Source: a virus. Taken from it: 64,000 nt of DNA. This document shows positions 1 through 64,000 of the stretch, one piece after another. Numbering within the stretch: position 1 is the first letter of the stretch; the number at the start of each line of letters is the position of its first letter. Under the pieces are notes generated by a model. That model ran no database searches and had not been told where the DNA came from. It saw nothing but the letters and a program-made list of their open reading frames with translations. Position numbers and translations under genes: made by a program. The DNA lies in the IMG/VR virus record IMGVR_UViG_2799112719_000001. One strand, written 5' to 3'.

Positions 1-69
1 GCTCGCCTGGCCTTCTACGGGGAGCCGGAAATCGTGAGCGGAGCACAGTTGGTGGCCCTGACCGCGTAA
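1..69 (+). CDS. 3-prime end of the DGR target (variable) protein, truncated by the window edge
   Basis: Open frame from nt 1 to TAA at 67-69 (ARLAFYGEPEIVSGAQLVALTA*). Nt 1-9 GCTCGCCTG are identical to the 3-prime end of the template repeat (513-521). Confidence 0.6.
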   Translation, partial: ARLAFYGEPEIVSGAQLVALTA

Positions 70-78
70 GCGGGTCAT

Positions 79-116
79 GGCCAGCCAGCTTGTGCAGCCG
101 CTCCTGCTGGCTGGCC
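79..116 (+). promoter_or_regulatory. Perfect 11-bp-stem hairpin just downstream of the DGR target gene
   Basis: GGCCAGCCAGC (79-89) pairs with GCTGGCTGGCC (106-116), with a 16-nt loop and no U-tract. It lies 70 nt after the VR/TR homology ends. Confidence 0.5.
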
Positions 117-404
117 AACCCGCTTCTCTCTCCTGAGTGTTAAATATGCTGCTGTGTCACAGCAGCCGTAAAACAGAGTAATAACAATAAAAAGAATCAC
201 CAAGGGGAATCGCCCTGCAAGGGCTGTCCCGAAAGAGAAACTGAAGACGAAAAGGTAAAAGGTCATACTTCCTGAACGTACAAAACAAAAAAATCAATAA
301 CCCCTCTGCTTGCAAAGAGTTGGATTAGTTCGAGTTTTCCTTCTACAGCTTTGTGGGACCAACAGAGAGGCAGGGGATCGGAAACGACCCCGAAAAGGCG
401 ATAA

Positions 405-521
405 ATCGTGGAGCTGCTGAACGTCGGGGGTAACGCGAATAACGGTGCGCAATGCGGTCTCGCTTATGCGAACTCGAATAACGCTTTCTCGAACTCGAAC
501 ACGAACATCGGTGCTCGCCTG
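405..521 (+). repeat. DGR template repeat (TR)
   Basis: Non-coding (in-frame TAA at 402-404). In the VR frame it reads NVGGNANNGAQCGLAYANSNNAFSNSNTNIGARL. Ten of 34 codons are AAC/AAT. The ...SNSNxNIGAR ending resembles Mtd-type C-lectin VRs. The last 9 nt match window nt 1-9. Confidence 0.65.
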
Positions 522-795
522 AAATTATACACTAAAAATATCCACTGTTTATCCCTACAGATCTCGTGAAGACCACTAAGGATGAGCACACGATTGAGCC
601 TGACTCGATGGAGGGGTGAAAACCCTGACAGAGCAAACACATAAAGGCGTAGGGTATGAAATAGAGTCCCCTCGCGTAAGTAAGCAATGCAGTTGTACGC
701 ATATACCGAAAGCCCGTGAGCCGAGAAGTGTAGAAGGCATGACCAGAAACCAGTCAAGTATGTGGCTATCATAACCACCATAAGAAAAGGCATAA

Positions 796-2142
796 ATGGC
801 AGAAGAGTTGGCATATAAACGCAAAGCCCGCCTCCGTGGTAAGAACCGCAAGGTGCGCATCGCCCAGGTCTATGACTTTGGCAACCTGCGTGTGGCCGAC
901 CATGAAGCACGTCGTGGTAAGGAGGCCCATAAGGGTGTGCGTATCTTCGACCGTGACGCAGAGGGCAACCTCCAGGCTTTGCAACAGCAGTTGATGACGG
1001 GCACCTATCACACCTCGCCTGGCCATGAGTGCATACGTCATTGTCCGTGTGGCAAAGACAGACTGCTGCATAAGCTGCCGTATTTTCCTGACCATATCGA
1101 GAACCATGCGCTGATGCAGGTCATAATGCCCATAATGATGCGGGCATACTACTATGACTCTTCGGCATCCATCAAGGGCAAGGGTATGCACTTTGCGGCA
1201 CACCGTACTGAGCAGTTTATCGACGCTCATAAGTATGCCGGTCGTTTATACTATGCCAAGCTGGATTTCGTGAAGTTCTACCACAACATCAATCAGCAGA
1301 AAATCTATGATGTGCTCTGTAAGAAATTCGCTGATCCTGGCATCCGCTATCTCATCTATGAGATTGTGACGGCATGTGAGCAGGGGTTGGGCATCGGACT
1401 GTTCCCCATACAACCCATGGCCAACTACTACACCTGTCCGCTGTGTCGCCTCGTAATGGCCCTGTTTGATGTGTGGTTGGAAATCTATTGTGATGACATG
1501 GTGATTATTGGCCTTGACAAGAAAGAGGTGTGGAAGGCTGTAAACTTTATCATGGAATATGCTAACGATGTGATGGAGCAACCGCTGCATGACAATATCG
1601 GTGTGCAGATCATTGATGAGCACCATGGCCTCGATTTCGTCGGCTATCAGTTTTTCTTCAATCACACCCTTCTGCGCAAGCGCATGAAGGCAAAGTTCAA
1701 ACAGAAGATGCACCGCCTGAAAGACCCTATGCGTCGCTATCAGGCTGCAACTTCCTATAAGGGATGGCTGTTGCACTGCAATGGCTTTAACCTCTGGTGT
1801 AAGGTAATGGATATGAAATCATTTAAGGATCTGCAAGTACCTAAGTTCGAGAAAAAGGACGCTGACGGCAAACGCATGTTGGAGGGTACGAAAGTGTCTG
1901 CATCTATGCTATGCGGACGCGAAATCATCTTTACGGATGTAGAGCTGGGTGTGAAGTCGAAGTATAAGAAGAATGCGGCCATCGTACAGGTGGAAGACAA
2001 CGGACAGAAGTTCAAATTCTTCACTTGTAATCAGAAACTCATTCAGACGCTCGACTACATCAATGCTCACGATGGATTCCCATTCACGGGCACCATTGTA
2101 CGCTGTAACGCTGCCGGTCTTCCCGACTACGAGATAACATAA
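796..2142 (+). CDS. Reverse transcriptase, DGR-type
   Basis: 448-aa ORF with a YCDDMVIIG (YxDD) box, plus FPDHIENHALM and SASIKGKGMHFA motifs typical of DGR RT fingers and palm. It lies 275 nt downstream of the TR. Confidence 0.85.
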   Translation: MAEELAYKRKARLRGKNRKVRIAQVYDFGNLRVADHEARRGKEAHKGVRIFDRDAEGNLQALQQQLMTGTYHTSPGHECIRHCPCGKDRLLHKLPYFPDHIENHALMQVIMPIMMRAYYYDSSASIKGKGMHFAAHRTEQFIDAHKYAGRLYYAKLDFVKFYHNINQQKIYDVLCKKFADPGIRYLIYEIVTACEQGLGIGLFPIQPMANYYTCPLCRLVMALFDVWLEIYCDDMVIIGLDKKEVWKAVNFIMEYANDVMEQPLHDNIGVQIIDEHHGLDFVGYQFFFNHTLLRKRMKAKFKQKMHRLKDPMRRYQAATSYKGWLLHCNGFNLWCKVMDMKSFKDLQVPKFEKKDADGKRMLEGTKVSASMLCGREIIFTDVELGVKSKYKKNAAIVQVEDNGQKFKFFTCNQKLIQTLDYINAHDGFPFTGTIVRCNAAGLPDYEIT

Positions 2143-2173
2143 CCACCGTTCCCAGCCGTTATCGGCTGTGGTT
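2141..2173 (+). terminator. Hairpin after the RT gene
   Basis: AACCAC..CAGCCG TTAT CGGCTG..GTGGTT nested inverted repeat starting at the RT stop codon. Confidence 0.4.
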
Positions 2174-2219
2174 GGCATCGAGATAAGAAATATCGTATAA
2201 CCCCTTAAAATAAAAAACA

Positions 2220-2882
2220 ATGAAGAAATCAGAGTTTACCGAGAATCCGGCTCCCGTGGAGTTAGAGGGAACCGTGCTCCGCATCTGCTTCGACACTGAG
2301 GAAGTGGATCAAGTGATTAACAATGGTGAGGAAGGACAGGAGTCTGAGACCCGTAAGGTATATCTGGCTTATGTCATCCGTGTTTCTAATCCGTTTACCC
2401 TGGAGAATGTCATCAAGGCATTGCTGAAAGAGGGCTTCGATGAGTTCAAAGCTGTGGCCGTGGCTGCCGAGGCACTGCTGACGGCTAATGAGGCAGGCTT
2501 ACTGCCAGGTAACGCGCTGGAACTGGCCCGTCAGATGCAGATAGCTCGTATCAGTGAGTATGATGCTTCTGATGCTGTCAACCAGTTCTCTTATGACGGT
2601 GTTCCCATGTGGCTTGACAAAGACACCCGTAACGGACTGATTGCCCGTCTGAATGCTGAGAAGGCTGTGGGTAAGACTACATCGACGCTCTGGCTCGGTA
2701 CACAGTCGTTTACCATCACGCCCGATGCTGGTCTTCAGATGCTTTCGGCCCTCGAAGTCTATGCCAGCGAGTGCTACGATAAGACGGCTGAACACAAGGC
2801 CGCTATCGCTGCTCTCAATGATGTGGATGCCATTAAGTCCTACGACTTCACACAGGGCTATCCCGCTCACTTGGAGTTTTAA
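2220..2882 (+). CDS. Hypothetical protein (220 aa)
   Basis: Clean ATG ORF with an A-rich leader, in operon orientation. No motif recognised. Confidence 0.7.
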   Translation: MKKSEFTENPAPVELEGTVLRICFDTEEVDQVINNGEEGQESETRKVYLAYVIRVSNPFTLENVIKALLKEGFDEFKAVAVAAEALLTANEAGLLPGNALELARQMQIARISEYDASDAVNQFSYDGVPMWLDKDTRNGLIARLNAEKAVGKTTSTLWLGTQSFTITPDAGLQMLSALEVYASECYDKTAEHKAAIAALNDVDAIKSYDFTQGYPAHLEF

Positions 2883-2895
2883 TGTATAGGTGCCC

Positions 2896-3381
2896 ATGAC
2901 TGCATTACTCCTACTCTCCGTGCTGATAGCTGTCCTCTATGTGGGGACGGCTATCTACCTGCACCGCGAATTGCCTGCGTCTATATCGCACATGGTGTTT
3001 AACCTCTCCAAAGGTTATCAGTTCGTGTGGACGCTCTTCATCTGGTCGATGGCCTTTGGTATATGTCCTGCATTGCTCGACGCGCTGGATGGCTCCATCT
3101 TCCAGTTTGTAGGATTCCTGACCATCGCCGCTCTCGCTTTCGTGGGAGCAATGCCGCTCGTGCGACATGACCCGAACACAGCGCATAACATCCTGGCCAT
3201 TGCTGCCGGAATTGGCTCCCAGCTGTGTGTCATGCTCATCTGTCCCTGGTGGCTCTTGCTTTGGTTTGTCCTGGTGCCGCTTATTGCCTCTTCGACTATG
3301 CGCATCCTTGAGGGTAAAGGGATTTTCATTCTTGAAGTCCTTTGTTACATAACGCTCATCGCTGCCATTCTCACCTCGTAA
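2896..3381 (+). CDS. Integral membrane protein (about 5 hydrophobic helices)
   Basis: The ORF track starts at GTG 2890. The first ATG is at 2896. Strongly hydrophobic segments run throughout (LLLLSVLIAVLYVG, FVWTLFIWSMAFGI and others). Confidence 0.7.
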   Translation: MTALLLLSVLIAVLYVGTAIYLHRELPASISHMVFNLSKGYQFVWTLFIWSMAFGICPALLDALDGSIFQFVGFLTIAALAFVGAMPLVRHDPNTAHNILAIAAGIGSQLCVMLICPWWLLLWFVLVPLIASSTMRILEGKGIFILEVLCYITLIAAILTS

Positions 3382-3428
3382 ATGTTTCGTATGCTGTGGC
3401 ATCGCCACGGCCCTAAAAAGAAAAGAAT

Positions 3429-4529
3429 ATGCCAGCTCCAACAATTTCCAATCATTTCGCCATCACTGCCCTTCAGGAAGGTATCACTGTGCAAGGCTCA
3501 TTGCGCATCGACGGTACGCTCTCCCAGAACTGGAATAACAATACCCAAAAGGCTATTCCTAACTGGAAAGCGACGCAGGCCGATCCCAATCCCAGCCAGC
3601 CGCGTGTCTATCCCGTCATCCGTAAGGGTGTGCAGTATATGAACAACTCACAGTTGGTCAATACGCATTGGCTCTATAACGATGTGGTGATTACCTTTGA
3701 CAATAATGGTGATTCTACCAACTTCCTTGATGCTAACAATGATCCGCTCTTCCACGTCGGCACTACTACGGTGTCATTTGGTGGCTCCAGCTACCTGGTG
3801 CCCTGTCTGACTGTCATCGCTAACCTGGCTTCGCCTACCAACATTGACCTTGATACTATCGGTTATGAGGGTTCAGTGGAGATTCTGGGTAAGCAGCAGC
3901 CGTTCCAGTGTCAGGTGGATGTCAAGATTGCTCAGATGTCTGCACAGGGATTCTTGGGCCTGCTGTCGCCTGAGTCAGCCATTATCACCGCACAGGACCA
4001 GGCTGTCACCGTCACGGCCTCGCTCTATGGTGAGGATGGCCAGTCGCCTGCCACATGGTACTGTAAGTGGTACAATGCCGGTACGGGTGATGAGTATGTG
4101 GCTGCAAGAAACAACCACTCCGTCACGTTCTATGGTGCAGACTTCGTGGATAACCTCATTCTCCGCTGTGACTTCTTTACGGATGCAAGCTATAACAACC
4201 GTGTGACAACGGCCTTTGCATCTATTGATGATACGCAGGATCCTGAGTATCTGTATATCTCGCTCAATGGTTCCAACAGCGATTTCAGCGGCCAGCTGTC
4301 ACCAGGTGAGTCATGCACTGTCACGGCTTGGGTGGCCACCATGGAGGATGCAACGGCTATCAATACGCAGTACACCAACTTTACTTGTGTATTGTACGAC
4401 GGCCAGCAGAACGAGATTACCAGTGGCCCGACAATGACCACCTCTTCCAATCGTGGTACTATCGTGCTACCCTACGACTTCGTGGCTCAGTCTGGCTATA
4501 AGGTCAACGGTATCGTCACCGCTTCTTAG
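3429..4529 (+). CDS. Putative virion surface or short fibre protein (366 aa)
   Basis: Sits directly upstream of the giant fibre gene. Its N-terminus, PTISNHFAITALQEG, shares a motif with the N-termini of the 4637 and 12466 ORFs. Confidence 0.6.
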   Translation: MPAPTISNHFAITALQEGITVQGSLRIDGTLSQNWNNNTQKAIPNWKATQADPNPSQPRVYPVIRKGVQYMNNSQLVNTHWLYNDVVITFDNNGDSTNFLDANNDPLFHVGTTTVSFGGSSYLVPCLTVIANLASPTNIDLDTIGYEGSVEILGKQQPFQCQVDVKIAQMSAQGFLGLLSPESAIITAQDQAVTVTASLYGEDGQSPATWYCKWYNAGTGDEYVAARNNHSVTFYGADFVDNLILRCDFFTDASYNNRVTTAFASIDDTQDPEYLYISLNGSNSDFSGQLSPGESCTVTAWVATMEDATAINTQYTNFTCVLYDGQQNEITSGPTMTTSSNRGTIVLPYDFVAQSGYKVNGIVTAS

Positions 4530-4556
4530 TGCGCCTGTCCCCTATCCCCTCTCGTG

Positions 4557-4585
4557 CCCGCTGGTTTCCCCAGCGGGTTTATTTT
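4557..4585 (+). terminator. Intrinsic terminator (family-B hairpin)
   Basis: CCCGCTGG (4557-4564) pairs with CCAGCGGG (4570-4577), followed by TTTATTTT. Confidence 0.7.
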
Positions 4586-4625
4586 GTCCCTACCTTTCCC
4601 CCCGTTTCCCCTATCTTTGCTCAAA
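4578..4625 (+). promoter_or_regulatory. Late promoter copy 1
   Basis: TTTTGTCCCTACCTTTCC..CGTTTCCCCTATCTTTGC. The -7 box TATCTTTG lies at 4612-4619. The same roughly 45-nt block recurs at 15136 and 23031. Confidence 0.6.
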
Positions 4626-4636
4626 AATAAGATGCA

Positions 4637-7600
4637 ATGAATCCAGTCATATCACAGACATTTGCCGTTACAGCAGTGAAGCCCACCATATCGGTGGATC
4701 ACATCGACAATTACTATATCACCGAGGCTTCTGGCATAATGCCAGCAGTCAGCGATTCACGCTGGCAACTGGTCCCCGATGGTCAGCAGGTGCCCGTTCC
4801 TACGGCATCGGCTCCATATCTGTGGCATAAATATATCACTTACCTTACCGATGGCTCTGCGCTCGACCCCATCGTGGAGTTTGCCGGTTCGCTGGGGCAG
4901 AATGGTTTTGACTATGACCTGGTGCCGTCGCATTCGGCTATCATCAAGGATGCCAACGACAATCTTTCACCGGCCAACGTCTCTTGCTCGCTCATTAAAC
5001 GTAATGCCGATGGTTCTGCTGAAACGCAGTCAGTGGTGCCGTCGGGCTACAGCGTCATTGTCTATCGTGACAACACTTCATCGTCTTATACGCTGGGGTC
5101 TAACGTCTCTACTGCCGGCATTACATCGGTTATCACATTTGTACTGAAATATGGCAATATCGAGGTGGAGCGTCACGATCTCCGCGTCATTGCCGAGGGT
5201 GCTGAAGGTCTTACTGGTCGTGGTATTCAGTCACAGGACACTCGTTTCAAGGCTACAACGACCAACAGTATTCCTGCTACTCCTACCAACGATACTACAT
5301 GGAATACCTGGTCATCGCTCGCTTCCTGTGGCTACTCGCAGTCAACGCCCTACCTCTGGAAGTGTATCAAGACGGTGTATCTCAATGGTAATGGCACTAC
5401 TGAAACGGAATATCTTGTTGAAGGTCCTACGGTGTGGGGACAGGATGGTGCAGACGCTATCTTTATCGACTTGGATAATGAAATGGATGCCATACCATGT
5501 GATAGCACGGGTAAGGTTACGGTGGCTACTACGCTCGTGACCTATGCCCGCCTATATCGTGGCTCTGCTATCATCAATGATGGCCTGACGGCTCCTGTGG
5601 CTGCCAACTGCAAGTTGGGTTCTGTCACACCTACCATCACGCCCCAGCAGGACGGTGCCTATAAACTGGAATGGGTGTTTGCTGTCAATACACAGCTGTC
5701 TGCCGACCGTCTCACGGCCAGCATTGCCATCGGCTATGCCAGCAAGTCCTACCCTGCCGTCTTCACGGCCAATGTCGTGAAGTCTGGTGCGCCTGGTGTC
5801 TCTCCGGCTATCTATCAGCTCTTGCTCTCGCAGAACGATGCTTCTTTTGCGCGTAACAGCAGCAACCAGCTCACACCGGCTTCTATCTCTATCCGTTGTG
5901 GTTACACCAAGAATTACAATGGCTCTATCGTAAAGCATGACGGAGACCAGGCTTCAGACCTTCAGAATATCGACGGTACTTATAACATCCTCTATCGTGC
6001 CATTGCTGCTAATGGCTCCCCTGGTAGTTGGGCATGGATGAAAGACCTCTCATCGTCTAACTTCTACTTGGTTATCCCCAACAGCACCACGAATACAGCC
6101 TACGAGTTTATCTTGACTACCGCTAACTCTGCTTCAGCTGTGGCCGAGTCAAACATCTTTGACCGTGAAACGCTCCCCATCAACAAAGACGGTTTGAATG
6201 GTGCCCCTGGTGAGTCTGCATTGATCATCGACCTGGATAACGAACAGGATGCTTTTGGTACCAAGGCCGACGGTAAGATAGCAGCTTCTGTCTCGCGTGA
6301 GACTACTGCCTCGATGTTCTACGGTATTACACCGCTGTCTGCTACTTATTCAACGACGAAAACCTATGAGGATGGTACGACATGCGGCTCTGAGGTGTCT
6401 GTGGATGTCAACTCTGAGACGGGAAAGATAACTGTCACCATGGGTAGCACGTCGCATGTCTATAACAAGACTATTTTCATCGACATAACAGGTACGGCCA
6501 GCGGCTACACCGACAAACCCAAGACGGCCCGATTTACTATTCAGCCCCAGGCTGCCGGTACTGATGGCCTTACACCTGTCATCTACCAGCTGATGCCGTC
6601 ACCGTCTTCACTATCATTTGCGCGTAATGCGGATGGTACGCTGAACATGGCGAACAATGTTATTACGGGCTATGTGAAGAAAATCGTGGACGAAGAGACT
6701 ACTATCCTTAGTTCACTCTCTGGCTATCGCATCTACTATGGCTATGGCAATCCAGCCACACCATCCAATTTTATCAGTGTGGGTGATACGATTACCGTCT
6801 CTGCCTCTAATTCGGCCTCTTATGCCTCGTTGGTCCTGGAACTGTGGAAGATGAACGGCTCCACGAAGGAAAAGCGTCTCGACCGCGAGACCATCCCCAT
6901 CAATAAGGAGGGTCAGAAGGGACAGAAGGGCGACCCTGGCGATACGCCATTCATTATCGACATCGACAATGAAATGACCTCTATCCCCATCAGCACCGAT
7001 GGTAAGGTAGAGTCTCAGATCACGCTCGACTTTCACCTGGCGGCTTATTATGGCTCTACCAATGTCATCAACGACTGTACGGTGTCGCTTGTGGGTACTG
7101 CGCCCACTGGCTTTAATGTCGATGTAGTAACGGATAAGACTACACCCCGTATCGTCATTGCTGCCAACACACAGCCTGCCGAAATTACTGAGCTGCGCTT
7201 CCAGGTGGTACATAGTGACTATGGCACCCGTCAGACAGTATTCTCTATTGCTGCCGTGAAGTCAGGCGGTAAGGGTCAGGATGCGGTCATGTACGAGCTG
7301 CTGCCGTCTGATACGGCTGTCACCATCGGACGTGACAATAACGGCGACTTGAATCAGACTACGGCTACATTGAAGTGCGGCTATACCAAGCGCATAGGCA
7401 ATCAGACTCCATCAACAAATTCGGATGTCAGCAGCTCTTTCGATGGTTACAATATCTATTTTCGTCGTAAGAATCGTAGTAATGGTACATGGTCTTCATT
7501 CTATCTCTACTCTTACTATAAGTCGTACTACCTCACTGATTTCTCGGTAACAACCTATTCCGACATTCAGTTTATCATTTGTACGAATACCTCTTATACG

Positions 7601-10600
7601 GTAACTGAGGGGAATGTCACGGGCCTTATCGACCGTGAGACGGTGCCTATTGTGCTCGATGGTCAGAAGGGTAAGCAGGGAGATAATGCCTTTGTGCTCG
7701 ACATTGACAACGAAATGGCTGCTATCCCTGTCAATGAACAGGGAAAGACTACTGGAGCTTTGGCTCTTGATTTCGGACTCAATGCTTTCTATGGTACTAC
7801 ATCTGTACTTAATGATTGTACGGTAACTGTTGATGGATCTGCGCCCAATGGCTTTACCGTGGATCTGACCGATAAGTTCAATCCGTCTATCAGCATCGCT
7901 GCCAATATCCAACCTGCCGAAGTAACTGACATTGTACTGAAGGCCGTACATGCCACCTATGGCACCCGCTACGCCACCTTTACCGTCTGTGCTGTGAAGT
8001 CCGGCGGTCGTGGTGAGGATGCTGAAATCTATCAGCTTAAACCCAGCCACACCGCTCTCCAGTTTGCCCGTAACAGTAGTGGCGACCTCACAGGTTCCTA
8101 TACTTTGACCTGTCAGATTCAGAAGACGGTTGGCTCTACAACCTCTAACCATGATTCACTTTCTGGTTACTATATCTACTATGGTTGGGATGGTGCAGCA
8201 AGCCCTTCCACGTCTTTGCCTACATCTGGCCGTTCTGTTGGCACCTCCGAGGCTGCCAGCCATACCAGCGTAGTGCTCGAACTGTGGCGTGGCCAGCGTA
8301 GTGCTTCCGGCTCCGTCCGTCTCGACCGCGAGACCATCCCCATCCTGAAGGATGGTACAAAGGGCGGTCCTGGCGATCCTGGTAATGGTATCGCCAATAT
8401 CTATTTCTATCGTATGTTTACGCAGTCATTCGAGGCTCCTGCTGAGAATGATAGCGGATGGATTGCATCTACCAGTAGCTCTTATCCAACCGAGGCCGGA
8501 CTGACAAAGGAAAACCGTTACCTTTGGCAAAAGAAACTGACCTCTTACACTCGCTCTGATAATCCTACCATCGAGATTTCTCTACTCGCACAGTTTGATT
8601 CTGGAGTACAGGAAAATCTGCTCGAAGACACTGCATTTCTCTCTGAGGGACAGATGGAAGCATGGGATGTAAAAAATGGTAATATCTCTCCTAACATGGT
8701 AGGAGCACATAATGCCTTTTACCTGACACCTGATTTTGGCCTAAGTGTAACTGAAATGCTGAAACAGAAGGTATATCGCTCTGGCGAACTGCAAAAACTG
8801 AAAGGTAATACCTGGTACACGCTTTCTTTCTGGGCTGCTATGACAAACTATGTCGATTTGTTGAGTTCGACAGTTTCTAACAATGTTAGCGATTATTGGA
8901 TTGTAAATGGGTCAAGAAAGGGATTTACTCTTGCTCCTGGAAGATCTGCTGTTGTCACTGTCACAGGTCGTTGTGCTTCATCCAACGCTTATCTTCGTGT
9001 TTATTGTTTTACTACAGATGATAATGGAAATTGGCTTCAAAGTACGAATGTAGAAATCAAAACGACATATAGCAGAACACTCTCGTTTAAGATTACGAAT
9101 AACCAATCAGCGGATAAGGTGTTCTATGTAGAGGGTTATGTTTATAAGTCTGATGGATCGAAAAACCATGAGAGTGGTACGAACTATCGTTGTTTCATGT
9201 CACTTATTCGTGTTGATCGTGGAGCACAATTATTGACTTATCTGCATAGAGAGGATAATGGTGGTGCTATTCTTCGATCTGCTGGTAATCCTTGGTATGT
9301 CAATGGCAAGAAAATAACGGCTGCTACACAATGGGATGATAAAGGATATGAATGGACGCTACATGATGGAACTAAGGCTTGCGTACAGGATGGTACTTAT
9401 ATCCAATTCTCACAAGATGGAGCTGTGCGCTGGCAATTAAATCCTGGCCACCATAGATATTCTGTTACTTTCAAAACAGATGCTTTGGCTGATAATGTGA
9501 ACTATTTTGTTCTTTTCAGATTCTGGGAAACATCGAATGGCGGCTGGATCTCCATGCCAAAACTCGAAGAGAATACCATCGCCTCTGAATGGATAGAACA
9601 TACAAACGACCGCATGGCTGATGACATTCAGCATGTCTATGATGGTCCCTGGGAGTCAGGAAAGACATACTTCTATGGTGGTGGTACAGGTGTTCGCCAT
9701 GTAGTCCGTGCCAAGGAAAGCGTCAGTGGTGCCATGACCTATTGGCGCATGAAACAGCGTACTACTTCCAGTGGCTACACTTCCACCATACAGCCCTACA
9801 ATGACACATCGCATTGGGAAAAGGCTTCATACTTGAAGTTCCTCGCCTCTGACTTTGCGCTCATCGAAAACGCCATTATCAATTTCCAGCAGACTAACCG
9901 CATCCTGGTATATAATTCTGTCGGCAATGTTGCTGCTGGTATGGGTGGTGCAGAAGGAGGCTCTAATGATTATCCTCTCTGGGTGGGTGCCGACTATGCT
10001 AACCGTGCTACTGCTCCATTCCGTGTAACTTTGCTCGGAAAGATGTATGCTTCTGGTTGTGTAATCTCTGGTGATAGTATATTTGAGGGTACGCTTCGAG
10101 GTGTCACAGGATCGTTCAGACAGTTGAATGCAGTCGATAATAATGGTAATGTGAAAGCGTCCATCGGTTTTAATTCTTCTGAAGGAAAACTGTACTTTGA
10201 AGGTGACATGCAGCACCAAGGCTATGACAGCGTGAATAGTCGTAGTTATAGATTCTTAACTTCCGATGTATGGGGACGTGGATCTTTCGCAACTCGACAA
10301 AGATTGACTGTGATAGTATGTGGATCATACGCCTATTATTTCCATAAAGGATTGCCTTCATCATGGGATGTATCTACTTCTGTATATGTTAATCTTCCTT
10401 CTGTTACTTCTGGAGGTCGTACTTATTATCGCATTCCTTGCTATAGTCCTGATAATTATAGTGCGCTTGCTGGTATGCCGGTAGATACGGTGCTTTTCCG
10501 TATTACATCGAATACCACTTATTACTACTATCTCGGACTGGCCGCTTCACAGCGTGTCGTTGTGGCAAATATCAATGACGATCAGAACAATGTGAAAATC

Positions 10601-10747
10601 TGTTGTAACGGTACGGATATCCAATGGAATGGTGGTGAAATAAACTTCGTACAAAACATGGGTTACGGAAATATCTATCCTTCCAAAGCAAGTAACGTAC
10701 TTGGTGGTGGCCACCTGGTAGGATCTTTCCGTGATAATGACTGGTAA
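4637..10747 (+). CDS. Tail fibre / receptor-binding protein, 2036 aa, modular
   Basis: Four tandem modules of about 250 aa, each starting DRET(I/L/V)PI..G.KG....IDxDNEM and containing VKSGG.G....Y(Q/E)L.PS. Short G-X-Y runs are present (GQKGQKGDPGD, GTKGGPGDPGNG). The C-terminal third has lower GC. Confidence 0.8.
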   Translation: MNPVISQTFAVTAVKPTISVDHIDNYYITEASGIMPAVSDSRWQLVPDGQQVPVPTASAPYLWHKYITYLTDGSALDPIVEFAGSLGQNGFDYDLVPSHSAIIKDANDNLSPANVSCSLIKRNADGSAETQSVVPSGYSVIVYRDNTSSSYTLGSNVSTAGITSVITFVLKYGNIEVERHDLRVIAEGAEGLTGRGIQSQDTRFKATTTNSIPATPTNDTTWNTWSSLASCGYSQSTPYLWKCIKTVYLNGNGTTETEYLVEGPTVWGQDGADAIFIDLDNEMDAIPCDSTGKVTVATTLVTYARLYRGSAIINDGLTAPVAANCKLGSVTPTITPQQDGAYKLEWVFAVNTQLSADRLTASIAIGYASKSYPAVFTANVVKSGAPGVSPAIYQLLLSQNDASFARNSSNQLTPASISIRCGYTKNYNGSIVKHDGDQASDLQNIDGTYNILYRAIAANGSPGSWAWMKDLSSSNFYLVIPNSTTNTAYEFILTTANSASAVAESNIFDRETLPINKDGLNGAPGESALIIDLDNEQDAFGTKADGKIAASVSRETTASMFYGITPLSATYSTTKTYEDGTTCGSEVSVDVNSETGKITVTMGSTSHVYNKTIFIDITGTASGYTDKPKTARFTIQPQAAGTDGLTPVIYQLMPSPSSLSFARNADGTLNMANNVITGYVKKIVDEETTILSSLSGYRIYYGYGNPATPSNFISVGDTITVSASNSASYASLVLELWKMNGSTKEKRLDRETIPINKEGQKGQKGDPGDTPFIIDIDNEMTSIPISTDGKVESQITLDFHLAAYYGSTNVINDCTVSLVGTAPTGFNVDVVTDKTTPRIVIAANTQPAEITELRFQVVHSDYGTRQTVFSIAAVKSGGKGQDAVMYELLPSDTAVTIGRDNNGDLNQTTATLKCGYTKRIGNQTPSTNSDVSSSFDGYNIYFRRKNRSNGTWSSFYLYSYYKSYYLTDFSVTTYSDIQFIICTNTSYTVTEGNVTGLIDRETVPIVLDGQKGKQGDNAFVLDIDNEMAAIPVNEQGKTTGALALDFGLNAFYGTTSVLNDCTVTVDGSAPNGFTVDLTDKFNPSISIAANIQPAEVTDIVLKAVHATYGTRYATFTVCAVKSGGRGEDAEIYQLKPSHTALQFARNSSGDLTGSYTLTCQIQKTVGSTTSNHDSLSGYYIYYGWDGAASPSTSLPTSGRSVGTSEAASHTSVVLELWRGQRSASGSVRLDRETIPILKDGTKGGPGDPGNGIANIYFYRMFTQSFEAPAENDSGWIASTSSSYPTEAGLTKENRYLWQKKLTSYTRSDNPTIEISLLAQFDSGVQENLLEDTAFLSEGQMEAWDVKNGNISPNMVGAHNAFYLTPDFGLSVTEMLKQKVYRSGELQKLKGNTWYTLSFWAAMTNYVDLLSSTVSNNVSDYWIVNGSRKGFTLAPGRSAVVTVTGRCASSNAYLRVYCFTTDDNGNWLQSTNVEIKTTYSRTLSFKITNNQSADKVFYVEGYVYKSDGSKNHESGTNYRCFMSLIRVDRGAQLLTYLHREDNGGAILRSAGNPWYVNGKKITAATQWDDKGYEWTLHDGTKACVQDGTYIQFSQDGAVRWQLNPGHHRYSVTFKTDALADNVNYFVLFRFWETSNGGWISMPKLEENTIASEWIEHTNDRMADDIQHVYDGPWESGKTYFYGGGTGVRHVVRAKESVSGAMTYWRMKQRTTSSGYTSTIQPYNDTSHWEKASYLKFLASDFALIENAIINFQQTNRILVYNSVGNVAAGMGGAEGGSNDYPLWVGADYANRATAPFRVTLLGKMYASGCVISGDSIFEGTLRGVTGSFRQLNAVDNNGNVKASIGFNSSEGKLYFEGDMQHQGYDSVNSRSYRFLTSDVWGRGSFATRQRLTVIVCGSYAYYFHKGLPSSWDVSTSVYVNLPSVTSGGRTYYRIPCYSPDNYSALAGMPVDTVLFRITSNTTYYYYLGLAASQRVVVANINDDQNNVKICCNGTDIQWNGGEINFVQNMGYGNIYPSKASNVLGGGHLVGSFRDNDW

Positions 10748-10775
10748 AAACAATTTAATTCAAAATTATATAACA

Positions 10776-11036
10776 ATGAAAATCAATTTCGATTCCGTAA
10801 AGGTCTATACTGACCTCGACAAAAAACAGAGCGTTACGCAGAACATGCGTAAGGAGTTCGCCAATTTTATCTACACACAGGGAAACGGTATCGCCGCTCA
10901 TGCCCTTGCATTAAAGATATACAACGGCAACCCAGATACAGAATATGACGATATGGAGGTTGGCATCATTCGTACCTTCGTGGATAACTGTACTCCCTGC
11001 GTCATTGACGCTTTCCATGAAATGCTCAATTCATAA
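10776..11036 (+). CDS. Hypothetical small protein (86 aa)
   Basis: ATG at 10776 (MKINFDS). The track ORF start at 10731 overlaps the fibre gene. Confidence 0.55.
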   Translation: MKINFDSVKVYTDLDKKQSVTQNMRKEFANFIYTQGNGIAAHALALKIYNGNPDTEYDDMEVGIIRTFVDNCTPCVIDAFHEMLNS

Positions 11037-11048
11037 ATTCATAAATCA

Positions 11049-11777
11049 ATGAAGAAAGAATTTCTAATCATCTTTGGTACTCCACACCTCCTGACTACTC
11101 CAGGCAAGGGTGCTCCTGATGGTTCCATCCGCGAACCAGTCTATTGCCGTGAACGCATCAAGTCTATGTGCGAAAAGCTCCGTGCCTACGGCTACAATGT
11201 GGCTATTGACTACGAAGATCTGAATCTTCCTGAAGGTATGCGCACAAAGGACTGGAAGCTGGAACAGAACCGTGAGCTGTCTATGCGTGTGCGACTGGTC
11301 AACGACCTCTGTAAAACCTACGATTGCATCTACGTTAGCGTCCACCTCAATGCTGCTGGTGCCGATGGCAAGTGGCATGGTGCCGGTGGATGGTGTGCCT
11401 ACACCTCGCCTGGTAAGACAAAGGCTGACAATCTCGCTGAATGTCTCTACGATGCTGCCATTCCTAACCTCCGTGAGTATGTGGATATTATCAGCACAGG
11501 CAAACTGCGTGGTGAATACACCGACAAACAAACACCTATCCGCATGGATAAGTCAGATGGCGACCGTGACTTGGAAGCAGCCTTCTATGTGCTGAAACAC
11601 ACATCCTGCCCTGCCGTCCTCACTGAAAATCTTTTCCAGGACAATAAGCGCGATGTGCAATATCTGCTCTCTGATGCCGGCCAACACGCTATTGAGCGTC
11701 TGCATATCGAAGGCATCCTGAACTACATCAAAAAGTATGTCCCGTATGCTGTTGTACCACAACAGCCCACCCATTAG
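11049..11777 (+). CDS. N-acetylmuramoyl-L-alanine amidase (Amidase_3-type endolysin)
   Basis: IIFGTPHL..PGKG, YVSVHLNAAG and CPAVLTENLFQDN match the Amidase_3 zinc-amidase motif pattern. Confidence 0.8.
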   Translation: MKKEFLIIFGTPHLLTTPGKGAPDGSIREPVYCRERIKSMCEKLRAYGYNVAIDYEDLNLPEGMRTKDWKLEQNRELSMRVRLVNDLCKTYDCIYVSVHLNAAGADGKWHGAGGWCAYTSPGKTKADNLAECLYDAAIPNLREYVDIISTGKLRGEYTDKQTPIRMDKSDGDRDLEAAFYVLKHTSCPAVLTENLFQDNKRDVQYLLSDAGQHAIERLHIEGILNYIKKYVPYAVVPQQPTH

Positions 11778-11789
11778 CCCCATAAAGCA

Positions 11790-12473
11790 ATGAAACAAGA
11801 CCAATACTTCCGCGATTTCCAGAAGCTCTGCATCGACATCCTGGCTCAGTCTGATAACTGCCAGGAGTCGCAAGATCTTTTCCGTGCATCTCGCTCTGTT
11901 CCAGAACTGGTGACGGCATGGCAACGCTTCTGGGCCGGTGTGCTGCATGAGGTGCCCGAACAGGTCATTAAGGCTTTCGGTGCCCTCTATCCCGTCTATC
12001 GGGATGATATTCTTCGTGCCGGCTTCTATTACAACGAGGCACCGCCTATCGACGCGCCCGCCTCAATGGTTCTCATCGGCAATGCCCCTGTGCCCGAAGC
12101 ATCGGCTTCGGGTTCTGAAGCCCCCGTCCCCCTCACCATTGCTGGCCGTCATCGTGTCTATGTCCTGGGCGACCACACCATCACCTGCACCGACAACGCC
12201 AACGTCCACATCGTTGCCGACTCTGCCAACGTGACCCTAACAGGTAGTGCCCGTTGTAACATTGAACGTGGCACCGTTACAGCTCGTGACCGTTCCACCG
12301 TCTCAGGACGTGGCACCATCCATTGCTATGACTCCACCACCATCCTTGCATACGGTGGCATAGTGCATGACCATGGCCACCTCGATATTCGGGCCTACAA
12401 CGATGCCACCATCTACTCGTTTACCAACCGTCGCATTGAGTTTCACGATAATGCTAAACTGATTTATGAATAG
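11790..12473 (+). CDS. Hypothetical protein (227 aa) carrying an in-frame palindromic element
   Basis: ORF with a repetitive beta-strand-like C-terminal half. It contains PVPEASASGSEAPVP, encoded by the hairpin at 12090-12113. Confidence 0.65.
   Translation: MKQDQYFRDFQKLCIDILAQSDNCQESQDLFRASRSVPELVTAWQRFWAGVLHEVPEQVIKAFGALYPVYRDDILRAGFYYNEAPPIDAPASMVLIGNAPVPEASASGSEAPVPLTIAGRHRVYVLGDHTITCTDNANVHIVADSANVTLTGSARCNIERGTVTARDRSTVSGRGTIHCYDSTTILAYGGIVHDHGHLDIRAYNDATIYSFTNRRIEFHDNAKLIYE
12090..12113 (+). repeat. In-frame palindromic element, family A (VPEASASG)
   Basis: GTG CCCGAAGC ATCG GCTTCGGG T. Perfect 8-bp stem and 4-nt loop, inside ORF 11790..12473. Confidence 0.8.
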
Positions 12474-15105
12474 TCATATCGCCATTACAGCCCTCAAAAA
12501 CGGTCGCCAGCAGCCGCTGAATCTCGGCGACGATTTCAGCATCGACATCGACGATCAGAATCCGTTGTTTAACGACAACGAAATGTTTTCGTACCCATGT
12601 CGAATGCCTATGGAGGGCAACCGTTTCCTGCTGGGTAATATCGACGATCCTGCCAACATCGACCGTCCCGTTGGTTTGGAGCATACGAAGATGCGTATCG
12701 TAGTCGATAACCAGCCTTTCCGCTCCGGCACCCTCGTAACTGCCGAAGATGAAGAAATCGACACCGCTCTCACCATGAATATCACGGCCTCTGAGCACTC
12801 TATTGATGACCTCATAGGCGAACTGCAATGCCGTGATATTCCTCTGAAGGATCGTATTCTCATTGGTGAGAAAATCGGAGCTGTGAAGGCGCATATTGAC
12901 TATGATTTCCAAATCAAGATAACATATAGTGGTAAGAAACCTGATGAAATCCATTCCATCACTTCACAGCGTAGTAGTGATGCGGAGTTTTCGCCCCAGG
13001 CTCTCGGTTTCTCTTATCCTGGCCGTTGTGTCACTCAGTCAGGCACCAAGGAGAAAGCGGTAAAGAGTAAGGAAGAGAGTTATGGCGATGATAAGAAGGT
13101 AATCATTCCCCAGGTACAGACATCGTTTATCAATGTGAGCGATGCCTATCCGACGGCGAAATACTGTAATGCCCGTGTCTGCTATACACACTATGATATC
13201 GACGAAGACGGTAAGACAACCTCTAAGGCCAGTCCGAAGACAAAGCACACAGGACCTAACGACCACTGGCCGTATTGGGTGCTGGAGGCCGACCGTCCTC
13301 AGTCTGGCATCTGCTTCTATGTGCTTTACTTCCTCGACTGCCTTTTCTCGTTCCTGGGTGTCAGCTTTGACAACACCGAACTGCTGAAGGTGGAAGACAT
13401 GCGCCGCCTGTGCTTCTTTACGACACACTGCAAGTACGACGAGGAAAAGAAGTACCCTAACGTGGATGGTTATTTCCAAACGGTTAATGAGGTCAACGAA
13501 TGGCTGGAGAGTCGTGGCTGTGGTGGTAAGTTTGTAATCTCTGACGTAAAGGGCAAGCAGCTCGACGATTGCGAATACCATTATTACAATCCGTTCAACG
13601 GTCAAACGTATAATGGCCATGCTACTGTAGGTGTGGACGGTGTGCAGTCTATCACTGTTGAACCGACAAAGACGGGTGAGAGTCTGAAGGCTGATATCAT
13701 GCTGATGTATGCCAACAGCGATAACTTCCCTGACGAAGCTGTGAAGACGGTGCTGGATTCGCTCTGGGCATCGTTTGGCATCAAGTTTGAGTATAACTAC
13801 GAGAAGAAACATGTCCGTGCTTACTTTGCCCGTGATGTGTTCCGTGACCAGCAGGATCCTATCGACTTCCCAGGCCGCGTAATCTCCATGAAAAAGATTG
13901 CTGAGAAGATTACGGGTGTTAGCATGAAGTACAGCAGCGAGAGTGATGCAAAGGAACAGCGTAGTAACGTGAAACAGGGTAAGAAGGATTATGATACGTC
14001 CTATGACTATATCGACTATCCTCAGAAATCGACTGTCACTAACAAACACTACGAAGAGATTTTCCGTGCGCCCAAGCAGTCTGGTGGTGAACGCGATAAG
14101 ACGTGCTATATTGACCGTGCAACTGGAAACAAATACCGTATCAAGGTCAATGGCGAGGCAACCAGCTCATCCGACTGGAAACCGGCTCTCTTTGAGGTGG
14201 GTCAGTTCAAGGGTGTAGAGCTGGGCGATTGCTCTGAGTTAAATAAGGACTTCGTGGAGGAAATCGTCAGCGATTTTCAACCGATGGAGTTTAACGATGT
14301 CAACTATCAGACTGAGATCGCACAGGCCAGTGGTACGCATAATGATGGTAGCGGAAACACGGTATCATTGAATACCGACCGCATGGAGCCTATTCTGGCT
14401 GCATACATCGACGAAGACATGGAACATGAGTTCATCAAACAGATCATCAAGGAAAGCATCGGTTCTGACTTCGTGGAGTGCTATGCTGAAGAGCAGATGG
14501 AGTTGATAGAAAACTACGACCCCAGCGACACAGACGATGGCAACAGCCCGTTACAGTCTATTGATTGGGGCCTTGCTATCGCTATCATGCGTGGTGGTGG
14601 CACCAATGCGACCATTCAGACCTACGATTTCAATTACGATGGCTTTGGTAACTCAAAGTGGCGTACTGTCGCCGGCCTCTATGCCCTCACGTCTGACTCT
14701 ATCGACATGTGGGGTAATGAGTACGACTACAACGGTGTGCAGCCTGGTATCGGTGGTGGTGAACGCTTCTCACTCAAAATACGCTCATGGGTGCAGCCTG
14801 AATGGGCTGATGGCCCGCTCGTGGATCCTGATGTCATCAACGCACAGACGGGAGTCGTCGAGAAGAAAATTAAGTCGCGTGGACTCTTCGACACCTTTAT
14901 GTCGGAATACTGCAACTTCATCCTGAAACGTCGCAAGTACCGCATCCAGATAGAGTGCTCTGCCGCACAGGTGGCCGATGTGCCAAACCACTGGACGCGC
15001 CGCTTCCGTATCAATGGCCTGGTAGGATTCATCAATAAACTGTCCTACAACGTCTCAGCAAAAGACGGCTTGAACAGTCTTGAAGTAGAGTTTTACGTCT
15101 ATTAG
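12466..15105 (+). CDS. Large virion structural protein (879 aa), function unassigned
   Basis: Overlaps the previous stop by 8 nt. Its N-terminus, NSHIAITALKNG, shares the AITAL motif with the two fibre ORFs. Confidence 0.75.
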   Translation: MNSHIAITALKNGRQQPLNLGDDFSIDIDDQNPLFNDNEMFSYPCRMPMEGNRFLLGNIDDPANIDRPVGLEHTKMRIVVDNQPFRSGTLVTAEDEEIDTALTMNITASEHSIDDLIGELQCRDIPLKDRILIGEKIGAVKAHIDYDFQIKITYSGKKPDEIHSITSQRSSDAEFSPQALGFSYPGRCVTQSGTKEKAVKSKEESYGDDKKVIIPQVQTSFINVSDAYPTAKYCNARVCYTHYDIDEDGKTTSKASPKTKHTGPNDHWPYWVLEADRPQSGICFYVLYFLDCLFSFLGVSFDNTELLKVEDMRRLCFFTTHCKYDEEKKYPNVDGYFQTVNEVNEWLESRGCGGKFVISDVKGKQLDDCEYHYYNPFNGQTYNGHATVGVDGVQSITVEPTKTGESLKADIMLMYANSDNFPDEAVKTVLDSLWASFGIKFEYNYEKKHVRAYFARDVFRDQQDPIDFPGRVISMKKIAEKITGVSMKYSSESDAKEQRSNVKQGKKDYDTSYDYIDYPQKSTVTNKHYEEIFRAPKQSGGERDKTCYIDRATGNKYRIKVNGEATSSSDWKPALFEVGQFKGVELGDCSELNKDFVEEIVSDFQPMEFNDVNYQTEIAQASGTHNDGSGNTVSLNTDRMEPILAAYIDEDMEHEFIKQIIKESIGSDFVECYAEEQMELIENYDPSDTDDGNSPLQSIDWGLAIAIMRGGGTNATIQTYDFNYDGFGNSKWRTVAGLYALTSDSIDMWGNEYDYNGVQPGIGGGERFSLKIRSWVQPEWADGPLVDPDVINAQTGVVEKKIKSRGLFDTFMSEYCNFILKRRKYRIQIECSAAQVADVPNHWTRRFRINGLVGFINKLSYNVSAKDGLNSLEVEFYVY

Positions 15106-15113
15106 TCTTCGTG

Positions 15114-15140
15114 CCCGCTGGTTCGCCAGCGGGTTTTTCT
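15114..15140 (+). terminator. Intrinsic terminator (family-B hairpin)
   Basis: CCCGCTGG (15114-15121), loop TTCG, CCAGCGGG (15126-15133), then TTTTTCTTTT. Confidence 0.7.
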
Positions 15141-15182
15141 TTTGTCCCTACCTTTTTCCGTTCTATCGCTATCTTTGCCAAA
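15136..15182 (+). promoter_or_regulatory. Late promoter copy 2
   Basis: TTTTGTCCCTACCTTTTTCCGTTCTATCGCTATCTTTGC. The -7 box TATCTTTG lies at 15170-15177. Confidence 0.6.
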
Positions 15183-15199
15183 AATAAACGCTTATTATT

Positions 15200-17044
15200 A
15201 TGGCAAAGAAAAAAGACGCTTTCATCCAGACGGTCAAAGGACCAGAACAGTTGCGACACCGTGCAGAGCAGCTGCGCAAGATGGGTTATTCCATCCTTTT
15301 GCCCAGCGAAAACAACTATCTTAACATGGATGGTCCGCGTGAGTCGTGGAGTGACTTTATCGGCGCACAACTGCGCTCTGGTGCCTCTGAGAATGGACGC
15401 GCACAGCGTAAGTCCATCCCTACCCTCTACTTCAGTAGTGGTAATGAGGTGAAAACGGGCGTTTCCGACAAAGGTACAAAGGACTTGGGCTATATTGAGT
15501 GGGGATTGGGCAACACACTGCCTAACCTCGTGGCCTTGCTCACAAACATGTTGCCCTACACAGCTGCTGGTGTTGAGTTCAATCAGATGCTCGTGACGGG
15601 TCTCGGTCCCCAGCCGAAATTTGACGTGGCTCAATATGTGGGTGGTAACATCACCACCACGAAGATACGCTATAAGGATGCTGGCAAATGGCTCCGTGGC
15701 CGTATCATCGACCTCCAGCGTGAGCTGCTGAAACTCCACTCAGAGCATAATGCTACTACTCCCGCTGGCTCTTCGGCTGGTAATGAAGGTGTTAGTGTGC
15801 TCGGTGGTTCTGCCACCGAGGGTGGTGCTCCATCGGCTTCCGCTAACCAGGTGTTTGATAGCCTTTGTGAATCTATCAGTGAACAGATTGAGGATCTGCA
15901 AAAGGCCCTGAAGAAATGGAATGAGACATGGCCAAAGGTAAAGGATTTCCTGGAGCGTAACAACCTCGCTCAGACATGGCTTGCTGTGTCGCTCGATCAG
16001 GTGATGTTTAATATTTCATTCCCAGAATTGCAGTTGAACCAGCGACAACTCGATAAAAATAATAAGGATGTAGAGACGAAAGATTGGACTCCAGCCATTA
16101 CGGGATTGTCCTACCGTAGTTGCCATACAACCAGATTGGAGCGAATGGATCAATACGGGCGTATCAATTATGTGTACTGCTCGAATCGTTGGCTGGATAA
16201 GCCATGGCTCGATCAGGGAGGCGACCAGAACGCGCCCATCAATGCCATTCATGCCCTTAATCCGGCTTCACCGCTGACTTCGCTGCAAGAGGTGGTTTGG
16301 GAGGCAAAGGAAAAGAACGTATCGGTAAACAAACGTCCTACGCGCTTCGTGCTGCCTACGTTCAATCCTACTGCTGGCCGTCCGTATTATCCGACTCCTG
16401 CCTGGCATTCCATCTTTGGTGGCGATATCTACGAGTATCTTTCTACGATTATCAGTGACCGCTACAATCGTAAGAAGAATAGCAATATCATTGGCCGTAT
16501 CATCTACCTGCACAACGATTATATGCAGCAACTCTTCATTCAGAAGAAAGCACAGTCTGATAGAAAGAAGCAGGCAGAGATACGCGATAAACTCTATACG
16601 CAAATCAATCAGTGGCTATCCAACCGTGACAATGCCGGTCAGTCGCTCTTAGCCTTTACCTTCATGGGGACTGATGGCGAGGAACACAAGAGCTTCGAGA
16701 TAGTGGAGATTGAGAGTGCCAGCAAGTCTGTGGCTGATGCCAACGAGAAAGAGACGGCTGAGATCTCATCTATCGTCTTCATGGCTCTTGGACTGGATGC
16801 CCGCCTGCTTGGTTCGTCACCAATGGCTTTGGTTGGTAGCAGTGGCGGTACGGACATCCGTGAGCGTTATCTGTTGCGTCTCATCCTGAAGTCGCCCATC
16901 CAGAACGTCATGCTGAAGACGCTCGATGTGGTGTCGCATTTCAACGAATGGGACGAAAACCTCTGTTGGGAGATCGACCGCGAGGTGATGACTACGCTCG
17001 ACCGTTCTAAATCAGGTGTAACAACTCAGGACAAACCCGAATAA
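15200..17044 (+). CDS. Large structural protein (614 aa); a portal role is possible but unsupported by any motif
   Basis: First gene after late promoter copy 2. Only size and position are portal-like. It contains a PAGSSAG low-complexity loop. Confidence 0.7.
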   Translation: MAKKKDAFIQTVKGPEQLRHRAEQLRKMGYSILLPSENNYLNMDGPRESWSDFIGAQLRSGASENGRAQRKSIPTLYFSSGNEVKTGVSDKGTKDLGYIEWGLGNTLPNLVALLTNMLPYTAAGVEFNQMLVTGLGPQPKFDVAQYVGGNITTTKIRYKDAGKWLRGRIIDLQRELLKLHSEHNATTPAGSSAGNEGVSVLGGSATEGGAPSASANQVFDSLCESISEQIEDLQKALKKWNETWPKVKDFLERNNLAQTWLAVSLDQVMFNISFPELQLNQRQLDKNNKDVETKDWTPAITGLSYRSCHTTRLERMDQYGRINYVYCSNRWLDKPWLDQGGDQNAPINAIHALNPASPLTSLQEVVWEAKEKNVSVNKRPTRFVLPTFNPTAGRPYYPTPAWHSIFGGDIYEYLSTIISDRYNRKKNSNIIGRIIYLHNDYMQQLFIQKKAQSDRKKQAEIRDKLYTQINQWLSNRDNAGQSLLAFTFMGTDGEEHKSFEIVEIESASKSVADANEKETAEISSIVFMALGLDARLLGSSPMALVGSSGGTDIRERYLLRLILKSPIQNVMLKTLDVVSHFNEWDENLCWEIDREVMTTLDRSKSGVTTQDKPE

Positions 17045-17046
17045 CC

Positions 17047-18075
17047 ATGGCACAAGGATTACTCATACAAGGCGCATCACCGTTGGTTGGCTCTCCAATC
17101 ACGTTCAAGGTGCAGGCTGCCGTCATCAGTGGCGAGTGTGCTTTCCATCGTGTAAAGCTCACCGTACATGCCGGCATCTATGGTGGCAACTATACCGACC
17201 TGACGCTATCCTCACCTGCTGAGAGTGGCGAAAACCTGTACTTCGATGTTTCGTCTGCTCTCCGTGCCGTGGCTGATAGCTATGAGTACACTGCTACGCC
17301 TCCTGCTGCCTATCCCTATATCGTCTATGACCTGTCGGCCTGTGATGAGTATATGCAGAATGGTGAAGTGCATGATAATGTGGGTGTCGTGACCAGCAAC
17401 GGCCACAAAGCCATTTTTGGGGCCTACTCTGACCTGGAGCGCATCCTCAGTGGTGGCAGTAAACTGGCACAGCACTTTACCCGTAAGCCCAACACCACAC
17501 CCGAAGTGGTGGCCGTAGGCGAGACAATGGTATGCCCTCAGTCGTTTGCAACGGCTATCAGTGAGGGTAGTATCACTACGGGGCCTACGTCATCGGTGGT
17601 CAGTATTACAACGCCTGGCCTGCAAACCATCAATGGCCGTCAGGTGTATGCTGTGGCCGCCGGACAGACCGACCGCTACCAGTTCCGCTTTGTCAATGGT
17701 TTGGGCTGTCTCGAATCAATCAGTGTGCGCTCATTCAAGACCACTGAGACGAATGTAACGCAAGAGTCATACATTCGTGCCATACAAGAAACCTTTGGCT
17801 CGTTCTCGCGTGGCCTGGTGACAAAGAAAAACGACTATGAGACATGGAAGATGTCTTCTGGTCCTCTCGATGAAGCATGGCATTCGTGGTTTATCCATGA
17901 GTTCCTGATGGCTAAGTTCGCTTGGATTAAGATAGGAAACAACTGGCTCGGTTGCCATATCGTGCCGGAAGAGACCGTAGAGGGCATCGACCGTACTAAT
18001 GGATCTTTCTACGAAGTACAGTTCTCTGTCCGTCTCGACCTCAATGGCTCTCCCCTGGCTGCCCTCGCAATATAA
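17047..18075 (+). CDS. Hypothetical virion protein (342 aa)
   Basis: 2-nt gap to the upstream gene. No motif recognised. Confidence 0.7.
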   Translation: MAQGLLIQGASPLVGSPITFKVQAAVISGECAFHRVKLTVHAGIYGGNYTDLTLSSPAESGENLYFDVSSALRAVADSYEYTATPPAAYPYIVYDLSACDEYMQNGEVHDNVGVVTSNGHKAIFGAYSDLERILSGGSKLAQHFTRKPNTTPEVVAVGETMVCPQSFATAISEGSITTGPTSSVVSITTPGLQTINGRQVYAVAAGQTDRYQFRFVNGLGCLESISVRSFKTTETNVTQESYIRAIQETFGSFSRGLVTKKNDYETWKMSSGPLDEAWHSWFIHEFLMAKFAWIKIGNNWLGCHIVPEETVEGIDRTNGSFYEVQFSVRLDLNGSPLAALAI

Positions 18076-18103
18076 AACAATAATCAAACAAAATAATAAC
18101 GAT

Positions 18104-18640
18104 ATGAACCAGATTATCTCATTCTTTCAGAGCTTTTTCTGCTCTATCCCACGTCTCGTTGCAGTCGCCTTGGGAATTGTATGGGCATGGTTGGAACCAA
18201 CGCTCCCCTATGCCCTGTTGTGTGTGTTTGCTGTGTTAATAGACTGTCTGACTGCCTGGCGACTAAACCGACGCATCAAAGCCACATTCCCGAAAAGTAA
18301 AGCCGATGGTAAACTGAAATCGGCTCACATGTTCAAGATGGTTAGTGACCTGGCGATTGTCTGGTTCTGCATTCTGCTTGCTGAAGGTGTGGATAAGCAT
18401 TTGCTCGCCCACCTCGGAGGCTTACACCTCGGTCAGTATGTGGCTGCCATCTTCATCCTCTGTACCATGGTTAGCATCCTCGAAAACGAATCATCCTGTA
18501 ATGGTTCTGCATGGGCAAGAGCCGTCCAAAAGATTGTCACCTCTAAGGTTGCACGTCACATTGACATCGACGAAGAGGAACTGGAGGCTGCTATCAAACC
18601 TAACAAGGCTAAAAAGCACAAGAAAGCTGTCAAAGAATAA
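18104..18640 (+). CDS. Holin (phage_holin_4_1-like)
   Basis: ATG at 18104 (MNQIISFF). Three to four TM helices, the LIDCLTAW and VSILENESS motif pair characteristic of this holin family, and a charged Lys-rich C-terminus. Confidence 0.65.
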   Translation: MNQIISFFQSFFCSIPRLVAVALGIVWAWLEPTLPYALLCVFAVLIDCLTAWRLNRRIKATFPKSKADGKLKSAHMFKMVSDLAIVWFCILLAEGVDKHLLAHLGGLHLGQYVAAIFILCTMVSILENESSCNGSAWARAVQKIVTSKVARHIDIDEEELEAAIKPNKAKKHKKAVKE

Positions 18641-18650
18641 TGTCACCTAT

Positions 18651-18669
18651 GCCGTGATATCATCACGGC
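18651..18669 (+). terminator. Hairpin after the holin gene
   Basis: GCCGTGAT (18651-18658) pairs with ATCACGGC (18662-18669). The T-run after it is weak. Confidence 0.4.
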
Positions 18670-18686
18670 CTTAAAATTTGTTCGCT

Positions 18687-19754
18687 ATGCTTATCTCATC
18701 CCCCGAAGAACTGAGGCTTTATTCGCCCTCTAACGCCATCGACAACATCGAGACGATGGCAGGTTTTTTTGATTCGTCTGAGCAGGACTTCCTAAAGGAT
18801 AAACTCGGCGCACAGCTCCATCAGTCGTTGGTGGAATATTATCAGTCATTGCGCGATGGCGAGGGTGCTATTGCGGAGTATATCGGACAGATTGTAGCCG
18901 GTACTCCCCTACCCCCTTACGCCCGTCTGCTGACACTGGCACAGCGTATCATCACCTTTGATGCGCTCGGTCGTGCTATCGACCAGCAGGCTATCAGCGT
19001 CAATGGTGCAGGCATCAATATTGGTGTGGCCGATGACTACCAGAAAGTTGACCCCGCCACCATTGCGGCCTATAAGCAGAGCTGCATCAAGGAGTCTCAC
19101 GCTGCTATCAATGCCTTGCTCGTGACACTCGAAGAGTGGACGCAGGAGGTGAATGCGATCGACCCTGCCACCATTGAGCCAGAAAGCTCTAACGCTGAGA
19201 AAAAGGAGATTACCGATTATTGGCGTACCTCACGCTATTTCTTCCTCGCTGCAAGTCTGGCTATCCCGTCGGCTACCATCCTTCAGGAATATCTCGACAT
19301 CTACGGCTCGCGTGAGAAGTTTATCCTCATGCTGCCTGACCTGCGTTTTATCCAGGAGGATATTCTGACTCCTATCATCGGCGAGGATCTGATGGACTAT
19401 CTCGTTGAAACAGCAACCAAGGGCACTGATGACCGCCTTTTGAAGCGTATCATTCACCGTTTGCGTAAGGCTATGGCCCGTCACCTGGAATCGCGTACCA
19501 TGCAGATAAAAGTGGGAGACCCAAGACGTGAGACGGCACATAACGAGGCCGTGCAGTTGACTTCCGACCTCTCCAGCTACCTGCAAACGCATCAGCCCGA
19601 CATGGAAGGCGACCTGCTGGAAGCCTTTAAGACCTCTCCCCTCTATGTGGCTCCCGCCACTGAGCCTGAAGCATCGGCTTCTGGTGAATACACGCCGGAG
19701 TTTGAAAACAATGCCTCTGGCTCTGTCATGTTTGTAACCCCTGCCCTCGATTAG
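18687..19754 (+). CDS. Hypothetical virion protein (355 aa) with an in-frame palindromic element near the C-terminus
   Basis: First ATG at 18687 (the track start at 18678 is TTG). It contains EPEASASGE, encoded by 19665-19684. Confidence 0.7.
   Translation: MLISSPEELRLYSPSNAIDNIETMAGFFDSSEQDFLKDKLGAQLHQSLVEYYQSLRDGEGAIAEYIGQIVAGTPLPPYARLLTLAQRIITFDALGRAIDQQAISVNGAGINIGVADDYQKVDPATIAAYKQSCIKESHAAINALLVTLEEWTQEVNAIDPATIEPESSNAEKKEITDYWRTSRYFFLAASLAIPSATILQEYLDIYGSREKFILMLPDLRFIQEDILTPIIGEDLMDYLVETATKGTDDRLLKRIIHRLRKAMARHLESRTMQIKVGDPRRETAHNEAVQLTSDLSSYLQTHQPDMEGDLLEAFKTSPLYVAPATEPEASASGEYTPEFENNASGSVMFVTPALD
19665..19684 (+). repeat. In-frame palindromic element, family A (PEASASG)
   Basis: CCTGAAGC ATCG GCTTCTGG. 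8-bp stem with one T:T mismatch. Confidence 0.7.
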
Positions 19755-19756
19755 TT

Positions 19757-20410
19757 ATGACCAGCAATCTCTCTACTATCCTCGAAAAGTGGGCACAGTT
19801 ATACAAGCCCATATCGCATGACCCGAAACGTGGCTCTAAGGATAAGGCATACTACGAAATCAAGACCATCAATCAGGATTCGGAGTTTGTGCGTAATCAG
19901 AACACGGCAAAGTCGCCATGTATGGCCTATTCGGTCCTGGTAGATGCGGAAATGAACTCTACCAAGGTGGTGAACTATCGACACACCGTCTATTTTATGT
20001 CCCGTGCCAAAACGCGCTCGCTGGCTAAGAATGCCAAGCAGGATGATGAGCTGGGCACTGACCAGCAGCTGCTGATGGATGACATGGTGCAGGATCTCAT
20101 TCAGTATCTCCGTGATCTGAAACACTATGGCCGCTGTCCTATCACTGGCGAGACCTACGACACGCCTACGATGCTGTCGCTTCGTGGCCTCTCGCTCGAT
20201 AAATGCGAGTGGGGCAGTCTGCCTGTCAAGTATGCTGAATGGCATTTGATGGAGCTATCCATTGACCAGGACCAGCCACTCCCTGCCATCGGCTGTATCA
20301 ATAAGGAAAAGTATCACCTCCCTGTCTCTGAAGAAACCACTGTGCCCGATGGCTCTCCGTCGGGTGAAACTACCGTTCCTGAAGCACCTGCTTCGGGTGA
20401 TAACCCCTAA
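19757..20410 (+). CDS. Hypothetical protein (217 aa) with two palindromic elements in its C-terminal tail
   Basis: The tail reads TTVPDGSPSGETTVPEAPASGDNP*. Confidence 0.7.
   Translation: MTSNLSTILEKWAQLYKPISHDPKRGSKDKAYYEIKTINQDSEFVRNQNTAKSPCMAYSVLVDAEMNSTKVVNYRHTVYFMSRAKTRSLAKNAKQDDELGTDQQLLMDDMVQDLIQYLRDLKHYGRCPITGETYDTPTMLSLRGLSLDKCEWGSLPVKYAEWHLMELSIDQDQPLPAIGCINKEKYHLPVSEETTVPDGSPSGETTVPEAPASGDNP
20342..20365 (+). repeat. In-frame palindromic element, degenerate (VPDGSPSG)
   Basis: GTG CCCGA TGGCTCTCCG TCGGG T. 5-bp stem with the same GTGCCCG...CGGGT frame as the others. Confidence 0.55.
20375..20398 (+). repeat. In-frame palindromic element, family A (VPEAPASG)
   Basis: GTT CCTGAAGC ACCT GCTTCGGG T. 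8-bp stem with one G:T pair. Confidence 0.7.
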
Positions 20411-20426
20411 CTCATAAATATACAAT

Positions 20427-22967
20427 ATGACAGTCGCCCGTCCATCCGATTATTGGTTTTCATCCAGTGCTCTGTTTGTTCAACTCAATGCCGCTGGTGA
20501 TCGTAACTACATCCATGCTAACTGTTCGTCAGGTAGCATGGTGATGTGCTACATGCGTGGCATCGACGGGCTGGGATTTGATAATGGCCATAACTATCGC
20601 AGATGGACGCTGATAGCGTCGCCTACCGTCTTCCATGATGATGATCCCCGCTATGTCTATATCGCCATCCCAAAGAGCAATGCCGCCGACATTCCCGCAC
20701 AGGTGGTATGGCCGTCTGAAGAGTTGGATATCTACGGATGTAATGAGGGAGGTACACAGGTAGGTTCCACCGATTACTACTACATCTGGACGCGAGGCAT
20801 TATCTCAGCCTCTCGTGTGAATGGTGTGGCACAGGATCGTGTCTGGAGTCAGGTAGTAGATACTGGTACGCTGGCTTCTGATGAAGCGATTGCCAGTGGT
20901 GGTGAAGGCACCTGGTGGGAGTATATCGCTACTACCGACATGGTGAAGTTCCTGAAGACTATCAGTGAGGCTGTATTTGAGAAACTGACGGCATCCTGGG
21001 CCTCTATCACTCAGCTGGTACTTCACGGCCATACCATCAATGGCGTGGCTAATCCTGAGACGGTGGCCGATGCCAATGCCAACGACAAACTGGTGACTCC
21101 TGCTTACGCTAAGACGCAATATCTCTCGCGTACTCACGATGACACCGCAAATGGCGACATCACCTTCAATAACTCCATACTTGTTAAGGGTGAAACGGTG
21201 TTGAAACGCTCTGTCACCATTGGCGATTATGAGAAGGATATTCAGGTAGGCATCGGCTCGCGCACCGGCATGAAGATGCTGCCAGACGGCACCATTATTG
21301 CCCGCTCGTTGGAACTGTCGGAATCGCTGTCGGTACCAACCATCAAATACAACCAGATTGAGGTGCTTTCAGGCACCCGCTGGGACTCTGCCGGTAAGGG
21401 ACGTATCAAGGAGATTATCAGCACCGATGACACTAACCATACATGCCAGTTCGTGCTCGACCTGAACGATGGTGAACCAGGAGAGTTTATAGTGAATGAT
21501 ATCCTGCGTGGCTTCTGGCACAACATGGATGGTACTAAGAATGCCACTACCAACAGCGATGACCGTAAGGGTAATATCCAACGTGCAGGATTCCAGTCTA
21601 TCTACTGCCGCGTAACAGCCGTGGCCAACGTCGTTGAGCGTGTCACCAATGATGTTGTTGAGTATATCGCACAGGATGCGCAATATGTGGCACAGGAAGG
21701 TGATAAGATTCGTGAAAATGGCCTCGTAACGGTGGCCATGCGTCAGTTCAATACGAATCCTGTCACTTGGTCGCCCGCTCCTGAACAGTGGAGTGTGCTG
21801 TCTGTCTCTGGCTTCTTTGGTGTGGATCATCCAGAGCGTCAGAAGTTCTTTATCTATACTACGTCCTATATGGCCCGCTTCGAGGGTGTAAACACATGGG
21901 AATGGGAAGAGCATTGCTTCATGGGTGGCTGGGGTGACTTGACCGGCTTTGCCATGCTGCAACTGGACGAAAACCAACAGGTAGTATATCGTAAGGAGTT
22001 CAACGGCGAGGGCTTCGTCACCAAGGATGCGCATATCTATGGTGTGCTCGACCAGTTTACGCGATTCTCTGACCGTATCGACATCAAACTGTCACGTCCT
22101 GATGGCACCATTGCCGACGGCGAACAGCAACGCGCCGACTTCATCCTGAAGGATGTAGAGGGTAACGTCATTAGCAGTGGCTATACGATGAGCATTACCC
22201 GACAAAGCGGCAATGCGGCTGCTGATACGGCATGGAATCAGGCCATGGCTACACAATACCCCAGCGGCATCCCGTCGGCTCTCTATTTCCAGTTTGCTGA
22301 TGTGCCTGAAGGTGGTGCTGTCTATGTGGTGGCCGCCACACGTCAGGTAAGCGATGGGCAGGGTGGCTATGACACCTATACAACCAGCGCGTCGTTTGTC
22401 CTCTCCCGTGCCTATGCCCAGGAGATTTTCTTAGGAGCGTGGGATGCTGCAACGCTCTATGAGCGCACTCCCCGACTCTACCCCACCGTCACACATAACG
22501 GCTGCAAGTGGTATCTCTATGCTGCCAGTAGTCAGAATAACGAGCCACACCCCACATCGACCTACTGGAAGATGGTGTATGGTGTCAACGACCTTCAGAT
22601 ATGCTTCTACGACCGTGCAGGGCACCGCATCACATCAGCAGCGCAATATCCTGGTGCCGTTAATCTCTATCTCGACCCGCATTTGCTGTGTGGCAACTAT
22701 GACATCACCGACCAGCTGACAGATAGCGATTGGTCGTGGGAGCGTTACACCGGCAATTATGGTGAAGAGACCGACACCCGTAGTGCAGCCGATAAGCAGT
22801 CTGATCAGGGGTGGCCTAATGCCCACTGGCCTGCCATTCCTAAGACTCGTATCATCACGATTACCAACGATGACATGCCCCCGACATGGGGTAGCGGTTC
22901 CATCGTGAACTTTATCGTCACTGCCAGCTATGGATCCCTGACGATTGATAACGCGGTACAAATGTAA
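20427..22967 (+). CDS. Large virion structural protein (846 aa), function unassigned
   Basis: Long uninterrupted ORF in the late operon. No motif recognised. Confidence 0.75.
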   Translation: MTVARPSDYWFSSSALFVQLNAAGDRNYIHANCSSGSMVMCYMRGIDGLGFDNGHNYRRWTLIASPTVFHDDDPRYVYIAIPKSNAADIPAQVVWPSEELDIYGCNEGGTQVGSTDYYYIWTRGIISASRVNGVAQDRVWSQVVDTGTLASDEAIASGGEGTWWEYIATTDMVKFLKTISEAVFEKLTASWASITQLVLHGHTINGVANPETVADANANDKLVTPAYAKTQYLSRTHDDTANGDITFNNSILVKGETVLKRSVTIGDYEKDIQVGIGSRTGMKMLPDGTIIARSLELSESLSVPTIKYNQIEVLSGTRWDSAGKGRIKEIISTDDTNHTCQFVLDLNDGEPGEFIVNDILRGFWHNMDGTKNATTNSDDRKGNIQRAGFQSIYCRVTAVANVVERVTNDVVEYIAQDAQYVAQEGDKIRENGLVTVAMRQFNTNPVTWSPAPEQWSVLSVSGFFGVDHPERQKFFIYTTSYMARFEGVNTWEWEEHCFMGGWGDLTGFAMLQLDENQQVVYRKEFNGEGFVTKDAHIYGVLDQFTRFSDRIDIKLSRPDGTIADGEQQRADFILKDVEGNVISSGYTMSITRQSGNAAADTAWNQAMATQYPSGIPSALYFQFADVPEGGAVYVVAATRQVSDGQGGYDTYTTSASFVLSRAYAQEIFLGAWDAATLYERTPRLYPTVTHNGCKWYLYAASSQNNEPHPTSTYWKMVYGVNDLQICFYDRAGHRITSAAQYPGAVNLYLDPHLLCGNYDITDQLTDSDWSWERYTGNYGEETDTRSAADKQSDQGWPNAHWPAIPKTRIITITNDDMPPTWGSGSIVNFIVTASYGSLTIDNAVQM

Positions 22968-23005
22968 ATTTCGTGTTCATTACCCCCGCTGCAATTCAGC
23001 AGCAA

Positions 23006-23038
23006 AGCCGTGCTACGAGTTGGCATGGCTTTTTTTTG
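23006..23038 (+). terminator. Intrinsic terminator
   Basis: AGCCGTGC...GGCATGGCT imperfect stem followed by T8. Confidence 0.55.
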
Positions 23039-23076
23039 TCCCTACCTTTTCCCCCGTTTCCCCTATATTTGCAGTG
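23031..23076 (+). promoter_or_regulatory. Late promoter copy 3
   Basis: TTTTTTGTCCCTACCTTTTCCCCCGTTTCCCCTATATTTGC. The -7 box TATATTTG lies at 23064-23071. Confidence 0.6.
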
Positions 23077-23130
23077 ATAAAATTTGTTGTTTCATGCTGC
23101 TGTCACAGCGGCCCCTAAAAAATTAAGATT

Positions 23131-23748
23131 ATGACAAGCTCTATTCAAGAACCGTGCTGCATCGAGAACACCCTGCCTCGACTGCTTCGTGAACATGCTC
23201 TCGCCACCTGGCAGACCAATGGCGATGTAACCTTTGACAAGCTGATGAAGGCTGTCGGCTGTCTCGCTGGTGATGCTATCACCGTCATAGTCATCACACC
23301 CTCTATCGACATTGCACATCTGCGTTACCTCCGTTGGTTGCATCAGCGTGGATGGCTGAAGGAACTGAAAGTGCTGACGGCTACCGACCAGGCAGAGTTG
23401 GTAAAGAACGAGCTGCCTGCCGAATTGCCGATGACCATCAGTAACCACACCTCAGTAGTGGAGCCGTTGCTGATTATCACTGGAGAGAAGAAAACGGTGG
23501 TGGTACAGGGTGCCTTGCTCCCCATTGTCACACCTGGCCATTATCAGTATGTCACCTATTGCGGCAATGACCAGGAGCAAATCGACATGCTTACTGCCAG
23601 TGCCCTCTCTCTCCTGCGCACTGCTTCCCGTAAAAAGGATAAGAAGGGCAAGAAAGCCGAAGAAACACCATCTGCTGAAGCCCCCGTGCCCGAAGCATCC
23701 GCTTCGGGTGAAGCTACCGTTTCTGAAGGTGAAAAAACCGCTGAATAA
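23131..23748 (+). CDS. Hypothetical protein (205 aa) with an in-frame palindromic element in its C-terminal tail
   Basis: The tail reads SAEAPVPEASASGEATVSEGEKTAE*. Confidence 0.7.
   Translation: MTSSIQEPCCIENTLPRLLREHALATWQTNGDVTFDKLMKAVGCLAGDAITVIVITPSIDIAHLRYLRWLHQRGWLKELKVLTATDQAELVKNELPAELPMTISNHTSVVEPLLIITGEKKTVVVQGALLPIVTPGHYQYVTYCGNDQEQIDMLTASALSLLRTASRKKDKKGKKAEETPSAEAPVPEASASGEATVSEGEKTAE
23686..23709 (+). repeat. In-frame palindromic element, family A (VPEASASG)
   Basis: GTG CCCGAAGC ATCC GCTTCGGG T. Perfect 8-bp stem. The flanking GAAGCCCCCGT is also shared with the 12090 copy. Confidence 0.8.
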
Positions 23749-24293
23749 TGGCCGTCCAGATAGAAAAGCCCCGTCGCCCCATAAATGTGGTGCTCCGTTC
23801 CTTTGCCCGCCAGTCTGTGCAGGCAATGGAACAGGGCTTTCGTACTCAGCACGTCTGGCCTTATGAGATTTATCCTGGCTTTGCCAAGATAAACGCTATC
23901 CGTAAGGCTCGTGCCATGAGAGGTGGTAAGGATTGGTTTGCTACTGGTGAGGGTTTGAAGTCGTTTCAGTATGAAGTGATGTCTGCCGCACAGGGCAACG
24001 AGACCATCCGTATTGAGTTCAACCACTACCTGCGCTTCGTTGACATGGGTACTGCCGGCGGTAAGCCTATCGAGACGGTGGACCGTGCGCGTAAAGCTCA
24101 TTACAGCCGTCGCTATGTCACGATATGGAGCGCAAGGGATGGTGACACACATCGACCATTCTCTATAATGATGGAAGCCCGCCACCTTGAAGGGCGTATG
24201 CAACGCTATCTCGAAGACTATTACGGACGTGAGGTGAATGCTCAGATCTATCGTACATTTAGCGGCCTCGGTGCCATTGACTTGACCCTGTAG
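23748..24293 (+). CDS. Hypothetical protein (181 aa)
   Basis: TAATG stop/start overlap with the upstream gene. Confidence 0.7.
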   Translation: MAVQIEKPRRPINVVLRSFARQSVQAMEQGFRTQHVWPYEIYPGFAKINAIRKARAMRGGKDWFATGEGLKSFQYEVMSAAQGNETIRIEFNHYLRFVDMGTAGGKPIETVDRARKAHYSRRYVTIWSARDGDTHRPFSIMMEARHLEGRMQRYLEDYYGREVNAQIYRTFSGLGAIDLTL

Positions 24294-24297
24294 TGTG

Positions 24298-24318
24298 CCT
24301 GCTGGTTCTGCCAGCAGG
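24298..24318 (+). terminator. Family-B hairpin without a U-tract (attenuator or processing site?)
   Basis: CCTGCTGG (24298-24305) pairs with CCAGCAGG (24311-24318), immediately after the stop codon. Confidence 0.45.
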
Positions 24319-24348
24319 TACTCATAATAACCAAAAACAATAAGAGTA

Positions 24349-24918
24349 ATGAACATTTTTAAGAAATGGCGTGAATATCGCGCCGCCAAGAGAAAGAAAA
24401 AGGAACTGCGTCAAACCAGCCGAGTATTTGGTCACATTGAACAGTTGACAAAGAGCCACATGCTCATTTGGGAACTGAAAGACCGTCGCCTTTTTATTGC
24501 ACAGCCATTGGCCATGGTCATGCTGTCGCGTGGTGCTGAAGCATGGCGAAACTTCCTGAACAATGTCTATCTGTATCATGTCTTCTGCCTGCAACAGCAG
24601 CAGTGGGATCAGTATGTGCTCGACTTGCAGCGTAAGGCTGTGGCAGAGCGCGTGGCCAGTGGTATCAAGGTGAAGCCAGGCGAACTGGACCGTATTCGTC
24701 GTGCTGTGCGTGACGGCATCAATAAGGATGGTGTGGCACTGCCTCCCATCGAGGCGTTTGATTTCTATATCATTGCCGACAATGCCAGTGGCGACGCACA
24801 GGCTGAGATTACCTTCGTTGGTGAGTATAACCCCGAAACCCGATTGTTTGATATGGCATCCTGGGAGGAAGTGAAAGCTGCCGTTCAAGAGGCCAAAAAG
24901 AATACCGAAAAAGAGTAG
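24349..24918 (+). CDS. Hypothetical protein (189 aa)
   Basis: ORF directly upstream of the ACP gene. Confidence 0.7.
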   Translation: MNIFKKWREYRAAKRKKKELRQTSRVFGHIEQLTKSHMLIWELKDRRLFIAQPLAMVMLSRGAEAWRNFLNNVYLYHVFCLQQQQWDQYVLDLQRKAVAERVASGIKVKPGELDRIRRAVRDGINKDGVALPPIEAFDFYIIADNASGDAQAEITFVGEYNPETRLFDMASWEEVKAAVQEAKKNTEKE

Positions 24919-24923
24919 TGTCT

Positions 24924-25187
24924 ATGACTGAAAATGAATTATTCAATAGAATACTTGACGTGATGGAGGCTCGTTTCGACAACATGCCACCGCGTCATTC
25001 CGTCACTATCGACGATAACTTTGCCGAAGACCTGGACTTGGAATCGCTCGACCTCGTAGATCTGATTATGGGCGTAGAGACCGCCTTTGACATCAAACTC
25101 GACATGGCCGATGCAAAGAACACCAAGACCATTCGTGACCTGATAAACTTTATTCGTGAAGTAAAGCCGGAGTTATGCGCACAGTAA
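24924..25187 (+). CDS. acpP: Acyl carrier protein
   Basis: 87 aa from ATG 24924. DLDLESLDLVDLIMGVETAFDIKL matches the ACP DSL phosphopantetheine-serine helix-II motif. Confidence 0.8.
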   Translation: MTENELFNRILDVMEARFDNMPPRHSVTIDDNFAEDLDLESLDLVDLIMGVETAFDIKLDMADAKNTKTIRDLINFIREVKPELCAQ

Positions 25188-26410
25188 TCACAGGCATGGG
25201 CATCTGGTCGTGCATCGGCGAAGACGTGCATACGGTGGAACAGTCGTTGCGCACTCGTTGTGCCGGCATTGGCACCGACTACCGACGTACAGAATACGGC
25301 TACCAGTCGCCACTCACGGGTATTGTGCTCCGTCCTGACCTGAAGGCAGAGCATTTGAAACGTGCCCAGCGTACCTGCATGGGAGAGCCTGCCGAATATG
25401 CTTACATGGCGGTAAAGCAGACCCTCGCTCAGAGTGGCATCACCGACCTGCATCACTGTGGCCTGATAGTCAGCAATGACAGTACGGCTAATGCCCTGGC
25501 AGAGACAGAGGAAATCATGCAACTGCACCATGACAGCCGTCATTTGGGTGCAGGCATGGTGTTCCGTACATTGAACAGTACCGTGTCAATGTCGCTGGCT
25601 TCCATCTTTGGCATCGGTGGACTGACGCTGACCGTCTCTGCTGCCTGTGCCGGTGGTGGCCATGCCATCGGACTGGCTCACTCGCTCATCAAGAGTGGCA
25701 TCCTTGACTGCTGTATCGTTGTGGGTGCCCAGGAGGTAGGACTACATGCCTACACGTCCTTTGACGCACTCGGTGTATTCAGTCGCCGCACCGATGACCC
25801 AGCAGCGGCCTCACGCCCCTTTGACGTGTCACGCGATGGACTGGTGCCGTCGGGTGGTGCAGCAGCTGTCATCCTTGAAAGTGAAGCCCATTCCGCACAG
25901 GGCTGTCGCCGTCCGATGGCCAGCATCGACGGTTATGGCTTCAGTACGTCACCGAATATCATCAGTCCGTCGGCTGACAGCATTTTCCGCTCAATGACCA
26001 ACGCCCTGAAGGATGCGAATCTCACACCTGCCGACATCGACATGATAGCAGCTCATGCTACCGGCACCCGCGATGGTGACAATGCCGAAGCAGAAGCCAT
26101 CACCTCCCTCTCGCTCTTTGCGCCTGTGCCCGCTGGCACTCCTGCGGGTCCCTACGTCGTAAGTACCAAGTGCTACACAGGCCATGAGTGCTGGATGTCG
26201 GGTGTGTCACAGGTGGTTTATACGCTGATTCAGATGCAGGAGCGTTTCATTGCGCCTCACATCAATCTTACTCAGCCCGATAAGGCTGCTGAACAGTTAC
26301 GCATCCCCACTACCCTTGTAGATAACGTCACCATCCGTCATGCGCTCTGCAATGCCTTTGGCTTTGGTGGCACTAACGCATCACTAATATTGTCACTATG
26401 GAAAGAATAA
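25175..26410 (+). CDS. fabF: Beta-ketoacyl-ACP synthase, KAS I/II (FabF/FabB-like)
   Basis: VSAACAGGGHAIG (active-site Cys), AAHATGT (His), STKCYTGHECWMSG (Lys/His) and NAFGFGGTNASLIL. It overlaps the ACP gene by 13 nt. Confidence 0.85.
   Translation: MRTVITGMGIWSCIGEDVHTVEQSLRTRCAGIGTDYRRTEYGYQSPLTGIVLRPDLKAEHLKRAQRTCMGEPAEYAYMAVKQTLAQSGITDLHHCGLIVSNDSTANALAETEEIMQLHHDSRHLGAGMVFRTLNSTVSMSLASIFGIGGLTLTVSAACAGGGHAIGLAHSLIKSGILDCCIVVGAQEVGLHAYTSFDALGVFSRRTDDPAAASRPFDVSRDGLVPSGGAAAVILESEAHSAQGCRRPMASIDGYGFSTSPNIISPSADSIFRSMTNALKDANLTPADIDMIAAHATGTRDGDNAEAEAITSLSLFAPVPAGTPAGPYVVSTKCYTGHECWMSGVSQVVYTLIQMQERFIAPHINLTQPDKAAEQLRIPTTLVDNVTIRHALCNAFGFGGTNASLILSLWKE
26126..26149 (+). repeat. In-frame palindromic element, family B (VPAGTPAG), inside the KAS gene
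   Basis: GTG CCCGCTGG CACT CCTGCGGG T. 8-bp stem with one mismatch and the same arms as the terminators at 4557 and 15114. Confidence 0.7.
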
Positions 26411-27525
26411 ACCTGCAACTCCCCACCTCTTATAACCGCTGTACGCCGGCACAGCTCCGTGCTATTGCTGCAATCATGGCCGACCGTGGACTGCACACCT
26501 CCCGTCTGCATCCTTACGATCATTTTGAGGTGAAGGTGGCGGTATTCTTCCGACTTACGGGCATAGAGGTGGTGGAGCCTGTCAATCCGCGTGTCAACGT
26601 AGAAGACCAATACTACACATGCCGACAAACGCCCTGGACGCTCGAAGAGGAAAACAGTCGTTGGTTCCGTATGCTACGCTGGTATCGTAGCTTTAAGGCA
26701 TGGTTCCGTCGCTCAGTCCTCGGACATGATGACACCTTTTCGCTCTATCTCTGGCAAATCAACTACTGGCTGACTCCGCATAAGAATCTCATCAATGGAA
26801 AAGACATACCTGGTATGCTCGATTGGCTCGATGCTGACAGCCGTGACCACCTCCTGCGCTTCCCGTTCCCGACGGTGTACCGTCGCCGTCGCTCCAGTTG
26901 GTTCTCTATCGGCAAAAAGGTGGAGTTTCATGGACCGTCACCATTCATGGACGGCTTCATTTGGCGACGCTACCGTTTTGCCCAGGACTACATGCAGGTG
27001 TATGTGGATTGTCACAACGCTTTGCTTCAGATGCAGCAGCAGGGAAATAAGGTATCTGCCGATGACATGCTGAAAGCAGTAAAGAACTACGACCTTGCAA
27101 AAGCAATGTTTCTGGCCGTGCTCTACAACAGTCGTATTACCTATGTCGATGAAGAGACGGGCTGCAAGAAAACGGATTTCCATTATCAGAGCAACCAGCA
27201 TAGCGATAACAGTCCCTATTTCCGTAATTTCCCTGAGTCTGACTTCCAACTCATCCTCCTATGGTGGCAGGGCATGATGCACTTCTTACAGAAAACCTAT
27301 CCCAAGGTGTTCAAGAAAACATCGGTAAAGAGTCCTAAGAAGCCCGTCAATCCGCTGGAACTCTACACCCGCACTACGGCAACAATGGAGAAATACCTGC
27401 ATATCACCGCCTCCGACGTGGACCGCGAACCATACACCACCATTCTCCAGCAGCTCGAAGATATTACCCGTCGTAATGAAGAGATAGAGAAGATGAACGC
27501 AAAAATGAAATCAAGACGCAAATAA
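26398..27525 (+). CDS. Hypothetical protein (375 aa)
   Basis: Overlaps the KAS stop by 13 nt. No motif recognised. Confidence 0.7.
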   Translation: MERINLQLPTSYNRCTPAQLRAIAAIMADRGLHTSRLHPYDHFEVKVAVFFRLTGIEVVEPVNPRVNVEDQYYTCRQTPWTLEEENSRWFRMLRWYRSFKAWFRRSVLGHDDTFSLYLWQINYWLTPHKNLINGKDIPGMLDWLDADSRDHLLRFPFPTVYRRRRSSWFSIGKKVEFHGPSPFMDGFIWRRYRFAQDYMQVYVDCHNALLQMQQQGNKVSADDMLKAVKNYDLAKAMFLAVLYNSRITYVDEETGCKKTDFHYQSNQHSDNSPYFRNFPESDFQLILLWWQGMMHFLQKTYPKVFKKTSVKSPKKPVNPLELYTRTTATMEKYLHITASDVDREPYTTILQQLEDITRRNEEIEKMNAKMKSRRK

Positions 27526-27528
27526 CCT

Positions 27529-27846
27529 ATGCCGACCAGACAACCATCTATCAGTTTTCAATTCCTCCGTAACTACATGGAGAAATTCACCTGGCGCGAT
27601 AAGCGCACAGGGCTGATGACTACTGGCTACAACCCGCCAGCAGGTGCCCAAGACCTCGCTCGTGTTCCCTTTCATGTCCGCTTTGTCACCGGCAAAGGCC
27701 GACGGGAAGAGGGTAATGCCATTTGTCTGAAGGTAGATCGTCGTAAGCACCTTCGTATGATTCAATTTGTAGAGTCAGGAGCCATCCGTTACCTCTACGA
27801 TTTCCTGGTCATCGAAGTGGACGGCACCCGTGTCCTGTCTCATTAA
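27529..27846 (+). CDS. Hypothetical protein (105 aa)
   Basis: Last ORF before a strong terminator. Confidence 0.65.
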   Translation: MPTRQPSISFQFLRNYMEKFTWRDKRTGLMTTGYNPPAGAQDLARVPFHVRFVTGKGRREEGNAICLKVDRRKHLRMIQFVESGAIRYLYDFLVIEVDGTRVLSH

Positions 27847-27858
27847 GGTTTTCTTATA

Positions 27859-27886
27859 GGCCGAGGGTTTGACCTCGGCTTTTTTA
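27859..27886 (+). terminator. Intrinsic terminator ending the late operon
   Basis: GGCCGAGG (27859-27866) pairs with CCTCGGC (27873-27879), then TTTTTT. Confidence 0.8.
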
Positions 27887-27911
27887 CGTTCTTTTTCGTC
27901 TATTTCTAAAA

Positions 27912-27960
27912 TAATTTTGTTTTTTCTTGCATATTTCCCATAAAATTTTTACCTTTGCAC
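27912..27960 (+). promoter_or_regulatory. Bacteroidota-type promoter
   Basis: TTTTG upstream element and a -7 box TACCTTTG at 27950-27957. Confidence 0.55.
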
Positions 27961-27986
27961 CATAATTGAATAAAAAAGTATCTCCT

Positions 27987-28367
27987 ATGTCAGTAAAGAA
28001 ACAAGAATCAAAGGGTAAACTTATTACGAAAGACAAAGAACTGACTCCCGCCTGGTATGTTGCCAAGCGTGTGCTCAACGTCCACAACGTGACCTATAAT
28101 GATATGGCTGAAAAGCTGGGTGTGAGCGTCACCACCGTTCACGATCTCTGTAACTATGCCCCCAATATTGTGCGTGTGAAGCAGATGGCCGATGCTCTCG
28201 GTGTCTCATTCTTCGATTTCTTCGACTTCACGCAGGAGGGCAAAGAGGCCGCTGTGCCTGATGCTAACCTCAATGGTCCCACCGTCCCCTGCTCAAAGGC
28301 TATCATCACCTGTCCTCATTGTGGTGAAACGCTCATCACCTCCCTCTCCCTCTTCCCGAAGTCATAA
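27987..28367 (+). CDS. XRE-family HTH regulator with a C-terminal CxxC zinc-ribbon-like tail
   Basis: MAEKLGVSVTTVHDLCN helix-turn-helix and C-terminal CPHCGE. The N-terminal half resembles the repressor at 61963..62721. Confidence 0.65.
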   Translation: MSVKKQESKGKLITKDKELTPAWYVAKRVLNVHNVTYNDMAEKLGVSVTTVHDLCNYAPNIVRVKQMADALGVSFFDFFDFTQEGKEAAVPDANLNGPTVPCSKAIITCPHCGETLITSLSLFPKS

Positions 28368-28411
28368 TTTCATTGCTTCATTATTTCATTAACTCATAAA
28401 TTCATAAATAT

Positions 28412-28915
28412 ATGAAGAAACTAATTATCTCCTTTCTCCTGATGGCTATTTGCTGTCTCTCTGCATCCGCACAGGTGGAGTTCTCGAAGTTCAAACTGAG
28501 TAAGGATGAGCCATTCGGTGCTTTCCCTGGGCGTAAGATGCTGAACACGAAATTCAAAGTCACTGCTGACCGTGACCTGAAGTATTTGCTCGTTGACTAT
28601 TATATCGTGAATGCTGTTGGTGATGTGATCTCAGGCGCAACAGAGGGTTTCAAGAATGATACACTGGAGTACATCAAACCCAAACGCATGGAGTGTACTG
28701 GTCCTTTCAAGGCTGGTAAGTCGTTTTCTCCTTGGGTTAGTGGTGTTGTCACCTACCCCAACAAAGAAATCACGGCATTCCCGTTCCAGATACAGGTCAT
28801 GTATATGGGCACCGAAGAGTGGATAACGATTCCCATCACAAAAGAAAACCTTGCTACCTATTTCCCATGCCTGCAATGGATGGAGTATAGCCGTAAGAAC
28901 AAAAAGATACTATAA
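28412..28915 (+). CDS. Secreted protein (167 aa)
   Basis: Signal peptide MKKLIISFLLMAICCLSASA|Q (AxA cleavage site). Confidence 0.7.
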   Translation: MKKLIISFLLMAICCLSASAQVEFSKFKLSKDEPFGAFPGRKMLNTKFKVTADRDLKYLLVDYYIVNAVGDVISGATEGFKNDTLEYIKPKRMECTGPFKAGKSFSPWVSGVVTYPNKEITAFPFQIQVMYMGTEEWITIPITKENLATYFPCLQWMEYSRKNKKIL

Positions 28916-28980
28916 CCACATAATTTCTCACCGCATACTATGTGTATGCACATGAATCTTCTTTTCTTCCATGTAGCCAG

Positions 28981-29010
28981 CCCAGCAGCCACGAACTGCT
29001 GGGTTTTCTT
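28981..29010 (+). terminator. Intrinsic terminator
   Basis: CCCAGCAG (28981-28988) pairs with CTGCTGGG (28996-29003), then TTTTCTTT. Confidence 0.7.
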
Positions 29011-29011
29011 T

Positions 29012-29044
29012 GGGGTAAAACTTCGTAACCATTACCCCTAAACC
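29012..29044. repeat. Inverted pair of Rep-iteron copies
   Basis: GGGGTAAAACTTCGTAACC is identical to the core of iteron 3 at 44275-44293. It is followed by the inverted half ATTACCCCTAAACC. Confidence 0.7.
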
Positions 29045-29052
29045 ATCAAGTT

Positions 29053-29098
29053 TTATACCTCTCTATACTTTTCTATACCTGAGTCCTATACCTTTCTA
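29053..29098. repeat. Array of four (C)TATAC(C/T)T direct repeats with 10-13 bp period
   Basis: TTATACCT, CTATACTT, CTATACCT, CTATACCT. A fifth copy lies near 29350. Confidence 0.6.
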
Positions 29099-29556
29099 TT
29101 TTCATTGGGGTTTTGGGAAGATCCCAAATGTTTCCCCAATTCATAGGTCAATCCCAAATGACCTAAACCAAAATACCAACCTTTGTACCAAAATACTAAC
29201 CCTCATAATCAAAAATACCAAGGTTTGTACCAACCTTTGTATCAACTATTGCTTTGTTTCATCAGTTCATATCCTCATTATTTCATCTTTTCATCAGTCC
29301 ATTATTTAATGAATTGATGAAATAATGAATTTTTATTTTTCTCCGCTTTTCTATACTTAATGTTTTGAAAATTAGCAGGTTGCAAAACGGGCACTCCGAA
29401 AGTAGGGTTCCCAAAAATATTCGCAATTTACTGATTTTCAGAGGTACGGCCCAAGAAAAACACCCCTAAACTCACGCGAGACTCGCCGCCACAGTGGAGC
29501 GCAACCTCCACCCCCTACCCCCTGGAGCCGGTGAAATATGCCGGCGGGGTGTGAAG

Positions 29557-29890
29557 CGGTGCCCAGGGTGCCCGCGCTGGTGCGAAGCGGTGACAGTTCC
29601 AGCCAGATCGAGAGCCAGAGACCAGGCGCGAGGGGTCGGCCTGTTATCAGCTGTGTCCGGTGGGCTGCTGGTGTGCTGTCGCTCATCGGTGCGAGATCAT
29701 GCGCCCGCGCTGCTGGTGCTCTTCATGCCTGAAGGGTGCCCAGGGTGCCCGCGCTGGTGCTCACTGTTGCCAGCGGTGGCCGGTGTGCTGGTGCTCATCG
29801 GTGCGAGATCATGCGCCCGCGCTGCTGGTGCTTTTCATGCCTGAAGGGTGCCAGGGGTGCCCGCGCTGGTGCTCCCTGAGTGCCGCCGGC
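29557..29890. repeat. GC-rich tandem repeat: two full 112-bp units plus one partial unit
   Basis: GCTCATCGGTGCGAGATCATGCGCCCGCGCTGCTGGTGCT starts at 29681 and again at 29793. GGGTGCC(C)AGGGTGCCCGCGCTGGTGC occurs at 29557, 29734 and 29846. Confidence 0.8.
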
Positions 29891-29940
29891 TATATTATAT
29901 ATAATGTGTAAACGGCAAAAAATAAGCGAAAACAAAAAAT

Positions 29941-30059
29941 TTTCAAGAAAAAACGAAATTTTTTCGCTTTTTGTTTGGTGGTTTCAAATATTCTTTGTAC
30001 CTTTGCACCAGATAATTAAATAATAACCGCCTCCAGAGAGGCACAAAACATTTAAAGAT
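29941..30059 (+). promoter_or_regulatory. Early promoter/leader copy 1
   Basis: TTTTTTCGCTTTTT block, TTTGGTGGTTTCAAATATTCTTTG, a -7 box TACCTTTG at 29998-30005, leader hairpin GCCTC-CAGA-GAGGC at 30029-30042, then ACAAAACA. Confidence 0.65.
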
Positions 30060-30410
30060 ATGATTAAAACATCGCTTTTCTTTTCGCTCATGGAGATTGC
30101 AGCAGCAAACCCAGCAGGCTTTACAGTTGACGCAAACACCTTGCAACCAATTAACAAAGGTTACGCCGTCGCAGTCGCAGAGACTCAAAACAGCTTTGGC
30201 GATTATGGTCTTTTAAAGGTCATCGAGCACCAGAGCACACACCCCGCAACCGTCCAGGCGTTTGGCGGTTGGCTTGACAGCAAAAGCAACCAATTTTATT
30301 TTGATTGTACCATCATTTGCAGCGATTTAGAGACAGCCAAGGAGCTTGGCCGCCGTAATAATCAGCTCGCGATCTTCGACCTCGAAAACTTGGAAGAAAT
30401 CAGGCTTTAA
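30060..30410 (+). CDS. Hypothetical early protein (116 aa)
   Basis: First ORF after early promoter copy 1. Confidence 0.65.
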   Translation: MIKTSLFFSLMEIAAANPAGFTVDANTLQPINKGYAVAVAETQNSFGDYGLLKVIEHQSTHPATVQAFGGWLDSKSNQFYFDCTIICSDLETAKELGRRNNQLAIFDLENLEEIRL

Positions 30411-30467
30411 AGCCTGGTTTCTCTCCCGCTTAGATAATAGAGTAATAACCCGCTAAAATATCCCGCT

Positions 30468-30677
30468 ATGATTATAGAAATAGATTATAAACGCGCAAAT
30501 CTGGACTTTAGAAAAGCCCTGGCCGCTTCTCTCGGTGTTGCCGCTTCTCGTATTGAGGTCTTAGTGACTCCCGCAAAGTCTTTGATACCTTTTTGTGCTG
30601 ACTGGCGCACCGTTGCCAGCTGTGCGGATGCTGTCGCAAAGGTTGACGGCGAATTATTACAGTTAAATATCATCTAA
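30468..30677 (+). CDS. Hypothetical small protein (69 aa)
   Basis: ORF in operon orientation. An antisense ORF of similar length makes this less certain. Confidence 0.45.
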   Translation: MIIEIDYKRANLDFRKALAASLGVAASRIEVLVTPAKSLIPFCADWRTVASCADAVAKVDGELLQLNII

Positions 30678-30690
30678 TAAATGCAAAGTT

Positions 30691-30864
30691 ATGAATAAGA
30701 CAGAAAACACCCCCGCGAACATTTACGCCCAATTTGGCCCCCTCGGTCTTTTCTTCCGACTGGTTGACAGATACCCCCGTATTTCTTCCGCTATCCTCTG
30801 GGCTTTCTCCCTCTGGGCTGTCGCTTACATCTTTTTAAATTATCGCTTTACAACTTATTTATAA
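30691..30864 (+). CDS. Small membrane protein (57 aa), below the ORF-track cutoff
   Basis: MNKTENTPANIY...ILWAFSLWAVAYIFL has one hydrophobic helix. Its N-terminus resembles that of the next ORF (MNTSVNTPANV). Confidence 0.4.
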   Translation: MNKTENTPANIYAQFGPLGLFFRLVDRYPRISSAILWAFSLWAVAYIFLNYRFTTYL

Positions 30865-30916
30865 ATCGCTCTTTATAGCATCCCCAAATTATCACCAACT
30901 TTTAAAATTTTGAATT

Positions 30917-33900
30917 ATGAATACTTCAGTAAATACCCCCGCAAACGTGAACACAAACCGAGTAAATAACACCGCCGCCAAGATCGAGGACTTTGGCCAG
31001 AAGATAGGAGGCGCAAGAAAAGACTATTATGCCGAGTGGCGCGAGTTTTCCGAGCGTCTGGCCGGTGTCTCTGTCGATGCCCTGAAAAAATCCGCGCTTT
31101 CTAAGCTGGTGAACCTTCCCGACCTCGCCCGCCTGTTTGCGTCTGGTGCCATCACTGCCGACGCTGCCCGCGCTATTTGGACGCTCTGGCGGTCTGTCGA
31201 TCATCGCCCTGGCCTGGGCTATCGTTTGAACCGATGGGCAGAAGAGACAGCCGCAAAGGTGGCCCAGATCGCCGCAATCATGGCCGGCGAAGAGGTGCCC
31301 GCCAAGCTGCGCGAAAAAACCGATTACCAGGTAATGACCGCCGCAAACTGGCCCGCACAGCCGTTCAGCTTTGGCCGCTTCTCTGTCGAGCGTCCCGACT
31401 GGTTCAGTAGTGAGTGGCGAGTGGTAGCCGGTAGCCGCTATTATAGCCGCTGTGCGAAATTAGAGGAAGTGCCCGCCGCCATCGCTGAAGCCATCGCCAA
31501 AGACTCAGAAGAGCGAGCAAAAGGCCCCGCCCTGGCTGTTTATGTGACACGCGCCGGACAGTATTTTGTGGCCGTTAAAGGTAAGCCGGAAATCTGTTTG
31601 AAAAAGTTTGATGACAGAGCCGCCGCGTACACTGCCGCCCGTGAGGATCGCGCCGCCCTCATTGAGAGATACAACAACCTGCGCACCGTTCCCGCGCTAC
31701 GTCGTGACTGGAACCGCCCCCGCTTGGGTGAGGACTGGCGCAAAGGTGAGAATATGACCCCCGAAGCATTCGCCGCCGCTCTTCCCTTCCGTGGTGTCGA
31801 GTTTGGCAACTGGGTGAACCAGACAGAACGCGCCGCCCTTCTTAACTCAGCTTTTGACGGTTTCCACGATCTCGCCGCCGTCTGGGGCATGAAGCCCGAA
31901 GAAATGACCCTTTGCGGCTCTCTGGCTTTTGCTTTTGCCTCTCGTGGTATTCCTGGAGCAATGGCCCATTATGAGAGCGGCCACGAGGTTATAAATTTAA
32001 CCAAGAAAAGCGGGGCCGGCTGCATGGCTCACGAGTGGTTCCACGCTGCCGACTGGTTCGCAGGCAATGGCCACGCCCAGACAGAGCACCCAACAGACAG
32101 CGACGCAGGCCGCGCCGCTTCTGCCCTGGTTGCTGCCATCAAGAAAACCGACTTTTATAGACGGTCGCAGGAATTAGTGACCTATAGCCCGAAGGGTTCC
32201 TATTGGGTGGAAAATTGCGAGCTTGCCGCCCGTGGTTTTGAAGGTGTTATGCTGGTTTTGTTGGATGCTGCCGGCATCTGTTCCGACTTCCTGGTAAATG
32301 TGAATAGCTGGGACGCTTTCACGGCTGCCGATGTCGAGCACCGCTCCAGCATTTACCCCTATCCGTCAGCCGCTGAAGCTGCCGAGCTGCTGCCCTATTA
32401 TCTGGACTTTTTCCGCGCTGTCTTCGGTGCTCATGTTCAGGTATGCGCCGCCGCTCTGATGGCCGCAGAGCAGGCCACAGAGAAAGCCAACCAGGAGCGA
32501 GCAATAACAGCCGCTAAACGTGAGCGCGAGGCCGCAGAGAAGAAAGCAGCCGAGGAAGCCGAGAGACAGGCCCGCGAGCAGGAGCAACAGAGACAGGAGG
32601 CCGAGCGCGAGGCCAAGGCCGCAGAGATCGCCGCCGTGCTGTCCGATATTCCAGGAGTAACCGCCGCCCGTCGTATGGCTTGCAATGGTGGTGCCCTTGC
32701 TGTGTGTGCTTTATGGGATGCCCAAATTATCACCGTTTTTGCAACTGCCGCAGAAGCTAAGACGATGACCGCCCAGGAGATCGCCGCCCGCGTCTCTGTC
32801 CTGCAATATAAGCGCAAGCCAGCCCGCACAAAAAACCCGATGATCCACGCCCGCGCCCACTCTGTCGAGTTCTGCAAATGGGATGCCGCCGAGTTCCTGG
32901 AGTGGATTGCCAACGGTGCCGGCCTGTCGCGCTTTGCTTGGGAGTTCGCAGAATTGGCCGCCAAGTATGGCCGCCAGCCTGCCGACTTCAGAGCAGAAGC
33001 CGAGAAGATGGCCGCCGACCTTGAAAGCCTGAAGGCTGCACAGGCCCAGAAATGGGCACAGGAGAGCGAGCAGGCCACCGAGCAGACCAACACCAAGGCC
33101 GAGCCGAGAAAAGCCAGCAGAAGCGACGAAAACGCCGCGCCCGCTGAGTGCTTGCAACTGGTCGAGATTGCCAACGGTGTGGCCGTCATTCCTGCCGATG
33201 GTTACGACTACCGCGCTACCCTGTTTAATCGCCGCCAGATTAAGGCGCACGGCTGCCGCTGGAATAAAGACAGCCAGCAATGGGAAGCCACCGCCGTCGC
33301 TGATGTTGCCAACGTCCGCGCATGGTTCGCACAGTCTGCCCCCGCTGCCGATGAGCAGCAGGAGCAGACCCAGGAGCCAGCAGCCGCCGCACCCGTTGCA
33401 GAGACCACCGAGGCCGCGCCTGTTATAGAGTCTGCGAAAAATCAGGCTCCCACCCTCCCCGACTGGCTCCACGTTGGCGCAATGGTCGAGACGATGCCCC
33501 GCACGATGTTAGACTCTCGCTGCCGTCCTGTCGAGGTGCCTGCCGAGGTGCTGAAGGTGACAGCCATCACCGATGAATGGGTAGAAATGCAGAACGAGAA
33601 GAGCTGCGAGAGCGTCAGAATAGAAAATGCGGTTATGTCCCTGCGTCCCTATTATAGTGAGAGTGAGAAATTAGAGCTTTTAGAGTCTGCACTTGCTGCC
33701 GATGAGCAGCAGGAGCAACTCCAGGAGCAGCAGCCGGAACCGTCTCAGGAAAAGCCCGCCCGCGTCTGTCTCTATGACATTGCAACCAATCAGCGCACCC
33801 CAGAATGGCGCACGAGTTTTGCAGACATGCAGATCGCCCAGGAGTGGCTACAACGCGCCATGAATGGCACAGGAGCACTGGCCGCCGATGCTGTTGACGT

Positions 33901-34375
33901 TATAGACGTTAATCCCTATTGGGGTGTATATTATAGCCATAGAAATAAAGAATATATATGTCTGTTTCTTGTGGCTGAGAATGAGAAGCCGGAATATCGC
34001 GCCGAGGAATTGCGCCACAGGCTTACAGAAGGCCGTGAGCGTCATATCTGTGCCCGACTGGAGAAAGCTATCACAGAGGCAACAGAAAGCGGCCACGCCT
34101 ATATTATAGAGGTCGATGGAGATTGCAGTCGCTTAGTGATTGAGCCAGACCCACGCCACCCCAACGCCCTGCGCTGGACGTGGTACGAGGGTGCCGAAGT
34201 CGATGAGCGACACACCGAGCAGACAGCCGCGCAATGTGCCTCTATTGCCTACACATTCCGCGAGGGTCACGCCTTAGAGTTAGGACTCCAGACCACCACG
34301 CCCAAGGCCGTGAACTTTGCCGACTACTCAGATCTGCCGGTCGTGCCACTTCAAAAAGTGGCCGCCGCTGGCTGA
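30917..34375 (+). CDS. Large polyvalent-type protein with a zincin-like HExxH metallopeptidase module (1152 aa)
   Basis: RGVEFGNWVNQTERAALL...AMAHYESGHEVINLTKKSGAGCMAHEWFHAADW (HExxH), then an Ala/Glu-rich coiled coil. About two-thirds GC in sampled lines. Confidence 0.6.
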   Translation: MNTSVNTPANVNTNRVNNTAAKIEDFGQKIGGARKDYYAEWREFSERLAGVSVDALKKSALSKLVNLPDLARLFASGAITADAARAIWTLWRSVDHRPGLGYRLNRWAEETAAKVAQIAAIMAGEEVPAKLREKTDYQVMTAANWPAQPFSFGRFSVERPDWFSSEWRVVAGSRYYSRCAKLEEVPAAIAEAIAKDSEERAKGPALAVYVTRAGQYFVAVKGKPEICLKKFDDRAAAYTAAREDRAALIERYNNLRTVPALRRDWNRPRLGEDWRKGENMTPEAFAAALPFRGVEFGNWVNQTERAALLNSAFDGFHDLAAVWGMKPEEMTLCGSLAFAFASRGIPGAMAHYESGHEVINLTKKSGAGCMAHEWFHAADWFAGNGHAQTEHPTDSDAGRAASALVAAIKKTDFYRRSQELVTYSPKGSYWVENCELAARGFEGVMLVLLDAAGICSDFLVNVNSWDAFTAADVEHRSSIYPYPSAAEAAELLPYYLDFFRAVFGAHVQVCAAALMAAEQATEKANQERAITAAKREREAAEKKAAEEAERQAREQEQQRQEAEREAKAAEIAAVLSDIPGVTAARRMACNGGALAVCALWDAQIITVFATAAEAKTMTAQEIAARVSVLQYKRKPARTKNPMIHARAHSVEFCKWDAAEFLEWIANGAGLSRFAWEFAELAAKYGRQPADFRAEAEKMAADLESLKAAQAQKWAQESEQATEQTNTKAEPRKASRSDENAAPAECLQLVEIANGVAVIPADGYDYRATLFNRRQIKAHGCRWNKDSQQWEATAVADVANVRAWFAQSAPAADEQQEQTQEPAAAAPVAETTEAAPVIESAKNQAPTLPDWLHVGAMVETMPRTMLDSRCRPVEVPAEVLKVTAITDEWVEMQNEKSCESVRIENAVMSLRPYYSESEKLELLESALAADEQQEQLQEQQPEPSQEKPARVCLYDIATNQRTPEWRTSFADMQIAQEWLQRAMNGTGALAADAVDVIDVNPYWGVYYSHRNKEYICLFLVAENEKPEYRAEELRHRLTEGRERHICARLEKAITEATESGHAYIIEVDGDCSRLVIEPDPRHPNALRWTWYEGAEVDERHTEQTAAQCASIAYTFREGHALELGLQTTTPKAVNFADYSDLPVVPLQKVAAAG

Positions 34376-34394
34376 CTCTTTCAGGGTGGGGCCT

Positions 34395-34435
34395 GTGACC
34401 GATCAAGTGCCAACGGCCTCCTACCACAGCGGCAC
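34395..34435 (+). repeat. Conserved roughly 41-nt post-gene element, copy a
   Basis: GTGACCGATCAAGTGCCAACGGCCTCCTACCACAGCGGCAC shares a 21-nt identical core with 36913-36954. It is enclosed by AGGGTGGGGC/GCCCCACCCT arms (34383-34446). Confidence 0.65.
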
Positions 34436-34502
34436 CGCCCCACCCTCTTTATAGAACATCTGAAAATTCACAGTTTTCATAAATTCATAAATTCATTAAG
34501 TC

Positions 34503-34748
34503 ATGGTTATCATTAATGGTCATAAGCTCTATGAGGTGCCTTCATCGTGTGGAACATGCCCGTTCCTTCTGACTGGCAACACCGATTGCCCTGGTGTAGG
34601 TTCTGGATATAGCAAAGGCATTTGCCTCCAGTGGGATGAAACACACCACACCTGGGCACACATCCCCAGACGTTGTGAAAAGCTCTTCAAGCAGGCTTTT
34701 GCCCTATACGATGACAGCGGCATGGATTTAGTAATCACTAAGAAATAA
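34503..34748 (+). CDS. Cys-rich small protein (81 aa)
   Basis: SSCGTCPF...DCPG...GICLQ...RRCEK. Preceded by the TTCATAAATTCATAAATTCATTAAG element. Confidence 0.6.
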   Translation: MVIINGHKLYEVPSSCGTCPFLLTGNTDCPGVGSGYSKGICLQWDETHHTWAHIPRRCEKLFKQAFALYDDSGMDLVITKK

Positions 34749-34794
34749 TAATTTTTATTAACCGAGCTGCAAGGCTCACTAAACATTAAGTAAT

Positions 34795-35028
34795 ATGATA
34801 CTACGAATTATTAACGAATGGAAAGATGGCACTCGTCAAGAATCAGCAGATAACTATGGTGTATCTACTGGACGCTATAAGTTGGCATGTATGACTACAT
34901 CGGCTAAGACTTACCACCCTGATACCTTCAAGAATATCGAACGTGGTTTCCAGTATGTAAGTAACAATCCCTATAAATACAAGAATCCATGTACTACTAC
35001 TGTAACACTCGAAAGAGGTTGGGTATAG
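34795..35028 (+). CDS. Hypothetical small protein (77 aa)
   Basis: ORF in operon orientation. Confidence 0.55.
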   Translation: MILRIINEWKDGTRQESADNYGVSTGRYKLACMTTSAKTYHPDTFKNIERGFQYVSNNPYKYKNPCTTTVTLERGWV

Positions 35029-35059
35029 ACATTTTATAAATTCATTAATTCATTAAGTT

Positions 35060-35335
35060 ATGACAACGAGCGAAGTTTTTGGTTTGATCAAGCGACTTTA
35101 TTCAGGTTGTGGCATTGCCGAGCCAGTTGTGCGCCATGAGCATACGAATCGTTTTGGCGATACGTTGGTAGAAGTTGAGCACCCCTATCGCAGTAAGTAT
35201 CTCCAGATAGTCTATAATGGTGAGCAGATAAAAGGCCCTATCCTTGACTGTTGGATAAATCCTAACTATCTGTGTCGTTACAACTCTTCCAGTGAGATAG
35301 CAAACATTGAGCAGCTTCAGAAGTGGGCTGCATAA
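35060..35335 (+). CDS. Hypothetical small protein (91 aa)
   Basis: Preceded by the TTCATTAATTCATTAAG element. Confidence 0.6.
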   Translation: MTTSEVFGLIKRLYSGCGIAEPVVRHEHTNRFGDTLVEVEHPYRSKYLQIVYNGEQIKGPILDCWINPNYLCRYNSSSEIANIEQLQKWAA

Positions 35336-35387
35336 ACTCACCACTTCATTAATTCATCAAGTTATTAATTCATTAAAATATAAGATT

Positions 35388-36905
35388 ATGAATCTGTTTA
35401 CAAGTAACCCCGACTTTTATCCCACACCTAAAGAAGTGATTGCCCAGATGATGATGGGTGAGGATTTTATTGGTAAGACTATCCTGGAGCCGTCTGCTGG
35501 TTCTGGTAATATCGTTGACTGGCTGAAGCAGAACGGTGCCGGTCAAGTTATTGCCTGCGAGAATGACCCGCATTTGCTGAAGCTGTTACGTGGCAAATGT
35601 GACATCGTGGCCGAGGACTTTTTGACTGTCACCTCTGAGCAGGTTTCGCATGTTGACTATATCGTAATGAACCCGCCATTTAGTGAGGGTGCCAAGCACA
35701 TCCTTCATGCTTTCGACATTGCCCCCGCTGGTTGTACTATTGTGGCCCTTTGCAACAGTAGCAACTTTGAAAGTTGCTATCGTGATAAAACTAAGGCTCA
35801 ACTTAAAGAGACTGTTGAGTTGTATGGCCAGCGTGAGTTTTTGGGGAATATTTTCAAGAATGCAGAACGATGCACAGAGGTACATGTAGAACTGGTTAAG
35901 CTCTATAAAGAAGGTGAGGGTGAGAATGAGTTTGACGGTTACTTCTTTGAGCAGTTTGACAGTGACGTGGCCGGAGGTTCTGAAGAGGGATTGATGCAAT
36001 ATAACTTCGTGCGCGACATCGTGAACCGCTATACTTCTGCCGTGCGAATGTTTGACCAAGTGATGCAGCTGTCAAAGGATATAAATGAGGTTGCCGATTT
36101 CTACGACTTTAAGACCATTCAGGACCCCAAGACTGGTGAGTTGCGTCAGGAGAAAGTAACCTATGGTGGTTTACCTATAACCTTTGGTGCCCAGACTAAG
36201 AGCGAACATCCTACGGCTGTCAGTCATCAGCGTTATAAGCGTGAACTTCAGAAGCACTACTGGCATATCATTTTCCAGAAACTCAACATGGATAAGTATG
36301 CTACCAAGGATTTGCGCGAGCAGATCAATAAGTTTATAGAGTCGCAGAAGTGTGTTCCGTTTACTATGAAGAATATTTATAAGGTAGTGGATATGGTTAT
36401 CCAGACCAATGGGCAAAGGATGCTGAAAGCTCTGGAGGAAGCCTTTGATGTTATTTGCAGCCTGAGTGCAGAAAACTCTACCGCTGGCGAGAAATGGAAG
36501 ACTAATGCCAACTATATGGTGAATCGTCGTTTTATAGTTGACTATATCACTGAGGGCTATTTCTATGGTCGTACCAATTACACTGTTGACTTCCCTTGTG
36601 GTGGTCGTACTGAGATAATGGAGGATGTCTGTAAGGCTCTGTGTTATCTGACAGGTCGTAATTACGATGAGATAGGCCGTCTCTCTTCTGTTGGTCGTGG
36701 TAAGGAGTGGGGCAAATGGTTTGAGTGGGGTTTCTTCCGCTGTCGTGGGTATAAGAAGGGAACCATGCACTTTGAGTTTCTGGATGAAGATGTATGGGGA
36801 AAGTTTAATTATGAGGTGGCCGTCCTGAAGTCAAAAACTAAAGGCTGGGATTTGCCGAAAGTTACACCAAAGAAGTCAAAGATGAAGAGGGCTGCATCTG
36901 CATAA
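35388..36905 (+). CDS. N6-adenine DNA methyltransferase (gamma-like motif order) with a roughly 300-aa C-terminal extension
   Basis: ATG at 35388. Motif I ILEPSAGSGN, motif IV VMNPPFS, and FYPTP near the N-terminus. Confidence 0.75.
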   Translation: MNLFTSNPDFYPTPKEVIAQMMMGEDFIGKTILEPSAGSGNIVDWLKQNGAGQVIACENDPHLLKLLRGKCDIVAEDFLTVTSEQVSHVDYIVMNPPFSEGAKHILHAFDIAPAGCTIVALCNSSNFESCYRDKTKAQLKETVELYGQREFLGNIFKNAERCTEVHVELVKLYKEGEGENEFDGYFFEQFDSDVAGGSEEGLMQYNFVRDIVNRYTSAVRMFDQVMQLSKDINEVADFYDFKTIQDPKTGELRQEKVTYGGLPITFGAQTKSEHPTAVSHQRYKRELQKHYWHIIFQKLNMDKYATKDLREQINKFIESQKCVPFTMKNIYKVVDMVIQTNGQRMLKALEEAFDVICSLSAENSTAGEKWKTNANYMVNRRFIVDYITEGYFYGRTNYTVDFPCGGRTEIMEDVCKALCYLTGRNYDEIGRLSSVGRGKEWGKWFEWGFFRCRGYKKGTMHFEFLDEDVWGKFNYEVAVLKSKTKGWDLPKVTPKKSKMKRAASA

Positions 36906-36912
36906 ATTTAGA

Positions 36913-36954
36913 GTGACCGAAAATCGTGCCTATGGCCTCCTACCACAGCGGCAC
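36913..36954 (+). repeat. Conserved roughly 41-nt post-gene element, copy b
   Basis: GTGACCGAAAATCGTGCCTATGGCCTCCTACCACAGCGGCAC, followed by the hairpin CCCCATCAG..CTGGTGGGG plus a T-run. Confidence 0.65.
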
Positions 36955-37035
36955 TCTCCTACCCCATCAGTCTTCTGGCTGGTGGGGTGTTTTACACCTC
37001 TTTACACCTGCAAATTACACCTCTTTACACCTAAA

Positions 37036-37176
37036 AAAATGTGGCAAAAACAAACTTTTTTCGCTTTTTCTTGAAAAAAGTTCAAAAAATATTTGGTAGT
37101 TTCAAATATTCTTTGTAATTTTGCAGCAGAAATCAGTAATAACCGCGTCACCGAGACGCACAAAACAAGTTTAGAT
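37036..37176 (+). promoter_or_regulatory. Early promoter/leader copy 2
   Basis: AAAAACAAACTTTTTTCGCTTTTTCTTGAAAAAA at 37046-37079, a -7 box TAATTTTG at 37116-37123, leader hairpin GCGTC-ACCGA-GACGC at 37145-37159, then ACAAAACA. Confidence 0.65.
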
Positions 37177-37512
37177 ATGGCAAAAAGCAAAATTCAAGTC
37201 CGTTTGACTACTAAGCAGGATCAAGGCATTGACTACACTCATGTTAGTTGTGCCAAAGGTATCTTAGGTGGTATCTATTTCCTGGAAGACGATGACTACC
37301 ATTTCCGTTACTCTATCCAGATGACTAACGGCTGGTGGTATGATAAGACTTTTGAGACAGAACTGGAGGCCGTTCGCTATCTGGTTCAGAACTCTTTCCT
37401 GATGAATTGGAACTATGACGTTATCAGCATTAAGCTGGGCTTTTATAGCAACTCTGAACGTGGTGCTATCACTTTCCGCGACAATATCCAGAATATTAAC
37501 TTAGCAGCATAA
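37177..37512 (+). CDS. Hypothetical protein (111 aa)
   Basis: ATG at 37177 (MAKSKIQV). The track start at 37093 lies inside the promoter. Confidence 0.6.
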   Translation: MAKSKIQVRLTTKQDQGIDYTHVSCAKGILGGIYFLEDDDYHFRYSIQMTNGWWYDKTFETELEAVRYLVQNSFLMNWNYDVISIKLGFYSNSERGAITFRDNIQNINLAA

Positions 37513-37517
37513 CAACT

Positions 37518-37910
37518 ATGGTTACGAAGAAAATACAGAAGGAAGTCATCGAGTATATTGCCGAGACTTTTAATCAGGAGCCTTACGAGTGGCTGACAGA
37601 TAATCGCTTTGTGGATCATCATGGCTGCGATGGCTATATCTTTAAGTCAGAATTGGCCGCACGTCGTTACATCCTGAGTGACATCCACGAATATGGTAGC
37701 GAGTGCGAGGGTGCTATGGGCGATGAAGATTGGATTTGTCTGCTGGTTGGTACTGGCATGAGAGAGTGTGATGCACGTCGAATTGTGGAGTCTGGTCAGT
37801 GGGAGAAAGTTGCCCGTAAAATGCTGGATAGTTGTGGTCCGTCTCACTTCCTGAGCACATATAGTGGCCAGGTGGCTACGATGAGCGATAGCAGCTTACT
37901 TTATTATTAA
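37518..37910 (+). CDS. Hypothetical protein (130 aa)
   Basis: 5-nt gap to the upstream gene. Confidence 0.6.
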   Translation: MVTKKIQKEVIEYIAETFNQEPYEWLTDNRFVDHHGCDGYIFKSELAARRYILSDIHEYGSECEGAMGDEDWICLLVGTGMRECDARRIVESGQWEKVARKMLDSCGPSHFLSTYSGQVATMSDSSLLYY

Positions 37911-37937
37911 TTCATTAACTCATTAATTCATCAAGTT

Positions 37938-38252
37938 ATGACTAAGGTAGTTTTCCGTAAGTTCAAGGATGGCGAAGTTATTGCCGTGTTCCCAGAGGTT
38001 TCATATAACTATGTACATATCATGTCGTATCAGCATGTCGGACAGCATGGCGACTGTGTGCCCTGGATATCCTCTTTCACTAAGCCGGCCACCCCAGATG
38101 AGTATGCCGACCTGTTGGCAGAATTGAAATCTATTGGCTACGATGATTTGCAGATCTGCAAGCGTATTAATCAGAATGCCTGCCGCCGTTCTTTCTGTCA
38201 GTATGGCCAAAAGGAGGCTCCAGCTGCTATCACGTCAGCATTCCGTTCATAA
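37938..38252 (+). CDS. Hypothetical protein (104 aa)
   Basis: Preceded by the TTCATTAACTCATTAATTCATCAAG element. Confidence 0.6.
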   Translation: MTKVVFRKFKDGEVIAVFPEVSYNYVHIMSYQHVGQHGDCVPWISSFTKPATPDEYADLLAELKSIGYDDLQICKRINQNACRRSFCQYGQKEAPAAITSAFRS

Positions 38253-38281
38253 ATTCATTAATTCATAAATTCATTACGACT

Positions 38282-39091
38282 ATGGCAAAGAAAACGAATA
38301 ATAAGGAGAGTGTGGTTGACTACCTGAAGAGTGGTGAGCGCACAGTGGATGAAGCATGGAGCAAGGAGAGTGAGCCGTTTGTGAAGATTCGCACAGCGAC
38401 CGGCCTCTATACGTTCTATGAGTGGAGCGACCCAGTGAAGAATATGGACGCTTACAAAGAGATAGAAAACTATCGTAAGCGCGAAGAGCGCAGATTGGCT
38501 AACAAGATGAACTATGGCGATGAGCGTGGACGTAGTGCCGTGTTCTGTGACAACCGAACGGCTCTTGACCTGGCTCTGCTGAAAGACCGCCCAGACTATC
38601 TGCGTGTGGCCTATCGTGCCTACCTGATGACGCAGAAGGCTAAGAAGGAGGTTCGCCAGTATGTGTATCATAACCTGATAGTACGTGCCAACATGTTTCA
38701 TAAGGATGCCGAGAAGTTTCTGCTGAAGGAGATAGACCCCTATACGTTCGAGGTGCTGCCACCGGCATGGCGCAAGTGCATGAACGACCCGTGCCCAGAA
38801 CTGGAGGGTGTGACGCTGACAGACATCATGGAAGAGCTGACACCGGCATGGCGCAAAGGTCAGCGCATGGCCCGCCAGATGCGTGGTGGACGCTTCGTGC
38901 TCTGTGAGGTGGTGGGCTACGAAATCAACTATAAGTATGGCTATCGCTCGACGCTCAACGAGTGCAATCCATACGCCCTGGAGTATCGCGTGAAGACTGT
39001 TGGCGACGATGGCGAATATTCGCCAGTGTATAGCGTGAAGCGCGACAACGCCTATCCTGCTTTTCATGCTGAGAAAGACAATAAAAAGTAA
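38282..39091 (+). CDS. Hypothetical protein (269 aa)
   Basis: Preceded by the TTCAT element. Internal PAWRK duplication. The mirror ORF on the minus strand was rejected. Confidence 0.6.
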   Translation: MAKKTNNKESVVDYLKSGERTVDEAWSKESEPFVKIRTATGLYTFYEWSDPVKNMDAYKEIENYRKREERRLANKMNYGDERGRSAVFCDNRTALDLALLKDRPDYLRVAYRAYLMTQKAKKEVRQYVYHNLIVRANMFHKDAEKFLLKEIDPYTFEVLPPAWRKCMNDPCPELEGVTLTDIMEELTPAWRKGQRMARQMRGGRFVLCEVVGYEINYKYGYRSTLNECNPYALEYRVKTVGDDGEYSPVYSVKRDNAYPAFHAEKDNKK

Positions 39092-39107
39092 CGTCTAACC
39101 GTTTAAT

Positions 39108-39470
39108 ATGTATCGTATGAGCAATTTCACTTTTACCGTCAGTCAGGTGCAAGGGGAGCACGGTCACAGCTTCCCTCTGCTGACTGCTAACGAATATCCC
39201 TGGATGAACGTCCAGATAGTGCCTACCCCACCCCATCAGCGCGACATCATCATGGACGCTCTGCGCAGACGTGGCGGTAGGGTGTGCATGGCCGAGGGCC
39301 GTCAGGACTTCGTGGCTATTCAGTCCGGTGGCGGTTCCAAGGAGCACCCCACCATTGAGGTGACTGCCGAGAACTACCGCGAGGTGGCCGATGCACTGCT
39401 GGCATGTCAGCAGGCTGCTGCCGACTTCTGGGCTGAGAACTCGGAGTATTTAGGGGAAATTCTCCGCTAA
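39108..39470 (+). CDS. Hypothetical protein (120 aa)
   Basis: ORF in operon orientation, ending inside a terminator hairpin. Confidence 0.55.
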   Translation: MYRMSNFTFTVSQVQGEHGHSFPLLTANEYPWMNVQIVPTPPHQRDIIMDALRRRGGRVCMAEGRQDFVAIQSGGGSKEHPTIEVTAENYREVADALLACQQAAADFWAENSEYLGEILR

Positions 39471-39478
39471 TTTCCCCT
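39452..39478 (+). terminator. 10-bp-stem hairpin overlapping the stop codon
   Basis: AGGGGAAATT (39452-39461) pairs with AATTTCCCCT (39469-39478). Confidence 0.6.
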
Positions 39479-39483
39479 AATTT

Positions 39484-39640
39484 CCCTTGTTTTATGAACA
39501 AAAACAAACTTTTTTCGCTTTTTCTTGAAAAAATATCGAAAATTATTTGGTGGTTTCAGAAATAATGCTTACCTTTGCAGCAGATAAGTTAATTATTAGT
39601 ATTCACCGAGCCAACTGAGGCTCACAAAACAAGAAAGAAT
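39484..39640 (+). promoter_or_regulatory. Early promoter/leader copy 3
   Basis: AAAAACAAACTTTTTTCGCTTTTTCTTGAAAAAA at 39499-39533, a -7 box TACCTTTG at 39570-39577, leader hairpin GAGCC-AACTGA-GGCTC at 39608-39623, then ACAAAACA. Confidence 0.65.
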
Positions 39641-39949
39641 ATGGCAAACAAAAAATCTCTTCGCAAGCGTCAGTTACAAGATCTCAGAGGTCTGGTACAT
39701 TCTAACGACTTCAAACTTCTGGTGCCAGTAGAACTGTGCTGCCTGAAGGGTGGTGGTTTCACCATTACTGCCACACACCTCTCTCCTGATGAGGACTTTG
39801 TAGATGTGTTCGTACAGAGTGGCGACTTCGACGCTATCAATGAGAATCGTGCCGGCTGCTGCATGGCCAGTGATCTGACAGCTGAGTCGTTGGCACGTCT
39901 GCATCAAGCAGCTTGGAAGGCTGCCTTTACTGGTGGCAGACTTCACTAA
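39641..39949 (+). CDS. Hypothetical protein (102 aa)
   Basis: First ORF after early promoter copy 3. Confidence 0.6.
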   Translation: MANKKSLRKRQLQDLRGLVHSNDFKLLVPVELCCLKGGGFTITATHLSPDEDFVDVFVQSGDFDAINENRAGCCMASDLTAESLARLHQAAWKAAFTGGRLH

Positions 39950-40005
39950 TTCATTATTTCATCAATTCATCAATTCACCGTTTCATTAAAAAACAGAAAA
40001 CAATT

Positions 40006-41619
40006 ATGACACAGAAAGATTACATTGCACTGGTGAACCAGGCACAGAGAAAGAGTTATGAGTATTACGTCCTGTCGGCTCCGACTATCAGCGACACAGA
40101 GTTTGACGTGTTGGTGGCTGAGATCGAGAAGGCTGAGTCTGAACATCCTGAGTGGATAGTTCCTGACTCTCCGACACAGTGCGTAGGTTCTGACCTGTCG
40201 GCCAATGGCCGCCGTCAGATCATCCATCGTACACCGATGCTGTCGTGCCAGAAGGCTAAGAACCTGGACGAACTGGCTAAGTGGGTCAGCAAGAGTGAGC
40301 AGCGTATGAATGAGCTGACTCATAGCAACCATACCGGCGGTTACAATTATGTGCTGATGTGGAAGTATGACGGCATTTCGTGCTCTATCGTTTATCAGGA
40401 TGGCGAACTGGTGAGTGCATCGACTCGTGGCGATGGTAGGGTAGGGCAGGACATCACCGAGCATGTGAAGATGATGGGTAGTGTGCCCCAGCAGCTTTCA
40501 AAGATTTATTATGGTGAGGGCTTTTCTCTCAAAGGTCGTATCGAAGTGCGTGGCGAGATCTGTTGCAGTAAGAAGAATCTGCCGTTGCTCTCTCAGAAGT
40601 ACACCGACTGCCGTACTGCCGCCAGCAGCTTGTGCAACCAGGCCGTGCCCGATGAGTACGACATGGCTATGCTCGACTTCATTCCCTGGGATGCTATAAT
40701 TGACGAACAGATCAGCTGCCAGCGTTACCTTTGTCCTACGCCGTTGGGTTATCCTTGGCATAAGCTCTCATTCCTGGAGAACCTGGGTTTCGTGCATCGT
40801 GCAGAGACTTTCTCGCCTCATGGCTACGAAGCCTGTGCTGCCTGCATTGCAGAGCGTGAGAAGGAGCGTGACGCTTATCCATGGCCTGTTGACGGTGTGG
40901 TTATACGCATTACGCATGATGACTACTTCCAGATGTTCGGTGCCACTGAGCACCATCCTCATGGCTCTATTGCCTATAAGTTTGCACCGGCTAAGACCAT
41001 TACCCGCTGCACTCGCATTGAGGTGACTGTCGGTAAGACCGGCAAGCGTACTCCCGTCGTACACTTCGAGCCTGTCACCATTATGGGCCGTACCGTCCGT
41101 AAGGCCAGCGTGGGCAGTGAGGCCACTCTCCAGCGTCTTGGTGTGGTCATGGGTAGCACCATTGAGGTAGGACTTGCTAACGATGTCCGTCCGACTGTCT
41201 ATCGCGTTATAGAGGATGCAGAAAATCAGGCTCCCGAAGTTACGGAAAATGACCCCTTAGAGGGTATCGACTTCCCTGGTGAAGAGAGTCCTGTATGTAG
41301 CAACATTGTTGCTGCCTCTGAAGAGGAACAGCCCGAAGAGCCTTGGTTGGCTCCGTCGTTTGCAGATCTCTATCCTGAGACGCAGGTACTTCACGAGGCA
41401 CCTACGCCTCCAGTAGTGGAGCCTGCTGTCGTTCCTGTCAGTGAGGATGATGGCCAGCAGTCGCCTGGTGGCTCTGTTGCTGCTCCTAACGGTAAGCATA
41501 AGATTCTGGCTGCCGTGGCCACTCTCTGCGTGGCTCTGGCCGTTGTGTGTGGTGCTGCCGTGCTCCTGGGTGCTCTGGCCTTTGCGCTGCCTGTGCTCAA
41601 TGGAACACTTCGCGCATAA
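40006..41619 (+). CDS. ligA: NAD-dependent DNA ligase (LigA), minimal form with a C-terminal hydrophobic anchor
   Basis: Domain Ia YYVLSAPTISDTEFD, adenylation motifs WKYDGIS and STRGDGRVGQDIT, EVRGEI, and OB-fold motifs DGVVIRI, AYKFAPA and VGKTGKRTPV. No Zn-finger, HhH or BRCT region. It ends with an uncharged hydrophobic run of about 35 aa. Confidence 0.85.
   Translation: MTQKDYIALVNQAQRKSYEYYVLSAPTISDTEFDVLVAEIEKAESEHPEWIVPDSPTQCVGSDLSANGRRQIIHRTPMLSCQKAKNLDELAKWVSKSEQRMNELTHSNHTGGYNYVLMWKYDGISCSIVYQDGELVSASTRGDGRVGQDITEHVKMMGSVPQQLSKIYYGEGFSLKGRIEVRGEICCSKKNLPLLSQKYTDCRTAASSLCNQAVPDEYDMAMLDFIPWDAIIDEQISCQRYLCPTPLGYPWHKLSFLENLGFVHRAETFSPHGYEACAACIAEREKERDAYPWPVDGVVIRITHDDYFQMFGATEHHPHGSIAYKFAPAKTITRCTRIEVTVGKTGKRTPVVHFEPVTIMGRTVRKASVGSEATLQRLGVVMGSTIEVGLANDVRPTVYRVIEDAENQAPEVTENDPLEGIDFPGEESPVCSNIVAASEEEQPEEPWLAPSFADLYPETQVLHEAPTPPVVEPAVVPVSEDDGQQSPGGSVAAPNGKHKILAAVATLCVALAVVCGAAVLLGALAFALPVLNGTLRA
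41239..41260 (+). repeat. Iteron-like copy inside the ligase gene
   Basis: GTTACGGAAAATGACCCCT is identical over 19 nt to 43961-43979 in the origin region. Confidence 0.7.
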
Positions 41620-41663
41620 TCATCAATTCATAGATTCATAAATTCATAAAATCATTATAGTAT

Positions 41664-42491
41664 ATGTCAGAAATCAGAGAAAATCAAGTAAGACCACTCC
41701 CTATATGGGATGGTGAACTATCACAGTACAGTCAGCACTTTATGACTGGTATGCAGTTTCATGGCCCATTCATCGTGACGGCTTCACAAGCTCGTAATGA
41801 CCTTGGCCAGTGTATCATCAGCACTCGATCGCCACACCTGGTATGTAAGATTCATGCTTTCAAAACCAAAATGGGCGAGGGTGGAAATGAGAAAGCTCGC
41901 GCACAGGAAAAGCGTGAGGAAATGGCACGGATGGCATGGCTTCAGCAACGTGCAGACGCTTTCGACAATGAGCGTGAGGCATTGCGTCAGGGCATAACCA
42001 TCCGCGACTATATCGAGCAGAAGGGTAGGGTGTATGACGAAGAGTTTGACCAGCCGCGTATCGTGGTAAAGGTGCCTGGACTCTCGGCCTATCTGGAACT
42101 GCTTGGGTGCCTCGATTCGTTGAATGAGGGTGAAATAGATGCTATCGACTGGACGGGTGAGCATGGTATATTGGCTACGCTTGACAGCATGGCACAGTGG
42201 GCACAGAATATCTGGGATCGAAAAGACCGCCGCTACCGTGCTTCATCGACACTCGACATGCAGCCGTTACCTGAATGGCAGGCTGATGCCTACGACCCAG
42301 AACTGCGTCCCTGGATGCCTAAGAAGCGTGGCCTCGGTCATACCTATATCGACCCCAGCCGTCGCCCAGAACTGTTGCACTCGAAGGCTCCGCAAGGCTC
42401 TGCCGACTATGGCATGATACGCGACTTGAAACGTGCGACTGCCGACAATGCAGCTGTTGGCATGGCTCCTGAAAACTATGGTGATGAATAA
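41664..42491 (+). CDS. Hypothetical protein (275 aa)
   Basis: Preceded by a long TTCAT element array. No motif recognised. Confidence 0.65.
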   Translation: MSEIRENQVRPLPIWDGELSQYSQHFMTGMQFHGPFIVTASQARNDLGQCIISTRSPHLVCKIHAFKTKMGEGGNEKARAQEKREEMARMAWLQQRADAFDNEREALRQGITIRDYIEQKGRVYDEEFDQPRIVVKVPGLSAYLELLGCLDSLNEGEIDAIDWTGEHGILATLDSMAQWAQNIWDRKDRRYRASSTLDMQPLPEWQADAYDPELRPWMPKKRGLGHTYIDPSRRPELLHSKAPQGSADYGMIRDLKRATADNAAVGMAPENYGDE

Positions 42492-42579
42492 TGGTCCTGT
42501 ATGTGGTTATGTTATAACGACTCTGAAAAATCACAGTTTTCATAAATTCATTAACTCATATTTTCATAAATTCATAAAA

Positions 42580-42630
42580 TAATGACGATTTTATTTTGTC
42601 AATTCAAAGTTTTATAGTACATTTGCACCA
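42580..42630 (+). promoter_or_regulatory. Promoter of the partition operon
   Basis: -7 box TACATTTG at 42618-42625, 25 nt upstream of the parA ATG. Confidence 0.5.
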
Positions 42631-42649
42631 AATTAAAATAATATAGGTT

Positions 42650-43513
42650 ATGGAAAGACTGAAAGAAGTTTTGGCTTTTGCCAACAACAAGGGTGGGGTA
42701 GCGAAGACTACCACCGTGCAGAACGTGGCTGCCGGAATGCTGAGACGTGATCCGTCGCTGCGCATCCTCTGCATTGACCTGGACCCGCAAGGGAATCTCT
42801 CATCGCTCCTGGGATGGAGGGAAAAGATGAAACAGTATCACGAGCAGAAGCACTCGACGCTGACGGTGGCCGACGCTCTGAGGGATGGCGATAACAATCA
42901 CCTGCCAGTGTATCAGAGCCGCGAGGGGCTGTTCTATGTGCCTGCATCGCCCATGCTGGCCGAGATAGATCCTGACCTGCACCGCCAGATGCAGCCGAAG
43001 CTGGTGCTGGCCTCGCTGTTTGGTAACGACATTCACTACATGGATAACCTCTACATGGAGGCAGAGCGACTGGATGGAGACTACATAGAGGACTGCTTCG
43101 ACTATGTGCTGATAGACTGTGCTCCTGCGCTGTCAGAACTGACCTACAACGCCCTGGGTGCCGCTACGGGTGTAATCATACCCGTGCAGCTGGGTTCGCT
43201 CAGTGTGGACGGCATAGGGCGCATGATGGAGGCTTACAAGGCGGTTAAGCGGAAACTAAACAACGACCTGGATATGCGGGGCCTGCTGATAGTGATGGCC
43301 GATGAGCGCACTAACCTGGCACGAGAGACCAGCGACTTCCTGCGCGACACCTACGATGCCGACATGTTCAAGACGCGCATCCGTCAGTGTGTGAAGGTGG
43401 GTGAAAGCCAGTTCCAGCATCAGGACATCTTCGACTATGCGCCTGACTGTACCGCTGCCCGCGACTACGACGATTTTATCACGGAATTGTTGAACAATGA
43501 TAATGAGGAATAA
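42650..43513 (+). CDS. parA: ParA/Soj-family partition ATPase
   Basis: Deviant Walker A FANNKGGVAKTTT, followed by IDLDPQGN and VLIDCAP motifs. Confidence 0.85.
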   Translation: MERLKEVLAFANNKGGVAKTTTVQNVAAGMLRRDPSLRILCIDLDPQGNLSSLLGWREKMKQYHEQKHSTLTVADALRDGDNNHLPVYQSREGLFYVPASPMLAEIDPDLHRQMQPKLVLASLFGNDIHYMDNLYMEAERLDGDYIEDCFDYVLIDCAPALSELTYNALGAATGVIIPVQLGSLSVDGIGRMMEAYKAVKRKLNNDLDMRGLLIVMADERTNLARETSDFLRDTYDADMFKTRIRQCVKVGESQFQHQDIFDYAPDCTAARDYDDFITELLNNDNEE

Positions 43514-43515
43514 CT

Positions 43516-43857
43516 ATGGCTACAAAATCGTATAAGAAAAAGAGTATCGTGGCTGGATCACCTGCCATTCAGGAACACGAGGCCATGATGCAGGAGGTGA
43601 TGAATGAGCAGCCTGTCAACGACACGCCAGCCGTTCCGACGGCCAGTGTGCCAACAGGTAAGGGCGTGAAGCCTACGGGTGTGTTCTCGCAGTATGCTAC
43701 TGGCATGACGAAGAATGTGCAGACGCGCATCCCCTTTGACATGTACCAGCGTTTGCTTGCCCTGAAGATGCAGAGTGAGCAGCGGGATAAGAAACTGAAA
43801 CTCTCCATCGGCGACCTGGTGCTTCAGGCCATCGACGAATATCTGCAACGGCATTGA
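43516..43857 (+). CDS. ParG-like ribbon-helix-helix centromere-binding protein (113 aa)
   Basis: 2-nt gap after parA. The C-terminal LKLSIGDLVLQAIDEYLQRH fits an RHH fold, and the N-terminus looks disordered. Confidence 0.5.
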   Translation: MATKSYKKKSIVAGSPAIQEHEAMMQEVMNEQPVNDTPAVPTASVPTGKGVKPTGVFSQYATGMTKNVQTRIPFDMYQRLLALKMQSEQRDKKLKLSIGDLVLQAIDEYLQRH

Positions 43858-43927
43858 GGTTACGTCCTCATACCCCTTACTTAAAGGCTATGCAGGAAAT
43901 CACCGATTTTGGAGAGTTACCGAATTT

Positions 43928-44294
43928 GACCCCTAAATTTACGACCCCGCACCCCTGAAGGTTACGGAAAATGACCCCTAAATGAAGCATTTTCTTTATT
44001 TATTATATAGTATTGAGAATTTTCTTTTATGGATTTAGAAAAGATATATAATTATAACGGTATGAAAATAGCCGGAAAAGCCTTTATACAAAGGGTTTCC
44101 GCTCTTTGCAGGGTGCAAATGTCCGTAACTTTCGGTGCAAATGTTCGTAACATAAGGGTAATTATCCGTAACCGTAGGGGATATTCTCTGGAACCCTTTT
44201 GTTTAGGGGTAAAACAGCGTAACCTATCGCTGAATATGGTGGAAGATTTAGGGGTAAAATCCCGTAACCTGTTTAGGGGTAAAACTTCGTAACT
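43928..44294. repeat. Iteron-type replication origin (oriV)
   Basis: Three direct 23-nt iterons TTTAGGGGTAAAAnnnCGTAAC(C/T) at 44202, 44247 and 44272. Two 19-nt repeats GGTGCAAATGT(C/T)CGTAAC at 44111 and 44134. Inverted GACCCCTAAAT half-sites at 43928 and 43973. An AT-rich stretch lies at 43985-44030. Confidence 0.75.
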
Positions 44295-44327
44295 TTGAGT
44301 CGATACTAAGTTTCAACTTATAAAGAA

Positions 44328-45797
44328 ATGACTATGGCAAAGAAAAACAAAGACGATAAGATGCAGGCACTCATCAAGAGCGACAATGCCATTATCCGTG
44401 AGCTGCGCGATCAGAAGTGGATTTATAATCCCAAGGTGTTCGCACAGGTGGCTGGTGACTTCTCGCTGATGCACCAAAGGGTTCTGTTGGGTGTGCTCGA
44501 AAAGCTGCAAGACCGTATAGCCTATTCTGCTTCTGAGCATCAGAAGAATCAGCAGCTTTGGCTCCCGCTCTTCTCGCCGGACGAAATGAATACGTCGGTG
44601 GACTTCGAGATAGACCCAAGAGATATTGGTGTGACTCCTGGCCACTATCCTGAGTTGGCACAGGCTTTGTCAGATCTGATAGGTCTGAAGATGGGTTGGC
44701 CGAAGCGTAAGGGTAATAAGACGGTGTATCAGTTTGTGTCATTCTTCAGTCGCCTGGAAATGCCGATGACTGAAAGCGGATGGCGCACAGGAAAGATCCG
44801 CGTAAAGATGGATAAGGAGAATGTCAACGACTTCTTATCCATGGAGCGTGGCTATACTGACCACATCGCTAAGATTGCTCAGTTCTCGAAGAAACAGCGT
44901 ACTCCCAGACTGTATATCTACCTTTCGACGTTCAAATATAAGAAGCGTGACGAAGTAGAGTACCCAGAACTGTGCGAGTTCCTTGGCATTGATGATGAAA
45001 GTTATGTGGAGTCGCATAAGGCAGAGAATCCTAATGTGAAGCCTACGGATAATCCTTTTCATAAGTTCTCGAAGGTGAAGAAACTGATTCTGGACCCATC
45101 GAAGCAGGAAATGGATAAGTTCTCGGCTGAGAAGAAAATCGACTTCACGTTTACTTACGAGCCGATGTATAAGGATGGCCGTAAGAAGGGTAATCCTACG
45201 CATATTGAGTTTGTCATCGTTCCAGGACCGCTGGGAATTGAGCGTGAACAGGACCGCAAACGTCATGGGCAGGTGCAGAGTGTCATCAGTTCGCTTACGA
45301 AATGGTGTCCTGACATCAAACCTTACGAGGTGGTGGAACTGGCCAAGGAGGTGCAGGATGACTGGCTGGATGACTTCTGTAACTTTGCCTACGACGATGT
45401 GCGCCATCAGGTAGAGAAGACTCAGCCAGACCATGTGGCAGAATATGTCATTACGATGCTCTCTAACTGGATTAAGGATCGTCAGATGGCCGCAGAGCGT
45501 AAGCGTATAGAGGACCAGAGACAGTATGAGCTATTTGAGCGTCAGGAGGCAGAAAGTAAGTGGCCTGCTTGCTTTGCTGAGATCTCGGCATCTATACCTG
45601 TCACTTCCAGTCAGCTTTATTTCTGTGACTATGGGAATGCAGAGATAAAAGGGGTGGTTAGAAAGACCATCACTTTGTGGATAGTGAATGAGGCATTTAT
45701 ATCGGTGATTGAAAGCAAAGAGAATCTGCCGGCCTATGAGGGTGCTATCCGTAAATATTATGGTCAAATAGCCGTTCAATACAAATTGATAAGGTAA
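44328..45797 (+). CDS. Rep_3-like plasmid replication initiator (489 aa)
   Basis: The N-terminal LIKSDNAIIRE...FSLMHQRVLLGVLEKL fits the Rep_3 initiator pattern. The gene is flanked by iterons. Confidence 0.65.
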   Translation: MTMAKKNKDDKMQALIKSDNAIIRELRDQKWIYNPKVFAQVAGDFSLMHQRVLLGVLEKLQDRIAYSASEHQKNQQLWLPLFSPDEMNTSVDFEIDPRDIGVTPGHYPELAQALSDLIGLKMGWPKRKGNKTVYQFVSFFSRLEMPMTESGWRTGKIRVKMDKENVNDFLSMERGYTDHIAKIAQFSKKQRTPRLYIYLSTFKYKKRDEVEYPELCEFLGIDDESYVESHKAENPNVKPTDNPFHKFSKVKKLILDPSKQEMDKFSAEKKIDFTFTYEPMYKDGRKKGNPTHIEFVIVPGPLGIEREQDRKRHGQVQSVISSLTKWCPDIKPYEVVELAKEVQDDWLDDFCNFAYDDVRHQVEKTQPDHVAEYVITMLSNWIKDRQMAAERKRIEDQRQYELFERQEAESKWPACFAEISASIPVTSSQLYFCDYGNAEIKGVVRKTITLWIVNEAFISVIESKENLPAYEGAIRKYYGQIAVQYKLIR

Positions 45798-45823
45798 GGT
45801 TACGGAAAATACCCCCTAAATTT
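45798..45823 (+). repeat. Iteron-like copy immediately after the rep stop codon
   Basis: GGTTACGGAAAATACCCCCTAAATTT; compare 43960-43984. Confidence 0.65.
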
Positions 45824-45850
45824 GTCTCACATTTTTCATTTGATAGAAGT

Positions 45851-45886
45851 ACCTTTGGCGTAGTATTCACCAAAGGTATTTTTATT
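45851..45886 (+). terminator. Intrinsic terminator after rep
   Basis: ACCTTTGG (45851-45858) pairs with CCAAAGGT (45870-45877), then ATTTTTATT. Confidence 0.65.
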
Positions 45887-45888
45887 GT

Positions 45889-46491
45889 ATGAGAAAAAAA
45901 TCACTGCTTTTCTGTTTTTTGTGTTGCTATATCATAGCAGCCTTATCCTCGTGTTCTGCTACTCAGACTACCATCGACCACTCAGAGAGCCACCATATAG
46001 ATAGCAGCTTTGTGCAGATGCAGTTGCAGCAGTTGGTCAGTCAGCAGCAGGCCCGTTACGACTCTCTGATGCGTGTGGTGCAGCAGCGTGACTCGATTTC
46101 CCAGAATATCAACGAGCAGGAGCGTGAGCACATCACCGAAACGGTTACGTCGTGGATCGACTCGCTGGGGCGCAAGGTGACTCAGGAGGCCCGTACCATC
46201 GACCGCCAGCGTGACCGATCAGAGGAACTGCGTCAGCAGCGTATCATCAATGAGCAGGAGCAACGCATCCAGTCGTGCCAGGAGCGCATCGACTCGCTCT
46301 ATAATCTCTTACTCGAAAAGACGGCTCTGGAGGTAAACGACACAACCAATTACCACAAAGAGGTCATCAAACCGGCACACACGCCATCGTTCCTACAACG
46401 TGTGCATGACTTCTTTACTACCTTGGTCAATGTCATCGTCTTTGCTGCTATCTTCGCCTTTATCATTCGCTGGAAACGCCGTAAGTCGTAA
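45889..46491 (+). CDS. Lipoprotein with a coiled-coil middle and a C-terminal TM anchor (unimolecular-spanin-like architecture)
   Basis: Lipobox AALSS|C, a Gln/Arg/Glu-rich helical middle, and a C-terminal LVNVIVFAAIFAFII helix followed by RWKRRKS. Confidence 0.7.
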   Translation: MRKKSLLFCFLCCYIIAALSSCSATQTTIDHSESHHIDSSFVQMQLQQLVSQQQARYDSLMRVVQQRDSISQNINEQEREHITETVTSWIDSLGRKVTQEARTIDRQRDRSEELRQQRIINEQEQRIQSCQERIDSLYNLLLEKTALEVNDTTNYHKEVIKPAHTPSFLQRVHDFFTTLVNVIVFAAIFAFIIRWKRRKS

Positions 46492-47472
46492 GATACTCCC
46501 TACACCTGAAGCCTTTTCGTGGCTCAAACTCTTCAAAGGAATGGGCTACGAAATGGGCTTTTTTGTTGACCCATCCTGCCATGTCCTTTTGCCATTGTGG
46601 AATGATATGGTGTGGGTTGTTAGGATCACGGTAGGGCTGGGCATGTGGATAGACATAGCGGCCCTGATGTGAGGCCCGCGTCTCTTGTGTACGATGCCAC
46701 CAATAGGTGATGCGCTCGTAGCACTCCCTGAAGTCTGAGGTGAGCATGGTGTATAGGAAGTATTGCCCTGTGAAGCCGTAGCGGTTGATCATATTCATGG
46801 CCCGCTCACATTCTGCTATCTGTCCGTGTGTGTCACAGCCGAAGCGGATGCGGTTGTTATCGAGCCACTTCACTTTTGCCAGCAGCTGTGCTATCTCATC
46901 CGTTACCAGTCGTGCATCGAGGGCCTGATTGAAGTCCACTCGGTAGCCTCTTTCTATAATCTTTTGCAGCTGCTGTATGCAGTAGTCGCCAGCAGCCAGA
47001 ATATTGTTATCCATCAGCACTAACTTACGACGGCCCTCAATGGCTATTTCGTCCACATCCATATATGGCCGGATGGCTCCCTCTTTCTTGGGCACCACAC
47101 ACCAACGGCATTTGTTAGGACAGCCGCGAGTGAGGAATCCGTAGGCAGTATCTTTCGGGATGTTAGGATAGATGGAGTAGTCTGGCTGCAAACGGTCTAT
47201 TTCGTCGGGCAACTGGCTCAGAGGATCATAGCCGGTGCCTCCTTTGATGATTTTGTCTGCATCGTAGATATAAGTATCGTCTGGGGAAAAGTTAAACACT
47301 TTCGACATATACACAATGTCGTAGTGCTCCATGGGGCTTGCCCATGAGATTTGCCCCCCCCCCTATTACGCCAGTATCTCGCAATCTTAGCGAGTGCGAG
47401 ATTGGGGTAAATCGTGGCTCCCCACTTTTTTTTCTTGGCGTGTCCGTCCACGTCCACAAGTCCTATCTTCAT
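46463..47472 (-). CDS. Radical SAM enzyme, split by a frameshift in a G10 tract (phase-variable, pseudogene or sequencing error)
   Basis: The downstream part carries CPNKCRWC (CX3CX2C). The upstream 40 codons (MKIGLVDVDG...YPNLALAKIARYWR) continue into the downstream frame only if the G-run is 11 or 8 nt long. Confidence 0.7.
47354..47363 (-). repeat. Homopolymer: G10 on the coding strand
   Basis: TTGCCCCCCCCCCTATT on the plus strand. Confidence 0.95.
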
Positions 47473-47567
47473 ATATTAAGCATGTTTGAACAGTCTTATT
47501 TTGCAGAAATCTGTCACATTAAGCAGGTTTGAAACTTCTTAATTTACAGATACCCGTCAAATTCTAA

Positions 47568-47810
47568 TCAATTCTTACCTTTACTCTGTTGTGCCATGGC
47601 CATCAGTTTACGCTCTTCGTCGGTGGTGGTGTCAAGCGTGATTTGTTTGAAGTCTGGGTATTTCTCCCATATCAGATCAGAGGCTTCAAGAGCCTTTGAT
47701 ACGGTGTCTTTTATCAAGTCCTGAAATCCGTCCAGGTTCTTAATCTCGTTGGTCTCAGGTTCAATGCGGAAAGTTCTGTCATTGATGCCCTGTGCTAATA
47801 TAATTTTCAT
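47568..47810 (-). CDS. Hypothetical small protein (80 aa)
   Basis: Preceded by the TTCAT element (47811-47835). Confidence 0.6.
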   Translation of the reverse strand: MKIILAQGINDRTFRIEPETNEIKNLDGFQDLIKDTVSKALEASDLIWEKYPDFKQITLDTTTDEERKLMAMAQQSKGKN

Positions 47811-47838
47811 AATTTAATGAATTGATGAATTACTTAAA

Positions 47839-47979
47839 TCATTTATTTTTCTTGTGAAGAATGACCCTGTTATACGTTTCCTCAATAGCTTTATATTCCT
47901 GTATTGTCATTGGTATAGGTGGGGTCATAGGACGTAACATTGGACGTTTTTTAGGCAATGAGTATTTTTTGTTTGACAT
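47839..47979 (-). CDS. Possible basic small protein (46 aa), below the ORF-track cutoff
   Basis: MSNKKYSLPKKRPMLRP... It fills the gap between the methylase and the next gene. Confidence 0.3.
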   Translation of the reverse strand: MSNKKYSLPKKRPMLRPMTPPIPMTIQEYKAIEETYNRVILHKKNK

Positions 47980-47994
47980 AATCGTAATCTTTCT

Positions 47995-48808
47995 TCATAT
48001 CTCGAAATCTAATGTTAGCTGTCTGCTTGCTTCTCTGATGCGTTTTTTAGCAACCTTGAAATACTTTGGGTCTTTCTCGATGCCGATATACTGCCTTTTC
48101 TCCATGATGGCCGCTACACAGGTGGTGCCGCTTCCCATCGTATTGTCTAAAATTACCCCCCCCCATTTGGCTATAAGTCCTTATCAGGTAGCGTAGCAGA
48201 TCCACGGGCTTTTGTGTCGGATGGAACACAGTGGTCTCATGCTCTTTCTGAATATGGATGATGCTCTGAGGAAATTTCTCGTTGGGTCGGGTAGGGGCCA
48301 CCTTGCGTATTTGCTTATCGTAGTCATACGTTCTGCCGGTCTTGAACTGTCCGTAACAGTTGTTAGTCCTGGGGTGCTCCAACTTCCCCTGGGAATGGTT
48401 TGGCTCTCCGATGCCCATCTGAGGGTTATAGACAGGCAGCTGCTTATAGAACACACAAATATCCTCATGGCAACGCATGGGCATACGGTTGGCATTCAGA
48501 AAGCCGGTGCCGCGTCCTTTATCCCATATCAGATTGTATCTCCAGAGCTTCCTATTGCTTTGCATGAGGTCGCTGGTAAACATTCCCTGGGCAAAGAGTA
48601 TAATTGCACCATTGGGCTTAATAATGCGCTCATATTGCGCCCAAAGTGGCTGGAACGGAATTATTCGGTCCCATTGCGCATTAGGGTTGTCTTTGTGAAG
48701 CACCTGGTATGGCAGATCGCAGATGATGGCATCAATGCTTTCGTCTGCTATCCCTGTCATCAGGTCCAGGCAGTCGCCTAAGTATATGTTGTTTGGCTCT
48801 ACGTTCAT
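47995..48808 (-). CDS. Beta-class N6A/N4C DNA methyltransferase (N6_N4_Mtase), split by a frameshift in a G9 tract
   Basis: The in-frame part has DLPY (a DPPY variant) and HPTQKP. The SAM-binding motif I (ILDNTMGSGTTCVAA) is encoded downstream in another frame and is restored by a G-run of 8 or 11. Confidence 0.8.
48156..48164 (-). repeat. Homopolymer: G9 on the coding strand
   Basis: AATTACCCCCCCCCATTT on the plus strand. Confidence 0.95.
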
Positions 48809-49425
48809 TTCGTTTCTATTGAGTTTCCATCGTTTGTGACCTTCAGGCGAAACATCTTCAGGCGGTCATCACCATCTGAGAGGTTGGCATTGAGCCAGGC
48901 CATGATGTTCTCGCCCACGAACTCCATGATATCCTTTGTGTCGTAGGTGTCGCAGGATGGATAGGTCATTTCCACTTCGATCGTCAGCTTCTTATAGGGC
49001 TTCGGATAATTGAGCATCTGGTGTTTCCATTTCTCCATGTCCTCGAAAGATGGTTTGAATTGGGGAAAGATGATCTTATCAGGGATAGAGCCTAATGTGC
49101 TCTTTGGAGCAGGCACACTCTTTACCTCTTCCAACGCCTGAAAGAAAGCCTCGAAGGGTAGTCTGTGAAAGCCTAACTCATCCTGTGGATGCAATTCGGC
49201 ATATTGCTTATCGAAGAGAGACACGATGCTTGGTACTGGTCTGCCGCTAATGATACATATCATTCTTGCTGAGTATTTGATATGGCGGTGCTTGGTGCCT
49301 CGTGCCAGTTTTACGCCTGGTATTGGCGTATCGTCGTAGATGATAGTCGTATCGAAGTCGTACACCTGTCCTACTTCAAACTTCGCTCCTTCGATTTCCA
49401 GTCCTATAATACACTTCGCTTTCAT
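48805..49425 (-). CDS. Hypothetical protein (206 aa)
   Basis: ATGA stop/start overlap with the methylase gene. Confidence 0.65.
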   Translation of the reverse strand: MKAKCIIGLEIEGAKFEVGQVYDFDTTIIYDDTPIPGVKLARGTKHRHIKYSARMICIISGRPVPSIVSLFDKQYAELHPQDELGFHRLPFEAFFQALEEVKSVPAPKSTLGSIPDKIIFPQFKPSFEDMEKWKHQMLNYPKPYKKLTIEVEMTYPSCDTYDTKDIMEFVGENIMAWLNANLSDGDDRLKMFRLKVTNDGNSIETK

Positions 49426-49444
49426 AATTTAATGAATTTATGAA

Positions 49445-49930
49445 TCAAAACTTTTTCCATTCATCTTCGCATGGTAGCAGTTCTGGGTTGTCGATGACAT
49501 TGCCGATGACTGTCAGCGAACTGTCTTTCAGATCTTCGCTCGGTATGCTGCTGGGAGCAAGTTTCCAGGGTGCCAATGGTCCATACTTTCCACATCTACT
49601 GATGAAGAAACCATCAATGCCCCATTTTATCAGTCCATGAGTGGTGTGGCTTCCGGCACTCCAGGCATCCACAATGTCGCCCTCATAGACTCGCTTCCCT
49701 GTCTTATCCTTGGTGCCGACATATTGCCCGACGGTGTTAGGATCTACGGTGTGCCAGTAGCCACCTTTGCTACGTTCTCCTGGCTCATCGTTGAAAATGC
49801 TGGGTATCTCTTTGAAGCCAGTCACTTCGTCGTGGTTATCAGTCATAGCGATATGGAGTGGGGCATAGAATCCTTTTATCCATTCGCCGGTCTTGATGTC
49901 TTTACCTCTAAATCGAATTTCTCTTCTCAT
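49445..49930 (-). CDS. YopX-family protein
   Basis: From ATG 49930: MRREIRFRGKDIKTGEW... with the C-terminal VIGNVIDNPELL signature. Confidence 0.7.
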   Translation of the reverse strand: MRREIRFRGKDIKTGEWIKGFYAPLHIAMTDNHDEVTGFKEIPSIFNDEPGERSKGGYWHTVDPNTVGQYVGTKDKTGKRVYEGDIVDAWSAGSHTTHGLIKWGIDGFFISRCGKYGPLAPWKLAPSSIPSEDLKDSSLTVIGNVIDNPELLPCEDEWKKF

Positions 49931-49935
49931 AGTTA

Positions 49936-50103
49936 TTACTTTTTGATTAGTTCGTGCGCGTCGTAGCCGCACCATGTGCAGATGCCGAGAGCGACGTTAG
50001 GCGCATAGTTTTCTTTGCCACATTTGGGGCAGCGGATGAGCAGTAGGGTGTCTGTGTCCTCGTAGTGCTCAACACCAGGTGCTAAAATCTTTGGCTTACT
50101 CAT
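49936..50103 (-). CDS. Zinc-ribbon small protein (55 aa), below the ORF-track cutoff
   Basis: CPKC...CTWC pairs. Preceded by the TTCAT element. Confidence 0.5.
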   Translation of the reverse strand: MSKPKILAPGVEHYEDTDTLLLIRCPKCGKENYAPNVALGICTWCGYDAHELIKK

Positions 50104-50115
50104 AATTTGATGAAT

Positions 50116-50370
50116 TTATAAAAACCAGTGATGAAGTTGACTCTCCATGATAACGTCTCGCAGTCCGTCGATATATACATAGACACCAGCAGCTGTAACT
50201 TTGCGGATGGTGGCCGTCATGCCATTGTCTGAATGAATGACATCGCCAGGCTTCAGATCATCGACTGTGAGCGGTGTATGTTCCACCTCTGCAATATTTA
50301 TCATCGGTGGCTCACTGTTTGTCTTTATCGGCTCTTGGTAGAGCTGGGTGATAATCAACTTCTTTGTCAT
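50116..50370 (-). CDS. Hypothetical small protein (84 aa)
   Basis: Preceded by the TTCAT element. Confidence 0.6.
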   Translation of the reverse strand: MTKKLIITQLYQEPIKTNSEPPMINIAEVEHTPLTVDDLKPGDVIHSDNGMTATIRKVTAAGVYVYIDGLRDVIMESQLHHWFL

Positions 50371-50381
50371 AAATTGATGAA

Positions 50382-50891
50382 TTATTGAATTGATGGAATA
50401 CCTGCGCTTCTGAGTGCGCTGGCGGTCATGCGCCGGTAGTCATTTTCTAAGAGTCGTTTAACGACGCGATACGCCTTCCAGAACCATTTAGTACGAGGAT
50501 AGCCGCCGTGGGTTGTTATCTTATAGATGAAGTCTATCTGATAGTTTACCATACGTTTCTCTTTGTCCTCATCGAAATGCGTCTCAGGATCGTAGTTGAT
50601 GACCTCGATGTGCTTAAACACTTTCTTGATCTTACGAGGGTAGCGTGTCTTTGGAAACATTTTCTTGCGTATCTTTTTGAACTGTTGTTTTGTTACCTCC
50701 TGAGTAAAAGAGGCTGTCATGTGGAATCCGTTGTTAGGCTGCCACTCTCCTGGCTGTGAGTAGTCGTGTTCGTCTGCACTTACAAGATGAATGTGGTCGG
50801 GAATTTTGTCCGGCACCAAAATCATTCGTTTTGTCTCGGCAATCTTCACTACCTGCTCCCTGGGTATTATGTAAACCTTATGTTCGCTCAT
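50382..50891 (-). CDS. Hypothetical protein (169 aa)
   Basis: ATGA overlap with the upstream gene. Confidence 0.65.
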   Translation of the reverse strand: MSEHKVYIIPREQVVKIAETKRMILVPDKIPDHIHLVSADEHDYSQPGEWQPNNGFHMTASFTQEVTKQQFKKIRKKMFPKTRYPRKIKKVFKHIEVINYDPETHFDEDKEKRMVNYQIDFIYKITTHGGYPRTKWFWKAYRVVKRLLENDYRRMTASALRSAGIPSIQ

Positions 50892-51115
50892 AATTTATTT
50901 TTTTTGTATTCAATACCGGCATTGATGCCAGTGGATAAGAGCCTTTTCACGAAGGCTTTGAACTCTGTTTCTTCCATGAGGCAAACAGTATGGAAACCTT
51001 TGTGTTGGTTTCCTCTCTTGGTGCCGATGGCCTCTATCATATTCCACTCGCTGTTTGTGACATGTTCAACGTCCTCTTCCAGTTCCTTTGGTATGATGAT
51101 TTCTTCCTTTGCCAT
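50888..51115 (-). CDS. Hypothetical small protein (75 aa)
   Basis: ORF in operon orientation. Its start lies inside the 111-bp repeat. Confidence 0.5.
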   Translation of the reverse strand: MAKEEIIIPKELEEDVEHVTNSEWNMIEAIGTKRGNQHKGFHTVCLMEETEFKAFVKRLLSTGINAGIEYKKNKL

Positions 51116-51218
51116 ATCGTTTCACTTTATACTTGGTTTTACCTTTTAGATGTCGGTAGTACCTGTAATCAGCAGGTATTTCAAATTCCTTTGAGCGGAA
51201 GTAGTCTATTGCAATCAT
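51066..51218 (-). CDS. Small basic protein, paralog 1 (50 aa), below the ORF-track cutoff
   Basis: MIAIDYFRSKEFEIPADYRYYRHLKGKTKYKVKRYGK... ATGA overlap with the upstream stop. The paralog is at 53078..53209. Confidence 0.45.
   Translation of the reverse strand: MIAIDYFRSKEFEIPADYRYYRHLKGKTKYKVKRYGKGRNHHTKGTGRGR
51108..51218. repeat. 111-bp direct repeat, copy 1 (about 90% identical to 53099-53209)
   Basis: TTTGCCATATCGTTTCACTTTATACTTGGTTTTACC...AGTCTATTGCAATCAT. Confidence 0.85.
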
Positions 51219-51709
51219 GGGCAAATCATTCTTTTTAGATGGTCTAATGCTGCATTGATTTCGTGGATGTTGTCATTATTGCTTTCCCCATACATACGCA
51301 GCAGCTCTTTCACACGCTGTTTGAAGGCTCTGTTTGGATGGTGAATCACTTTCATTTCGCTTCCGTCGGTTCCTTTCTCTACGACGATGTGCAGGCCGGA
51401 AATGATCTCTGCCAGTTCCTCTTTCGACACTTCACGCACAAAGATGCCGGCAATCTCGGTATAGCGGTATGTGTTGCCGTTTTCAATGACTGTCACGTTC
51501 CACTCAGGGCAGCAGCCTGGCTTTGATGGTGGGTACTTGAAAATCTGTTTGATGGTAACAACATTGCTGAAGATGTCAACAACCTTTTGGCCTACCTCAA
51601 AGAGAAACGGTTTTACGCTTGTAATGGCGTAGTCCTCTTCTTTATTCCATTTGTCCCTGGCAATTACTGCACTGCCATCTTCTCGGACGTTTATTGAGTA
51701 TTCTAACAT
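51215..51709 (-). CDS. Hypothetical protein (164 aa)
   Basis: ORF in operon orientation. Confidence 0.65.
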   Translation of the reverse strand: MLEYSINVREDGSAVIARDKWNKEEDYAITSVKPFLFEVGQKVVDIFSNVVTIKQIFKYPPSKPGCCPEWNVTVIENGNTYRYTEIAGIFVREVSKEELAEIISGLHIVVEKGTDGSEMKVIHHPNRAFKQRVKELLRMYGESNNDNIHEINAALDHLKRMICP

Positions 51710-51720
51710 GAATTTATGAG

Positions 51721-52128
51721 TTAATGATTCTTTTTTACATCGCGGGTCTGATAACTACGGATGCCTGTGTAGATGGTTCCGAGTTGGTCTTTCCCTATTT
51801 TATTGCGGAGATATTCTTTTGATAGTTGTACGATATAGCAGCCGCAATGGTTTTCGTTGGCTTTTATTTCTGTAATGCTGAATCCCCATCGACGCAATAA
51901 GCGTAAGGCGATATTGAGATTCTTCTGACTATTGAATCGTATTCCGCAAGTTGGATCAAGTACGATTTTTCCTGCATAGTCTGGATTGAGAATGATGTTT
52001 TGTATAAACACTATTCCATGTTTGGAAAAATCCTCTACGAGCATTTGCCTAAACTCAGAGACAGGAAACAGCTCTCTTTTTTGTTGCATCCTTGCCCTGA
52101 AGCATTCATCCATTAAATAGGTGTTCAT
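51721..52128 (-). CDS. Hypothetical protein (135 aa from ATG 52128; alternative start at 52149)
   Basis: ORF in operon orientation. Confidence 0.6.
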   Translation of the reverse strand: MNTYLMDECFRARMQQKRELFPVSEFRQMLVEDFSKHGIVFIQNIILNPDYAGKIVLDPTCGIRFNSQKNLNIALRLLRRWGFSITEIKANENHCGCYIVQLSKEYLRNKIGKDQLGTIYTGIRSYQTRDVKKNH

Positions 52129-52133
52129 AATTA

Positions 52134-52490
52134 CTATTCTTTTAACCATTTACACATAGCTACACATTTGCCTTTGGTGTGTTCGCAGTTATCGTTGTAG
52201 ATGTTGAAACCGAGTCTGCGATACCAGTCAATAAGGAATGTCCCTTTGCGGGCATCGAGATAGATGCTACCCAAGTCCAACTTGCGGGCAAAGGCTTCCA
52301 CCTCTTTCATCAGAGCGGTACCAATGCCCTGTTGTCTGTCGGTCTCGAATACCATGAGCGAATTGATATATCCGGCGCGAGGGGTTTCGTCATCGAGTGA
52401 CAACTTGACCATCGCCCTGCCGTCCGATGTGATGAAGGTATAGCTCTTTCCCCACCACCAAAGATTTTCGTGTAGTATTATTTCCTTCAT
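52134..52490 (-). CDS. GNAT-family acetyltransferase (118 aa)
   Basis: Motif A VFETDRQQGIGTALMKEVEAFARK. Confidence 0.7.
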   Translation of the reverse strand: MKEIILHENLWWWGKSYTFITSDGRAMVKLSLDDETPRAGYINSLMVFETDRQQGIGTALMKEVEAFARKLDLGSIYLDARKGTFLIDWYRRLGFNIYNDNCEHTKGKCVAMCKWLKE

Positions 52491-52897
52491 TCTTCTTCCT
52501 TATTTACTTTGGACCTAAAATCTAATGGGTTTAGTTTACGAGGTTTTTTTAGAGCCAGAATGAGATCATCGGCGTATGAGACTGCATCCTGTGCTATACA
52601 CTGCCCCATGGTCTTGAATCCCTCTCGATATGCTCTTTGGTGCATTTGTTCCAGGAGTTGTGTATTGATGCAGCAGGCATTCAGGATGGCTTGCATGGCT
52701 TTTCCAGCAAATTGAGGGCGATACTGATCATAGTCTATATTGTCTATCAATTCCACTTCGTCAGGGGATAATGGCTCTCCCATGCCTTCCAGCAGCACAC
52801 GTCCATCTTCCAGAATTTTCTTCACAGGCATGGTAATGCCGGAGCTGATGATGCGCCCCTTCAGTGGTTCGTCGTAAAAGTTTAACGTATTAGTCAT
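52487..52897 (-). CDS. Hypothetical protein (136 aa)
   Basis: ATGA overlaps at both ends. Confidence 0.65.
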   Translation of the reverse strand: MTNTLNFYDEPLKGRIISSGITMPVKKILEDGRVLLEGMGEPLSPDEVELIDNIDYDQYRPQFAGKAMQAILNACCINTQLLEQMHQRAYREGFKTMGQCIAQDAVSYADDLILALKKPRKLNPLDFRSKVNKEEE

Positions 52898-53106
52898 AAT
52901 CCTATAGTTATTTGTTCATGTTTCTTTTTCAGTTCATCTTCTTTTCTTAGTCTTCGAGGCAGGTCCACGTTGTAAATGGTGGTTGCAACTTCTGATAATG
53001 GCAGCATCAGGTTTCGGGCTGTTTGTTCAATATCTCTGCATCGACGATACTCTGAGCATATCTTGCCTATCCATCTTTCAGCGGACGTTCTTTTTCGCTT
53101 TGCCAT
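52894..53106 (-). CDS. Hypothetical small protein (70 aa)
   Basis: ORF in operon orientation. Its start lies inside repeat copy 2. Confidence 0.5.
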   Translation of the reverse strand: MAKRKRTSAERWIGKICSEYRRCRDIEQTARNLMLPLSEVATTIYNVDLPRRLRKEDELKKKHEQITIGL

Positions 53107-53209
53107 ATCGTTTTACTTTATACTTGGTTTTACCATTCAGATGTTTGTAGTACCTGTAATCAGCAGGCTTTTCAAATTCCTTTGAGCGGAAATAGTCTAT
53201 TGCAATCAT
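53078..53209 (-). CDS. Small basic protein, paralog 2 (43 aa), below the ORF-track cutoff
   Basis: MIAIDYFRSKEFEKPADYRYYKHLNGKTKYKVKRYGK... Three synonymous and three conservative differences from paralog 1. Confidence 0.45.
   Translation of the reverse strand: MIAIDYFRSKEFEKPADYRYYKHLNGKTKYKVKRYGKAKKNVR
53099..53209. repeat. 111-bp direct repeat, copy 2
   Basis: See 51108-51218. Confidence 0.85.
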
Positions 53210-53619
53210 TCCTGTTCGTTTTCGCAGTTAATCTGTCTGATACGCTCTTCGCAGATATGGATGATCTTCTCGTAGTCGAGCAGACGGCTTTCACCCTGTT
53301 TGGTACGGAGCACGCGCTTTACGATGTCTGCATCCCAGGGGTTCAGGTTCCAGTCAATCCATATCGACCAGGGCTGAATGACATGCTGGCTGTAGTCGCT
53401 ATTGCCACGATTGTAGGCCCGTACACTGGTATTCAGTATGCCGACACGCGCCAGTTTCTTATATTCCTCCCAACTGATAATCTTGTGTTCGGGATGACTA
53501 TCGAGCAGTTCAGCAGCTATCTCCAGAGCAATCTTTATGTCCTGGTCGCTACATTTACTCTTTCCGTCTTCATACAGGACAGATGTCCTGATAATCTGTG
53601 CAGCTTCTTTGTTTGTCAT
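53206..53619 (-). CDS. DUF3310-like phage protein (137 aa)
   Basis: SDYSQHVIQPWSIWIDWNLNPWDADIVKRVLR...LLDYEKIIHICEERI resembles the DUF3310 pattern as I recall it. Confidence 0.5.
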   Translation of the reverse strand: MTNKEAAQIIRTSVLYEDGKSKCSDQDIKIALEIAAELLDSHPEHKIISWEEYKKLARVGILNTSVRAYNRGNSDYSQHVIQPWSIWIDWNLNPWDADIVKRVLRTKQGESRLLDYEKIIHICEERIRQINCENEQE

Positions 53620-53622
53620 AAT

Positions 53623-53961
53623 CTATTTTGCTTCAATGATGATACGTTTTACATTTCCTTTTTTGTCCTTTTCGCAATGATAGGTAAGTTCGCATTCTTC
53701 ATACAGCCATCGGCGCATGTTCTCTTTACTCTCCAGCAGGAAACGAATCATGGCATAGCCTGCCAACTTGCGATATTGCGCTTCCAAGGGGAAATAGTCG
53801 TAGTGCTCCTGGCCGTCATCAAGTGCCGGATTCTTTGGCTTGCATCCACGTTTAACGGCAGGGGTAATGGAAAAAGCCCAATCGTGTTGCAGCTTTTCCA
53901 ATACCTTCCTGGCACCGTTAATCTCGAATGATTCTATCAGTAGTTGGTTCATTCTTTCCAT
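53623..53961 (-). CDS. Hypothetical protein (112 aa)
   Basis: ORF in operon orientation. Confidence 0.6.
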   Translation of the reverse strand: MERMNQLLIESFEINGARKVLEKLQHDWAFSITPAVKRGCKPKNPALDDGQEHYDYFPLEAQYRKLAGYAMIRFLLESKENMRRWLYEECELTYHCEKDKKGNVKRIIIEAK

Positions 53962-54674
53962 TCTTTAATATGAAACCCGTCTGCTATCAGGTTACGCTCG
54001 AATATCTCAGCTCGCTCGGTATCTTTGTCATAATAGATGTTATACCGTTCACCACCTTGCTCTGAGCAGTCTGTCATCAGAATATATCCGCGACGCAGGG
54101 CATTGTAGCGGTGGGATGTCTGACTCTTAGTGTACTTACACATGACGATGTGTAGTTTGGTCTTACGGTCCAGTCCGTAGGTCACTCTCAGTATCTCCTT
54201 ACGATGAGCCTCTTTTCTGGACTGACTTTTTCGCTGCATCCATTGGCGGTATTTCTTGGGATTCTCCCGTGCCATAATCCGTGCAGGATGCTCACGCTTG
54301 CCTTCGCGTATCTCTTGCCACATTTGGGCGGTAGCTCTCTTGCAGGCATCGCTTGGCTGTTTGCCCTTCAGTGAGGCGTAGTAGCCGTTACGTTTGCATA
54401 CTTTCTTTACCTGTGCTGCCTGTCGCCTCTTGATGCCCTGGAGTCCTTTCTCGCTCTTTTGCAGTCCCATTTCACGGGCAAAGCGGTGGAGCGTCGAATG
54501 GCTTAGTCCGCTGGCCTGCATGATGCAGGAGTTTTCTATCTCAGGAAACCATTTGCGTAGCCATGCCGTTTGTGCTTCATTCAGCACAATCTTTTTGGTG
54601 ATACCGGCCATGTTGCGCCCCGATGGGACGGTCTGCATGGTGATGGTGCCTGGGAATGGTTCTATCTTTTTCAT
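53949..54674 (-). CDS. Basic protein with a probable HTH (241 aa)
   Basis: ASGLSHSTLHRFAREMGL is HTH-like. The central region is Lys/Arg-rich. Confidence 0.6.
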   Translation of the reverse strand: MKKIEPFPGTITMQTVPSGRNMAGITKKIVLNEAQTAWLRKWFPEIENSCIMQASGLSHSTLHRFAREMGLQKSEKGLQGIKRRQAAQVKKVCKRNGYYASLKGKQPSDACKRATAQMWQEIREGKREHPARIMARENPKKYRQWMQRKSQSRKEAHRKEILRVTYGLDRKTKLHIVMCKYTKSQTSHRYNALRRGYILMTDCSEQGGERYNIYYDKDTERAEIFERNLIADGFHIKEWKE

Positions 54675-54733
54675 TGTCGGTTATCAAAATGGGGTAGGTC
54701 AGCAGCGCGTGACAGAGGTACTGATGAGTTGTT

Positions 54734-55156
54734 TTAATACTCTGGCAAATTCCCAATGATAACATCCATTTCTTCTGAGATAAGGCGTTTTTCCTCTTCG
54801 TCACCTGTGCAGATGGCCTTAGTCATGTTACATTGAACTTCCGTAAGGTGCAGGATGGCTGTCTTTATCTCTTCAATAGGATCTTCTTCGTATGGATTTG
54901 GAAAGTCCCATCTGACAACAATCGTGTCTTTGATGTTTTCATTCACTTTGAATCCCTGTTTACTCAGGAAGAAAACGAGGCGCATGTAGTTCTCATCAAT
55001 GTTCTCAGCAGGGGTGCCGATGAGATTGATTTCACATTCTGTTTCACCTTTGGCAGCAGCATCTTTTATCTGCTGGATGATGTTCTTTACCCAATCCTGT
55101 TTGCTAATGGCAATGCAGGTCATTTCTTGAATCTCTTGTAAATTGAAAGTTTCCAT
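54734..55156 (-). CDS. Hypothetical protein (140 aa)
   Basis: Preceded by the TTCAT element. Confidence 0.65.
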   Translation of the reverse strand: METFNLQEIQEMTCIAISKQDWVKNIIQQIKDAAAKGETECEINLIGTPAENIDENYMRLVFFLSKQGFKVNENIKDTIVVRWDFPNPYEEDPIEEIKTAILHLTEVQCNMTKAICTGDEEEKRLISEEMDVIIGNLPEY

Positions 55157-55175
55157 AATTTTATGAATTTATGAG

Positions 55176-55412
55176 TTAATGAGTTTTCTTACAGGGGCAA
55201 TTAGCATAGTGCTCATAAGTCCAGTTGCTATATAGCCCTGGGCGTGAAGCCATATAGAGGTGCCCATTCTTTTTTGCTATGCAGTAGGTGTTGTATTCCT
55301 CTACAATCTCGAAGCCGTCATGTTCGAGGTCGTATTCTTCGCAGTGTTGTAAAACTACTGCCAGAATAACCAGGAAGGCGATAACCATAATGACTTTGAC
55401 AATCTTATCCAT
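55176..55412 (-). CDS. Small membrane protein (78 aa)
   Basis: N-terminal TM helix VKVIMVIAFLVILAVVL. Confidence 0.6.
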   Translation of the reverse strand: MDKIVKVIMVIAFLVILAVVLQHCEEYDLEHDGFEIVEEYNTYCIAKKNGHLYMASRPGLYSNWTYEHYANCPCKKTH

Positions 55413-55424
55413 GCTGATGTATAT

Positions 55425-55883
55425 TTATGGTATAACACACAAATCTATGCCCATTGGGTCATGTTCATCGCAATATGCTTTGCATTCTTCGAGAGTGCCG
55501 CTGAATGGATATTCGTGTTCGTGGTGATTCCAGACAGCGTGAGTCTTTGCCTTGGCCAGTTTATCCTTAAAATCCTGACTGTTTACGTCCATGTAAGCAC
55601 GAAGTTTTAGTGCATCGTGAGGATTAAAGTGTAATGATGGCGTTTTGTCGATGATTTCTTTCATCACGGCCCAATAGGTGTTTTGTTCCCATTTGTTAGC
55701 AGGACGTGCGCGACCATCTGCACGGGTTACAGCCTTGCGCTCTACGATGTCAATGCCATTAAAGGAAAAGATCTGCTTATTGTTTCTTGGATTCAGTCCG
55801 AGAGACATAAATACACAGTTGCTTCCCTGTATTCTCATCAGAGTGCCAGGGCGATATATTCGCTTGTAATTTCTATTCTTCAT
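55425..55883 (-). CDS. Hypothetical protein (152 aa from ATG 55883)
   Basis: The start was chosen downstream of the upstream stop (55888-55890) and the TTCAT element. Confidence 0.6.
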   Translation of the reverse strand: MKNRNYKRIYRPGTLMRIQGSNCVFMSLGLNPRNNKQIFSFNGIDIVERKAVTRADGRARPANKWEQNTYWAVMKEIIDKTPSLHFNPHDALKLRAYMDVNSQDFKDKLAKAKTHAVWNHHEHEYPFSGTLEECKAYCDEHDPMGIDLCVIP

Positions 55884-55887
55884 AAAT

Positions 55888-56451
55888 TTATGAATTGATG
55901 ATTTCCTCAATAGGTTTGTCACTCTTTACACCGACGATGATCTCAGCGGTCACGGTGTCCTGGTGAACATCCTCGAAGTCGTGGTGAATCTCTACCAGTT
56001 CGGTGTCTCTGATGCTTTCCATGAGTTCCTGTTTGGCCACCGTTTCCATGTAGTGAAGGCGACGGTTACGCTCCATTTCGTCGAATCCCGTCAGGAATGA
56101 CTTTTCTCTCTTCATCGTACTTCTGAGGATTTCCATACGGACGTGTTGACCGTTAATCTGAATCATGGGATTGTTACGGAATGGATCTTGCATTTCAGTG
56201 AGTTCCCTGGTTAGCTTCGCATTCTGCTCTACCAGCACTTTGCCACCCTCGTAAAGTGATTCATTCTCCTGCTTCAGCCGTCTGTTCCAAACTCTGAAAG
56301 CAAAGTTTGACAGGATAATCAGGAAATAGAGTAGGTCGAGAATGGTGTGATAGGTGTCGCCCTTGATATAGGCTGCCACCGATATAGCCAACAGTCCTAC
56401 GATAAGCAGGATGTTGAACGTCCAGAAGCAAATAGTCTTTACTCTCTTCAT
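55888..56451 (-). CDS. Membrane-anchored coiled-coil protein (187 aa from ATG 56451)
   Basis: Two N-terminal TM helices, then a charged helical region. Confidence 0.6.
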   Translation of the reverse strand: MKRVKTICFWTFNILLIVGLLAISVAAYIKGDTYHTILDLLYFLIILSNFAFRVWNRRLKQENESLYEGGKVLVEQNAKLTRELTEMQDPFRNNPMIQINGQHVRMEILRSTMKREKSFLTGFDEMERNRRLHYMETVAKQELMESIRDTELVEIHHDFEDVHQDTVTAEIIVGVKSDKPIEEIINS

Positions 56452-56456
56452 AATGA

Positions 56457-56933
56457 TTACTTGATGATAGGTTTCTCTACTGTGCGCCACCATACTTTTT
56501 CAAACTCCGGCTCACAGATAATTTCTTCTGCACCTTCATAGTCCCAGACATGGAAGAATGGGGCCTTGATGCCTTTGCTCTTGATATGGTCGTTACTGAC
56601 AAACTTTCCGTAACGGATGGTGTCATCCTCTTCTGTATAGACAGCAACGCGATCACCTACCGTCGGTGGTAGCTCTGATGCTTTCATCCATGGCCAGTGG
56701 TGGATAGGTCGCTTGATCTGAATGTCGGTGCCGGCTGTCGGGCCTCCGTCGGCATCACAGGTGTAACGCTGGCTCTTATCGCCCTCGCTAACTATCATGT
56801 GGACTTTTGAGCGGTGCCAGTGCTCGATGCAGCTCTTTGCCCAATCCTCTACGAAAGCCTGCTGTTGCTGTGCATCGGCGGCTTCCTCATTGTCTTCATA
56901 CCAGGTGGTAGTTCTTAATTCGTACTTTGCCAT
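56457..56933 (-). CDS. Hypothetical protein (158 aa)
   Basis: ORF in operon orientation. Confidence 0.65.
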   Translation of the reverse strand: MAKYELRTTTWYEDNEEAADAQQQQAFVEDWAKSCIEHWHRSKVHMIVSEGDKSQRYTCDADGGPTAGTDIQIKRPIHHWPWMKASELPPTVGDRVAVYTEEDDTIRYGKFVSNDHIKSKGIKAPFFHVWDYEGAEEIICEPEFEKVWWRTVEKPIIK

Positions 56934-56935
56934 AA

Positions 56936-57127
56936 TTATAGGTGTCTTTTGGTCATCTGTTTCTCCAGACGTTCTTTCATGGCTTTGGCCGTTACAACAG
57001 CCCTGTCATGTTCTTTGGGGTCACGAAGCAGCTTGCAGATGCGGTTTACCTGTTGGGGTGTCACCACCATTTCCGTAGCGGTGTTGATGGTAACACTCCC
57101 GCCAGTGATAGGATATTCTTTTTGCAT
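56936..57127 (-). CDS. Hypothetical small protein (63 aa)
   Basis: Preceded by the TTCAT element. Confidence 0.55.
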   Translation of the reverse strand: MQKEYPITGGSVTINTATEMVVTPQQVNRICKLLRDPKEHDRAVVTAKAMKERLEKQMTKRHL

Positions 57128-57154
57128 TTAATGAATTGATGAATCTATGAATGA

Positions 57155-58822
57155 TTACCCGAAGTCGAGCATGGAATTTTTCTGCTTCTGCTGATATTCC
57201 TCGTGGTACATCTGCCAGATGTCACGGTAATGGTTGATGTCATCCATCAGTTTGCCACGCATCTGCTTGGTGACATTCTTCTGCTCGTTGATGGCAGCCT
57301 GTCGGTTGTCGGCACTGAGCATCTGACGCAGGCAGTGGCCTACGATGGTACGAGTGCCCCAGCCACCGAAGCTGAGGTTACTCTCAGGACAGATAATCGT
57401 ATCTCCACAATAGGAGTACCAGATGTTATCCTCGATGGTGTAGAAGTTGACGGCATCCTCACCAATAACCATCAGTACGTCGGGCGCATCCTTATAGATG
57501 GCGGCACAGAGGGCAACACCTTTCCAGGTCTCTAACTTCACAAACAGCATGTCATCCAATAGCTGCTGGTCGCGCAACAGGTCAATGAGCTGCTCATTGC
57601 TGGAGTCAGCACATCCGCGCTCATCGAAATGGAGTTTCAACTGATCGCCGTTATTGCCACCGTAGAGCCATGTAAGGTAGGCATGGAGAATCTTATCATT
57701 CCAGGATGGGAGCATCTGGCGCACCTCTTCCTGGTCTGCTTTGTCGAATACCAGTTTGGTAAGGTCAAACTCAATGCAGTTGGCCCAATCTCTGAGGTAG
57801 GGTTCAGGTGACAGGCGCACACAGTTGCTTTCCAGTCCTAACAGCTCGTGTGTCTGTGTGCCAAACTCCTTTTGGAACTCATCGAATACCTTGTTGGTGA
57901 TGTTGGCAAAGACAGGACCTAATAGGTCAAAACGAGCCTCGAAGGTGTCGATGCGCTCTGCCAGTGTTGGCTCTTTCACTTCTGCCAGTTCCACCGTCAT
58001 GTCACCATCGGCATCCCTCTGCTCCTGAGTCTTCAGGAAGGTGTCGAGCATCTGCTGGCGACGCTTCAAATCATCTTCGGCCATCATCAAACGGATTTTG
58101 TCTGAGGTGGCTCTGTCGGGCTTCTGGCCAGGCTTCAGCTCGTTTAGTTTACTTTGGTAGAATTGTTCCAGTGTGATGGCCTTTACCTGATACTGCTTGG
58201 CCAAAGCAGAAAAGTTTTTCAGCGAATTATTCTGCTGATAAAACTCCACCACGGCACAAAGGTACTCGTGGAATTTCTTTAATCTCTGTTCGTTCATATA
58301 TAAATTGATTTTAGGGGTTATAGTGTCCTGTGCCTTTTCCGTAGGCAGTGGCTTTGCAGCTGCTTCTTTCTTCTCGGCCTTCTGGCGTTTCTTCTGCTCT
58401 GCTTCCTCTTGTAAGGCTTGCTGACGCTCTGCCTCACGTCGTTTCTGCTCGGCGATCTTCTCTTCACGAAGCTGCTGGGCGCGTTCCTTTTCCTCGGCCT
58501 CGCGCTGGCGGTTCTCTTCGTCGATCTTTTCCTGGGCCACTTTCAGCTGCTCTTTCCATGCCTCCAGTTTTTCCTCGGCGGCCTTTGCTTTGGCATCTGC
58601 TTTCTCGGCCCGTTCACTCCATCCAAAGGGAGCACCCACCAAACGATTCTCTTTCACCATTCGACGGGCTACGCAGGGATTTATACTGCTGCTCGATGCT
58701 GGGATAGTCCTGCCGTCAGGATGTTTCCAGATCTGATGCTTGGTGGTACGGTCGAGTACAAAGCCATTCTTTTTCAATAGCCGCTCCCAATCTTTCTTGC
58801 TGATGTTATGTAAACCTCCCAT
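57155..58822 (-). CDS. HicA-like N-terminal domain fused to a charged coiled coil and a roughly 350-aa C-terminal domain (555 aa)
   Basis: From ATG 58822: ISKKDWERLLKKNGFVLDRTTKHQIWKHPDGRTIPASSS fits the HicA/YcfA fold pattern. This is followed by about 110 aa of E/K/Q/R-rich helix. Confidence 0.6.
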   Translation of the reverse strand: MGGLHNISKKDWERLLKKNGFVLDRTTKHQIWKHPDGRTIPASSSSINPCVARRMVKENRLVGAPFGWSERAEKADAKAKAAEEKLEAWKEQLKVAQEKIDEENRQREAEEKERAQQLREEKIAEQKRREAERQQALQEEAEQKKRQKAEKKEAAAKPLPTEKAQDTITPKINLYMNEQRLKKFHEYLCAVVEFYQQNNSLKNFSALAKQYQVKAITLEQFYQSKLNELKPGQKPDRATSDKIRLMMAEDDLKRRQQMLDTFLKTQEQRDADGDMTVELAEVKEPTLAERIDTFEARFDLLGPVFANITNKVFDEFQKEFGTQTHELLGLESNCVRLSPEPYLRDWANCIEFDLTKLVFDKADQEEVRQMLPSWNDKILHAYLTWLYGGNNGDQLKLHFDERGCADSSNEQLIDLLRDQQLLDDMLFVKLETWKGVALCAAIYKDAPDVLMVIGEDAVNFYTIEDNIWYSYCGDTIICPESNLSFGGWGTRTIVGHCLRQMLSADNRQAAINEQKNVTKQMRGKLMDDINHYRDIWQMYHEEYQQKQKNSMLDFG

Positions 58823-58824
58823 AA

Positions 58825-58989
58825 TTATTCTGCATGAATAAAACAGTCTCTCGTTTCTTCGTCGCAATGCTCAATAGTCTGGATGTCTCTGCTGGGGCAG
58901 AAGGCACCGTATTGGTCGAATCGCTCACAGATGCTTGCTAAACCGCAGTTTACGCCGTGACATTTCATAGTTATTTGTTGTTTGCTCAT
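58825..58989 (-). CDS. Cys-rich small protein (54 aa), below the ORF-track cutoff
   Basis: MSKQQITMKCHGVNCG..ICE..FCP..HCDEETRDCF. ATGA overlap with the upstream stop. Confidence 0.4.
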   Translation of the reverse strand: MSKQQITMKCHGVNCGLASICERFDQYGAFCPSRDIQTIEHCDEETRDCFIHAE

Positions 58990-60002
58990 AGGTTAATAGT
59001 AATAGTTACAATGCCTTCTTTCACTTTGATTTCGCCCGTCCATCCTCTGCGCTGCAATTCCAGTGCAAGCTCTTTGTCGGTAAAACCGTCAAGTGTAATC
59101 TTTTGTTCCAGGGTAGGTGATGTTTTGCCCTGGGTGCTTGTGATATGGCCTCTATCCATCAGCAAAGGTAACTCCTGCTCTGCTGGTGTGGCCTCTGGTT
59201 CCTTTTCGGCCTCCGTTTTTGGAGCGTCGGCTTTGGGATTCTTTACTTTCTCCGCTTTTTCCTTTGGTTTCTCCTTCTTTCTCGCTGGCAATGGTCTTGC
59301 TGTCGCGTTTGCTTTCGCCCCGCGCCCCCGCATATCATCCGCAGGATTAAAGGTGTCAATGTCTTGCTCATCGCACCAATAGAAGCCACCGGCGGGACGG
59401 CCTTTCAGGATGGCACGGTCAATGTTCCAAATCCCAAGCTCTTTCTCAGCAGCACCTTTCTTGGGCCAAATCTTAATCACCTCCAGTGTGCTCATGTCGA
59501 TCTGAGCAACTGGTCTCGGCGCACGGTTCCGGCTGCGCCCCAGTCTGTCAACATCCTGTTTCATATCGTTATTGATTTTTGGAATTTTTTGGTCTGTTTT
59601 TGGCAATTCTTGTGTCGTTTCTGGAAATTTTTGTTCCAAAATAGGCTCTTTCCGTTCCATTTTTAACAATTTCCGTTCTGAAAAGTTCCTTTTTTGTTCC
59701 GAATGTCCCGTATGCTGTGATATCGTCACATCCTTATCTCTTGTCAGGTCGCTATACTCAAATCCTGGTTTCACGCCTGCGAACTTCAACACATGCACTA
59801 CCACACTGGCACCTTTTACCTTATCGCTGAATCCAAGCATAGCCTTGCTGATGGCCTCCCTCAGTATATCCTTGGTCAGCTTTTCGCATGGCTCATCGTA
59901 GAGCGTCTTGAAAAGGCGATCGAATATCCAGCGCGTCTTAGTGGCAAAAGCCTTGATGTTTTCCTGCTGGCTCCAACTTGTATGTGCTTCCTTCAGTGTC
60001 AT
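58986..60002 (-). CDS. DNA-binding protein with a NUMOD1-like motif (338 aa)
   Basis: PVAQIDMSTLEVIKIWPKKGAAEKELGIWNIDRAILKGRPAGGFYW resembles NUMOD1-type HTH modules. A Lys/Glu/Pro-rich linker is present. Confidence 0.55.
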   Translation of the reverse strand: MTLKEAHTSWSQQENIKAFATKTRWIFDRLFKTLYDEPCEKLTKDILREAISKAMLGFSDKVKGASVVVHVLKFAGVKPGFEYSDLTRDKDVTISQHTGHSEQKRNFSERKLLKMERKEPILEQKFPETTQELPKTDQKIPKINNDMKQDVDRLGRSRNRAPRPVAQIDMSTLEVIKIWPKKGAAEKELGIWNIDRAILKGRPAGGFYWCDEQDIDTFNPADDMRGRGAKANATARPLPARKKEKPKEKAEKVKNPKADAPKTEAEKEPEATPAEQELPLLMDRGHITSTQGKTSPTLEQKITLDGFTDKELALELQRRGWTGEIKVKEGIVTITINL

Positions 60003-60436
60003 GCCTGATTTCTCCTATATCCTAATGCCCGCATCAATGCCTGTGTCTCTTTGATGCCAGGAATGTGGGCGTACTCGGTGCTCACGTCTAAGATCTCCAC
60101 CTGTCGCAGACTGTAACGGGTGGTGCAGTATTCTGTGCGCCACATGCCGGCCACATCGTCGGCATTTGTTGGCAGTCCATCGGGTAAGTCTTTCTCAGGA
60201 TCACGATACCAGGCCCGTGTCTTCCTGAAGGCTCCATCCTGCACTTCCATCTTTACGCAAACATCCGTGTCGATGTTGCCACTGAGCCAGTGGATAGCCT
60301 GTGCCGGTTCATCGGGTGTAAAGCAGAAGCCACGGCTCTCTGTGCGAAAGCCTTTATGTTTGCTCTCGTTGATGAGCGTCTGCCCTGCTTTCAGTCGCCG
60401 CAGTTCCTCGCGGCTCATAAATCGGTAAAGTATCAT
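59999..60436 (-). CDS. Hypothetical protein (145 aa), first gene of the leftward early operon
   Basis: ATGA overlap with the downstream gene. A promoter lies just upstream. Confidence 0.65.
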   Translation of the reverse strand: MILYRFMSREELRRLKAGQTLINESKHKGFRTESRGFCFTPDEPAQAIHWLSGNIDTDVCVKMEVQDGAFRKTRAWYRDPEKDLPDGLPTNADDVAGMWRTEYCTTRYSLRQVEILDVSTEYAHIPGIKETQALMRALGYRRNQA

Positions 60437-60459
60437 TTCGTGTTCAGCAGATTAAAACC

Positions 60460-60500
60460 TTCTTATACTACAAATCTCGCTTGCAAAGATACGAATAAAA
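60460..60500 (-). promoter_or_regulatory. Leftward early promoter
   Basis: Minus-strand -7 box TATCTTTG (plus-strand CAAAGATA at 60484-60491). Confidence 0.5.
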
Positions 60501-60559
60501 CCCCGATTTGACAAATTAAAACAGAGTTAATTTAGTAAAAAGAAACAATTTTTGCATTT

Positions 60560-60612
60560 TTACCAAGATTTTTAATCAGATTTCCCCTAAAATTCATTAT
60601 CTTTGCAACCGA
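60560..60612 (+). promoter_or_regulatory. Rightward promoter, divergent from 60460-60500
   Basis: -7 box TATCTTTG at 60598-60605. GATTTTTAATC(A/T)G occurs twice (60567 and 60618). Confidence 0.5.
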
Positions 60613-60639
60613 AATCCGATTTTTAATCTGTTCCCAAAA

Positions 60640-61452
60640 ATGGCAAAGCAATATTATTACTACAAATGTGATGAGTATAGCAAGGTAGGCCGTGCCCTTG
60701 GTAAGTTCTGGCGCAAGGTCGTTCAGGCTGCCTATCGTGCCGATGCCTATGCTAAGAAGTATGGTGCCTGTAACTATGAGCAGCCCGTCCAGTTCTTTGA
60801 GGGCGGTGTTGACTATCTGATTTTTGAGACTACACCTGATGAGCGTGTTTGGCGTAAGAAACTGGTGGCAAAGGATGGTACGGCTCTCTATGAGCCTAAC
60901 TGTATGTACCGTGCAGACATCCTGGTGATTCCTGATGACCGTTTCCATCCGTCGAATACCTGGAATAAGATCTACTCAAAGAAGCACCTGACATGGGAAC
61001 AGGCAAAGCCACAGAAGACGTTAGACCAGTGGGCGGCCATCGCTAAGATGAAGCGTACCGATGACCGCGAGAAGGATGCAAAGGCTCTCGATGAGCGTAT
61101 GTCCCGTTACTCCTTTGTGTCGTATCTGGAGTTTTATGGTGATGAGTCTGTGCCTCGCAATATGAGCAAGGCCGACTGTCCGGCATGGCTTCGTCGTGCC
61201 ATCCGTGCAGAACAGGACCGCCAGGCATTGCCGGTGGTAGAAGTTTATCCGCTTTTTGCTTTGCTGGATATGAAGCCAGAAGGTGAAGGCGTAGTAAACA
61301 TGTCGGTAACACCTAATTTCTTCCTGTATGGTGACAGTTACTATATCTGTGCTGAATACCCCTGCTTTGCAGAGGGCTTGCATACCATTATGGAGGGGCT
61401 ATATACCTATAAGCAGAATATGGCTCTTCGTCAGGAGAAAGCAGAGTCTTAA
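60640..61452 (+). CDS. Hypothetical protein (270 aa)
   Basis: Clean ORF after the promoter. Confidence 0.65.
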   Translation: MAKQYYYYKCDEYSKVGRALGKFWRKVVQAAYRADAYAKKYGACNYEQPVQFFEGGVDYLIFETTPDERVWRKKLVAKDGTALYEPNCMYRADILVIPDDRFHPSNTWNKIYSKKHLTWEQAKPQKTLDQWAAIAKMKRTDDREKDAKALDERMSRYSFVSYLEFYGDESVPRNMSKADCPAWLRRAIRAEQDRQALPVVEVYPLFALLDMKPEGEGVVNMSVTPNFFLYGDSYYICAEYPCFAEGLHTIMEGLYTYKQNMALRQEKAES

Positions 61453-61474
61453 CCTCTATATATAATAATAATGT

Positions 61475-61804
61475 ATGGGTAAAAAGAAGAAAAAGGACGT
61501 TTACGAGGAAGCAGAGCGAGAGGGCACCACCATTGAGGATTATATCATTCCTCAGAAGGTGCAGGCGTTCATAGATGCCTACGAGCCTGTAGAGCAACAG
61601 AAGTTTGCTACGACCATTTTTGATGAAACCAAGCTCCGTGCTTTCTTCAAGGCGTACATTACGACGCTGGGCGATCCGCTCGTGGTCTATCTGACCCGTC
61701 TTGAAAATGCAGGCTTTAAGATGCAGGTATCTACTCAGAATGAGCCTGCTATCTTCGTTACAGAGAAAGCCGTCGGTGGCTTCTCTATGCTGGAAGAGTT
61801 GTAA
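61475..61804 (+). CDS. Hypothetical protein (109 aa)
   Basis: ORF in operon orientation. Confidence 0.6.
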   Translation: MGKKKKKDVYEEAEREGTTIEDYIIPQKVQAFIDAYEPVEQQKFATTIFDETKLRAFFKAYITTLGDPLVVYLTRLENAGFKMQVSTQNEPAIFVTEKAVGGFSMLEEL

Positions 61805-61921
61805 CTGATGAATTGTTTTTCATACGAGATTTGTTTTAGTAGATTAGTTATTAAGTAGTTTGTTTGGTACAGCGGTATCTCAGAAAATCAAAGGTAATTC
61901 ATGGTATTAGATTTAAGGTTG

Positions 61922-61960
61922 GCCACCCGTCCCGTCGTGATGACGTGACAGGTGGTTTTT
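61922..61960. terminator. Long hairpin between convergent genes
   Basis: CCACCCGTCC-CGTC GTGAT GACG-TGACAGGTGG followed by TTTTT. Confidence 0.6.
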
Positions 61961-61962
61961 GG

Positions 61963-62721
61963 TTACTTATGGTCAGGTTCATCGGCTGCTATCCACATGG
62001 CCTCTTTTTGTTCGCGTCCCTGCTGGTAGAACTTTGACAGCTCCGCATTCTGCCGCTCGATGATATCCATCAGCCGATTGCGCTCTGCGTCGAAGCTGGC
62101 CTGGCAGTCACGCCTTATCCTGTCCTCACGCTCATGGTGTTCTCGCTCCGTAGCCCGCATTTCGTTGGCGTGTTCCAACTGCATCCGAAGGATGGTCTCT
62201 ACCAAGTTCTGCTGTCCTGCCGTGTTGTCTGCTGCTTTCTCGCTGGTCTCTTCCGCTTCTGGCAGTGGCCTGCCCGCGTCTGTCCGTTGCTCCAGCTGCA
62301 TCAGTGCTTCGTCGCGCCGGTGCTGTTGCTCACTCTGCCTGGCAAGTCCCTCGGCAACGACGGTGGCCTGTGCCTGTGAACTGATCTGCCGCTCAGTAAT
62401 CCGCGTTTCCACGATGCCCCTGCCGCGTCCCTCCTTGATGCCGTAGCCGTCAACGGGTAGCGTCTGACTGTTGCTGTCGGGTAGGGTAGGGCGTATCTCT
62501 GCTGGCATACCGTCACCGTCAAAGAAGAATCCGTCTAACGGAATGTTGTAGTAGTTGCAGAAACGCAACATTGCAGTCACATGGACGGGAACCTTCCCAT
62601 CCAGCCATTTGTTTAGTGACACATAGTCACCACACCCCAGGGCTTCCAGCAAGTCCTTTTTGGCGAGTTTGTGGCTATCCATGAATTGCTGGAGATAGCC
62701 GTAGTTGTACGAGTAATCCAT
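61963..62721 (-). CDS. CI-like XRE-family repressor (252 aa)
   Basis: N-terminal HTH (LAKKDLLEALGCGDYVSLNKWLDGK) with a long C-terminal domain. It is transcribed divergently from the next operon. Confidence 0.6.
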   Translation of the reverse strand: MDYSYNYGYLQQFMDSHKLAKKDLLEALGCGDYVSLNKWLDGKVPVHVTAMLRFCNYYNIPLDGFFFDGDGMPAEIRPTLPDSNSQTLPVDGYGIKEGRGRGIVETRITERQISSQAQATVVAEGLARQSEQQHRRDEALMQLEQRTDAGRPLPEAEETSEKAADNTAGQQNLVETILRMQLEHANEMRATEREHHEREDRIRRDCQASFDAERNRLMDIIERQNAELSKFYQQGREQKEAMWIAADEPDHK

Positions 62722-62784
62722 ACTGTTTGCAATTATATTTATTTAACACTAAAATGATACTCAACTGCGATTAAAGCCTTTATA

Positions 62785-62876
62785 TTAAAACCTTTCCGAA
62801 CTTATTAAAAACATACCCTTAAAACATTAAAACTTGGTTAAAATGTTAAATCTCGAAAGAAAAACCGATTAAAACC
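62785..62876. repeat. Array of about 7 TTAAAAC direct repeats in the divergent control region
   Basis: ATTAAAACC, ATTAAAAAC, CTTAAAACA, ATTAAAACT, GTTAAAATG, GTTAAATCT, GATTAAAACC. Confidence 0.7.
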
Positions 62877-62912
62877 TTGTTTTTACAAAAATAATTCCTT
62901 ACCTTTGCGCAA
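62870..62912 (+). promoter_or_regulatory. Rightward promoter
   Basis: -7 box TACCTTTG at 62900-62907. Confidence 0.5.
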
Positions 62913-62940
62913 AAATACAAAAAATCATCCGAATATCAAC

Positions 62941-63429
62941 ATGATTATCGAGAAATTAACACAACCAGGAGCGCATTTGAACTGCGACGATTTGACTCCT
63001 AATCAGAAGAAACTCCTTTGGGAGATAATGAAACGGCATGGTGCATCACAGGGATTCGCCTACGACCGCTTCTTTAAGGAGGGCTTTGCCCTTTGGGAGC
63101 TGAAAGGTATCGACACTATAAAACGTCAGTTCCTTTCTGACCGCTTTTCTGAACTCTTCCCAGACCAGACCACCATGCCTGAAGCATTGGCTTTGGGTGC
63201 CATTCTTGATACCGTAGTGGCCACGAATGGTGAGTTTTATCGTACCCTCGGACGTACCTTTGGTATGAAAAAGGTGTTTACCGATCTTATGGGGACGCTG
63301 GGCATGGGTAGTAACTCGGTCCTCAATAAGTTTTCCACTGACGATTGGAAAGACTATGAGCGTATCGGTGTGCAGGCTGTGATGCAGGAATTTGAAACGG
63401 AAGTAGCGACACTGGATAATGGCGACTAA
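62941..63429 (+). CDS. Hypothetical protein (162 aa from ATG 62941)
   Basis: The track start at 62905 is a TTG inside the -7 box. Confidence 0.6.
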   Translation: MIIEKLTQPGAHLNCDDLTPNQKKLLWEIMKRHGASQGFAYDRFFKEGFALWELKGIDTIKRQFLSDRFSELFPDQTTMPEALALGAILDTVVATNGEFYRTLGRTFGMKKVFTDLMGTLGMGSNSVLNKFSTDDWKDYERIGVQAVMQEFETEVATLDNGD

Positions 63430-63824
63430 TGCAGCAGCGACACTTCGAGAAACGGAAACGTGGACGGCCATTGAAAGACCGTCGAAAGCACCTTCAGATA
63501 GCAGCGACTATTGACTATCGGGGTACTGACGATGACGTGCTGACCTTTGTTTTTCGTGGTGCCGGCCAGCAGCTGATTACTAAAGTTTTCCAATATCTCG
63601 TAGGCCATTCTCACGGCATTGCCCGTGAAGCTGTCGTTACTGAGGAACATGACATTATCCGTCGCAACGGAAAAGGCTACTGGCGCATAGCAGCAGAGAT
63701 ACACGATCCTAACTATCACTTTGCATCGTTAGACGATATGCAGCTGCTCATTGAAGCCACCCTGCACCGCCTCCATCCCTGCACCGTCCACTGGATGCCC
63801 ATCGAGAAGTTCTTGAATGTTTAG
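63429..63824 (+). CDS. Hypothetical basic protein (131 aa)
   Basis: TAATG overlap with the upstream gene. Confidence 0.6.
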   Translation: MQQRHFEKRKRGRPLKDRRKHLQIAATIDYRGTDDDVLTFVFRGAGQQLITKVFQYLVGHSHGIAREAVVTEEHDIIRRNGKGYWRIAAEIHDPNYHFASLDDMQLLIEATLHRLHPCTVHWMPIEKFLNV

Positions 63825-63862
63825 CATGTGGCTATGGTATAGCCACTAAAAGAAAAGAAGAT

Positions 63863-64000
63863 ATGAAGATAATTGATGTTACTATCGACCTTGAAACTTG
63901 CTCACTCGCTGCGAATGCTGCCGTGATGCAAGTGTCTGCCGTGGCGTGGAATAGACATGCCACCGCTGCCGACGAACTGTTTGTAAAGAATATCCCCGCC
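63863..64000 (+). CDS. DEDD-type 3-prime-5-prime exonuclease, N-terminal fragment (runs off the window)
   Basis: MKIIDVTIDLETCSL carries the ExoI DxE motif. Confidence 0.5.
   Translation, partial: MKIIDVTIDLETCSLAANAAVMQVSAVAWNRHATAADELFVKNIPA

Follow-up and report, generated by a model that had tools for sequence, protein, structure and literature searches.

A hairpin shared by gene ends and coding sequence

Why does one palindromic hairpin stand between genes as a terminator and also lie, in frame, inside several proteins of the same virus? The question is raised by a 64,000-nt stretch of IMG/VR virus record IMGVR_UViG_2799112719_000001 (the window; all copies located in it below lie on its + strand), in which the initial annotation had reported nine such sites. 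All nine exist as written, and the phenomenon is larger than first described. The pattern proposed for finding further copies, GTGCCYG-N16-CGGGT, fails in a literal search, its N16 not matching the real spacing, and direct inspection confirms the sites themselves. The hairpin is the core of an element of ~30-40 nt with the consensus (TAA/TAG)-CCACCGTG-CCCnnnnG-TTCT-CnnnnGGG-T, the conserved 5' flank of which reads (A/G)CCACCGTG. Since the flank CCACCGTG, stem ends of CCC...GGG, the TTCT loop and a trailing T are common to intergenic and in-ORF copies, a single hairpin family does serve as intergenic terminator or gene-end signal and as in-frame coding insert, as had been claimed.

A covariance model of the element (R1) was built with a training alignment of 34 copies, in which six of the eight stem pairs vary on both sides, i.e. 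by compensatory substitution. The 5' flank and loop are shared, with R1 E-values of 1e-6 to 1e-10; the stem interior covaries, and the encoded peptide covaries in ways that only base pairing explains. Stems are specific to a genome and common to its intergenic and in-ORF copies, as with CCCTCCGG/CCATCCGG in the relative L012 and with CCCGCTGG and CCCGAAGC in the window. One of the two arm families distinguished earlier (family A) indeed lacks an intergenic copy in the window, and one intergenic copy of it exists in the rumen viral contig L059. Rfam gave no match at the gathering threshold in the window or in L008, L010, L012 and L013, and a tRNA scan found none.

Copies between genes

An intergenic copy overlooked at first (2139..2178, R1 36.8 bits) lies directly past the stop codon of a reverse-transcriptase gene, with the layout aTAA-CCACCGTT-CCCAGCCG TTAT CGGCTGTG; L008 has the equivalent copy after its reverse-transcriptase gene at 2151-2190. 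Two further copies are of terminator type and are the top-ranked sites of a terminator scan. The first (4545..4630, R1 21 bits) contains the hairpin 4557-4577, CCCGCTGG TTTCC CCAGCGGG followed by a T-run. The second (15102..15195, R1 37.2 bits), kept in all close relatives, reads tTAG-TCTTCGTG-CCCGCTGG TTCG CCAGCGGG plus a T-run, and the stem of its hairpin (15114-15133) begins 9 nt past the stop codon of ORF 12466-15105. Behind each lies a promoter of Bacteroidota type (TTTG ... TATCTTTG), upstream of a 2036-aa gene in the first case and of the portal gene in the second, and this arrangement of T-run copies followed by such promoters has equivalents in relatives. The copy at 24287..24326 (R1 10.8 bits; hairpin 24298-24318, CCTGCTGG TTCTG CCAGCAGG) has no T-run and is situated 6 nt past the stop of ORF 23748-24293; across relatives, the first pair of its stem follows the path C-G to T.G to T-A. 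The T-run of an intrinsic terminator is likewise missing from the in-ORF copies and from many intergenic copies of the TCCTAAA type.

Copies inside genes

The in-frame translations given in the initial annotation are correct, and those copies all share one reading frame. Two of them encode APVPEASASG on perfect 8-bp stems of CCCGAAGC/GCTTCGGG. One (12081..12120, R1 38.2 bits; hairpin 12093-12112, CCCGAAGC ATCG GCTTCGGG with a 4-nt loop) lies in ORF 11790-12473, in the linker between domains; part of a second 5' flank (GAAGCCCCCGTCCCC) comes after it, and in most close relatives its site holds the degenerate form GTGTCCGAAGCATCAACTTCGGGT. In an orthologue alignment of this 227-aa protein, occupancy of linker sites A and B differs among the window, L008, L010 and L012. 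The other (23677..23716, R1 38.6 bits; hairpin 23689-23708, loop ATCC) lies 32 nt before the stop of ORF 23131-23748, in a low-complexity C-terminal tail that is hypervariable in orthologues, and its pair 3 is broken by a synonymous TCG>TCT in eight of nine close relatives.

The stems at 19665, 20345, 20378 and 26129 are imperfect, having seven Watson-Crick pairs, some with a G.T. In the DUF6712-family protein 18678-19754, a copy encoding EPEASASG (19653..19692, R1 30.8 bits, 7/8 pairs) lies in a variable linker upstream of a conserved C-terminal YxPxFENN motif, and homologues carry the element-like variants PDASPSG, PSGSSAG and PEASAG at the equivalent site. ORF 19757-20410 (217 aa) contains two tandem copies (20333..20405, R1 43.5 and 21.1 bits), CCCGATGG CTCT CCGTCGGG read as TTVPDGSPSG and CCTGAAGC ACCT GCTTCGGG read as TTVPEAPASG. 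Together they form a lineage-specific C-terminal extension of 28 residues, with the stop codon 5 nt past the second copy; the tail is missing from the orthologues of L006, L007 and L013, which stop short of it at 186-187 aa. In the beta-ketoacyl-ACP synthase (KAS, 25175-26410), a copy encoding APVPAGTPAG (26117..26156, R1 30.4 bits, 7/8 pairs) lies in a loop immediately upstream of the conserved sTK..GH motif. The suspicion that this segment was an insertion is borne out, as it is eight residues longer (net indel 24 nt) than in the L006 and L007 orthologues and the solved FabB 4xox; L013 has ATVPGASPFG at the equivalent place.

Three in-ORF hairpins had been overlooked. Two are in a hypervariable loop (15749..15820) of the portal protein (15200-17044): a degenerate class-1 copy at 15749-15788 (R1 18.4 bits, TTPAGSSAG) and a perfect class-2 hairpin at 15800-15820, CTCGGTGG TTCTG CCACCGAG, encoding LGGSATE. 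This loop is replaced in close relatives, and in L006, L013, L008 and L010 it bears other hairpins. The third is an old, degenerate copy in ORF 62905-63429 (63166..63205, R1 20.1 bits, E ~1.5e-3), CCTGAAGC ATTG GCTTTGGG with six Watson-Crick and two G.T pairs, the peptide TTMPEALALG and the 5' flank ACCACCATG. The statement that most in-ORF copies sit in C-terminal tails was half true, applying to four of nine, and alignment to the solved FabB and TrpD structures places inserts in loops.

Strand, frame and distance to the stop codon

With R1 we located 11-12 copies in the window and 51 across six divergent relatives; a further 183 kb from other rumen viral contigs yielded 106. All 63 matches in the window and the six relatives are on the coding strand, and every one of the 106 others shares the strand of the remaining matches of its own contig. 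In the window and relatives, 28 of the 63 copies lie inside ORFs (~28 of 87 in other viral contigs), and 27 of these 28 are in frame 0, read as [A/T]-T-V-P-x-x-S-x-x-G. Between genes, about two thirds of the copies follow the stop of a long ORF at a spacing of exactly 8 nt, the stem starting exactly 9 nt past the upstream stop in ~20 of 35 copies and in ~36 of 54 intergenic copies of the independent rumen viral contigs. Tandem copies also occur between genes, at 18349 and 18386 in the relative L010. The reverse-complement phase of the element would encode PDGEPSGTVA, a peptide as mild as the sense one. The sense-only orientation thus goes beyond what peptide tolerance would require, which argues that some orientation-dependent step or constraint exists.

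Copies in genes of the probable hosts

The element is not phage-specific. Exact-pattern matches came only from rumen Prevotellaceae/Bacteroidaceae assemblies, and the variable stem bases were complementary in 15 of 15 host matches. The host copies found lie almost all inside genes, in frame in valyl-tRNA synthetase (ValRS; three copies), TrpD, TrpE, TrpF, a GltD-like gene and glycosidases. TrpD orthologues of 84-94% identity show the site both empty (KVTT-NQ-YERIF) and filled (KVT-xGxQ-[AT]TVP[DG]GSPSG-YERIF), the latter with a net gain of 33 nt. With the element standing in frame in housekeeping genes of rumen Prevotellaceae, the Rickettsia palindromic elements invoked in the initial annotation were an apt precedent, and rumen Prevotellaceae are the likely hosts of these phages. 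The phage family itself is uncultivated: megablast of a 16-kb region against GenBank phages gave no match, and for the portal we obtained just one distant match, to Polaribacter phage Leef_1.

Are the in-ORF hairpins a by-product of codon usage?

The in-ORF copies could in principle be ordinary low-complexity P/E/A/S/G/T linkers, the palindrome being a by-product of GC-rich codons and unrelated to the terminators. All of them do lie in variable, low-complexity segments, and six of the eight pairs of PEA-x-ASG are dictated by the amino acids themselves (codons CCN/GGN, GCN/GCN and GAR/TCN). With those six pairs fixed by the peptide, a count of hairpins in the window was not significant: its coding sequences contain three perfect GC-rich 8-bp hairpins compared with 1.3 +/- 1.1 in synonymous-codon shuffles, and at least three were reached in 30 of 200 shuffles (15%). 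The window alone therefore cannot prove the case. The non-random signal lies in the shared 5' flank and loop, the strand and frame bias, the adjacency to stop codons and a peptide-ascertained test. In that test, 35 of 57 instances of [TA]VP..S..G had at least seven of eight pairs, whereas 1000 partner shuffles gave 13 on average and never more than 23, and the two pairs formed by third-codon positions alone were Watson-Crick in 44/57 and 40/57 cases, which is at odds with a by-product of the peptide. Relatives with the same peptide encoded by non-palindromic DNA, a finding of the kind that the initial annotation had named as refuting its claim, were not seen; instead, their peptides vary (EA/AS, DG/PS, SG/PA, EV/TS, DD/SS) with the palindrome retained, and they differ in an exactly complementary way (D/S, N/L, C/Q, V/T, A/A). 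Features outside the stem (CCACCGTG, TTCT and the trailing T) are moreover common to coding and non-coding copies, and unrelated housekeeping genes from different species contain identical 30-mers, so that this by-product explanation is largely refuted and very improbable.

A proposed small dispersed repeat filtered by reading phase

In the explanation that we favour and consider fairly probable, the hairpin forms the core of a tiny REP/RPE-like repeat dispersed in a family of rumen phages and their probable hosts, whose gene-end copies are kept and whose in-ORF copies are passengers. The element is probably mobile; new copies would come by copying or insertion, the copies of one genome would be homogenised, and reading phase would decide which of them survive, so that the frame bias may be due to selection. 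Where translation meets the element's own 5' TAA/TAG in phase, the upstream gene would end in a compact module of stop codon, 8-nt spacer and stable hairpin, with the spacer putting the hairpin just beyond the terminating ribosome. The intergenic copies presumably act at the RNA level: with a T-run, the gene-end module would be an intrinsic terminator ahead of a host-type promoter, and without one it would most likely separate cistrons in the sense RNA, as a 3'-end or processing barrier. In the one open and benign phase, a loop, linker or C-terminal tail would gain ~8-11 residues that are small or flexible ([A/T]TVPxxSxxG), and such copies would be tolerated, decaying passengers rather than working signals.

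Stem integrity is consistent with this division. Perfect stems occur in 19 of 35 intergenic copies (mean dG -13.7 kcal/mol) compared with 6 of 28 in-ORF copies (mean -9.9 kcal/mol), and stems of in-ORF copies are broken by one synonymous and several amino-acid changes in relatives that are 93-99% identical. As to the means of spread, we found no transposase, RAYT, HUH or other mobilising enzyme among the ~40 window ORFs tested with Pfam or PHROGs. No target-site duplication or clean boundary was resolved at the TrpD, KAS and L008/L010 sites, where indels measure 21-33 nt and have fuzzy edges because the compared orthologues are just 70-90% identical. Tentatively, we also consider a bolder possibility, to which we do not lean, that this is an undescribed class of ~30-nt (10-codon) sense-only hairpins that actively copy themselves by a transcription- or RNA-linked mechanism into rumen Prevotellaceae chromosomes and into their phages. 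If that were true, the class would seed protein loops, linkers and tails as well as ready-made gene-end signals, and might serve as a marker tying phages to hosts.

It is unlikely that the in-ORF hairpins are instead RNA structures selected in place (pause sites of the ribosome where domains meet, internal attenuators, or nuclease barriers giving unequal stability along the late polycistronic RNA) and not insertions at all. Such a role would suit the sense-only orientation and the position of several copies between domains or just upstream of stop codons, as well as the linkers of the 227-aa and DUF6712 proteins, which keep a copy at roughly the same place, with different stems, across relatives of 55-70% identity. 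Non-Watson-Crick stem cells also comprise G.T 27 times and A.C 3 times, an excess to which the covariance model may itself contribute in part, as it gives G.U a higher score than A.C. However, the hairpins in ORFs are markedly weaker than the intergenic ones, site occupancy differs between close relatives, and the element also stands in loops of unrelated host enzymes, for which a common regulatory role is implausible. Attenuation or a similar function inside ORFs, as first suggested, does not agree with the loss of these stems among 93-99% identical relatives, and the related idea that tight gene packing forces hairpins into coding sequence fits only the C-terminal tail copies, the internal insertions speaking against it.

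We also give little credence to the hairpins being recombination joints, at which genes and domains are shuffled by microhomology or template switching and in-ORF copies remain as scars of joining. Gene order is extensively shuffled among relatives with the same genes, the two-copy tail stands at a rearranged junction, other copies are located between domains, and tandem partial duplications lie near copies in the window (12114-12130), host TrpE and an aminotransferase. Inserts in the middle of loops of single-domain enzymes (KAS, TrpD, ValRS) are, on the other hand, not domain joins, and no breakpoint mapped directly onto a hairpin. Such joints are compatible with the dispersed-repeat explanation and might even follow from it.

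Two other candidates were rejected. A DGR target-site cruciform was dropped since copies follow most genes; although a copy stands behind the reverse-transcriptase gene, no template/variable repeat pair was found in positions 1-12000. The Bacteroidota O-glycosylation sequon D-[ST]-[AILVMT] is absent from the peptides, and the insert also occurs in cytoplasmic host enzymes.

Significance and comparison with known systems

To our knowledge, in-frame palindromic insertion has essentially one textbook case, the RPEs of Rickettsia. The present element would be a second, independent case, much smaller, from another phylum and crossing the boundary between virus and host, with one 30-mer common to a phage synthase loop, a host tRNA-synthetase and tryptophan-pathway genes. 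It suggests that a regulatory hairpin outside coding sequence can give rise to linkers, loops and C-terminal tails, and that the change can also run the other way, and it provides a host call, rumen Prevotellaceae, for an uncultivated phage family. The combination of sense-only orientation with exact stop-codon adjacency is a mechanistic puzzle. In practice, such inserts can mislead gene callers, the inference of domain boundaries and repeat-based linking of phages to hosts. Our search of the literature on these peptide motifs and on in-frame palindromes of Prevotella found no description of them.

Repeated stem-loops at gene boundaries recall the promoter-early stem-loop (PeSL) cassettes of T4-type phages, which Arbiol et al. 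reportedly described in 2010, proposing shuffling by recombination; there too, intergenic stem-loops recur in genomes of shuffled gene order. PeSLs, however, carry an early promoter, are non-coding and are not known to be shared with host genes. Closer in size (~20-55 nt) are hairpin inserts that spread within genomes and land in coding sequence, namely the very small dispersed repeats (SDR) of cyanobacteria, said to have been described by Elhai et al. in 2008, and the mitochondrial 'byp' GC-hairpin inserts that, as reportedly described by Lang et al. in 2014, are skipped by the ribosome. Unlike byp, the present inserts keep the frame open and are presumably translated, and we know of no sharing of SDRs with phages and of no gene-end role for them.

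A further group comprises small non-autonomous repeats, either similar to rho-independent terminators or common to phage and host, Prevotella phages included. The SPRITE of pneumococcus, cited in PMC10969869, is a mobile terminator-like repeat. MITEs span 50-800 bp, with terminal inverted repeats, often target-site duplications and ~90% intergenic copies, and a preprint on those shared by phages and hosts treats only elements of at least 50 bp (bioRxiv 10.1101/2024.01.18.576219). The present element is below that size range, consists of a single hairpin lacking separate terminal repeats and often lies in coding sequence. REPs are extragenic and tagged GTAG or CGTC, with GTAG linked to RAYT transposases (PMC3733652, PMC3116915). 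Like these GTAG- and CGTC-tagged REP/REPIN palindromes, it is a 20-40 nt, GC-rich imperfect palindrome with a conserved short end tag, present in many copies that evolve within genomes and for which termination or mRNA-stabilising roles have been proposed; its flank, in contrast, is CCACCGTG, about half of its copies are in ORFs, and no RAYT was seen.

The nearest parallel is with the RPEs, which are ~100-150 bp and restricted to Rickettsia (Ogata et al. 2000, 2002, as summarised in PMC10969869). Both are dispersed palindromes found between genes and in frame in unrelated conserved genes, to which each adds a conserved peptide where the protein fold can take it, and here as there multi-copy palindromes are inserted in unrelated genes that have orthologues without the insert. 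Whereas RPEs are larger, the present element is a single 8-bp hairpin of ~30-40 nt, different in sequence and found in Bacteroidota and phages, strictly in sense orientation, and it doubles as a stop-adjacent gene-end or terminator module. It is RPE-like in behaviour and stands outside the RPE family.

Hairpin copies in the window and its relatives

All hairpin sites listed in the initial annotation are in the window as written. Within ORFs, perfect 8-bp stems with 4-nt loops (CCCGAAGC/GCTTCGGG) lie at 12093-12112 and 23689-23708, and hairpins with seven Watson-Crick pairs each, plus a G.T pair in some, at 19665, 20345, 20378 and 26129. The hairpins at 4557-4577 and 15114-15133, annotated as terminators, are followed by a T-run and took the top ranks in a terminator-like scan; that at 24298-24318 lacks a T-run. 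Taken by itself the window proves nothing, since the three perfect GC-rich 8-bp hairpins observed in 26 window genes were equalled or exceeded in 30 of 200 synonymous-codon shuffles. In P-E-A-x-A-S-G the amino acids dictate six of the eight stem pairs, leaving two free pairs, each between two third-codon positions. Proof of the element lies in features outside the stem and in relatives.

No close match to the window was found among deposited phages; the 614-aa protein it encodes is distantly homologous to portal proteins. Contigs of relatives were reached via homologues of the DUF6712-family protein (ORF 18678-19754), and were either 93-99% identical to the window (L001-L005, L014-L019) or shared 55-70% protein identity with it (L006-L013). 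A hairpin scan found the same hairpin to be abundant in these contigs, with its non-stem parts conserved. From 5' to 3' it comprises an (A/G)CCACCGTG flank, a stem starting with CCC, a TTCT loop, a stem ending with GGG and a trailing T. Because the 34 aligned copies were selected for pairing, only their pair-type diversity is informative: stem interior positions showed four pair types, and both sides had changed in six of eight pairs. The covariance model R1 matched 11-12 copies in the window, including previously unlisted ones at 2139-2178, 15749-15788 and 63166-63205. Searching beyond the window, as the initial annotation had proposed, yielded 51 copies in six divergent relatives and 106 in 183 kb of independent rumen viral contigs gathered by exact-pattern scan. 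Matches to R1 were on the coding strand without exception, and no Rfam family matched the element.

Reading frame and peptide co-variation

As had been claimed from the sequence, ORF copies in the window share one frame, with CCC read as proline. In the window and six relatives together, 27 of 28 ORF copies were in the one open phase, read [A/T]-T-V-P-x-x-S-x-x-G. In the consensus intergenic form both remaining phases meet a TAA, located in the 5' flank and, as part of TCCTAA, 3' of the hairpin. Selection by peptide only ([TA]VP..S..G, ORFs of 100 codons or more) gave 57 instances, of which 35 had at least seven of eight pairs in the 4-nt-loop register; shuffled partners averaged 13 and never exceeded 23, and the other instances were mostly 5-nt-loop hairpins. 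Of the two free third-position pairs, one was Watson-Crick in 44 and the other in 40 of these instances, and peptide differences between copies were exactly complementary (EA/AS, DG/PS, SG/PA, EV/TS, DD/SS). Read in the reverse-complement phase, the element would encode a peptide that is just as mild, so peptide mildness does not account for the strict sense orientation, which is a testable puzzle.

Insertion and decay in phage genes

The suspected insertion in the beta-ketoacyl-ACP synthase (KAS; 25175-26410) was borne out: the window protein reads APVPAGTPAG where the L006 (74% identical) and L007 (71%) orthologues are eight residues, or net 24 nt, shorter, and the L013 orthologue has ATVPGASPFG in that place. 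Alignment to solved FabB puts the extra residues in the loop that precedes the conserved sTK..GH motif. The 28-residue tail of the 217-aa protein (19757-20410) is made of two element copies in tandem, and orthologues of the protein (186-187 aa) end ahead of it. Tandem copies are found in intergenic DNA of L010, so it seems that the ORF has here grown over a gene-end cassette. The linker of the 227-aa family (11790-12473) has two sites with occupancy varying across the window, L008, L010 and L012, and the portal loop (portal, 15200-17044) and the tail of the 205-aa protein (23131-23748) are hypervariable and hold hairpins that vary from one relative to the next. Within a genome, stems specific to it recur in intergenic and ORF copies alike (CCCGCTGG and CCCGAAGC in the window, CCCTCCGG/CCATCCGG in L012, CCCGAAGG/CCAGAAGG in L013), which points to probable copying or conversion between sites.

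Hairpins in ORFs were not preserved among the 93-99% identical relatives, where the 12090 copy reads GTGTCCGAAGCATCAACTTCGGGT, the 23686 copy has lost one pair by a synonymous TCG>TCT change, and the 20342 copy has a P>S change. Perfect stems occurred in 6 of 28 ORF copies (mean -9.9 kcal/mol) versus 19 of 35 intergenic copies (mean -13.7), showing that the latter are better kept; in the intergenic hairpin at 24298, one pair is C-G, T.G or T-A depending on the relative. Non-Watson-Crick stem cells were G.T 27 times versus A.C three times, an excess that hints at pairing being important in sense RNA and is only suggestive, as R1 scoring tilts slightly to G.U.

Gene-end copies and promoters

In about 20 of 35 intergenic copies the stem started exactly 9 nt after the upstream stop codon, counted from its last base, with TAA or TAG abutting CCACCGTG on its 5' side, and the same spacing was seen in about 36 of 54 intergenic copies of the independent contigs. 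The next start codon often follows 13-22 nt past the stem. Where a T-run is present, TTTG...TAnnTTTG comes next, ahead of the genes for the 2036-aa, portal and 205-aa proteins; such copies show terminator anatomy ahead of promoters. Bacteroides promoters have a -33 TTTG and a -7 TAnnTTTG, a form matched by the motif TTTTGTCCC(T/G)(A/C)CC ... TAtcTTTGC after terminator-type copies (4578-4630, 15134-15195 and 23029-23075), which is conserved, also in relatives. This motif supports a putative Bacteroidota host whose polymerase would transcribe the late genes.

The element in genes of the probable hosts

Scanning one genome for each prokaryotic species with an exact pattern returned 15 stretches, only in rumen Prevotellaceae/Bacteroidaceae assemblies, and the unspecified stem bases were complementary in all 15. 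Nearly all were in frame and in sense within ordinary bacterial genes: valyl-tRNA synthetase (three copies), TrpD, TrpE, TrpF, a GltD-like oxidoreductase, GH2, GH43 and GH94-like enzymes, an OPT transporter and an aminotransferase (six tandem copies). An identical 30-mer, GCCACCGTGCCCGACGGTTCTCCGTCGGGT (ATVPDGSPSG), occurred in at least eight unrelated genes of different species-level assemblies. In TrpD, about 45 of 120 orthologues (84-100% identical) had an empty site (KVTT-NQ-YERIF) and the rest a filled one (KVT-xGxQ-[AT]TVP[DG]GSPSG-YERIF), some with tandem expansions and one with AVPEASASG, the window's own stem family. The filled allele is net 33 nt longer in DNA, its 3' edge coincides with the hairpin end, and the site is a loop in solved TrpD. 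The element is therefore not a phage invention and is common to the phage and its likely host lineage. Another, longer palindromic insert (DPTPAPPLEGRG ... AAAPLPSRGGVGGGVCN, ~50-70 residues) occurs in frame in three genes of a rumen Prevotella trp operon (L057), TrpG, TrpC and TrpF, and is missing from L056, a phenomenon on the host side like that of Rickettsia palindromic elements (RPE).

Other hairpins and genome features

A second hairpin class, CTCGnnGn-TTCnG-nCnnCGAG (window 15800-15820; L006 3244; L008 10847 and 13740; L010 109, 10517 and 10799), is intergenic and also in frame (L-G-G-S-A-T-E) in loops of the portal and DUF6712-family proteins, so the in-frame habit extends beyond one hairpin family. 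A third class (window 148-166, 3393-3411, 11748-11766, 18651-18669 and within 23075-23110; L008 9965, L010 9965, L013 6474) has an 8-bp stem, a 3-nt loop and conserved flanks (5' ATGTYYCGTAT, 3' CCTAAAAAG), and ends about 18 nt upstream of start codons of structural genes. This class has the look of a conserved 5'-leader element and may serve as a 5' stabiliser, a processing site or a translation signal.

The window encodes a reverse transcriptase (PHROG RT, 3e-68) and an adjoining DUF4376 protein (796-2142, 2220-4529), the former conserved in position in L008 and L010; no template/variable repeat pair of a diversity-generating retroelement was found in window 1-12000. An acyl carrier protein and the FabB/FabF-like ketoacyl synthase (24918-26410; E 1e-57 to solved KAS I) are kept across divergent relatives and form an auxiliary gene pair that is unusual among phages. 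The 2036-aa protein has ~720-750-nt internal repeats (6155-8364), with a conserved 47-nt segment four times among others, which amount to a repeated domain array. Structural genes are common to the window and L006-L013 but differ in order (the DUF6712 gene adjoins an 846-aa gene in L006 and L008, and the window has the 217-aa gene between them); such module shuffling is unusually frequent for genes of the structural kind. A ParA-type ATPase (42650-43513), a weak Rep3-like initiator (44328-45797), a large polyvalent protein (LPD1/LPD5 domains, 30917-34375) and a HicA-domain protein (57155-58867) suggest a possible plasmid-like (phage-plasmid) lifestyle, in which a long stay in the host would bring the genome into contact with host repeat elements.

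Origin of the copies and known systems

The strand, frame and stop-codon rules, the compensatory stems and the presence or absence of copies among orthologues show one dispersed element family. New copies would arise by insertion or conversion, and selection would retain copies whose built-in stop codon is in phase and ends the gene, copies of benign phase in tolerant loops or tails, and ORFs extended over gene-end copies. The 8-nt spacer would set the hairpin just past the terminating ribosome so that it stays folded; in this state it might terminate transcription or block nucleases that attack RNA from the 3' end. No transposase was found among the window ORFs scanned. Selection of the ORF hairpins in place as RNA signals is unlikely, as it clashes with the decay of ORF copies and with the inserts in host enzymes. 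A role as recombination joints would agree with the heavy gene-order shuffling, but gives no account of inserts inside single-domain enzymes; as an origin it is just as doubtful, and such joints may be an incidental consequence of the element. Base pairing, not peptide function, explains the complementary peptide differences, and a plain linker peptide in ORFs is essentially excluded.

A literature search found no description of the element. Rickettsia palindromic elements, in-frame palindromes in conserved genes (PMC10969869), were the precedent named initially, and the behaviour matches; the present element is 3-4 times smaller, unrelated in sequence and from another phylum, and does not belong to that family. 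It resembles REP/REPIN in size and hairpin form, but these are extragenic with a GTAG/CGTC tag, and the element differs in both respects (PMC3733652, PMC3116915). It is also smaller than the size range of a phage-host MITE survey (bioRxiv 10.1101/2024.01.18.576219). It adds to the Rickettsia elements a second case of protein-coding palindromes, which is independent, far smaller and common to virus and host.

Follow-up and report, generated by a model that had tools for sequence, protein, structure and literature searches.

The window, meaning the whole 64-kb stretch of viral DNA that was analysed, carries an operon of seven genes (23131-27846), among which are genes for an acyl carrier protein (ACP) and a ketosynthase (KS). 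The features of the operon and its borders, and one ORF of the early region that is considered further below, are listed here with their strands.

23004..23032, + strand: terminator-like hairpin closing the preceding tail-protein gene (20427-22967); 12-bp stem, then a T-run
23027..23072, + strand: late-type promoter unit, copy 3 (TTTTG ... C-rich spacer ... TATATTTGC), member of a repeat family
23131..23748, + strand: ORF of 205 aa that opens the operon; no Pfam, PHROG or NCBIfam match
23748..24293, + strand: ORF of 181 aa; no Pfam, PHROG or NCBIfam match
24349..24918, + strand: ORF of 189 aa, predicted helical hairpin plus small beta-sheet (AF2 pLDDT 86.9)
24924..25187, + strand: acyl carrier protein, 87 aa, pI 4.2; PF00550, E=3.9e-9
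25175..26410, + strand: beta-ketoacyl-ACP synthase, KAS I-like, 411 aa, clade signature TGHECWMSG; PF00109 and PF02801
26398..27525, + strand: ORF of 375 aa, conserved phage protein (AF2 pLDDT 89.3, pTM 0.82)
27529..27846, + strand: ORF of 105 aa, basic (pI 10.3), at the end of the operon; no Pfam, PHROG or NCBIfam match
27858..27881, + strand: terminator-like hairpin ending the operon; 9-bp stem with 6 GC pairs, then a T-run
52134-52490, - strand: GNAT-like ORF of 118 aa, early region

Gene order and expression signals

The ORFs of the initial annotation, and the 13-nt overlap that it described between the ACP and KS genes, were reproduced by the start and stop positions. The stop codon of the ACP gene (TAA) occupies positions 25185-25187, and the KS gene starts with the ATG at 25175. 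The stop codon of the KS gene (TAA, 26408-26410) likewise overlaps the start of ORF 26398, an ATG, by 13 nt. Upstream of the pair, ORF 24349 ends with a TAG at 24916-24918, and the ACP gene has two candidate start codons, GTG 24918 (giving 89 aa) and ATG 24924, of which the ATG is favoured by the relatives. This series of abutting and overlapping ORFs supports the suggested coupling of translation, both of the ACP with the KS and of the pair with its neighbours. The GC content of the pair was 0.543, slightly above that of the late region (0.495).

The 846-aa product of the gene preceding the operon (20427-22967) matched annotated tail or tail-fibre proteins (Bacteroides, Porphyromonas and crAss-like phages). 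The ACP/KS pair has phage genes on both flanks, and its surroundings include tail, tape-measure, holin and amidase genes. The three ORFs preceding the ACP gene had relatives close to tape-measure genes. In L004 and L010, the second gene upstream of the tape-measure gene encodes a 60% homologue of the 23131 product; homologues of the 23748 product (51-53% identity) are encoded directly upstream of it in L005, L006 and L007; and ORF 24349 had 24 homologues, none of them named, those in L004 and L010 adjoining the tape-measure gene.

Three copies of a 46-nt promoter-like unit, 74-91% identical, were present in the window (4575-4620, 15133-15178 and 23027-23072), and a fourth preceded the tape-measure gene in L257, which belongs to the same lineage. 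The unit that heads the ACP/KS operon also heads the tail and tape-measure operons. Its TAnnTTTG end presumably corresponds to the Bacteroides -7 consensus. The location of the pair between the third promoter copy and a terminator, as initially described, was upheld with small adjustments, the unit now being placed at 23027-23072 and the terminator at 27858-27881. From these promoter and terminator features we infer that the pair is expressed late.

The acyl carrier protein and the ketosynthase

The ACP matched the Pfam PP-binding family PF00550 with 37.1 bits (cut-off 20.8), and its score against the NCBIfam ACP subfamily (63.7 bits) was just under the cut-off of 66. It matched 100 ACP entries of the PDB, the best being the Thermus ACP 1x3o (6.5e-11), as well as the PHROG family phrog_5934, 'acyl carrier protein' (5.7e-8). 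The phosphopantetheine serine, Ser43 when numbered from the GTG, was intact, and it was invariant across the 10 ACPs aligned. The initial annotation was correct about the serine, but not in calling the motif DSL, as the sequence reads L-E-S-L-D; E-S-[IL] is the norm of the phage family (63/70 ACPs). The acidic helix-II region was retained. A C-terminal Cys is also conserved in phage ACPs. It was rejected as a functional residue and is considered to result from the overlap with the KS start codon (A|TGn), because it is confined to the lineages in which the ACP precedes the KS.

The KS matched the Pfam families ketoacyl-synt (PF00109, 2e-25) and Ketoacyl-synt_C (PF02801, 1.1e-20). When it was aligned to E. 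coli FabB and FabF (FabB reference residues C163, H298, H333, K328 and F392), Cys158, His294, His337, Lys332, Thr296/298, Asp302, Glu305 and FGFGGTN were all present, and F395/F397 aligned to the position of the gating Phe. Its best PDB matches were of the FabB type (4xox, 9.7e-58, 199 bits). The score against the FabB equivalog NF005935 was only 255.3 bits (cut-off 630), and that against the FabF equivalog TIGR03150 was 212.4 bits (cut-off 493.75). No significant PHROG family was found for the KS (best E=0.0033). Two pocket-region motifs were peculiar to the clade, namely NDS in place of GSGGG and GHECWM in place of GHSLGAAG. The enzyme had been described as a FabF/FabB-like KS with a complete triad and a GFGGTN motif. 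The residues and motif are indeed complete, but scores below the equivalog cut-offs do not allow it to be called a FabF/FabB orthologue. The alignment firmly predicts an elongating KAS I-like enzyme with every catalytic residue, and the scores firmly indicate that it is not a copy of the host FabB or FabF.

The dN/dS ratio was about 0.06 for the KS and 0.10 for the ACP. Such values are those expected of functional genes under purifying selection, and on this measure both genes are clearly of that kind. An inserted surface loop of the KS (26120-26149) was compared with the 'APVPEASASG' coding repeat of late proteins; the similarity was 70%, the loop was variable among relatives, and the resemblance was attributed to chance.

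Partner enzymes

A phosphopantetheinyl transferase (PPTase), a FabD-type transferase, an SDR reductase, a hot-dog dehydratase and a thioesterase were looked for in the 64-kb window and not found; about 21 kb of the genome lies outside it and could hold partner enzymes. Pfam, PHROG and NCBIfam searches with the ORFs of the operon likewise revealed no partner enzyme. The window was initially said to contain no acyltransferase, reductase, dehydratase or PPTase; this statement stands, except for the acyltransferases, as one small GNAT-like ORF (52134-52490) is present. The KS gene was single, with no second KS-like ORF or chain-length factor in the window, and neither a cyclase nor an exporter was found alongside the pair. 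As no PPTase was found in the window, the phage ACP would depend on that of the host for its phosphopantetheinylation.

The ORFs flanking the pair had been put forward as possible carriers of an acyltransferase or thioesterase fold. The AF2 model of ORF 24349 gave no PDB fold match at E<0.1, and that of ORF 26398 gave no match among PDB structures. In BFVD, the model of ORF 26398 matched uncharacterised Caudovirales proteins and, weakly, tail assembly chaperone and baseplate proteins. Neither fold was therefore present in these two confident models, and both ORFs were rejected as acyltransferases or thioesterases. ORF 26398, for which 260 homologues were found, was also rejected as an obligate partner of the KS. 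It is a direct neighbour of the KS in the window, and in L016 it precedes the ACP-KS pair by two genes, but its separation from the KS is about 12-40 kb in other family members, with about 40 kb in IMGVR_UViG_3300026549_000055.

Distribution among phages

A KS of the GHECWM type was encoded on 249 IMG/VR viral contigs. The Cys, His, His, Lys, Thr, Asp, Glu and Phe residues were invariant in all of the viral KS sequences examined (74/74), which were 39-99% identical to the KS of the window, and the ACP gene adjoined the KS gene in 69 of the 73 viral contigs examined. In every contig whose neighbouring genes were compared, the pair was located within the block of tail genes of a tailed phage of 80-110 kb. 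The order in closer relatives was tape-measure, ACP, KS, and five lineages have the pair directly after the tape-measure gene. In a distant group the order was a homologue of w12466, KS, ACP and a homologue of w17047; w12466 and w17047 are late-block ORFs of the window to which no function was assigned. A related element of 90,283 bp (L016) was present in the cultured strain Prevotella sp. MGM1. The phages that carry the pair are a large family, with genomes of roughly 100 kb, of Prevotella-like gut and rumen bacteria.

Positions 23000-28000 gave no megablast match against 50,697 GenBank phage records. A tblastn search with the KS gave one match of 46% identity, on a 6.8-kb faecal contig, and the remaining matches (25-34% identity) look like host-derived fab genes. 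The KS relatives found in PLSDB plasmids were cellular-type Bacteroidota enzymes and FabB only. In the initial annotation, absence of the pair from close relatives together with host-like flanking sequence, or clustering of the KS with inactive homologues, was named as an argument against the proposed function. Neither was observed, as the pair is kept in every relative examined, with KS identities as low as 39%, and no catalytic residue varies. On this sequence evidence, the pair is clearly not recent cargo.

Ancestry of the ketosynthase

A scan of genomes for relatives of the KS returned more than 600 matches. The 80 that were kept were essentially all from Bacteroidota (two of the record titles name no taxon) and had GHECWM in common. 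In the cellular loci inspected, a FabG-like ketoreductase (KR) gene was immediately upstream of the KS gene, and many loci also had ACP and KS/CLF (chain-length factor) genes downstream. Pfam analysis of two of these loci identified TAL, KR, KS, ACP, a LipA-type acyltransferase, a 4HBT thioesterase, KS and CLF. The cellular loci fit the gene order flxA-flxB-flxC of the flexirubin cluster (PMC3992019), and their KR-KS arrangement fits the ApeQ-ApeR pair held by APE clusters (PMC8358021).

In a neighbour-joining tree, all viral KS sequences formed one clade, which was sister to the cellular Bacteroidota clade and not nested in it. Bootstrap support was about 55% for the viral clade. A value of 6% for the cellular clade was obtained under criteria that were too strict, with two unnamed representatives falling inside the clade, and was not used. 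The phage KS was 45-49% identical to the KS of the Bacteroidota clusters, and both GHECWM and NDS were common to the two. With modest support, the viral KS thus appears to be a virus-only branch, sister to the KS encoded after the ketoreductase, at the FlxC/ApeR position, of Bacteroidota aryl-polyene/flexirubin clusters. The placement called for by the initial annotation, between FabF/FabB and polyketide clades, pointed to these cluster enzymes and not to FabF or FabB. The ancestry in a pigment pathway is suggested by the Bacteroidota clade and the gene context and not by a characterised ApeR, because the KS was closer to FabB structures than to 4EWG (127 bits), a proteobacterial ApeR homologue (PMC8358021).

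Proposed function

The reading that we favour, with a probability of roughly 45%, is that the pair forms a host-dependent, late-expressed condensing module, which would divert malonyl units onto a private phage ACP. The host dependence is proposed because no PPTase, FabD, KR, dehydratase (DH) or thioesterase was found in the window. Late in infection, the apo form of the phage ACP would be converted to holo-ACP by the host phosphopantetheinyl transferase, and host FabD would load malonate onto it. An acyl primer from a host thioester would be taken up on Cys158 of the phage KS, which, like FabB and ApeR, is presumably a homodimer; this primer might be a chain of aryl or enoyl type, as the ancestry of the enzyme would suggest, or else a short acyl chain. 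Decarboxylative Claisen condensation of the primer with malonyl-ACP by the KS would then produce a beta-ketoacyl chain on the private carrier. Reduction and dehydration would fall to the type II enzymes of the host, either those of FAS or the KR and DH of a host aryl-polyene/flexirubin pathway. The net effect may be an entry or booster step under phage control, by which malonyl units would go not to bulk fatty acid but to a product, bound to the ACP, that belongs to the envelope lipids or pigments. The product itself is not derivable, because condensation is the only step for which a gene is present.

An unlikely explanation, but one that has to be weighed, is that the pair consists of ordinary auxiliary metabolic genes that give the host type II FAS extra elongating capacity, such that phospholipid or lipid A synthesis is kept up as host gene expression collapses late in infection. 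This would agree with the curated models, of which FabB was the best match, with the best solved structures (FabB and FabF), with the similarity of the ACP to FAS-type ACPs above all others, and with the fabG-acpP-fabF sets reported in predicted Rhodobacteraceae prophages (PMC8224337). However, the KS scored far under the FabB and FabF equivalog cut-offs, its nearest cellular relatives are in pigment-lipid clusters and not in fab operons, and the clade-specific pocket residues (NDS, GHECWM) suggest a non-standard substrate. A private ACP would also be needless for boosting FAS, in which host ACP is abundant.

The placement of the pair in the tail module hints at a role linked to the virion, which the diversion of malonyl units does not address. 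An acyl chain made on the ACP might go to a tail component, or the KS and ACP might act in tail assembly or be ejected with the tail contents; we consider this quite improbable. The position directly after the tape-measure gene in five lineages, the homologues of two late-block ORFs that enclose the pair in the distant group, the promoter unit common to the tail operons and the weak fold matches of ORF 26398 all point in this direction, as do the homologues of 23131, 23748 and 24349 located upstream of the tape-measure gene, the usual site of tail chaperones. Sites after tail genes, however, often take accessory-gene insertions, so that location is weak evidence, and no protein acyltransferase fold was seen in ORFs 24349 and 26398. 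Lipidation of phage tail proteins that depends on acyl-ACP has no precedent known to us. Acylation of a virion or lysis protein, as initially suggested, is pure conjecture, and the sole fact that bears on it is the constant location in the tail module. A specific form of the idea, to which we give a slim chance, is that the KS and ACP make an acyl or polyene chain that is peculiar to the phage and serves in the tail, where it might lipidate the tape-measure or tail-tip protein or serve as a cofactor in assembly or ejection. Such a use would explain why the pair stays in the tail module despite its shifting position and gene order.

It is very doubtful that the KS, the ACP and host FabD carry out an iterative, non-reduced condensation yielding a short beta-keto or pyrone small molecule, which might act as a signal or antagonist. 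The gene content is that of a minimal type II system minus the chain-length factor, and the ancestry is in a pigment pathway resembling a type II PKS, but no chain-length factor, cyclase, thioesterase or exporter was found with the pair, and related KS enzymes of the ApeR type work with KR and DH partners (PMC8358021). The view that the pair is DNA recently acquired as a passenger, contamination from the host or a decayed pseudo-enzyme, in favour of which only the slightly raised GC content of the pair could be cited, was refuted by the spread over 249 viral contigs with a monophyletic viral KS, the phage genes on both flanks, the invariant catalytic residues and the dN/dS values of 0.06-0.10.

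Auxiliary genes for lipid chemistry are rare in phages, and most reports concern single genes or doubtful prophage edges. The retention of an intact condensing enzyme with its carrier across a family of abundant gut and rumen Bacteroidota phages implies a selectable function in infection. If the pair feeds host outer-membrane lipids of the aryl-polyene/flexirubin type, this would be a new phage route to envelope remodelling. If it serves the virion, this would be a new kind of virion biochemistry, with a tailed phage making its own lipid moiety. The element in Prevotella sp. MGM1 opens the question to experiment in a cultured strain.

Comparison with known systems

A search of the literature on phage-encoded KS or ACP in Bacteroidota phages found nothing relevant, and the function of the pair in infection appears to be previously undescribed, as far as the searchable literature shows. 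Being located on a phage genome between phage flanks, conserved in relatives and under purifying selection, the pair is classed with the phage auxiliary metabolic genes.

Among the closest known systems are FlxC and ApeR, with which the phage enzyme has in common a FabB-like standalone KS, a Cys-His-His triad and a small ACP partner (PMC3992019; PMC8358021). The clusters of FlxC and ApeR, in contrast, carry KR, DH, KS-CLF, a starter-activating ligase or lyase, thioesterase, LipA-type acyltransferases and an exporter. The phage pair is without these; KR, DH, KS-CLF, thioesterase, acyltransferases and exporter of such a cluster were found neither in the operon nor elsewhere in the window. The order in the phages is ACP-KS in the lineage of the window, or directly adjacent KS-ACP in the distant group, and the phage motif is TGHECWMSG, whereas the cellular motif is TGHECWMAG.

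E. coli FabB and FabF have the same fold and catalytic residues as the phage KS, which was 32% identical to FabB and 29% to FabF over the full length, and the phage ACP was 26% identical to E. coli AcpP, with the serine aligned. They differ in the pocket-region motifs, and the phage pair is not in a fab operon. A minimal type II PKS is similar in having a KS with a dedicated ACP and in relying on the malonyl-CoA:ACP transacylase and PPTase of the host; the phage, however, is without a chain-length factor, and its KS is of the homodimeric KAS I type and not a KS-alpha. Finally, the ACPs of PHROG 5934 and the fabG-acpP-fabF sets of Rhodobacteraceae (PMC8224337) are examples of an ACP, sometimes with a KS, on phage or prophage DNA, and are regarded as auxiliary metabolic genes. 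The Rhodobacteraceae sets have the gene order of the host operon and are located in predicted prophage regions, whereas the pair of the window has its own viral KS clade and is fixed in the tail module of a phage family.

Layout and residues of the ACP and KS genes

Genes for an acyl carrier protein (ACP) and a ketosynthase (KS), overlapping and coupled to ORFs on both sides, had been proposed in the initial annotation. The ORF list and the raw sequence at the three junctions agreed with this arrangement, with 13-nt overlaps at both ends of the KS gene.

Genes at the ACP/KS junctions
24349-24918, ORF 24349; stop TAG 24916-24918
24924-25187, ACP; start GTG 24918 or ATG 24924, stop TAA 25185-25187
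25175-26410, KS; start ATG 25175 (13-nt overlap with the ACP gene), stop TAA 26408-26410
26398 onward, ORF 26398; start 13 nt ahead of the KS stop

In alignment, the ATG is the point from which the 87-aa ACP relatives align. The small ORF matched the Pfam PP-binding family (3.9e-9), and the KS matched ketoacyl-synt (2e-25) and Ketoacyl-synt_C (1.1e-20). When aligned to FabB and FabF from the E. coli K-12 genome, the KS was found to hold the complete Cys-His-His set that had been claimed for it (Cys158, His294, His337), with Lys332, Thr296/298, Asp302, Glu305 and FGFGGTN. The ACP is acidic (pI 4.2). Its serine aligned with the phosphopantetheine serine of AcpP and is intact as first described, but the motif around it reads L-E-S-L-D and not D-S-L. 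The label FabF/FabB-like was borne out by the catalytic residues and by the best PDB matches, which were solved FabB-type structures, but the curated cut-offs were not reached either for FabB, the top-ranked model (255 bits, cut-off 630), or for FabF (212 bits, cut-off 494). The enzyme-level identification is solid: the KS is of the elongating kind with its catalytic set complete, the ACP should be open to modification, and the two genes are co-transcribed, translationally coupled and conserved.

Transcription unit

The promoter-to-terminator span described for the pair was recovered, from a 46-nt promoter-type element to a terminator-like hairpin.

Elements of the transcription unit
4575-4620, 15133-15178 and 23027-23072, copies of the 46-nt element, each preceded by a hairpin
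23004-23032 and 27858-27881, terminator-like hairpins
23131-27846, ACP/KS operon of seven genes

The element ends in TAnnTTTG, which we take to be the Bacteroides -7 box. As a fourth copy lies ahead of the tape-measure gene in L257, a contig of the same lineage, the element heads four operons. One is the ACP/KS operon, another opens with the tape-measure gene, and the remaining two with large ORFs of the late block (2036 aa and 614 aa). From the element shared with these operons, we infer 'late' expression of the pair.

Other repeated elements were also observed in the window.

Other repeats and promoter-like elements
28354-28424, 29243-29345, 34461-34515, 35330-35400, 37888-37950, 38247-38301, 39935-39997, 41612-41674, 42524-42602 and 10999-11064, tandem 8-nt periodic TTCATnAA repeats
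47805, 49420, 50365, 55151 and 57119, reverse-complement form of these repeats
27920-27962, 29927-30012, 37045-37130 and 39499-39584, second promoter-like family, TTTG ... TAccTTTGCA
29558-29885, GC-rich tandem repeats (units of ~100-112 nt, copies 93% identical) in an AT-richer intergenic/small-ORF stretch
12084-12113, 19656-19685, 20336-20398, 23680-23709 and 63169-63198, 30-nt coding repeat (~APVPEASASG)

On both strands of the non-structural region, many start codons are immediately preceded by the TTCATnAA repeats, whose single occurrence in the late region is ahead of the amidase gene; such an array could bind a regulator or control translation. The second promoter-like family differs from the late unit and lies ahead of the HTH regulator gene and of several early/middle genes. 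The coding repeat (73-93% DNA identity) is found inside several mostly late proteins, frequently towards the C-terminus, and might serve them as a common linker, processing site or targeting motif.

Phage identity of the genome

The exact KS sequence is contained in a 104,187-bp ENA contig, and the DNA is that of a phage. Tail proteins (phrog_5302, phrog_3267) are encoded upstream of the window, and replication genes and a 1,880-aa PhageMin_Tail tape-measure protein downstream. The window itself holds an Amidase_3 endolysin-like gene, a holin-family ORF and an 846-aa protein matching annotated tail/fibre proteins of Bacteroides, Porphyromonas and crAss-like phages. IMG/VR has many relatives, on contigs of 80-110 kb. 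One relative, L016 (90,283 bp), forms a contig of its own in the genome of the isolate Prevotella sp. MGM1, and is also an IMG/VR UViG.

Other genes and elements of the window
412-530, 119-nt template repeat, upstream of the reverse transcriptase
796-2142, reverse transcriptase
27966-28367, HTH
30917-34375, polyvalent-type 1152-aa protein with LPD5 and LPD1 domains
35307-36905, DUF4942/methyltransferase-like 532-aa ORF, after the polyvalent-type protein
42650-43513, ParA
44328-45797, weak Rep3_C match
46463-47332 (-), 289-aa ORF; PHROG 'radical SAM domain protein' (2e-84), no Pfam match at 1e-3
57155-58867, 570-aa protein with HicA-like N-terminus

A 415-aa tail-protein gene (phrog_5302) matches the template repeat at its 3' end, with 85% identity. 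The variable repeat (contig L011, 9105-9223) lies at the start of the window or immediately ahead of it, and differs from the template mostly at template adenines, consistent with a diversity-generating retroelement targeting the tail protein. The plasmid-like maintenance genes (ParA, Rep3_C, HicA-like and HTH) and the separate MGM1 contig suggest a phage-plasmid lifestyle. Polyvalent-type proteins are typical of those that mobile elements deliver early.

Conservation and genome position of the pair

By tblastn, no related locus that extended far enough lacked the pair (KS identity 58-71%, ACP 47-57%). A scan with the clade alignment identified 249 IMG/VR contigs encoding a KS relative, and 80 loci were kept, yielding 73 full-length viral KS sequences. 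At 39-99% identity to the window KS, all catalytic residues were invariant. The co-occurrence survey proposed earlier was also positive, with an ACP adjacent in 69 of the 73 loci (10 upstream, 59 downstream). Compared with a 98-99% relative, the KS carries 20 changes that are synonymous and 4 that are not (dN/dS 0.06), and the ACP has a dN/dS of 0.10. Absence from relatives with host-like flanks, or inactive KS homologues, had been named in advance as evidence against the proposal. Neither was observed, since the pair is present and phage-flanked in relatives, the ACP adjacency is maintained, the catalytic residues are invariant and dN/dS is low. On these comparisons the pair is not passenger DNA.

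In five relatives (L004, L005, L007, L010, L016) the pair sits directly after a 1,741-1,941-aa ORF homologous to the tape-measure protein (52-62% identity), and homologues of ORFs 23131, 23748 and 24349 lie just upstream of that gene. In the window's lineage the replication genes come before the tape-measure gene, so that lineages differ by a rearrangement of the tail module.

Tape-measure genes
L257, 17781 onward
L004, 4487-9712
L005, 3840-9644
L016, 2380-8163

In a more distant viral group the order is a homologue of late-block ORF w12466 (47%), KS, ACP and a homologue of w17047 (35-40%); as placement differs from that in the closer lineages, the pair has changed position and the order of its two genes has been reversed. 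One rival explanation is a tail-linked role, in acylation or assembly: the tail/late structural block holds the pair in every lineage whose neighbours were compared, and ORF 26398 matched, in a viral structure library, uncharacterised Caudovirales proteins and, weakly, tail assembly chaperone and baseplate proteins. ORF 26398 adjoins the KS in the window, but it lies two genes upstream of ACP-KS in L016, and in other family members some 12-40 kb separate it from the KS. It is therefore not an obligate neighbour.

Ancestry of the KS

In a search of 1.8 billion representative proteins, about a dozen clusters showed 43-63% identity to the KS, below which matches dropped to about 40% FabB-like proteins and type I PKS domains. 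The clade signature is TGHECWM after the second histidine, with N-D-S replacing the GSGGG loop of FabB. A motif scan of one genome per prokaryotic species gave >600 matches. The 80 kept were essentially all Bacteroidota (two record titles name no taxon), including Flavobacterium, Chitinophaga, Prevotella, Muribaculaceae, Alistipes and Barnesiella, at 45-49% identity. The cellular loci inspected had a FabG-like reductase immediately upstream of the KS, and many had an ACP and further KS/CLF-like genes downstream.

Gene order in two cellular loci (Pfam)
Flavobacterium: aromatic amino-acid lyase, KR, KS, ACP, LipA-type acyltransferase, 4HBT thioesterase, KS, KS/CLF
Prevotellaceae: KR, KS, O-methyltransferase, ACP, acyltransferase, thioesterase, KS, ACP, KS-CLF

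These loci share the architecture of flexirubin clusters, in which flxA encodes a tyrosine ammonia-lyase, FlxB is a reductase and FlxC a KS (PMC3992019), and of aryl-polyene clusters, in which ApeR is a FabB-like homodimeric KS and its gene adjoins the reductase gene apeQ (PMC8358021). By neighbour-joining, all viral KS, those of the distant group and of a few contigs of 160-175 kb among them, formed one clade (bootstrap about 55%) whose sister is the clade of cellular Bacteroidota enzymes. Viral sequences read TGHECWMSG where the cellular ones read TGHECWMAG. This placement is probable rather than proven, because neighbour-joining is a weak method. The simplest history would be one old capture from an aryl-polyene/flexirubin pathway, followed by divergence in phages.

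Partner enzymes and possible function

Other ORFs of the operon had no Pfam, PHROG or NCBIfam family matches. The acyltransferase or thioesterase folds sought in the flanking ORFs did not appear, as the models of ORF 24349 (pLDDT 87) and ORF 26398 (pLDDT 89, pTM 0.82, confident) matched no solved structure (best E=0.2 for the latter). A scan of the other ORFs in the window matched ParA, YopX, a holin family, DUF6712 and a single GNAT. Neither a PPTase nor a FabD-type transacylase turned up in the window, and the same was true of SDR reductases, hot-dog dehydratases and thioesterases; the analysis covered the genome apart from about 21 kb that separate the downstream tape-measure gene from the genes preceding the window. 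The reported lack of reductase, dehydratase and PPTase held, but that of an acyltransferase did not fully, given the GNAT match, the only acyl-CoA-type transferase signal. It probably belongs to a 118-aa early-region ORF (52134-52490, minus strand), which has an RQQGIG motif and weak PDB acetyltransferase matches.

From known KAS I/II chemistry, host PPTase would convert the phage ACP to its holo form, host FabD would load malonate onto it, and a host-derived thioester would acylate Cys158. Decarboxylative Claisen condensation by the KS would then leave a beta-ketoacyl chain on the phage ACP, and later processing would need host KR, DH and ER enzymes. The pair might instead be a minimal PKS-like maker of a small molecule. 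From ancestry and clade-specific residues near the pocket, we favour a substrate class like that of FlxC/ApeR, namely aryl/enoyl chains for outer-membrane pigment lipids. The same basis argues against bulk saturated fatty acids as substrate, the point to be weighed against a further rival, that the pair boosts host FAS. ApeR is reported to raise the throughput of its pathway by making short polyenes quickly (PMC8358021), and a phage KS that brings its own ACP could likewise strengthen such a pathway or divert it. The original observation was confirmed with two small corrections, and its interpretation was partly supported. The biological role is testable, because a cultured Prevotella strain carries a relative.

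Relation to known systems

Phage ACPs are already catalogued (phrog_5934), and a PHROG search with the phage KS returned no significant family (best E=0.0033). No published description of this viral pair was found in the literature searched; the enzymes themselves are known, and what is new is their conserved viral setting. Sets of fabG-acpP-fabF have been noted in predicted prophages (PMC8224337). In contrast to these, the window KS belongs to its own viral clade, which probably derives from the aryl-polyene/flexirubin lineage and not from fab genes, and the pair is fixed in the tail module across the whole phage family.

Follow-up and report, generated by a model that had tools for sequence, protein, structure and literature searches.

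Organisation of the cassette

The window, the 64-kb stretch of DNA analysed here, carries between 42.6 and 45.9 kb a module which runs from a ParA gene through the gene of a 113-aa partner and an origin, composed of inverted iterons, an AT-rich gap and direct iterons, to a rep gene. An earlier sequence-only reading had placed all three open reading frames (parA, 113 aa and 489 aa) correctly. It had also described the region as a complete plasmid maintenance module; this holds for a replication and partition cassette, whereas completeness is not proven, since no centromere was identified.

The first gene, parA (42650..43513, plus strand), encodes a Soj/ParA-type partition ATPase of 287 aa, which matches Pfam AAA_31 (4.3e-34) and CbiA (1.7e-15), the ParA-like family PHROG_164 (1.6e-50) and the PDB entry of Soj (1wcv, 2.6e-29). 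The protein displays a deviant Walker A motif (KGGVAKTT) and lacks an N-terminal HTH domain. A putative Bacteroidota-type promoter of the operon (42595..42625, plus strand), read directly from the sequence, is formed by a -33 box TTTG (42595-42598), a 19-nt spacer and a -7 box TAcaTTTG (42618-42625), the underlying consensus being the one established for Bacteroides promoters. Situated upstream of this promoter are two copies of the tandem-octamer motif TTTTCATAAATTCATWAA (42537..42578, plus strand). The window contains 25 copies of the octamer where 0.11 would be expected, most of them ending 4-14 nt ahead of a start codon, and relatives likewise have octamer arrays in front of parA. The pair upstream of parA is a candidate operator or centromere, or else a clade-wide leader motif; we know of no centromere distributed like these octamers, with about 25 copies across the genome lying mostly at that distance from start codons.

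The 113-aa partner (43516..43857, plus strand) is always encoded 3' of parA in relatives. According to the family alignment, a conserved basic N-terminal peptide, KKKSIVAGSPAIQEHEAMM, is followed by a disordered linker, and the C-terminus adopts a strand-helix-helix arrangement (KNVQTRIP...SIGDLVLQAIDEYL) with AF2 helices at residues 74-90 and 98-112 (pLDDT 81-90). The top PDB profile match is the RHH protein ORF56 of pRN1 with an E-value of only 0.16, Pfam RHH_1 and DUF6290 match weakly and in few family members only, and none of the searches returned a significant RHH-fold match. Of the C-terminal RHH-like segment noted previously, the strand-helix-helix is seen, while the RHH fold is suggestive. 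The protein is a probable RHH centromere-binding protein.

The third gene, rep (44328..45797, plus strand), encodes a Rep_3-type initiator of 489 aa, probably translated from the ATG at 44334. Two winged-helix domains, WH1 and WH2, occupy approximately residues 1-300 and are followed by a long helix and a DnaA-domain-I-like C-terminal domain (approximately residues 425-489). In Pfam, the Rep of the window matches only Rep3_C, below the cut-off (0.0027); family members exceed the cut-offs for Rep3_N, Rep3_C and DnaA_N, the last of which is matched by the C-terminal domain with 37.7 bits. The AF2 model (pLDDT 83.6) yielded Foldseek matches of WH1 to 6h24 (probability 1.0) and of the C-terminal domain to DnaA domain I (4tps_D, TM 0.57), and replication proteins in BFVD match with 5e-19. 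Moreover, the N-terminal 300 aa are homologous to annotated plasmid initiators of Segatella, Prevotella and Bacteroides (tblastn, 1e-18), and no match was found among 50,697 GenBank phage records. The family Pfam matches, Foldseek and the plasmid Rep homology confirm the earlier assignment as a Rep_3-like initiator. Downstream of rep, a terminator-like hairpin (45851..45886, plus strand; inverted repeat ACCTTTGG, an 11-nt loop and CCAAAGGT, then ATTTTTATT), which the automatic terminator scan passed over due to its loop of more than 8 nt, closes the rep transcription unit.

Architecture of the iteron origin

The iterons share a bipartite core, GGGGT-N7-CGTAAC. With at most one mismatch this core is found at 12 sites in the window (0.92 expected; shuffle maximum 4), nine of which lie in the module, and AGGGGTAAAANNNCGTAAC with at most three mismatches is found at 10 sites against 0.28 expected, a count reached in 0 of 100 shuffles. 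The right array (44110..44293, plus strand) comprises seven direct units at 44110-44129, 44132-44151, 44153-44172, 44175-44194, 44202-44223, 44247-44268 and 44272-44293, with CGTAAC ends at 44129, 44151, 44172, 44194, 44223, 44268 and 44293, and the first four are spaced by 21-22 bp. Both kinds of repeat reported here before are real: the iterons at 44202, 44247 and 44272 (22-23 nt, TTTAGGGGTAAAAnnnCGTAAC) and the 19-nt repeats at 44111 and 44134, which are degenerate units of the same array, sharing its CGTAAC half and 22-bp register. GGGG and CGTAAC form invariant columns in the alignment of relatives. The last unit would overlap a putative -7 box, TAACTTTG, at 44290-44297.

The left array (43857..43983, minus strand) contains full-length inverted iterons at 43857, 43915 and 43959, with strong cores at 43859-43876, 43916-43933 and 43961-43978 and a weak one at 43938-43955. 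The sites at 43928 and 43973 had been regarded as inverted half-sites; they are inverted, but represent the ACCCCTAAAT ends of full iterons. Placement and orientation of this array are conserved in eight relatives.

Between the arrays, an AT-rich spacer with repeated AGMATTTTCTTT 12-mers (43984..44073) forms a conserved block in the alignment of relatives. In the composition profile the GC content decreases to 21-26% over 43960-44079, and the spacer is a probable DNA-unwinding element. It is followed by a non-coding element with short inverted arms, GGAAAAGCCTTTATACAAAGGGTTTCC (44074..44100), which is conserved among relatives with a Rep 57-99% identical and could bind a host factor. A DnaA box was not found in the origin. 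The entire origin layout is conserved in eight relatives, and the iteron cores are invariant alignment columns.

Four further sites lie outside the arrays. The core scan located a single inverted iteron directly 3' of the rep stop codon (45797..45821, minus strand), which recurs in 10 of 10 loci scanned, lying +1.45 to +1.50 kb away from the rep start. A perfect core within the 3' end of the NAD-ligase gene (41239..41256, minus strand), 3.1 kb upstream of rep, has counterparts in six loci (-3.04 to -3.16 kb), some with only 67-76% identity. Of two iteron-like sites with perfect cores on the plus strand, the one at 47921..47938 recurs in the closest relative (L002) alone and the other (29012..29029) borders a 1.1-kb non-coding region rich in short repeats.

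Different Rep clades have different repeat families ahead of rep. In the element of Prevotella sp. MGM1, ParA is 83% identical, the RHH strand is identical and Rep is about 39% identical; its repeats are TTTTGGTAAAACGTGGTAAC instead, in an unchanged layout. In another relative (L008), nucleotide identity amounts to 72% for rep versus 96.7% for parAB. Judged by these comparisons, it is Rep, and not ParAB, with which the iterons travel when the cassette is swapped.

The phage genome and its mode of persistence

Tailed-phage identity rests on a portal protein (15200..17044, plus strand; tblastn to annotated portal proteins, 1e-20) and an endolysin of the N-acetylmuramoyl-L-alanine amidase type (11049..11777, plus strand; PHROG_435 endolysin 1.3e-28, precomputed Pfam Amidase_3) in the window, together with a large terminase, a head protease and a tape-measure-like protein just outside it. 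The element is therefore a real tailed phage. It also carries a diversity-generating retroelement, the TR/VR pair of which looks active. Most putative structural ORFs gave no PHROG match, and neither the major capsid protein nor the tail tube was recognised. An HTH regulator at a divergent promoter region (61963..62721, minus strand) is a candidate lysogeny repressor (PHROG transcriptional regulator 1.2e-4, repressor 1e-3) and gave no Pfam HTH or S24 match; of its former description as CI-like, the weak helix-turn-helix match stands, but an S24 peptidase domain is lacking. Nucleotide-metabolism and replication genes are numerous (ligase, ThyX, dCTP deaminase, clamp), a gene set commoner in virulent phages.

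That the window contains no integrase was confirmed by Pfam and PHROG scans. These scans and precomputed Pfam lists, covering approximately the whole genome though not all small ORFs, and about 22 kb of it only in a 98%-identical relative, revealed no integrase, recombinase or transposase. A large number of ORFs matched no family.

Circularity, for which a check had been proposed, is borne out by two contigs of 104,285 and 104,187 bp with an identical Rep. They derive from different samples and are circular permutations, the break point of each falling within the other contig. The ends of one overlap exactly over 141 nt, a length that matches the assembler's k, and host flanks are absent from both. 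Relatives, more than 15 of them close, are found on 90-107-kb contigs without host flanks, all classed as viral in IMG/VR and some binned into Prevotellaceae MAGs. One relative is the entire Contig204 (90 kb) of cultured Prevotella sp. MGM1; no terminal overlap was found, so that circularity of this contig is not proven. The origin of the relatives from Prevotella and Prevotellaceae genomes, including this isolate, corroborates the Bacteroidota host proposed earlier. The order ligase, 275-aa gene, ParA, small protein, Rep holds down to 38% Rep identity. More distant Rep relatives (about 30% identity) lie in part on 120-250-kb contigs, which are possibly chromosomal.

A plasmid-type cassette in a bona fide tailed phage, circular assembly and the lack of an integrase support the extrachromosomal prophage suggested by the sequence-only reading. 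The window is, with good probability, part of a circular temperate tailed-phage genome of about 104 kb from rumen Prevotella, which has no integration machinery and whose prophage would be maintained as a low-copy plasmid by the cassette at 42.6-45.9 kb. It is most likely a phage-plasmid without integrase that persists as a low-copy circular plasmid, representing a new group of an already known kind. Gene identities, repeat architecture with its conservation, circular assembly and integrase absence were observed; the plasmid state itself is what we infer.

The following scheme of replication and partition is a proposal in all its binding and regulatory steps. Rep monomers would bind the bipartite 19-22-bp iterons, one winged-helix domain contacting GGGGTAAAA and the second CGTAAC, about one helical turn away. 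The 90-bp AT-rich stretch, with the inverted array on its left and the phased direct array on its right, would be melted. The additional DnaA-domain-I-like domain may aid host helicase recruitment or Rep-Rep pairing. The rep-proximal iteron, overlapping the putative rep promoter, would allow autorepression, and the iterons outside the arrays, one immediately 3' of rep and one 3 kb upstream of it, could permit looping or handcuffing and thereby limit copy number. Soj-type ParA and the small RHH partner would form a type-Ib-like pair, in which the partner binds a repeat array, the best candidate being the TTCATAAA octamers upstream of parA, and its conserved basic N-terminal peptide stimulates ParA. 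Lytic growth would probably employ separate genes outside the cassette, namely those of a 1213-aa DUF5906 protein, a PriCT-2 primase-like protein, the sliding clamp and the ligase.

The same genes could belong to a virulent or pseudolysogenic phage, in which Rep and the iterons act as a theta-type origin for productive infection, comparable to lambda O and ori-lambda, while the role of ParA and its partner is to place DNA during replication or packaging, or to sustain a transient carrier state, and not to maintain a stable plasmid prophage. A circular assembly fits both lifestyles and is equally expected of a virulent phage whose genome is circularly permuted; the lysogeny-repressor call is weak, genes for replication and nucleotide metabolism are plentiful, and non-lytic persistence is known for crAss-like Bacteroidota phages (PMC10983915). 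However, a ParA paired with a centromere binder is characteristic of low-copy segregation, and Rep is plasmid-derived, matching Bacteroidales plasmids only and no GenBank phage. A second candidate gene set is available for lytic replication, a relative constitutes a whole contig of a cultured Prevotella isolate and others fall into Prevotellaceae MAG bins, and the rep-iteron swaps between near-identical backbones resemble an escape from plasmid incompatibility. This lifestyle is considered rather unlikely.

Two other explanations are far less probable. A plasmid with captured phage genes (a defective prophage or gene-transfer-agent-like set), or a chimeric assembly, would account for the major capsid protein and tail tube not being recognised and for the structural ORFs without PHROG match, but terminase, portal, head protease, tape-measure-like protein, endolysin and diversity-generating retroelement are all collinear, the arrangement is common to two independent assemblies and more than 10 relatives, and IMG/VR classes all relatives' contigs as viral; it is very improbable. 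Slightly less credible still is an ordinary integrating temperate phage with a secondary or remnant Rep/Par cassette, whose recombinase is too divergent or encoded in the part unread in the exact strain. ORFs without family match, the 22 kb read in the 98% relative and the larger, potentially chromosomal contigs of distant Rep relatives would leave room for it. Against it, the families of tyrosine and serine recombinases and of DDE transposases are easily detected, yet the scans revealed none; more than 15 close relatives lack host flanks on their 90-107-kb contigs, two assemblies are circularly permuted, and the conserved synteny and visibly constrained non-coding sites of the cassette are not expected of a remnant.

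Comparison with known systems

The likeness to P1, N15 and SSU5 drawn by the sequence-only reading applies to the way the element works; it shares no detectable sequence with these phages and falls outside their groups. P1 combines RepA and oriR iterons with incA, a ParA-ParB-parS system and a separate lytic replicon, RepL/oriL. Common to both are a tailed temperate phage of about 100 kb without chromosomal integration (here inferred), an iteron-binding initiator (here putative) adjoining the origin, additional iterons beyond the origin proper, a Walker-type ParA and a separate gene set plausibly serving lytic replication. In contrast, no sequence similarity is detectable, with no megablast or tblastn match to any GenBank phage. 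A small Soj-like ParA with a small probable RHH partner (type-Ib-like) stands in place of the type Ia ParA with HTH domain and large ParB of P1, the AT-rich region lies between iterons of opposite orientation, Rep has a DnaA-domain-I-like C-terminus and the origin no DnaA box, a Cre/lox-like recombinase was not found, and the host phylum is Bacteroidota.

With the Rep_3 plasmid initiators (RepE of F, pi of R6K, RepA of pPS10; PF01051, PF21205) the phage Rep shares two winged-helix domains and direct repeats of about 20 bp, spaced by about 22 bp, beside an AT-rich region directly upstream of rep. It differs in being encoded in a phage, in its length (about 190 additional residues, forming the long helix and C-terminal domain) and in that the window's own sequence stays below the Pfam cut-offs. 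The partition genes resemble type Ib systems (ParF-ParG of TP228, delta-omega of pSM19035) in a small Walker ParA without HTH, followed by a protein of about 100 aa with flexible N-terminal tail, conserved basic residues and C-terminal strand-helix-helix, and in short-repeat arrays upstream of the operon. ParA is nevertheless Soj-like (2.6e-29 versus 5e-7 for ParF), and the RHH fold of the partner is not statistically established. The placement of the octamers ahead of start codons is unlike that of known centromeres, although omega, too, acts as a regulator of several promoters.

That such elements are poorly characterised in Bacteroidota is a fair statement, but there is precedent, as episomal Rep-bearing Bacteroidota phages have been proposed earlier. 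In one branch of the Quimbyviridae, an integrase is lacking and a RepA-like protein with a winged helix is encoded (Benler et al. 2021, PMC8008677), and crAssphage has been proposed to be a phage-plasmid (PMC10983915). Compared by description only, both are Bacteroidota-infecting tailed phages found in gut metagenomes, with proposed episomal persistence, and neither report describes an iteron origin or a ParA/RHH pair of this type. Some Quimby-like phages share the presence of diversity-generating retroelements with the clade described here, which is distinguished from both by its size of about 100 kb and its occurrence mainly in the rumen.

The replication initiator

The plasmid maintenance module that the sequence-only reading had recognised within this phage genome was confirmed and could be sharpened with respect to its genes, its iterons and its conservation. 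Its three open reading frames had been placed correctly, all on the plus strand. Of the two domains defining the Rep_3 family (Pfam PF01051, Rep3_N, and PF21205, Rep3_C), the 489-aa product of rep (44328–45797, + strand) matches Rep3_C alone, with an E-value of 0.0027 and a score of 18.4 bits, below the cut-off of 21.1. A search of 5.8 billion proteins yielded 34 relatives of about 480–515 aa, all of them unnamed metagenomic proteins. When relatives were scanned one by one, Rep3_N was matched by 10 of 30 and Rep3_C by 14 of 30 at E-values up to 0.01, and DnaA_N was found at the C-terminus of four of the 30. Scores above the Pfam cut-offs were reached by the homologues P0019 (Rep3_N, 26.5 bits versus 22.4), P0031 (Rep3_C, 26.6 bits versus 21.1) and P0029 (DnaA_N, 37.7 bits), and the C-terminus of the window protein is collinear in the alignment with the DnaA_N-positive end of P0029.

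An AlphaFold model of Rep calculated from the family alignment (mean pLDDT 83.6) has as its best PDB match in Foldseek the WH1 domain of the Rep_3 protein 6h24 (probability 1.0), and its C-terminal part matches DnaA domain I (4tps_D) with a TM-score of 0.57 (Foldseek). The tandem winged-helix arrangement of the Rep_3 family, WH1 and WH2, is found through homologue profiles in combination with the structure. In the viral structure library BFVD the top matches are metagenomic phage proteins named 'DNA replication' or 'replication initiation' (5e-19 to 1e-7). Residues about 10–320 match annotated initiators of Segatella, Prevotella, Bacteroides and Phocaeicola plasmids in tblastn, at 22–27% identity and with E-values up to 1e-18. 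PDB sequence searches with the single sequence and with the family profile gave nothing meaningful, and tblastn of Rep against 50,697 GenBank phage records gave no match. In conclusion, domain matches, structure and plasmid homology identify Rep as a plasmid-type initiator, which belongs to Rep_3 at the level of family and structure and carries an added C-terminal domain resembling DnaA domain I. The nearest annotated Rep resides on a 93-kb plasmid of Segatella copri; this plasmid was considered as a relative of the element and rejected, as the 15 kb of flank inspected are free of phage genes and encode proteins of transporter and hydrolase type, so that it looks like an ordinary plasmid.

The iteron origin and its proposed exchange with rep

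The intergenic stretch of 470 nt that separates rep from the 113-aa gene contains a single repeat family in both orientations, with the bipartite unit TTAGGGGTAAAA-nnn-CGTAAC. The right array comprises seven direct units, whose CGTAAC halves end at 44129, 44151, 44172, 44194, 44223, 44268 and 44293; the first four are spaced by 21–22 bp, and the array stops 35 nt before rep. The two 19-nt repeats of the sequence-only reading are real and represent the two most degenerate units of this array. Likewise, the inverted half-sites described there are present, but turned out to be the ends of inverted copies in the left array (43857–43983), which consists of three good copies and a weak one. Between both arrays (43960–44079) the GC content drops to 21–26%, and the arrangement, at least three direct repeats of about 17–22 bp in helical phase beside an AT-rich region and rep, is that of an iteron-type theta origin. 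A single inverted iteron (45797–45821) is situated immediately 3′ of the rep stop codon and is followed by a hairpin with a T-run (45851–45886), a terminator overlooked by the automatic scan; the sigma-70 promoter scan is uninformative for Bacteroidota.

With up to three mismatches the iteron pattern occurs at 10 sites in the window, compared with 0.28 expected, and the core GGGGT-N7-CGTAAC with up to one mismatch at 12 sites, compared with 0.92 expected. Outside the module, perfect cores are found at three positions, 41239, 47921 and 29012. DnaA boxes occur in many, not all, iteron plasmid origins; here none (TTATCCACA, up to one mismatch) was detected within 43.8–44.4 kb, and the window shows no enrichment. 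Two genes called by ENA in this region, encoding 87 aa (44029–44292, + strand) and 37 aa (about 43877–43990, minus strand), overlap the AT-rich gap and the repeats and were rejected; they are almost certainly false calls over origin DNA.

Eight relatives with Rep proteins of 57–99% identity share one layout, in which inverted copies, AT-rich gap, a 27-nt element and direct copies follow one another up to the rep start. The 27-nt element (GGAAAAGCCTTTATACAAAGGGTTTCC, 44074–44100) is kept across all eight, and the invariant columns of the otherwise diverged origin alignment are the iteron cores. An iteron just 3′ of rep is present in 10 of the 10 loci scanned, and a copy about 3.1 kb upstream, within the ligase gene, at six loci. 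At the equivalent place, distant Rep clades carry other repeat families.

Decisive for the assignment of the repeats to Rep are two natural swaps. In L008, a locus of a relative, identity to the window amounts to 96.7% across ligase, parA and parB and again past rep, versus 72% across rep; the swapped stretch extends over L008 9945–11122 (window 44272–45446) at 72% nucleotide identity, with flanks of 96–97%. In the element of the cultured Prevotella sp. MGM1, ParA is 83% identical and the RHH strand of the small partner is identical, Rep is about 39% identical, and the repeats are TTTTGGTAAAACGTGGTAAC, likewise arranged with three copies inverted and, past a gap, three direct ones spaced by 22 bp. 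MGM1-type elements combine Rep proteins of 39–40% identity and different iterons with an adjoining ParA of 83–87% identity. Since the repeat sequence varies with the Rep clade while ParAB stays constant, the repeats track Rep, as expected of iterons, rather than the partition proteins, and on these comparative grounds Rep is predicted to bind them. The swaps further suggest that rep–iteron cassettes are exchanged, perhaps as an escape from incompatibility; taking place among backbones that are nearly identical, such exchange points to incompatibility as a force in the evolution of these phages.

A separate non-coding region of 1.1 kb (28915–30060) contains a perfect iteron core with an adjoining inverted half-site (29009–29045) and runs of short repeats, CTATACC and AAAATACCAACCTTTGTACC; a GC-rich block at 29480–29890 holds a unit of roughly 110 nt twice. 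No Rfam match was found in this region; its possible roles are those of a packaging site, of a lytic origin or of a second locus under Rep control. Similar GC-rich short repeats are located at the end of the MGM1 relative's contig.

Partition proteins and the octamer motif

ParA (42650–43513, + strand, 287 aa) matches Pfam AAA_31 (4.3e-34) and CbiA as well as PHROG_164, 'ParA-like partition protein' (1.6e-50), and displays the deviant Walker A motif KGGVAKTT at residues 14–21. Its nearest solved structures are Soj/ParA proteins of 255–273 aa, which align from end to end (1wcv, 2.6e-29). Because its whole length aligns with these proteins, ParA is of the small type lacking an N-terminal DNA-binding domain, a feature that together with the deviant Walker A motif is found in type Ib systems. 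The partition pair as a whole resembles this type (ParF/ParG, delta/omega).

The 113-aa partner of ParA (43516–43857, + strand) has no match in Pfam or PHROG. Its 47 relatives, all about 100–130 aa long, share a basic N-terminal peptide, K-KKSIVAGSPAIQEHEAMM, and a C-terminus of the form KNVQTRIP-x3-Y-x-L...SIGDIV-x-QAI-x-EYL, connected by a variable, low-complexity linker. In the structural model, disorder is followed by an extended segment and two confident helices (74–90 and 98–112), which is the pattern of a ribbon-helix-helix (RHH) monomer. The RHH-like C-terminus proposed by the sequence-only reading thus fits secondary structure and conserved pattern, but its statistical support is weak: the top PDB profile match, RHH protein ORF56 of pRN1, has an E-value of 0.16, and Pfam RHH_1 (0.082) and DUF6290 (0.008) are matched by only one or two members of the family. 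Foldseek found nothing with the model, owing to the mostly disordered chain. Judging from the predicted fold, the partner is probably an RHH protein. A small gene lies directly after parA in 10 of 10 related loci having one, the most distant included; one further locus, L040, is without it. A homologue with the KNVQTR strand occurs only in loci whose ParA is at least 80% identical, and the small proteins of loci L036, L015 and L022 possess another strand.

As a centromere bound by the RHH protein, the inverted left array of the origin was considered and rejected, since it consists of the same motif as the right array and this motif follows Rep, not ParAB. The best candidate is an array of TTCATAAA octamers at 42537–42578, upstream of the parA promoter; in relatives, two to six of these octamers are located upstream of parA.

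The same motif is not confined to this array but genome-wide: throughout the window it is found, as a tandem motif with a period of 8 nt, TTCATAAATTCATAAA, at 25 sites, compared with 0.11 expected, for example at 11028, 28383, 34474, 35031, 38244–38277, 41625–41650, 42537 and 42561 and, on the minus strand, at 47814, 49429, 55160 and 57128. Its orientation is always that of the downstream gene, and most copies end 4–14 nt before the ATG. The density is 5–9 per 10 kb in all relatives with ParA of at least 80% identity, and the motif is nearly absent in more distant ones. The octamer is present in every relative with the partner strand KNVQTR and absent, or nearly so, where the strand differs, a correlation that is confounded with phylogeny. 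Three roles are conceivable for the motif: a translation leader specific to the clade, a promoter of leaderless-like transcripts, or a binding site of the RHH protein.

The anatomy of the cassette, from which all of the following steps are derived, suggests how it may work. Rep monomers would bind the bipartite iterons with one winged helix per half, and both arrays would bend or wrap the DNA about the AT-rich stretch, leading to its opening. The DnaA-domain-I-like domain may recruit the helicase or mediate Rep–Rep contacts. Rep is proposed to repress its own synthesis, because a putative -7 box of the Bacteroidota type, TAACTTTG at 44290–44297, overlaps with the last iteron, and the iterons after rep and 3.1 kb upstream may serve looping or handcuffing. 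Copies would be segregated by ParA and its small partner. It is also conceivable, though unlikely, that the cassette departs from classical plasmid modules in that the RHH partner is a global regulator and Rep bypasses the host DnaA. The partner would then be omega-like and bind the octamer arrays, in the plasmid state the partition protein would additionally govern expression from a large part of the phage genome, and Rep would recruit the helicase through its own DnaA-domain-I-like module at an origin without DnaA boxes. Two features merit the interest of specialists: the extension of Rep that resembles DnaA domain I, and the octamer motif, which occurs genome-wide and might be tied to the partition protein.

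A circular or circularly permuted phage genome

Besides the cassette, the genome encodes proteins for the virion, for packaging and for lysis, as expected of a tailed phage, although few structural genes are recognised by PHROG and Pfam. A portal protein (15200–17044, 614 aa) and a large terminase located 5 kb before the window start (663 aa) match annotated portal proteins (1e-20) and large terminases (3e-32), respectively. An endolysin of the amidase type is encoded at 11049–11777. A head maturation protease (1.5e-23) and a tape-measure-like protein (1897 aa, 9e-37) lie outside the window and were read from a 98% relative. The region of about 22 kb read in this relative encodes, besides the tape-measure-like protein, a C5 methylase, a BT4734/PriCT-2 primase-like protein, ThyX, a radical-SAM protein, Dam and YopX. 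The 10 kb past the window end encode an exonuclease, a 1213-aa DUF5906 protein, with which a PDB search found nothing, a sliding clamp, an HNH protein and a dCTP deaminase. These genes outside the cassette plausibly form a separate replication set for lytic growth. The 'CI-like repressor' of the sequence-only reading is a 252-aa regulator (61963–62721) at a divergent promoter region, which combines an XRE-like HTH segment at the N-terminus with a C-terminal coiled coil. It has weak PHROG regulator matches (1e-4 and 1e-3) but neither a Pfam HTH nor an S24 domain, so that 'CI-like' is a guess.

The question of circularity is answered by two permuted assemblies of about 104 kb from different samples, which encode an identical Rep protein: ERZ931398 k127_164232 (104,285 bp; the window corresponds to positions 221–64,220) and ERZ27279871 k141_584085 (104,187 bp). 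The ends of the latter overlap exactly by 141 nt, the assembler's k-mer, and its break is located at window 47284–47424, where the former is continuous; the break of the former falls in the middle of the latter. Terminal overlap in combination with reciprocal break points reveals a circular or circularly permuted genome of 104,046 bp without host DNA. A linear plasmid of the N15 type was rejected on the basis of these assemblies, and no protelomerase-like or linear-end features are present. Close relatives are found only on contigs of 90–107 kb, several of them binned to Prevotella or Prevotellaceae MAGs, and one constitutes the entire Contig204 (90,283 bp) of Prevotella sp. MGM1, an indirect hint at stable inheritance outside the chromosome. 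This contig ends in GC-rich short repeats; its last 33 nt, searched in IMG/VR for a terminal overlap, matched only themselves, and no such overlap was thus detected.

The window had been reported to lack an integrase, and this was upheld: Pfam and PHROG scans of its ORFs revealed no tyrosine or serine recombinase, DDE transposase or protelomerase. Precomputed Pfam lists for all genes called in window 1–11 kb and 34–64 kb and in 10 kb on either side contain no recombinase, transposase or protelomerase, nor do the remaining 22 kb or so, which were scanned in the 98% relative only. Rfam (gathering scores) and tRNA scans of the window returned nothing, and hence there is no tRNA-linked att site to point to.

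A tailed phage that was not found integrated, carries no recognisable integrase or transposase and possesses a Rep_3-type initiator with iterons as well as ParA is most likely a phage-plasmid, taken as a functional class sensu Pfeifer et al. 2021, and this interpretation is supported by the gene content and assemblies. The proposed likeness to P1, N15 and SSU5 holds for function, in which the element resembles P1 and other phage-plasmids, but does not extend to sequence: neither megablast of 40–48 kb of the window against GenBank phages and PLSDB plasmids nor tblastn of Rep against the phage records gave a match. The clade is a new and widespread group of an already known kind of element, occurring in dozens of rumen and gut contigs of 90–107 kb, several Prevotellaceae MAGs and one cultured mouse-gut Prevotella. 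To our knowledge, phage-plasmids are well studied in Enterobacteria and Firmicutes and hardly at all in Bacteroidota, the dominant phylum of gut and rumen. Within Bacteroidota, one branch of the 'Quimbyviridae', which encodes a winged-helix protein resembling RepA and lacks an integrase, was previously inferred to live as an episome (PMC8008677). The same was proposed for crAssphage (PMC10983915), and gut phage-plasmids were reported as common (bioRxiv 10.1101/2025.02.07.636470). Our literature coverage, which was incomplete, returned no paper on this clade, its iteron origin or the Rep–DnaA_N architecture. These phages will be misclassified by tools that rely on an integrase to call a phage temperate. 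The replicon of about 2 kb (iterons and rep) is compact and clearly delimited and represents a candidate backbone for low-copy vectors, which are much needed in Prevotella and Segatella, two genera that are difficult to modify genetically.

Several further loci deserve mention. Directly after rep, and syntenic in relatives, a 200-aa protein (45889–46491) combines a lipoprotein signal (…LSSC) with a coiled coil in the middle and a transmembrane helix at the C-terminus, as in a unimolecular spanin or a surface exclusion protein, yet its gene lies far from the endolysin. A diversity-generating retroelement spans the window start (VR end 1–19, TR 412–530, reverse transcriptase 796–2142; target gene at 8027–9274 of L097, a locus extending beyond the window). 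The reverse transcriptase (PHROG_1423, 3e-68) is preceded by a template repeat of 119 nt, which shares 85% identity with the 3′ end of the target, a 415-aa gene that crosses the start of the window; template adenines account for 16 of the 18 mismatches between TR and VR. Amid genes of the structural region, a beta-ketoacyl-ACP synthase is encoded at 25175–26410 (Pfam ketoacyl-synt 2e-25, C-terminal domain 1e-20), an unusual auxiliary gene for a phage. On the minus strand, a 570-aa protein (57155–58867; 555 aa in ENA) matches the HicA toxin domain with its N-terminal residues about 25–61 at 27.3 bits, at the Pfam cut-off, whereas some 500 further residues have no assignment; no obvious HicB adjoins it, and it could serve addiction or defence while the element exists as a plasmid. 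Finally, at least four DNA methyltransferases (DUF4942/N6 type, N6_N4_Mtase, C5 methylase and Dam), a Tad2-like anti-Thoeris domain protein and two radical-SAM proteins amount to a heavy anti-restriction and anti-defence load; loci of this set are located at window 35307–36905, 48047–48808 and 46463–47332 and, beyond the window, at L134 11106–12560, L214 7389–7880 and L107 2505–3533.
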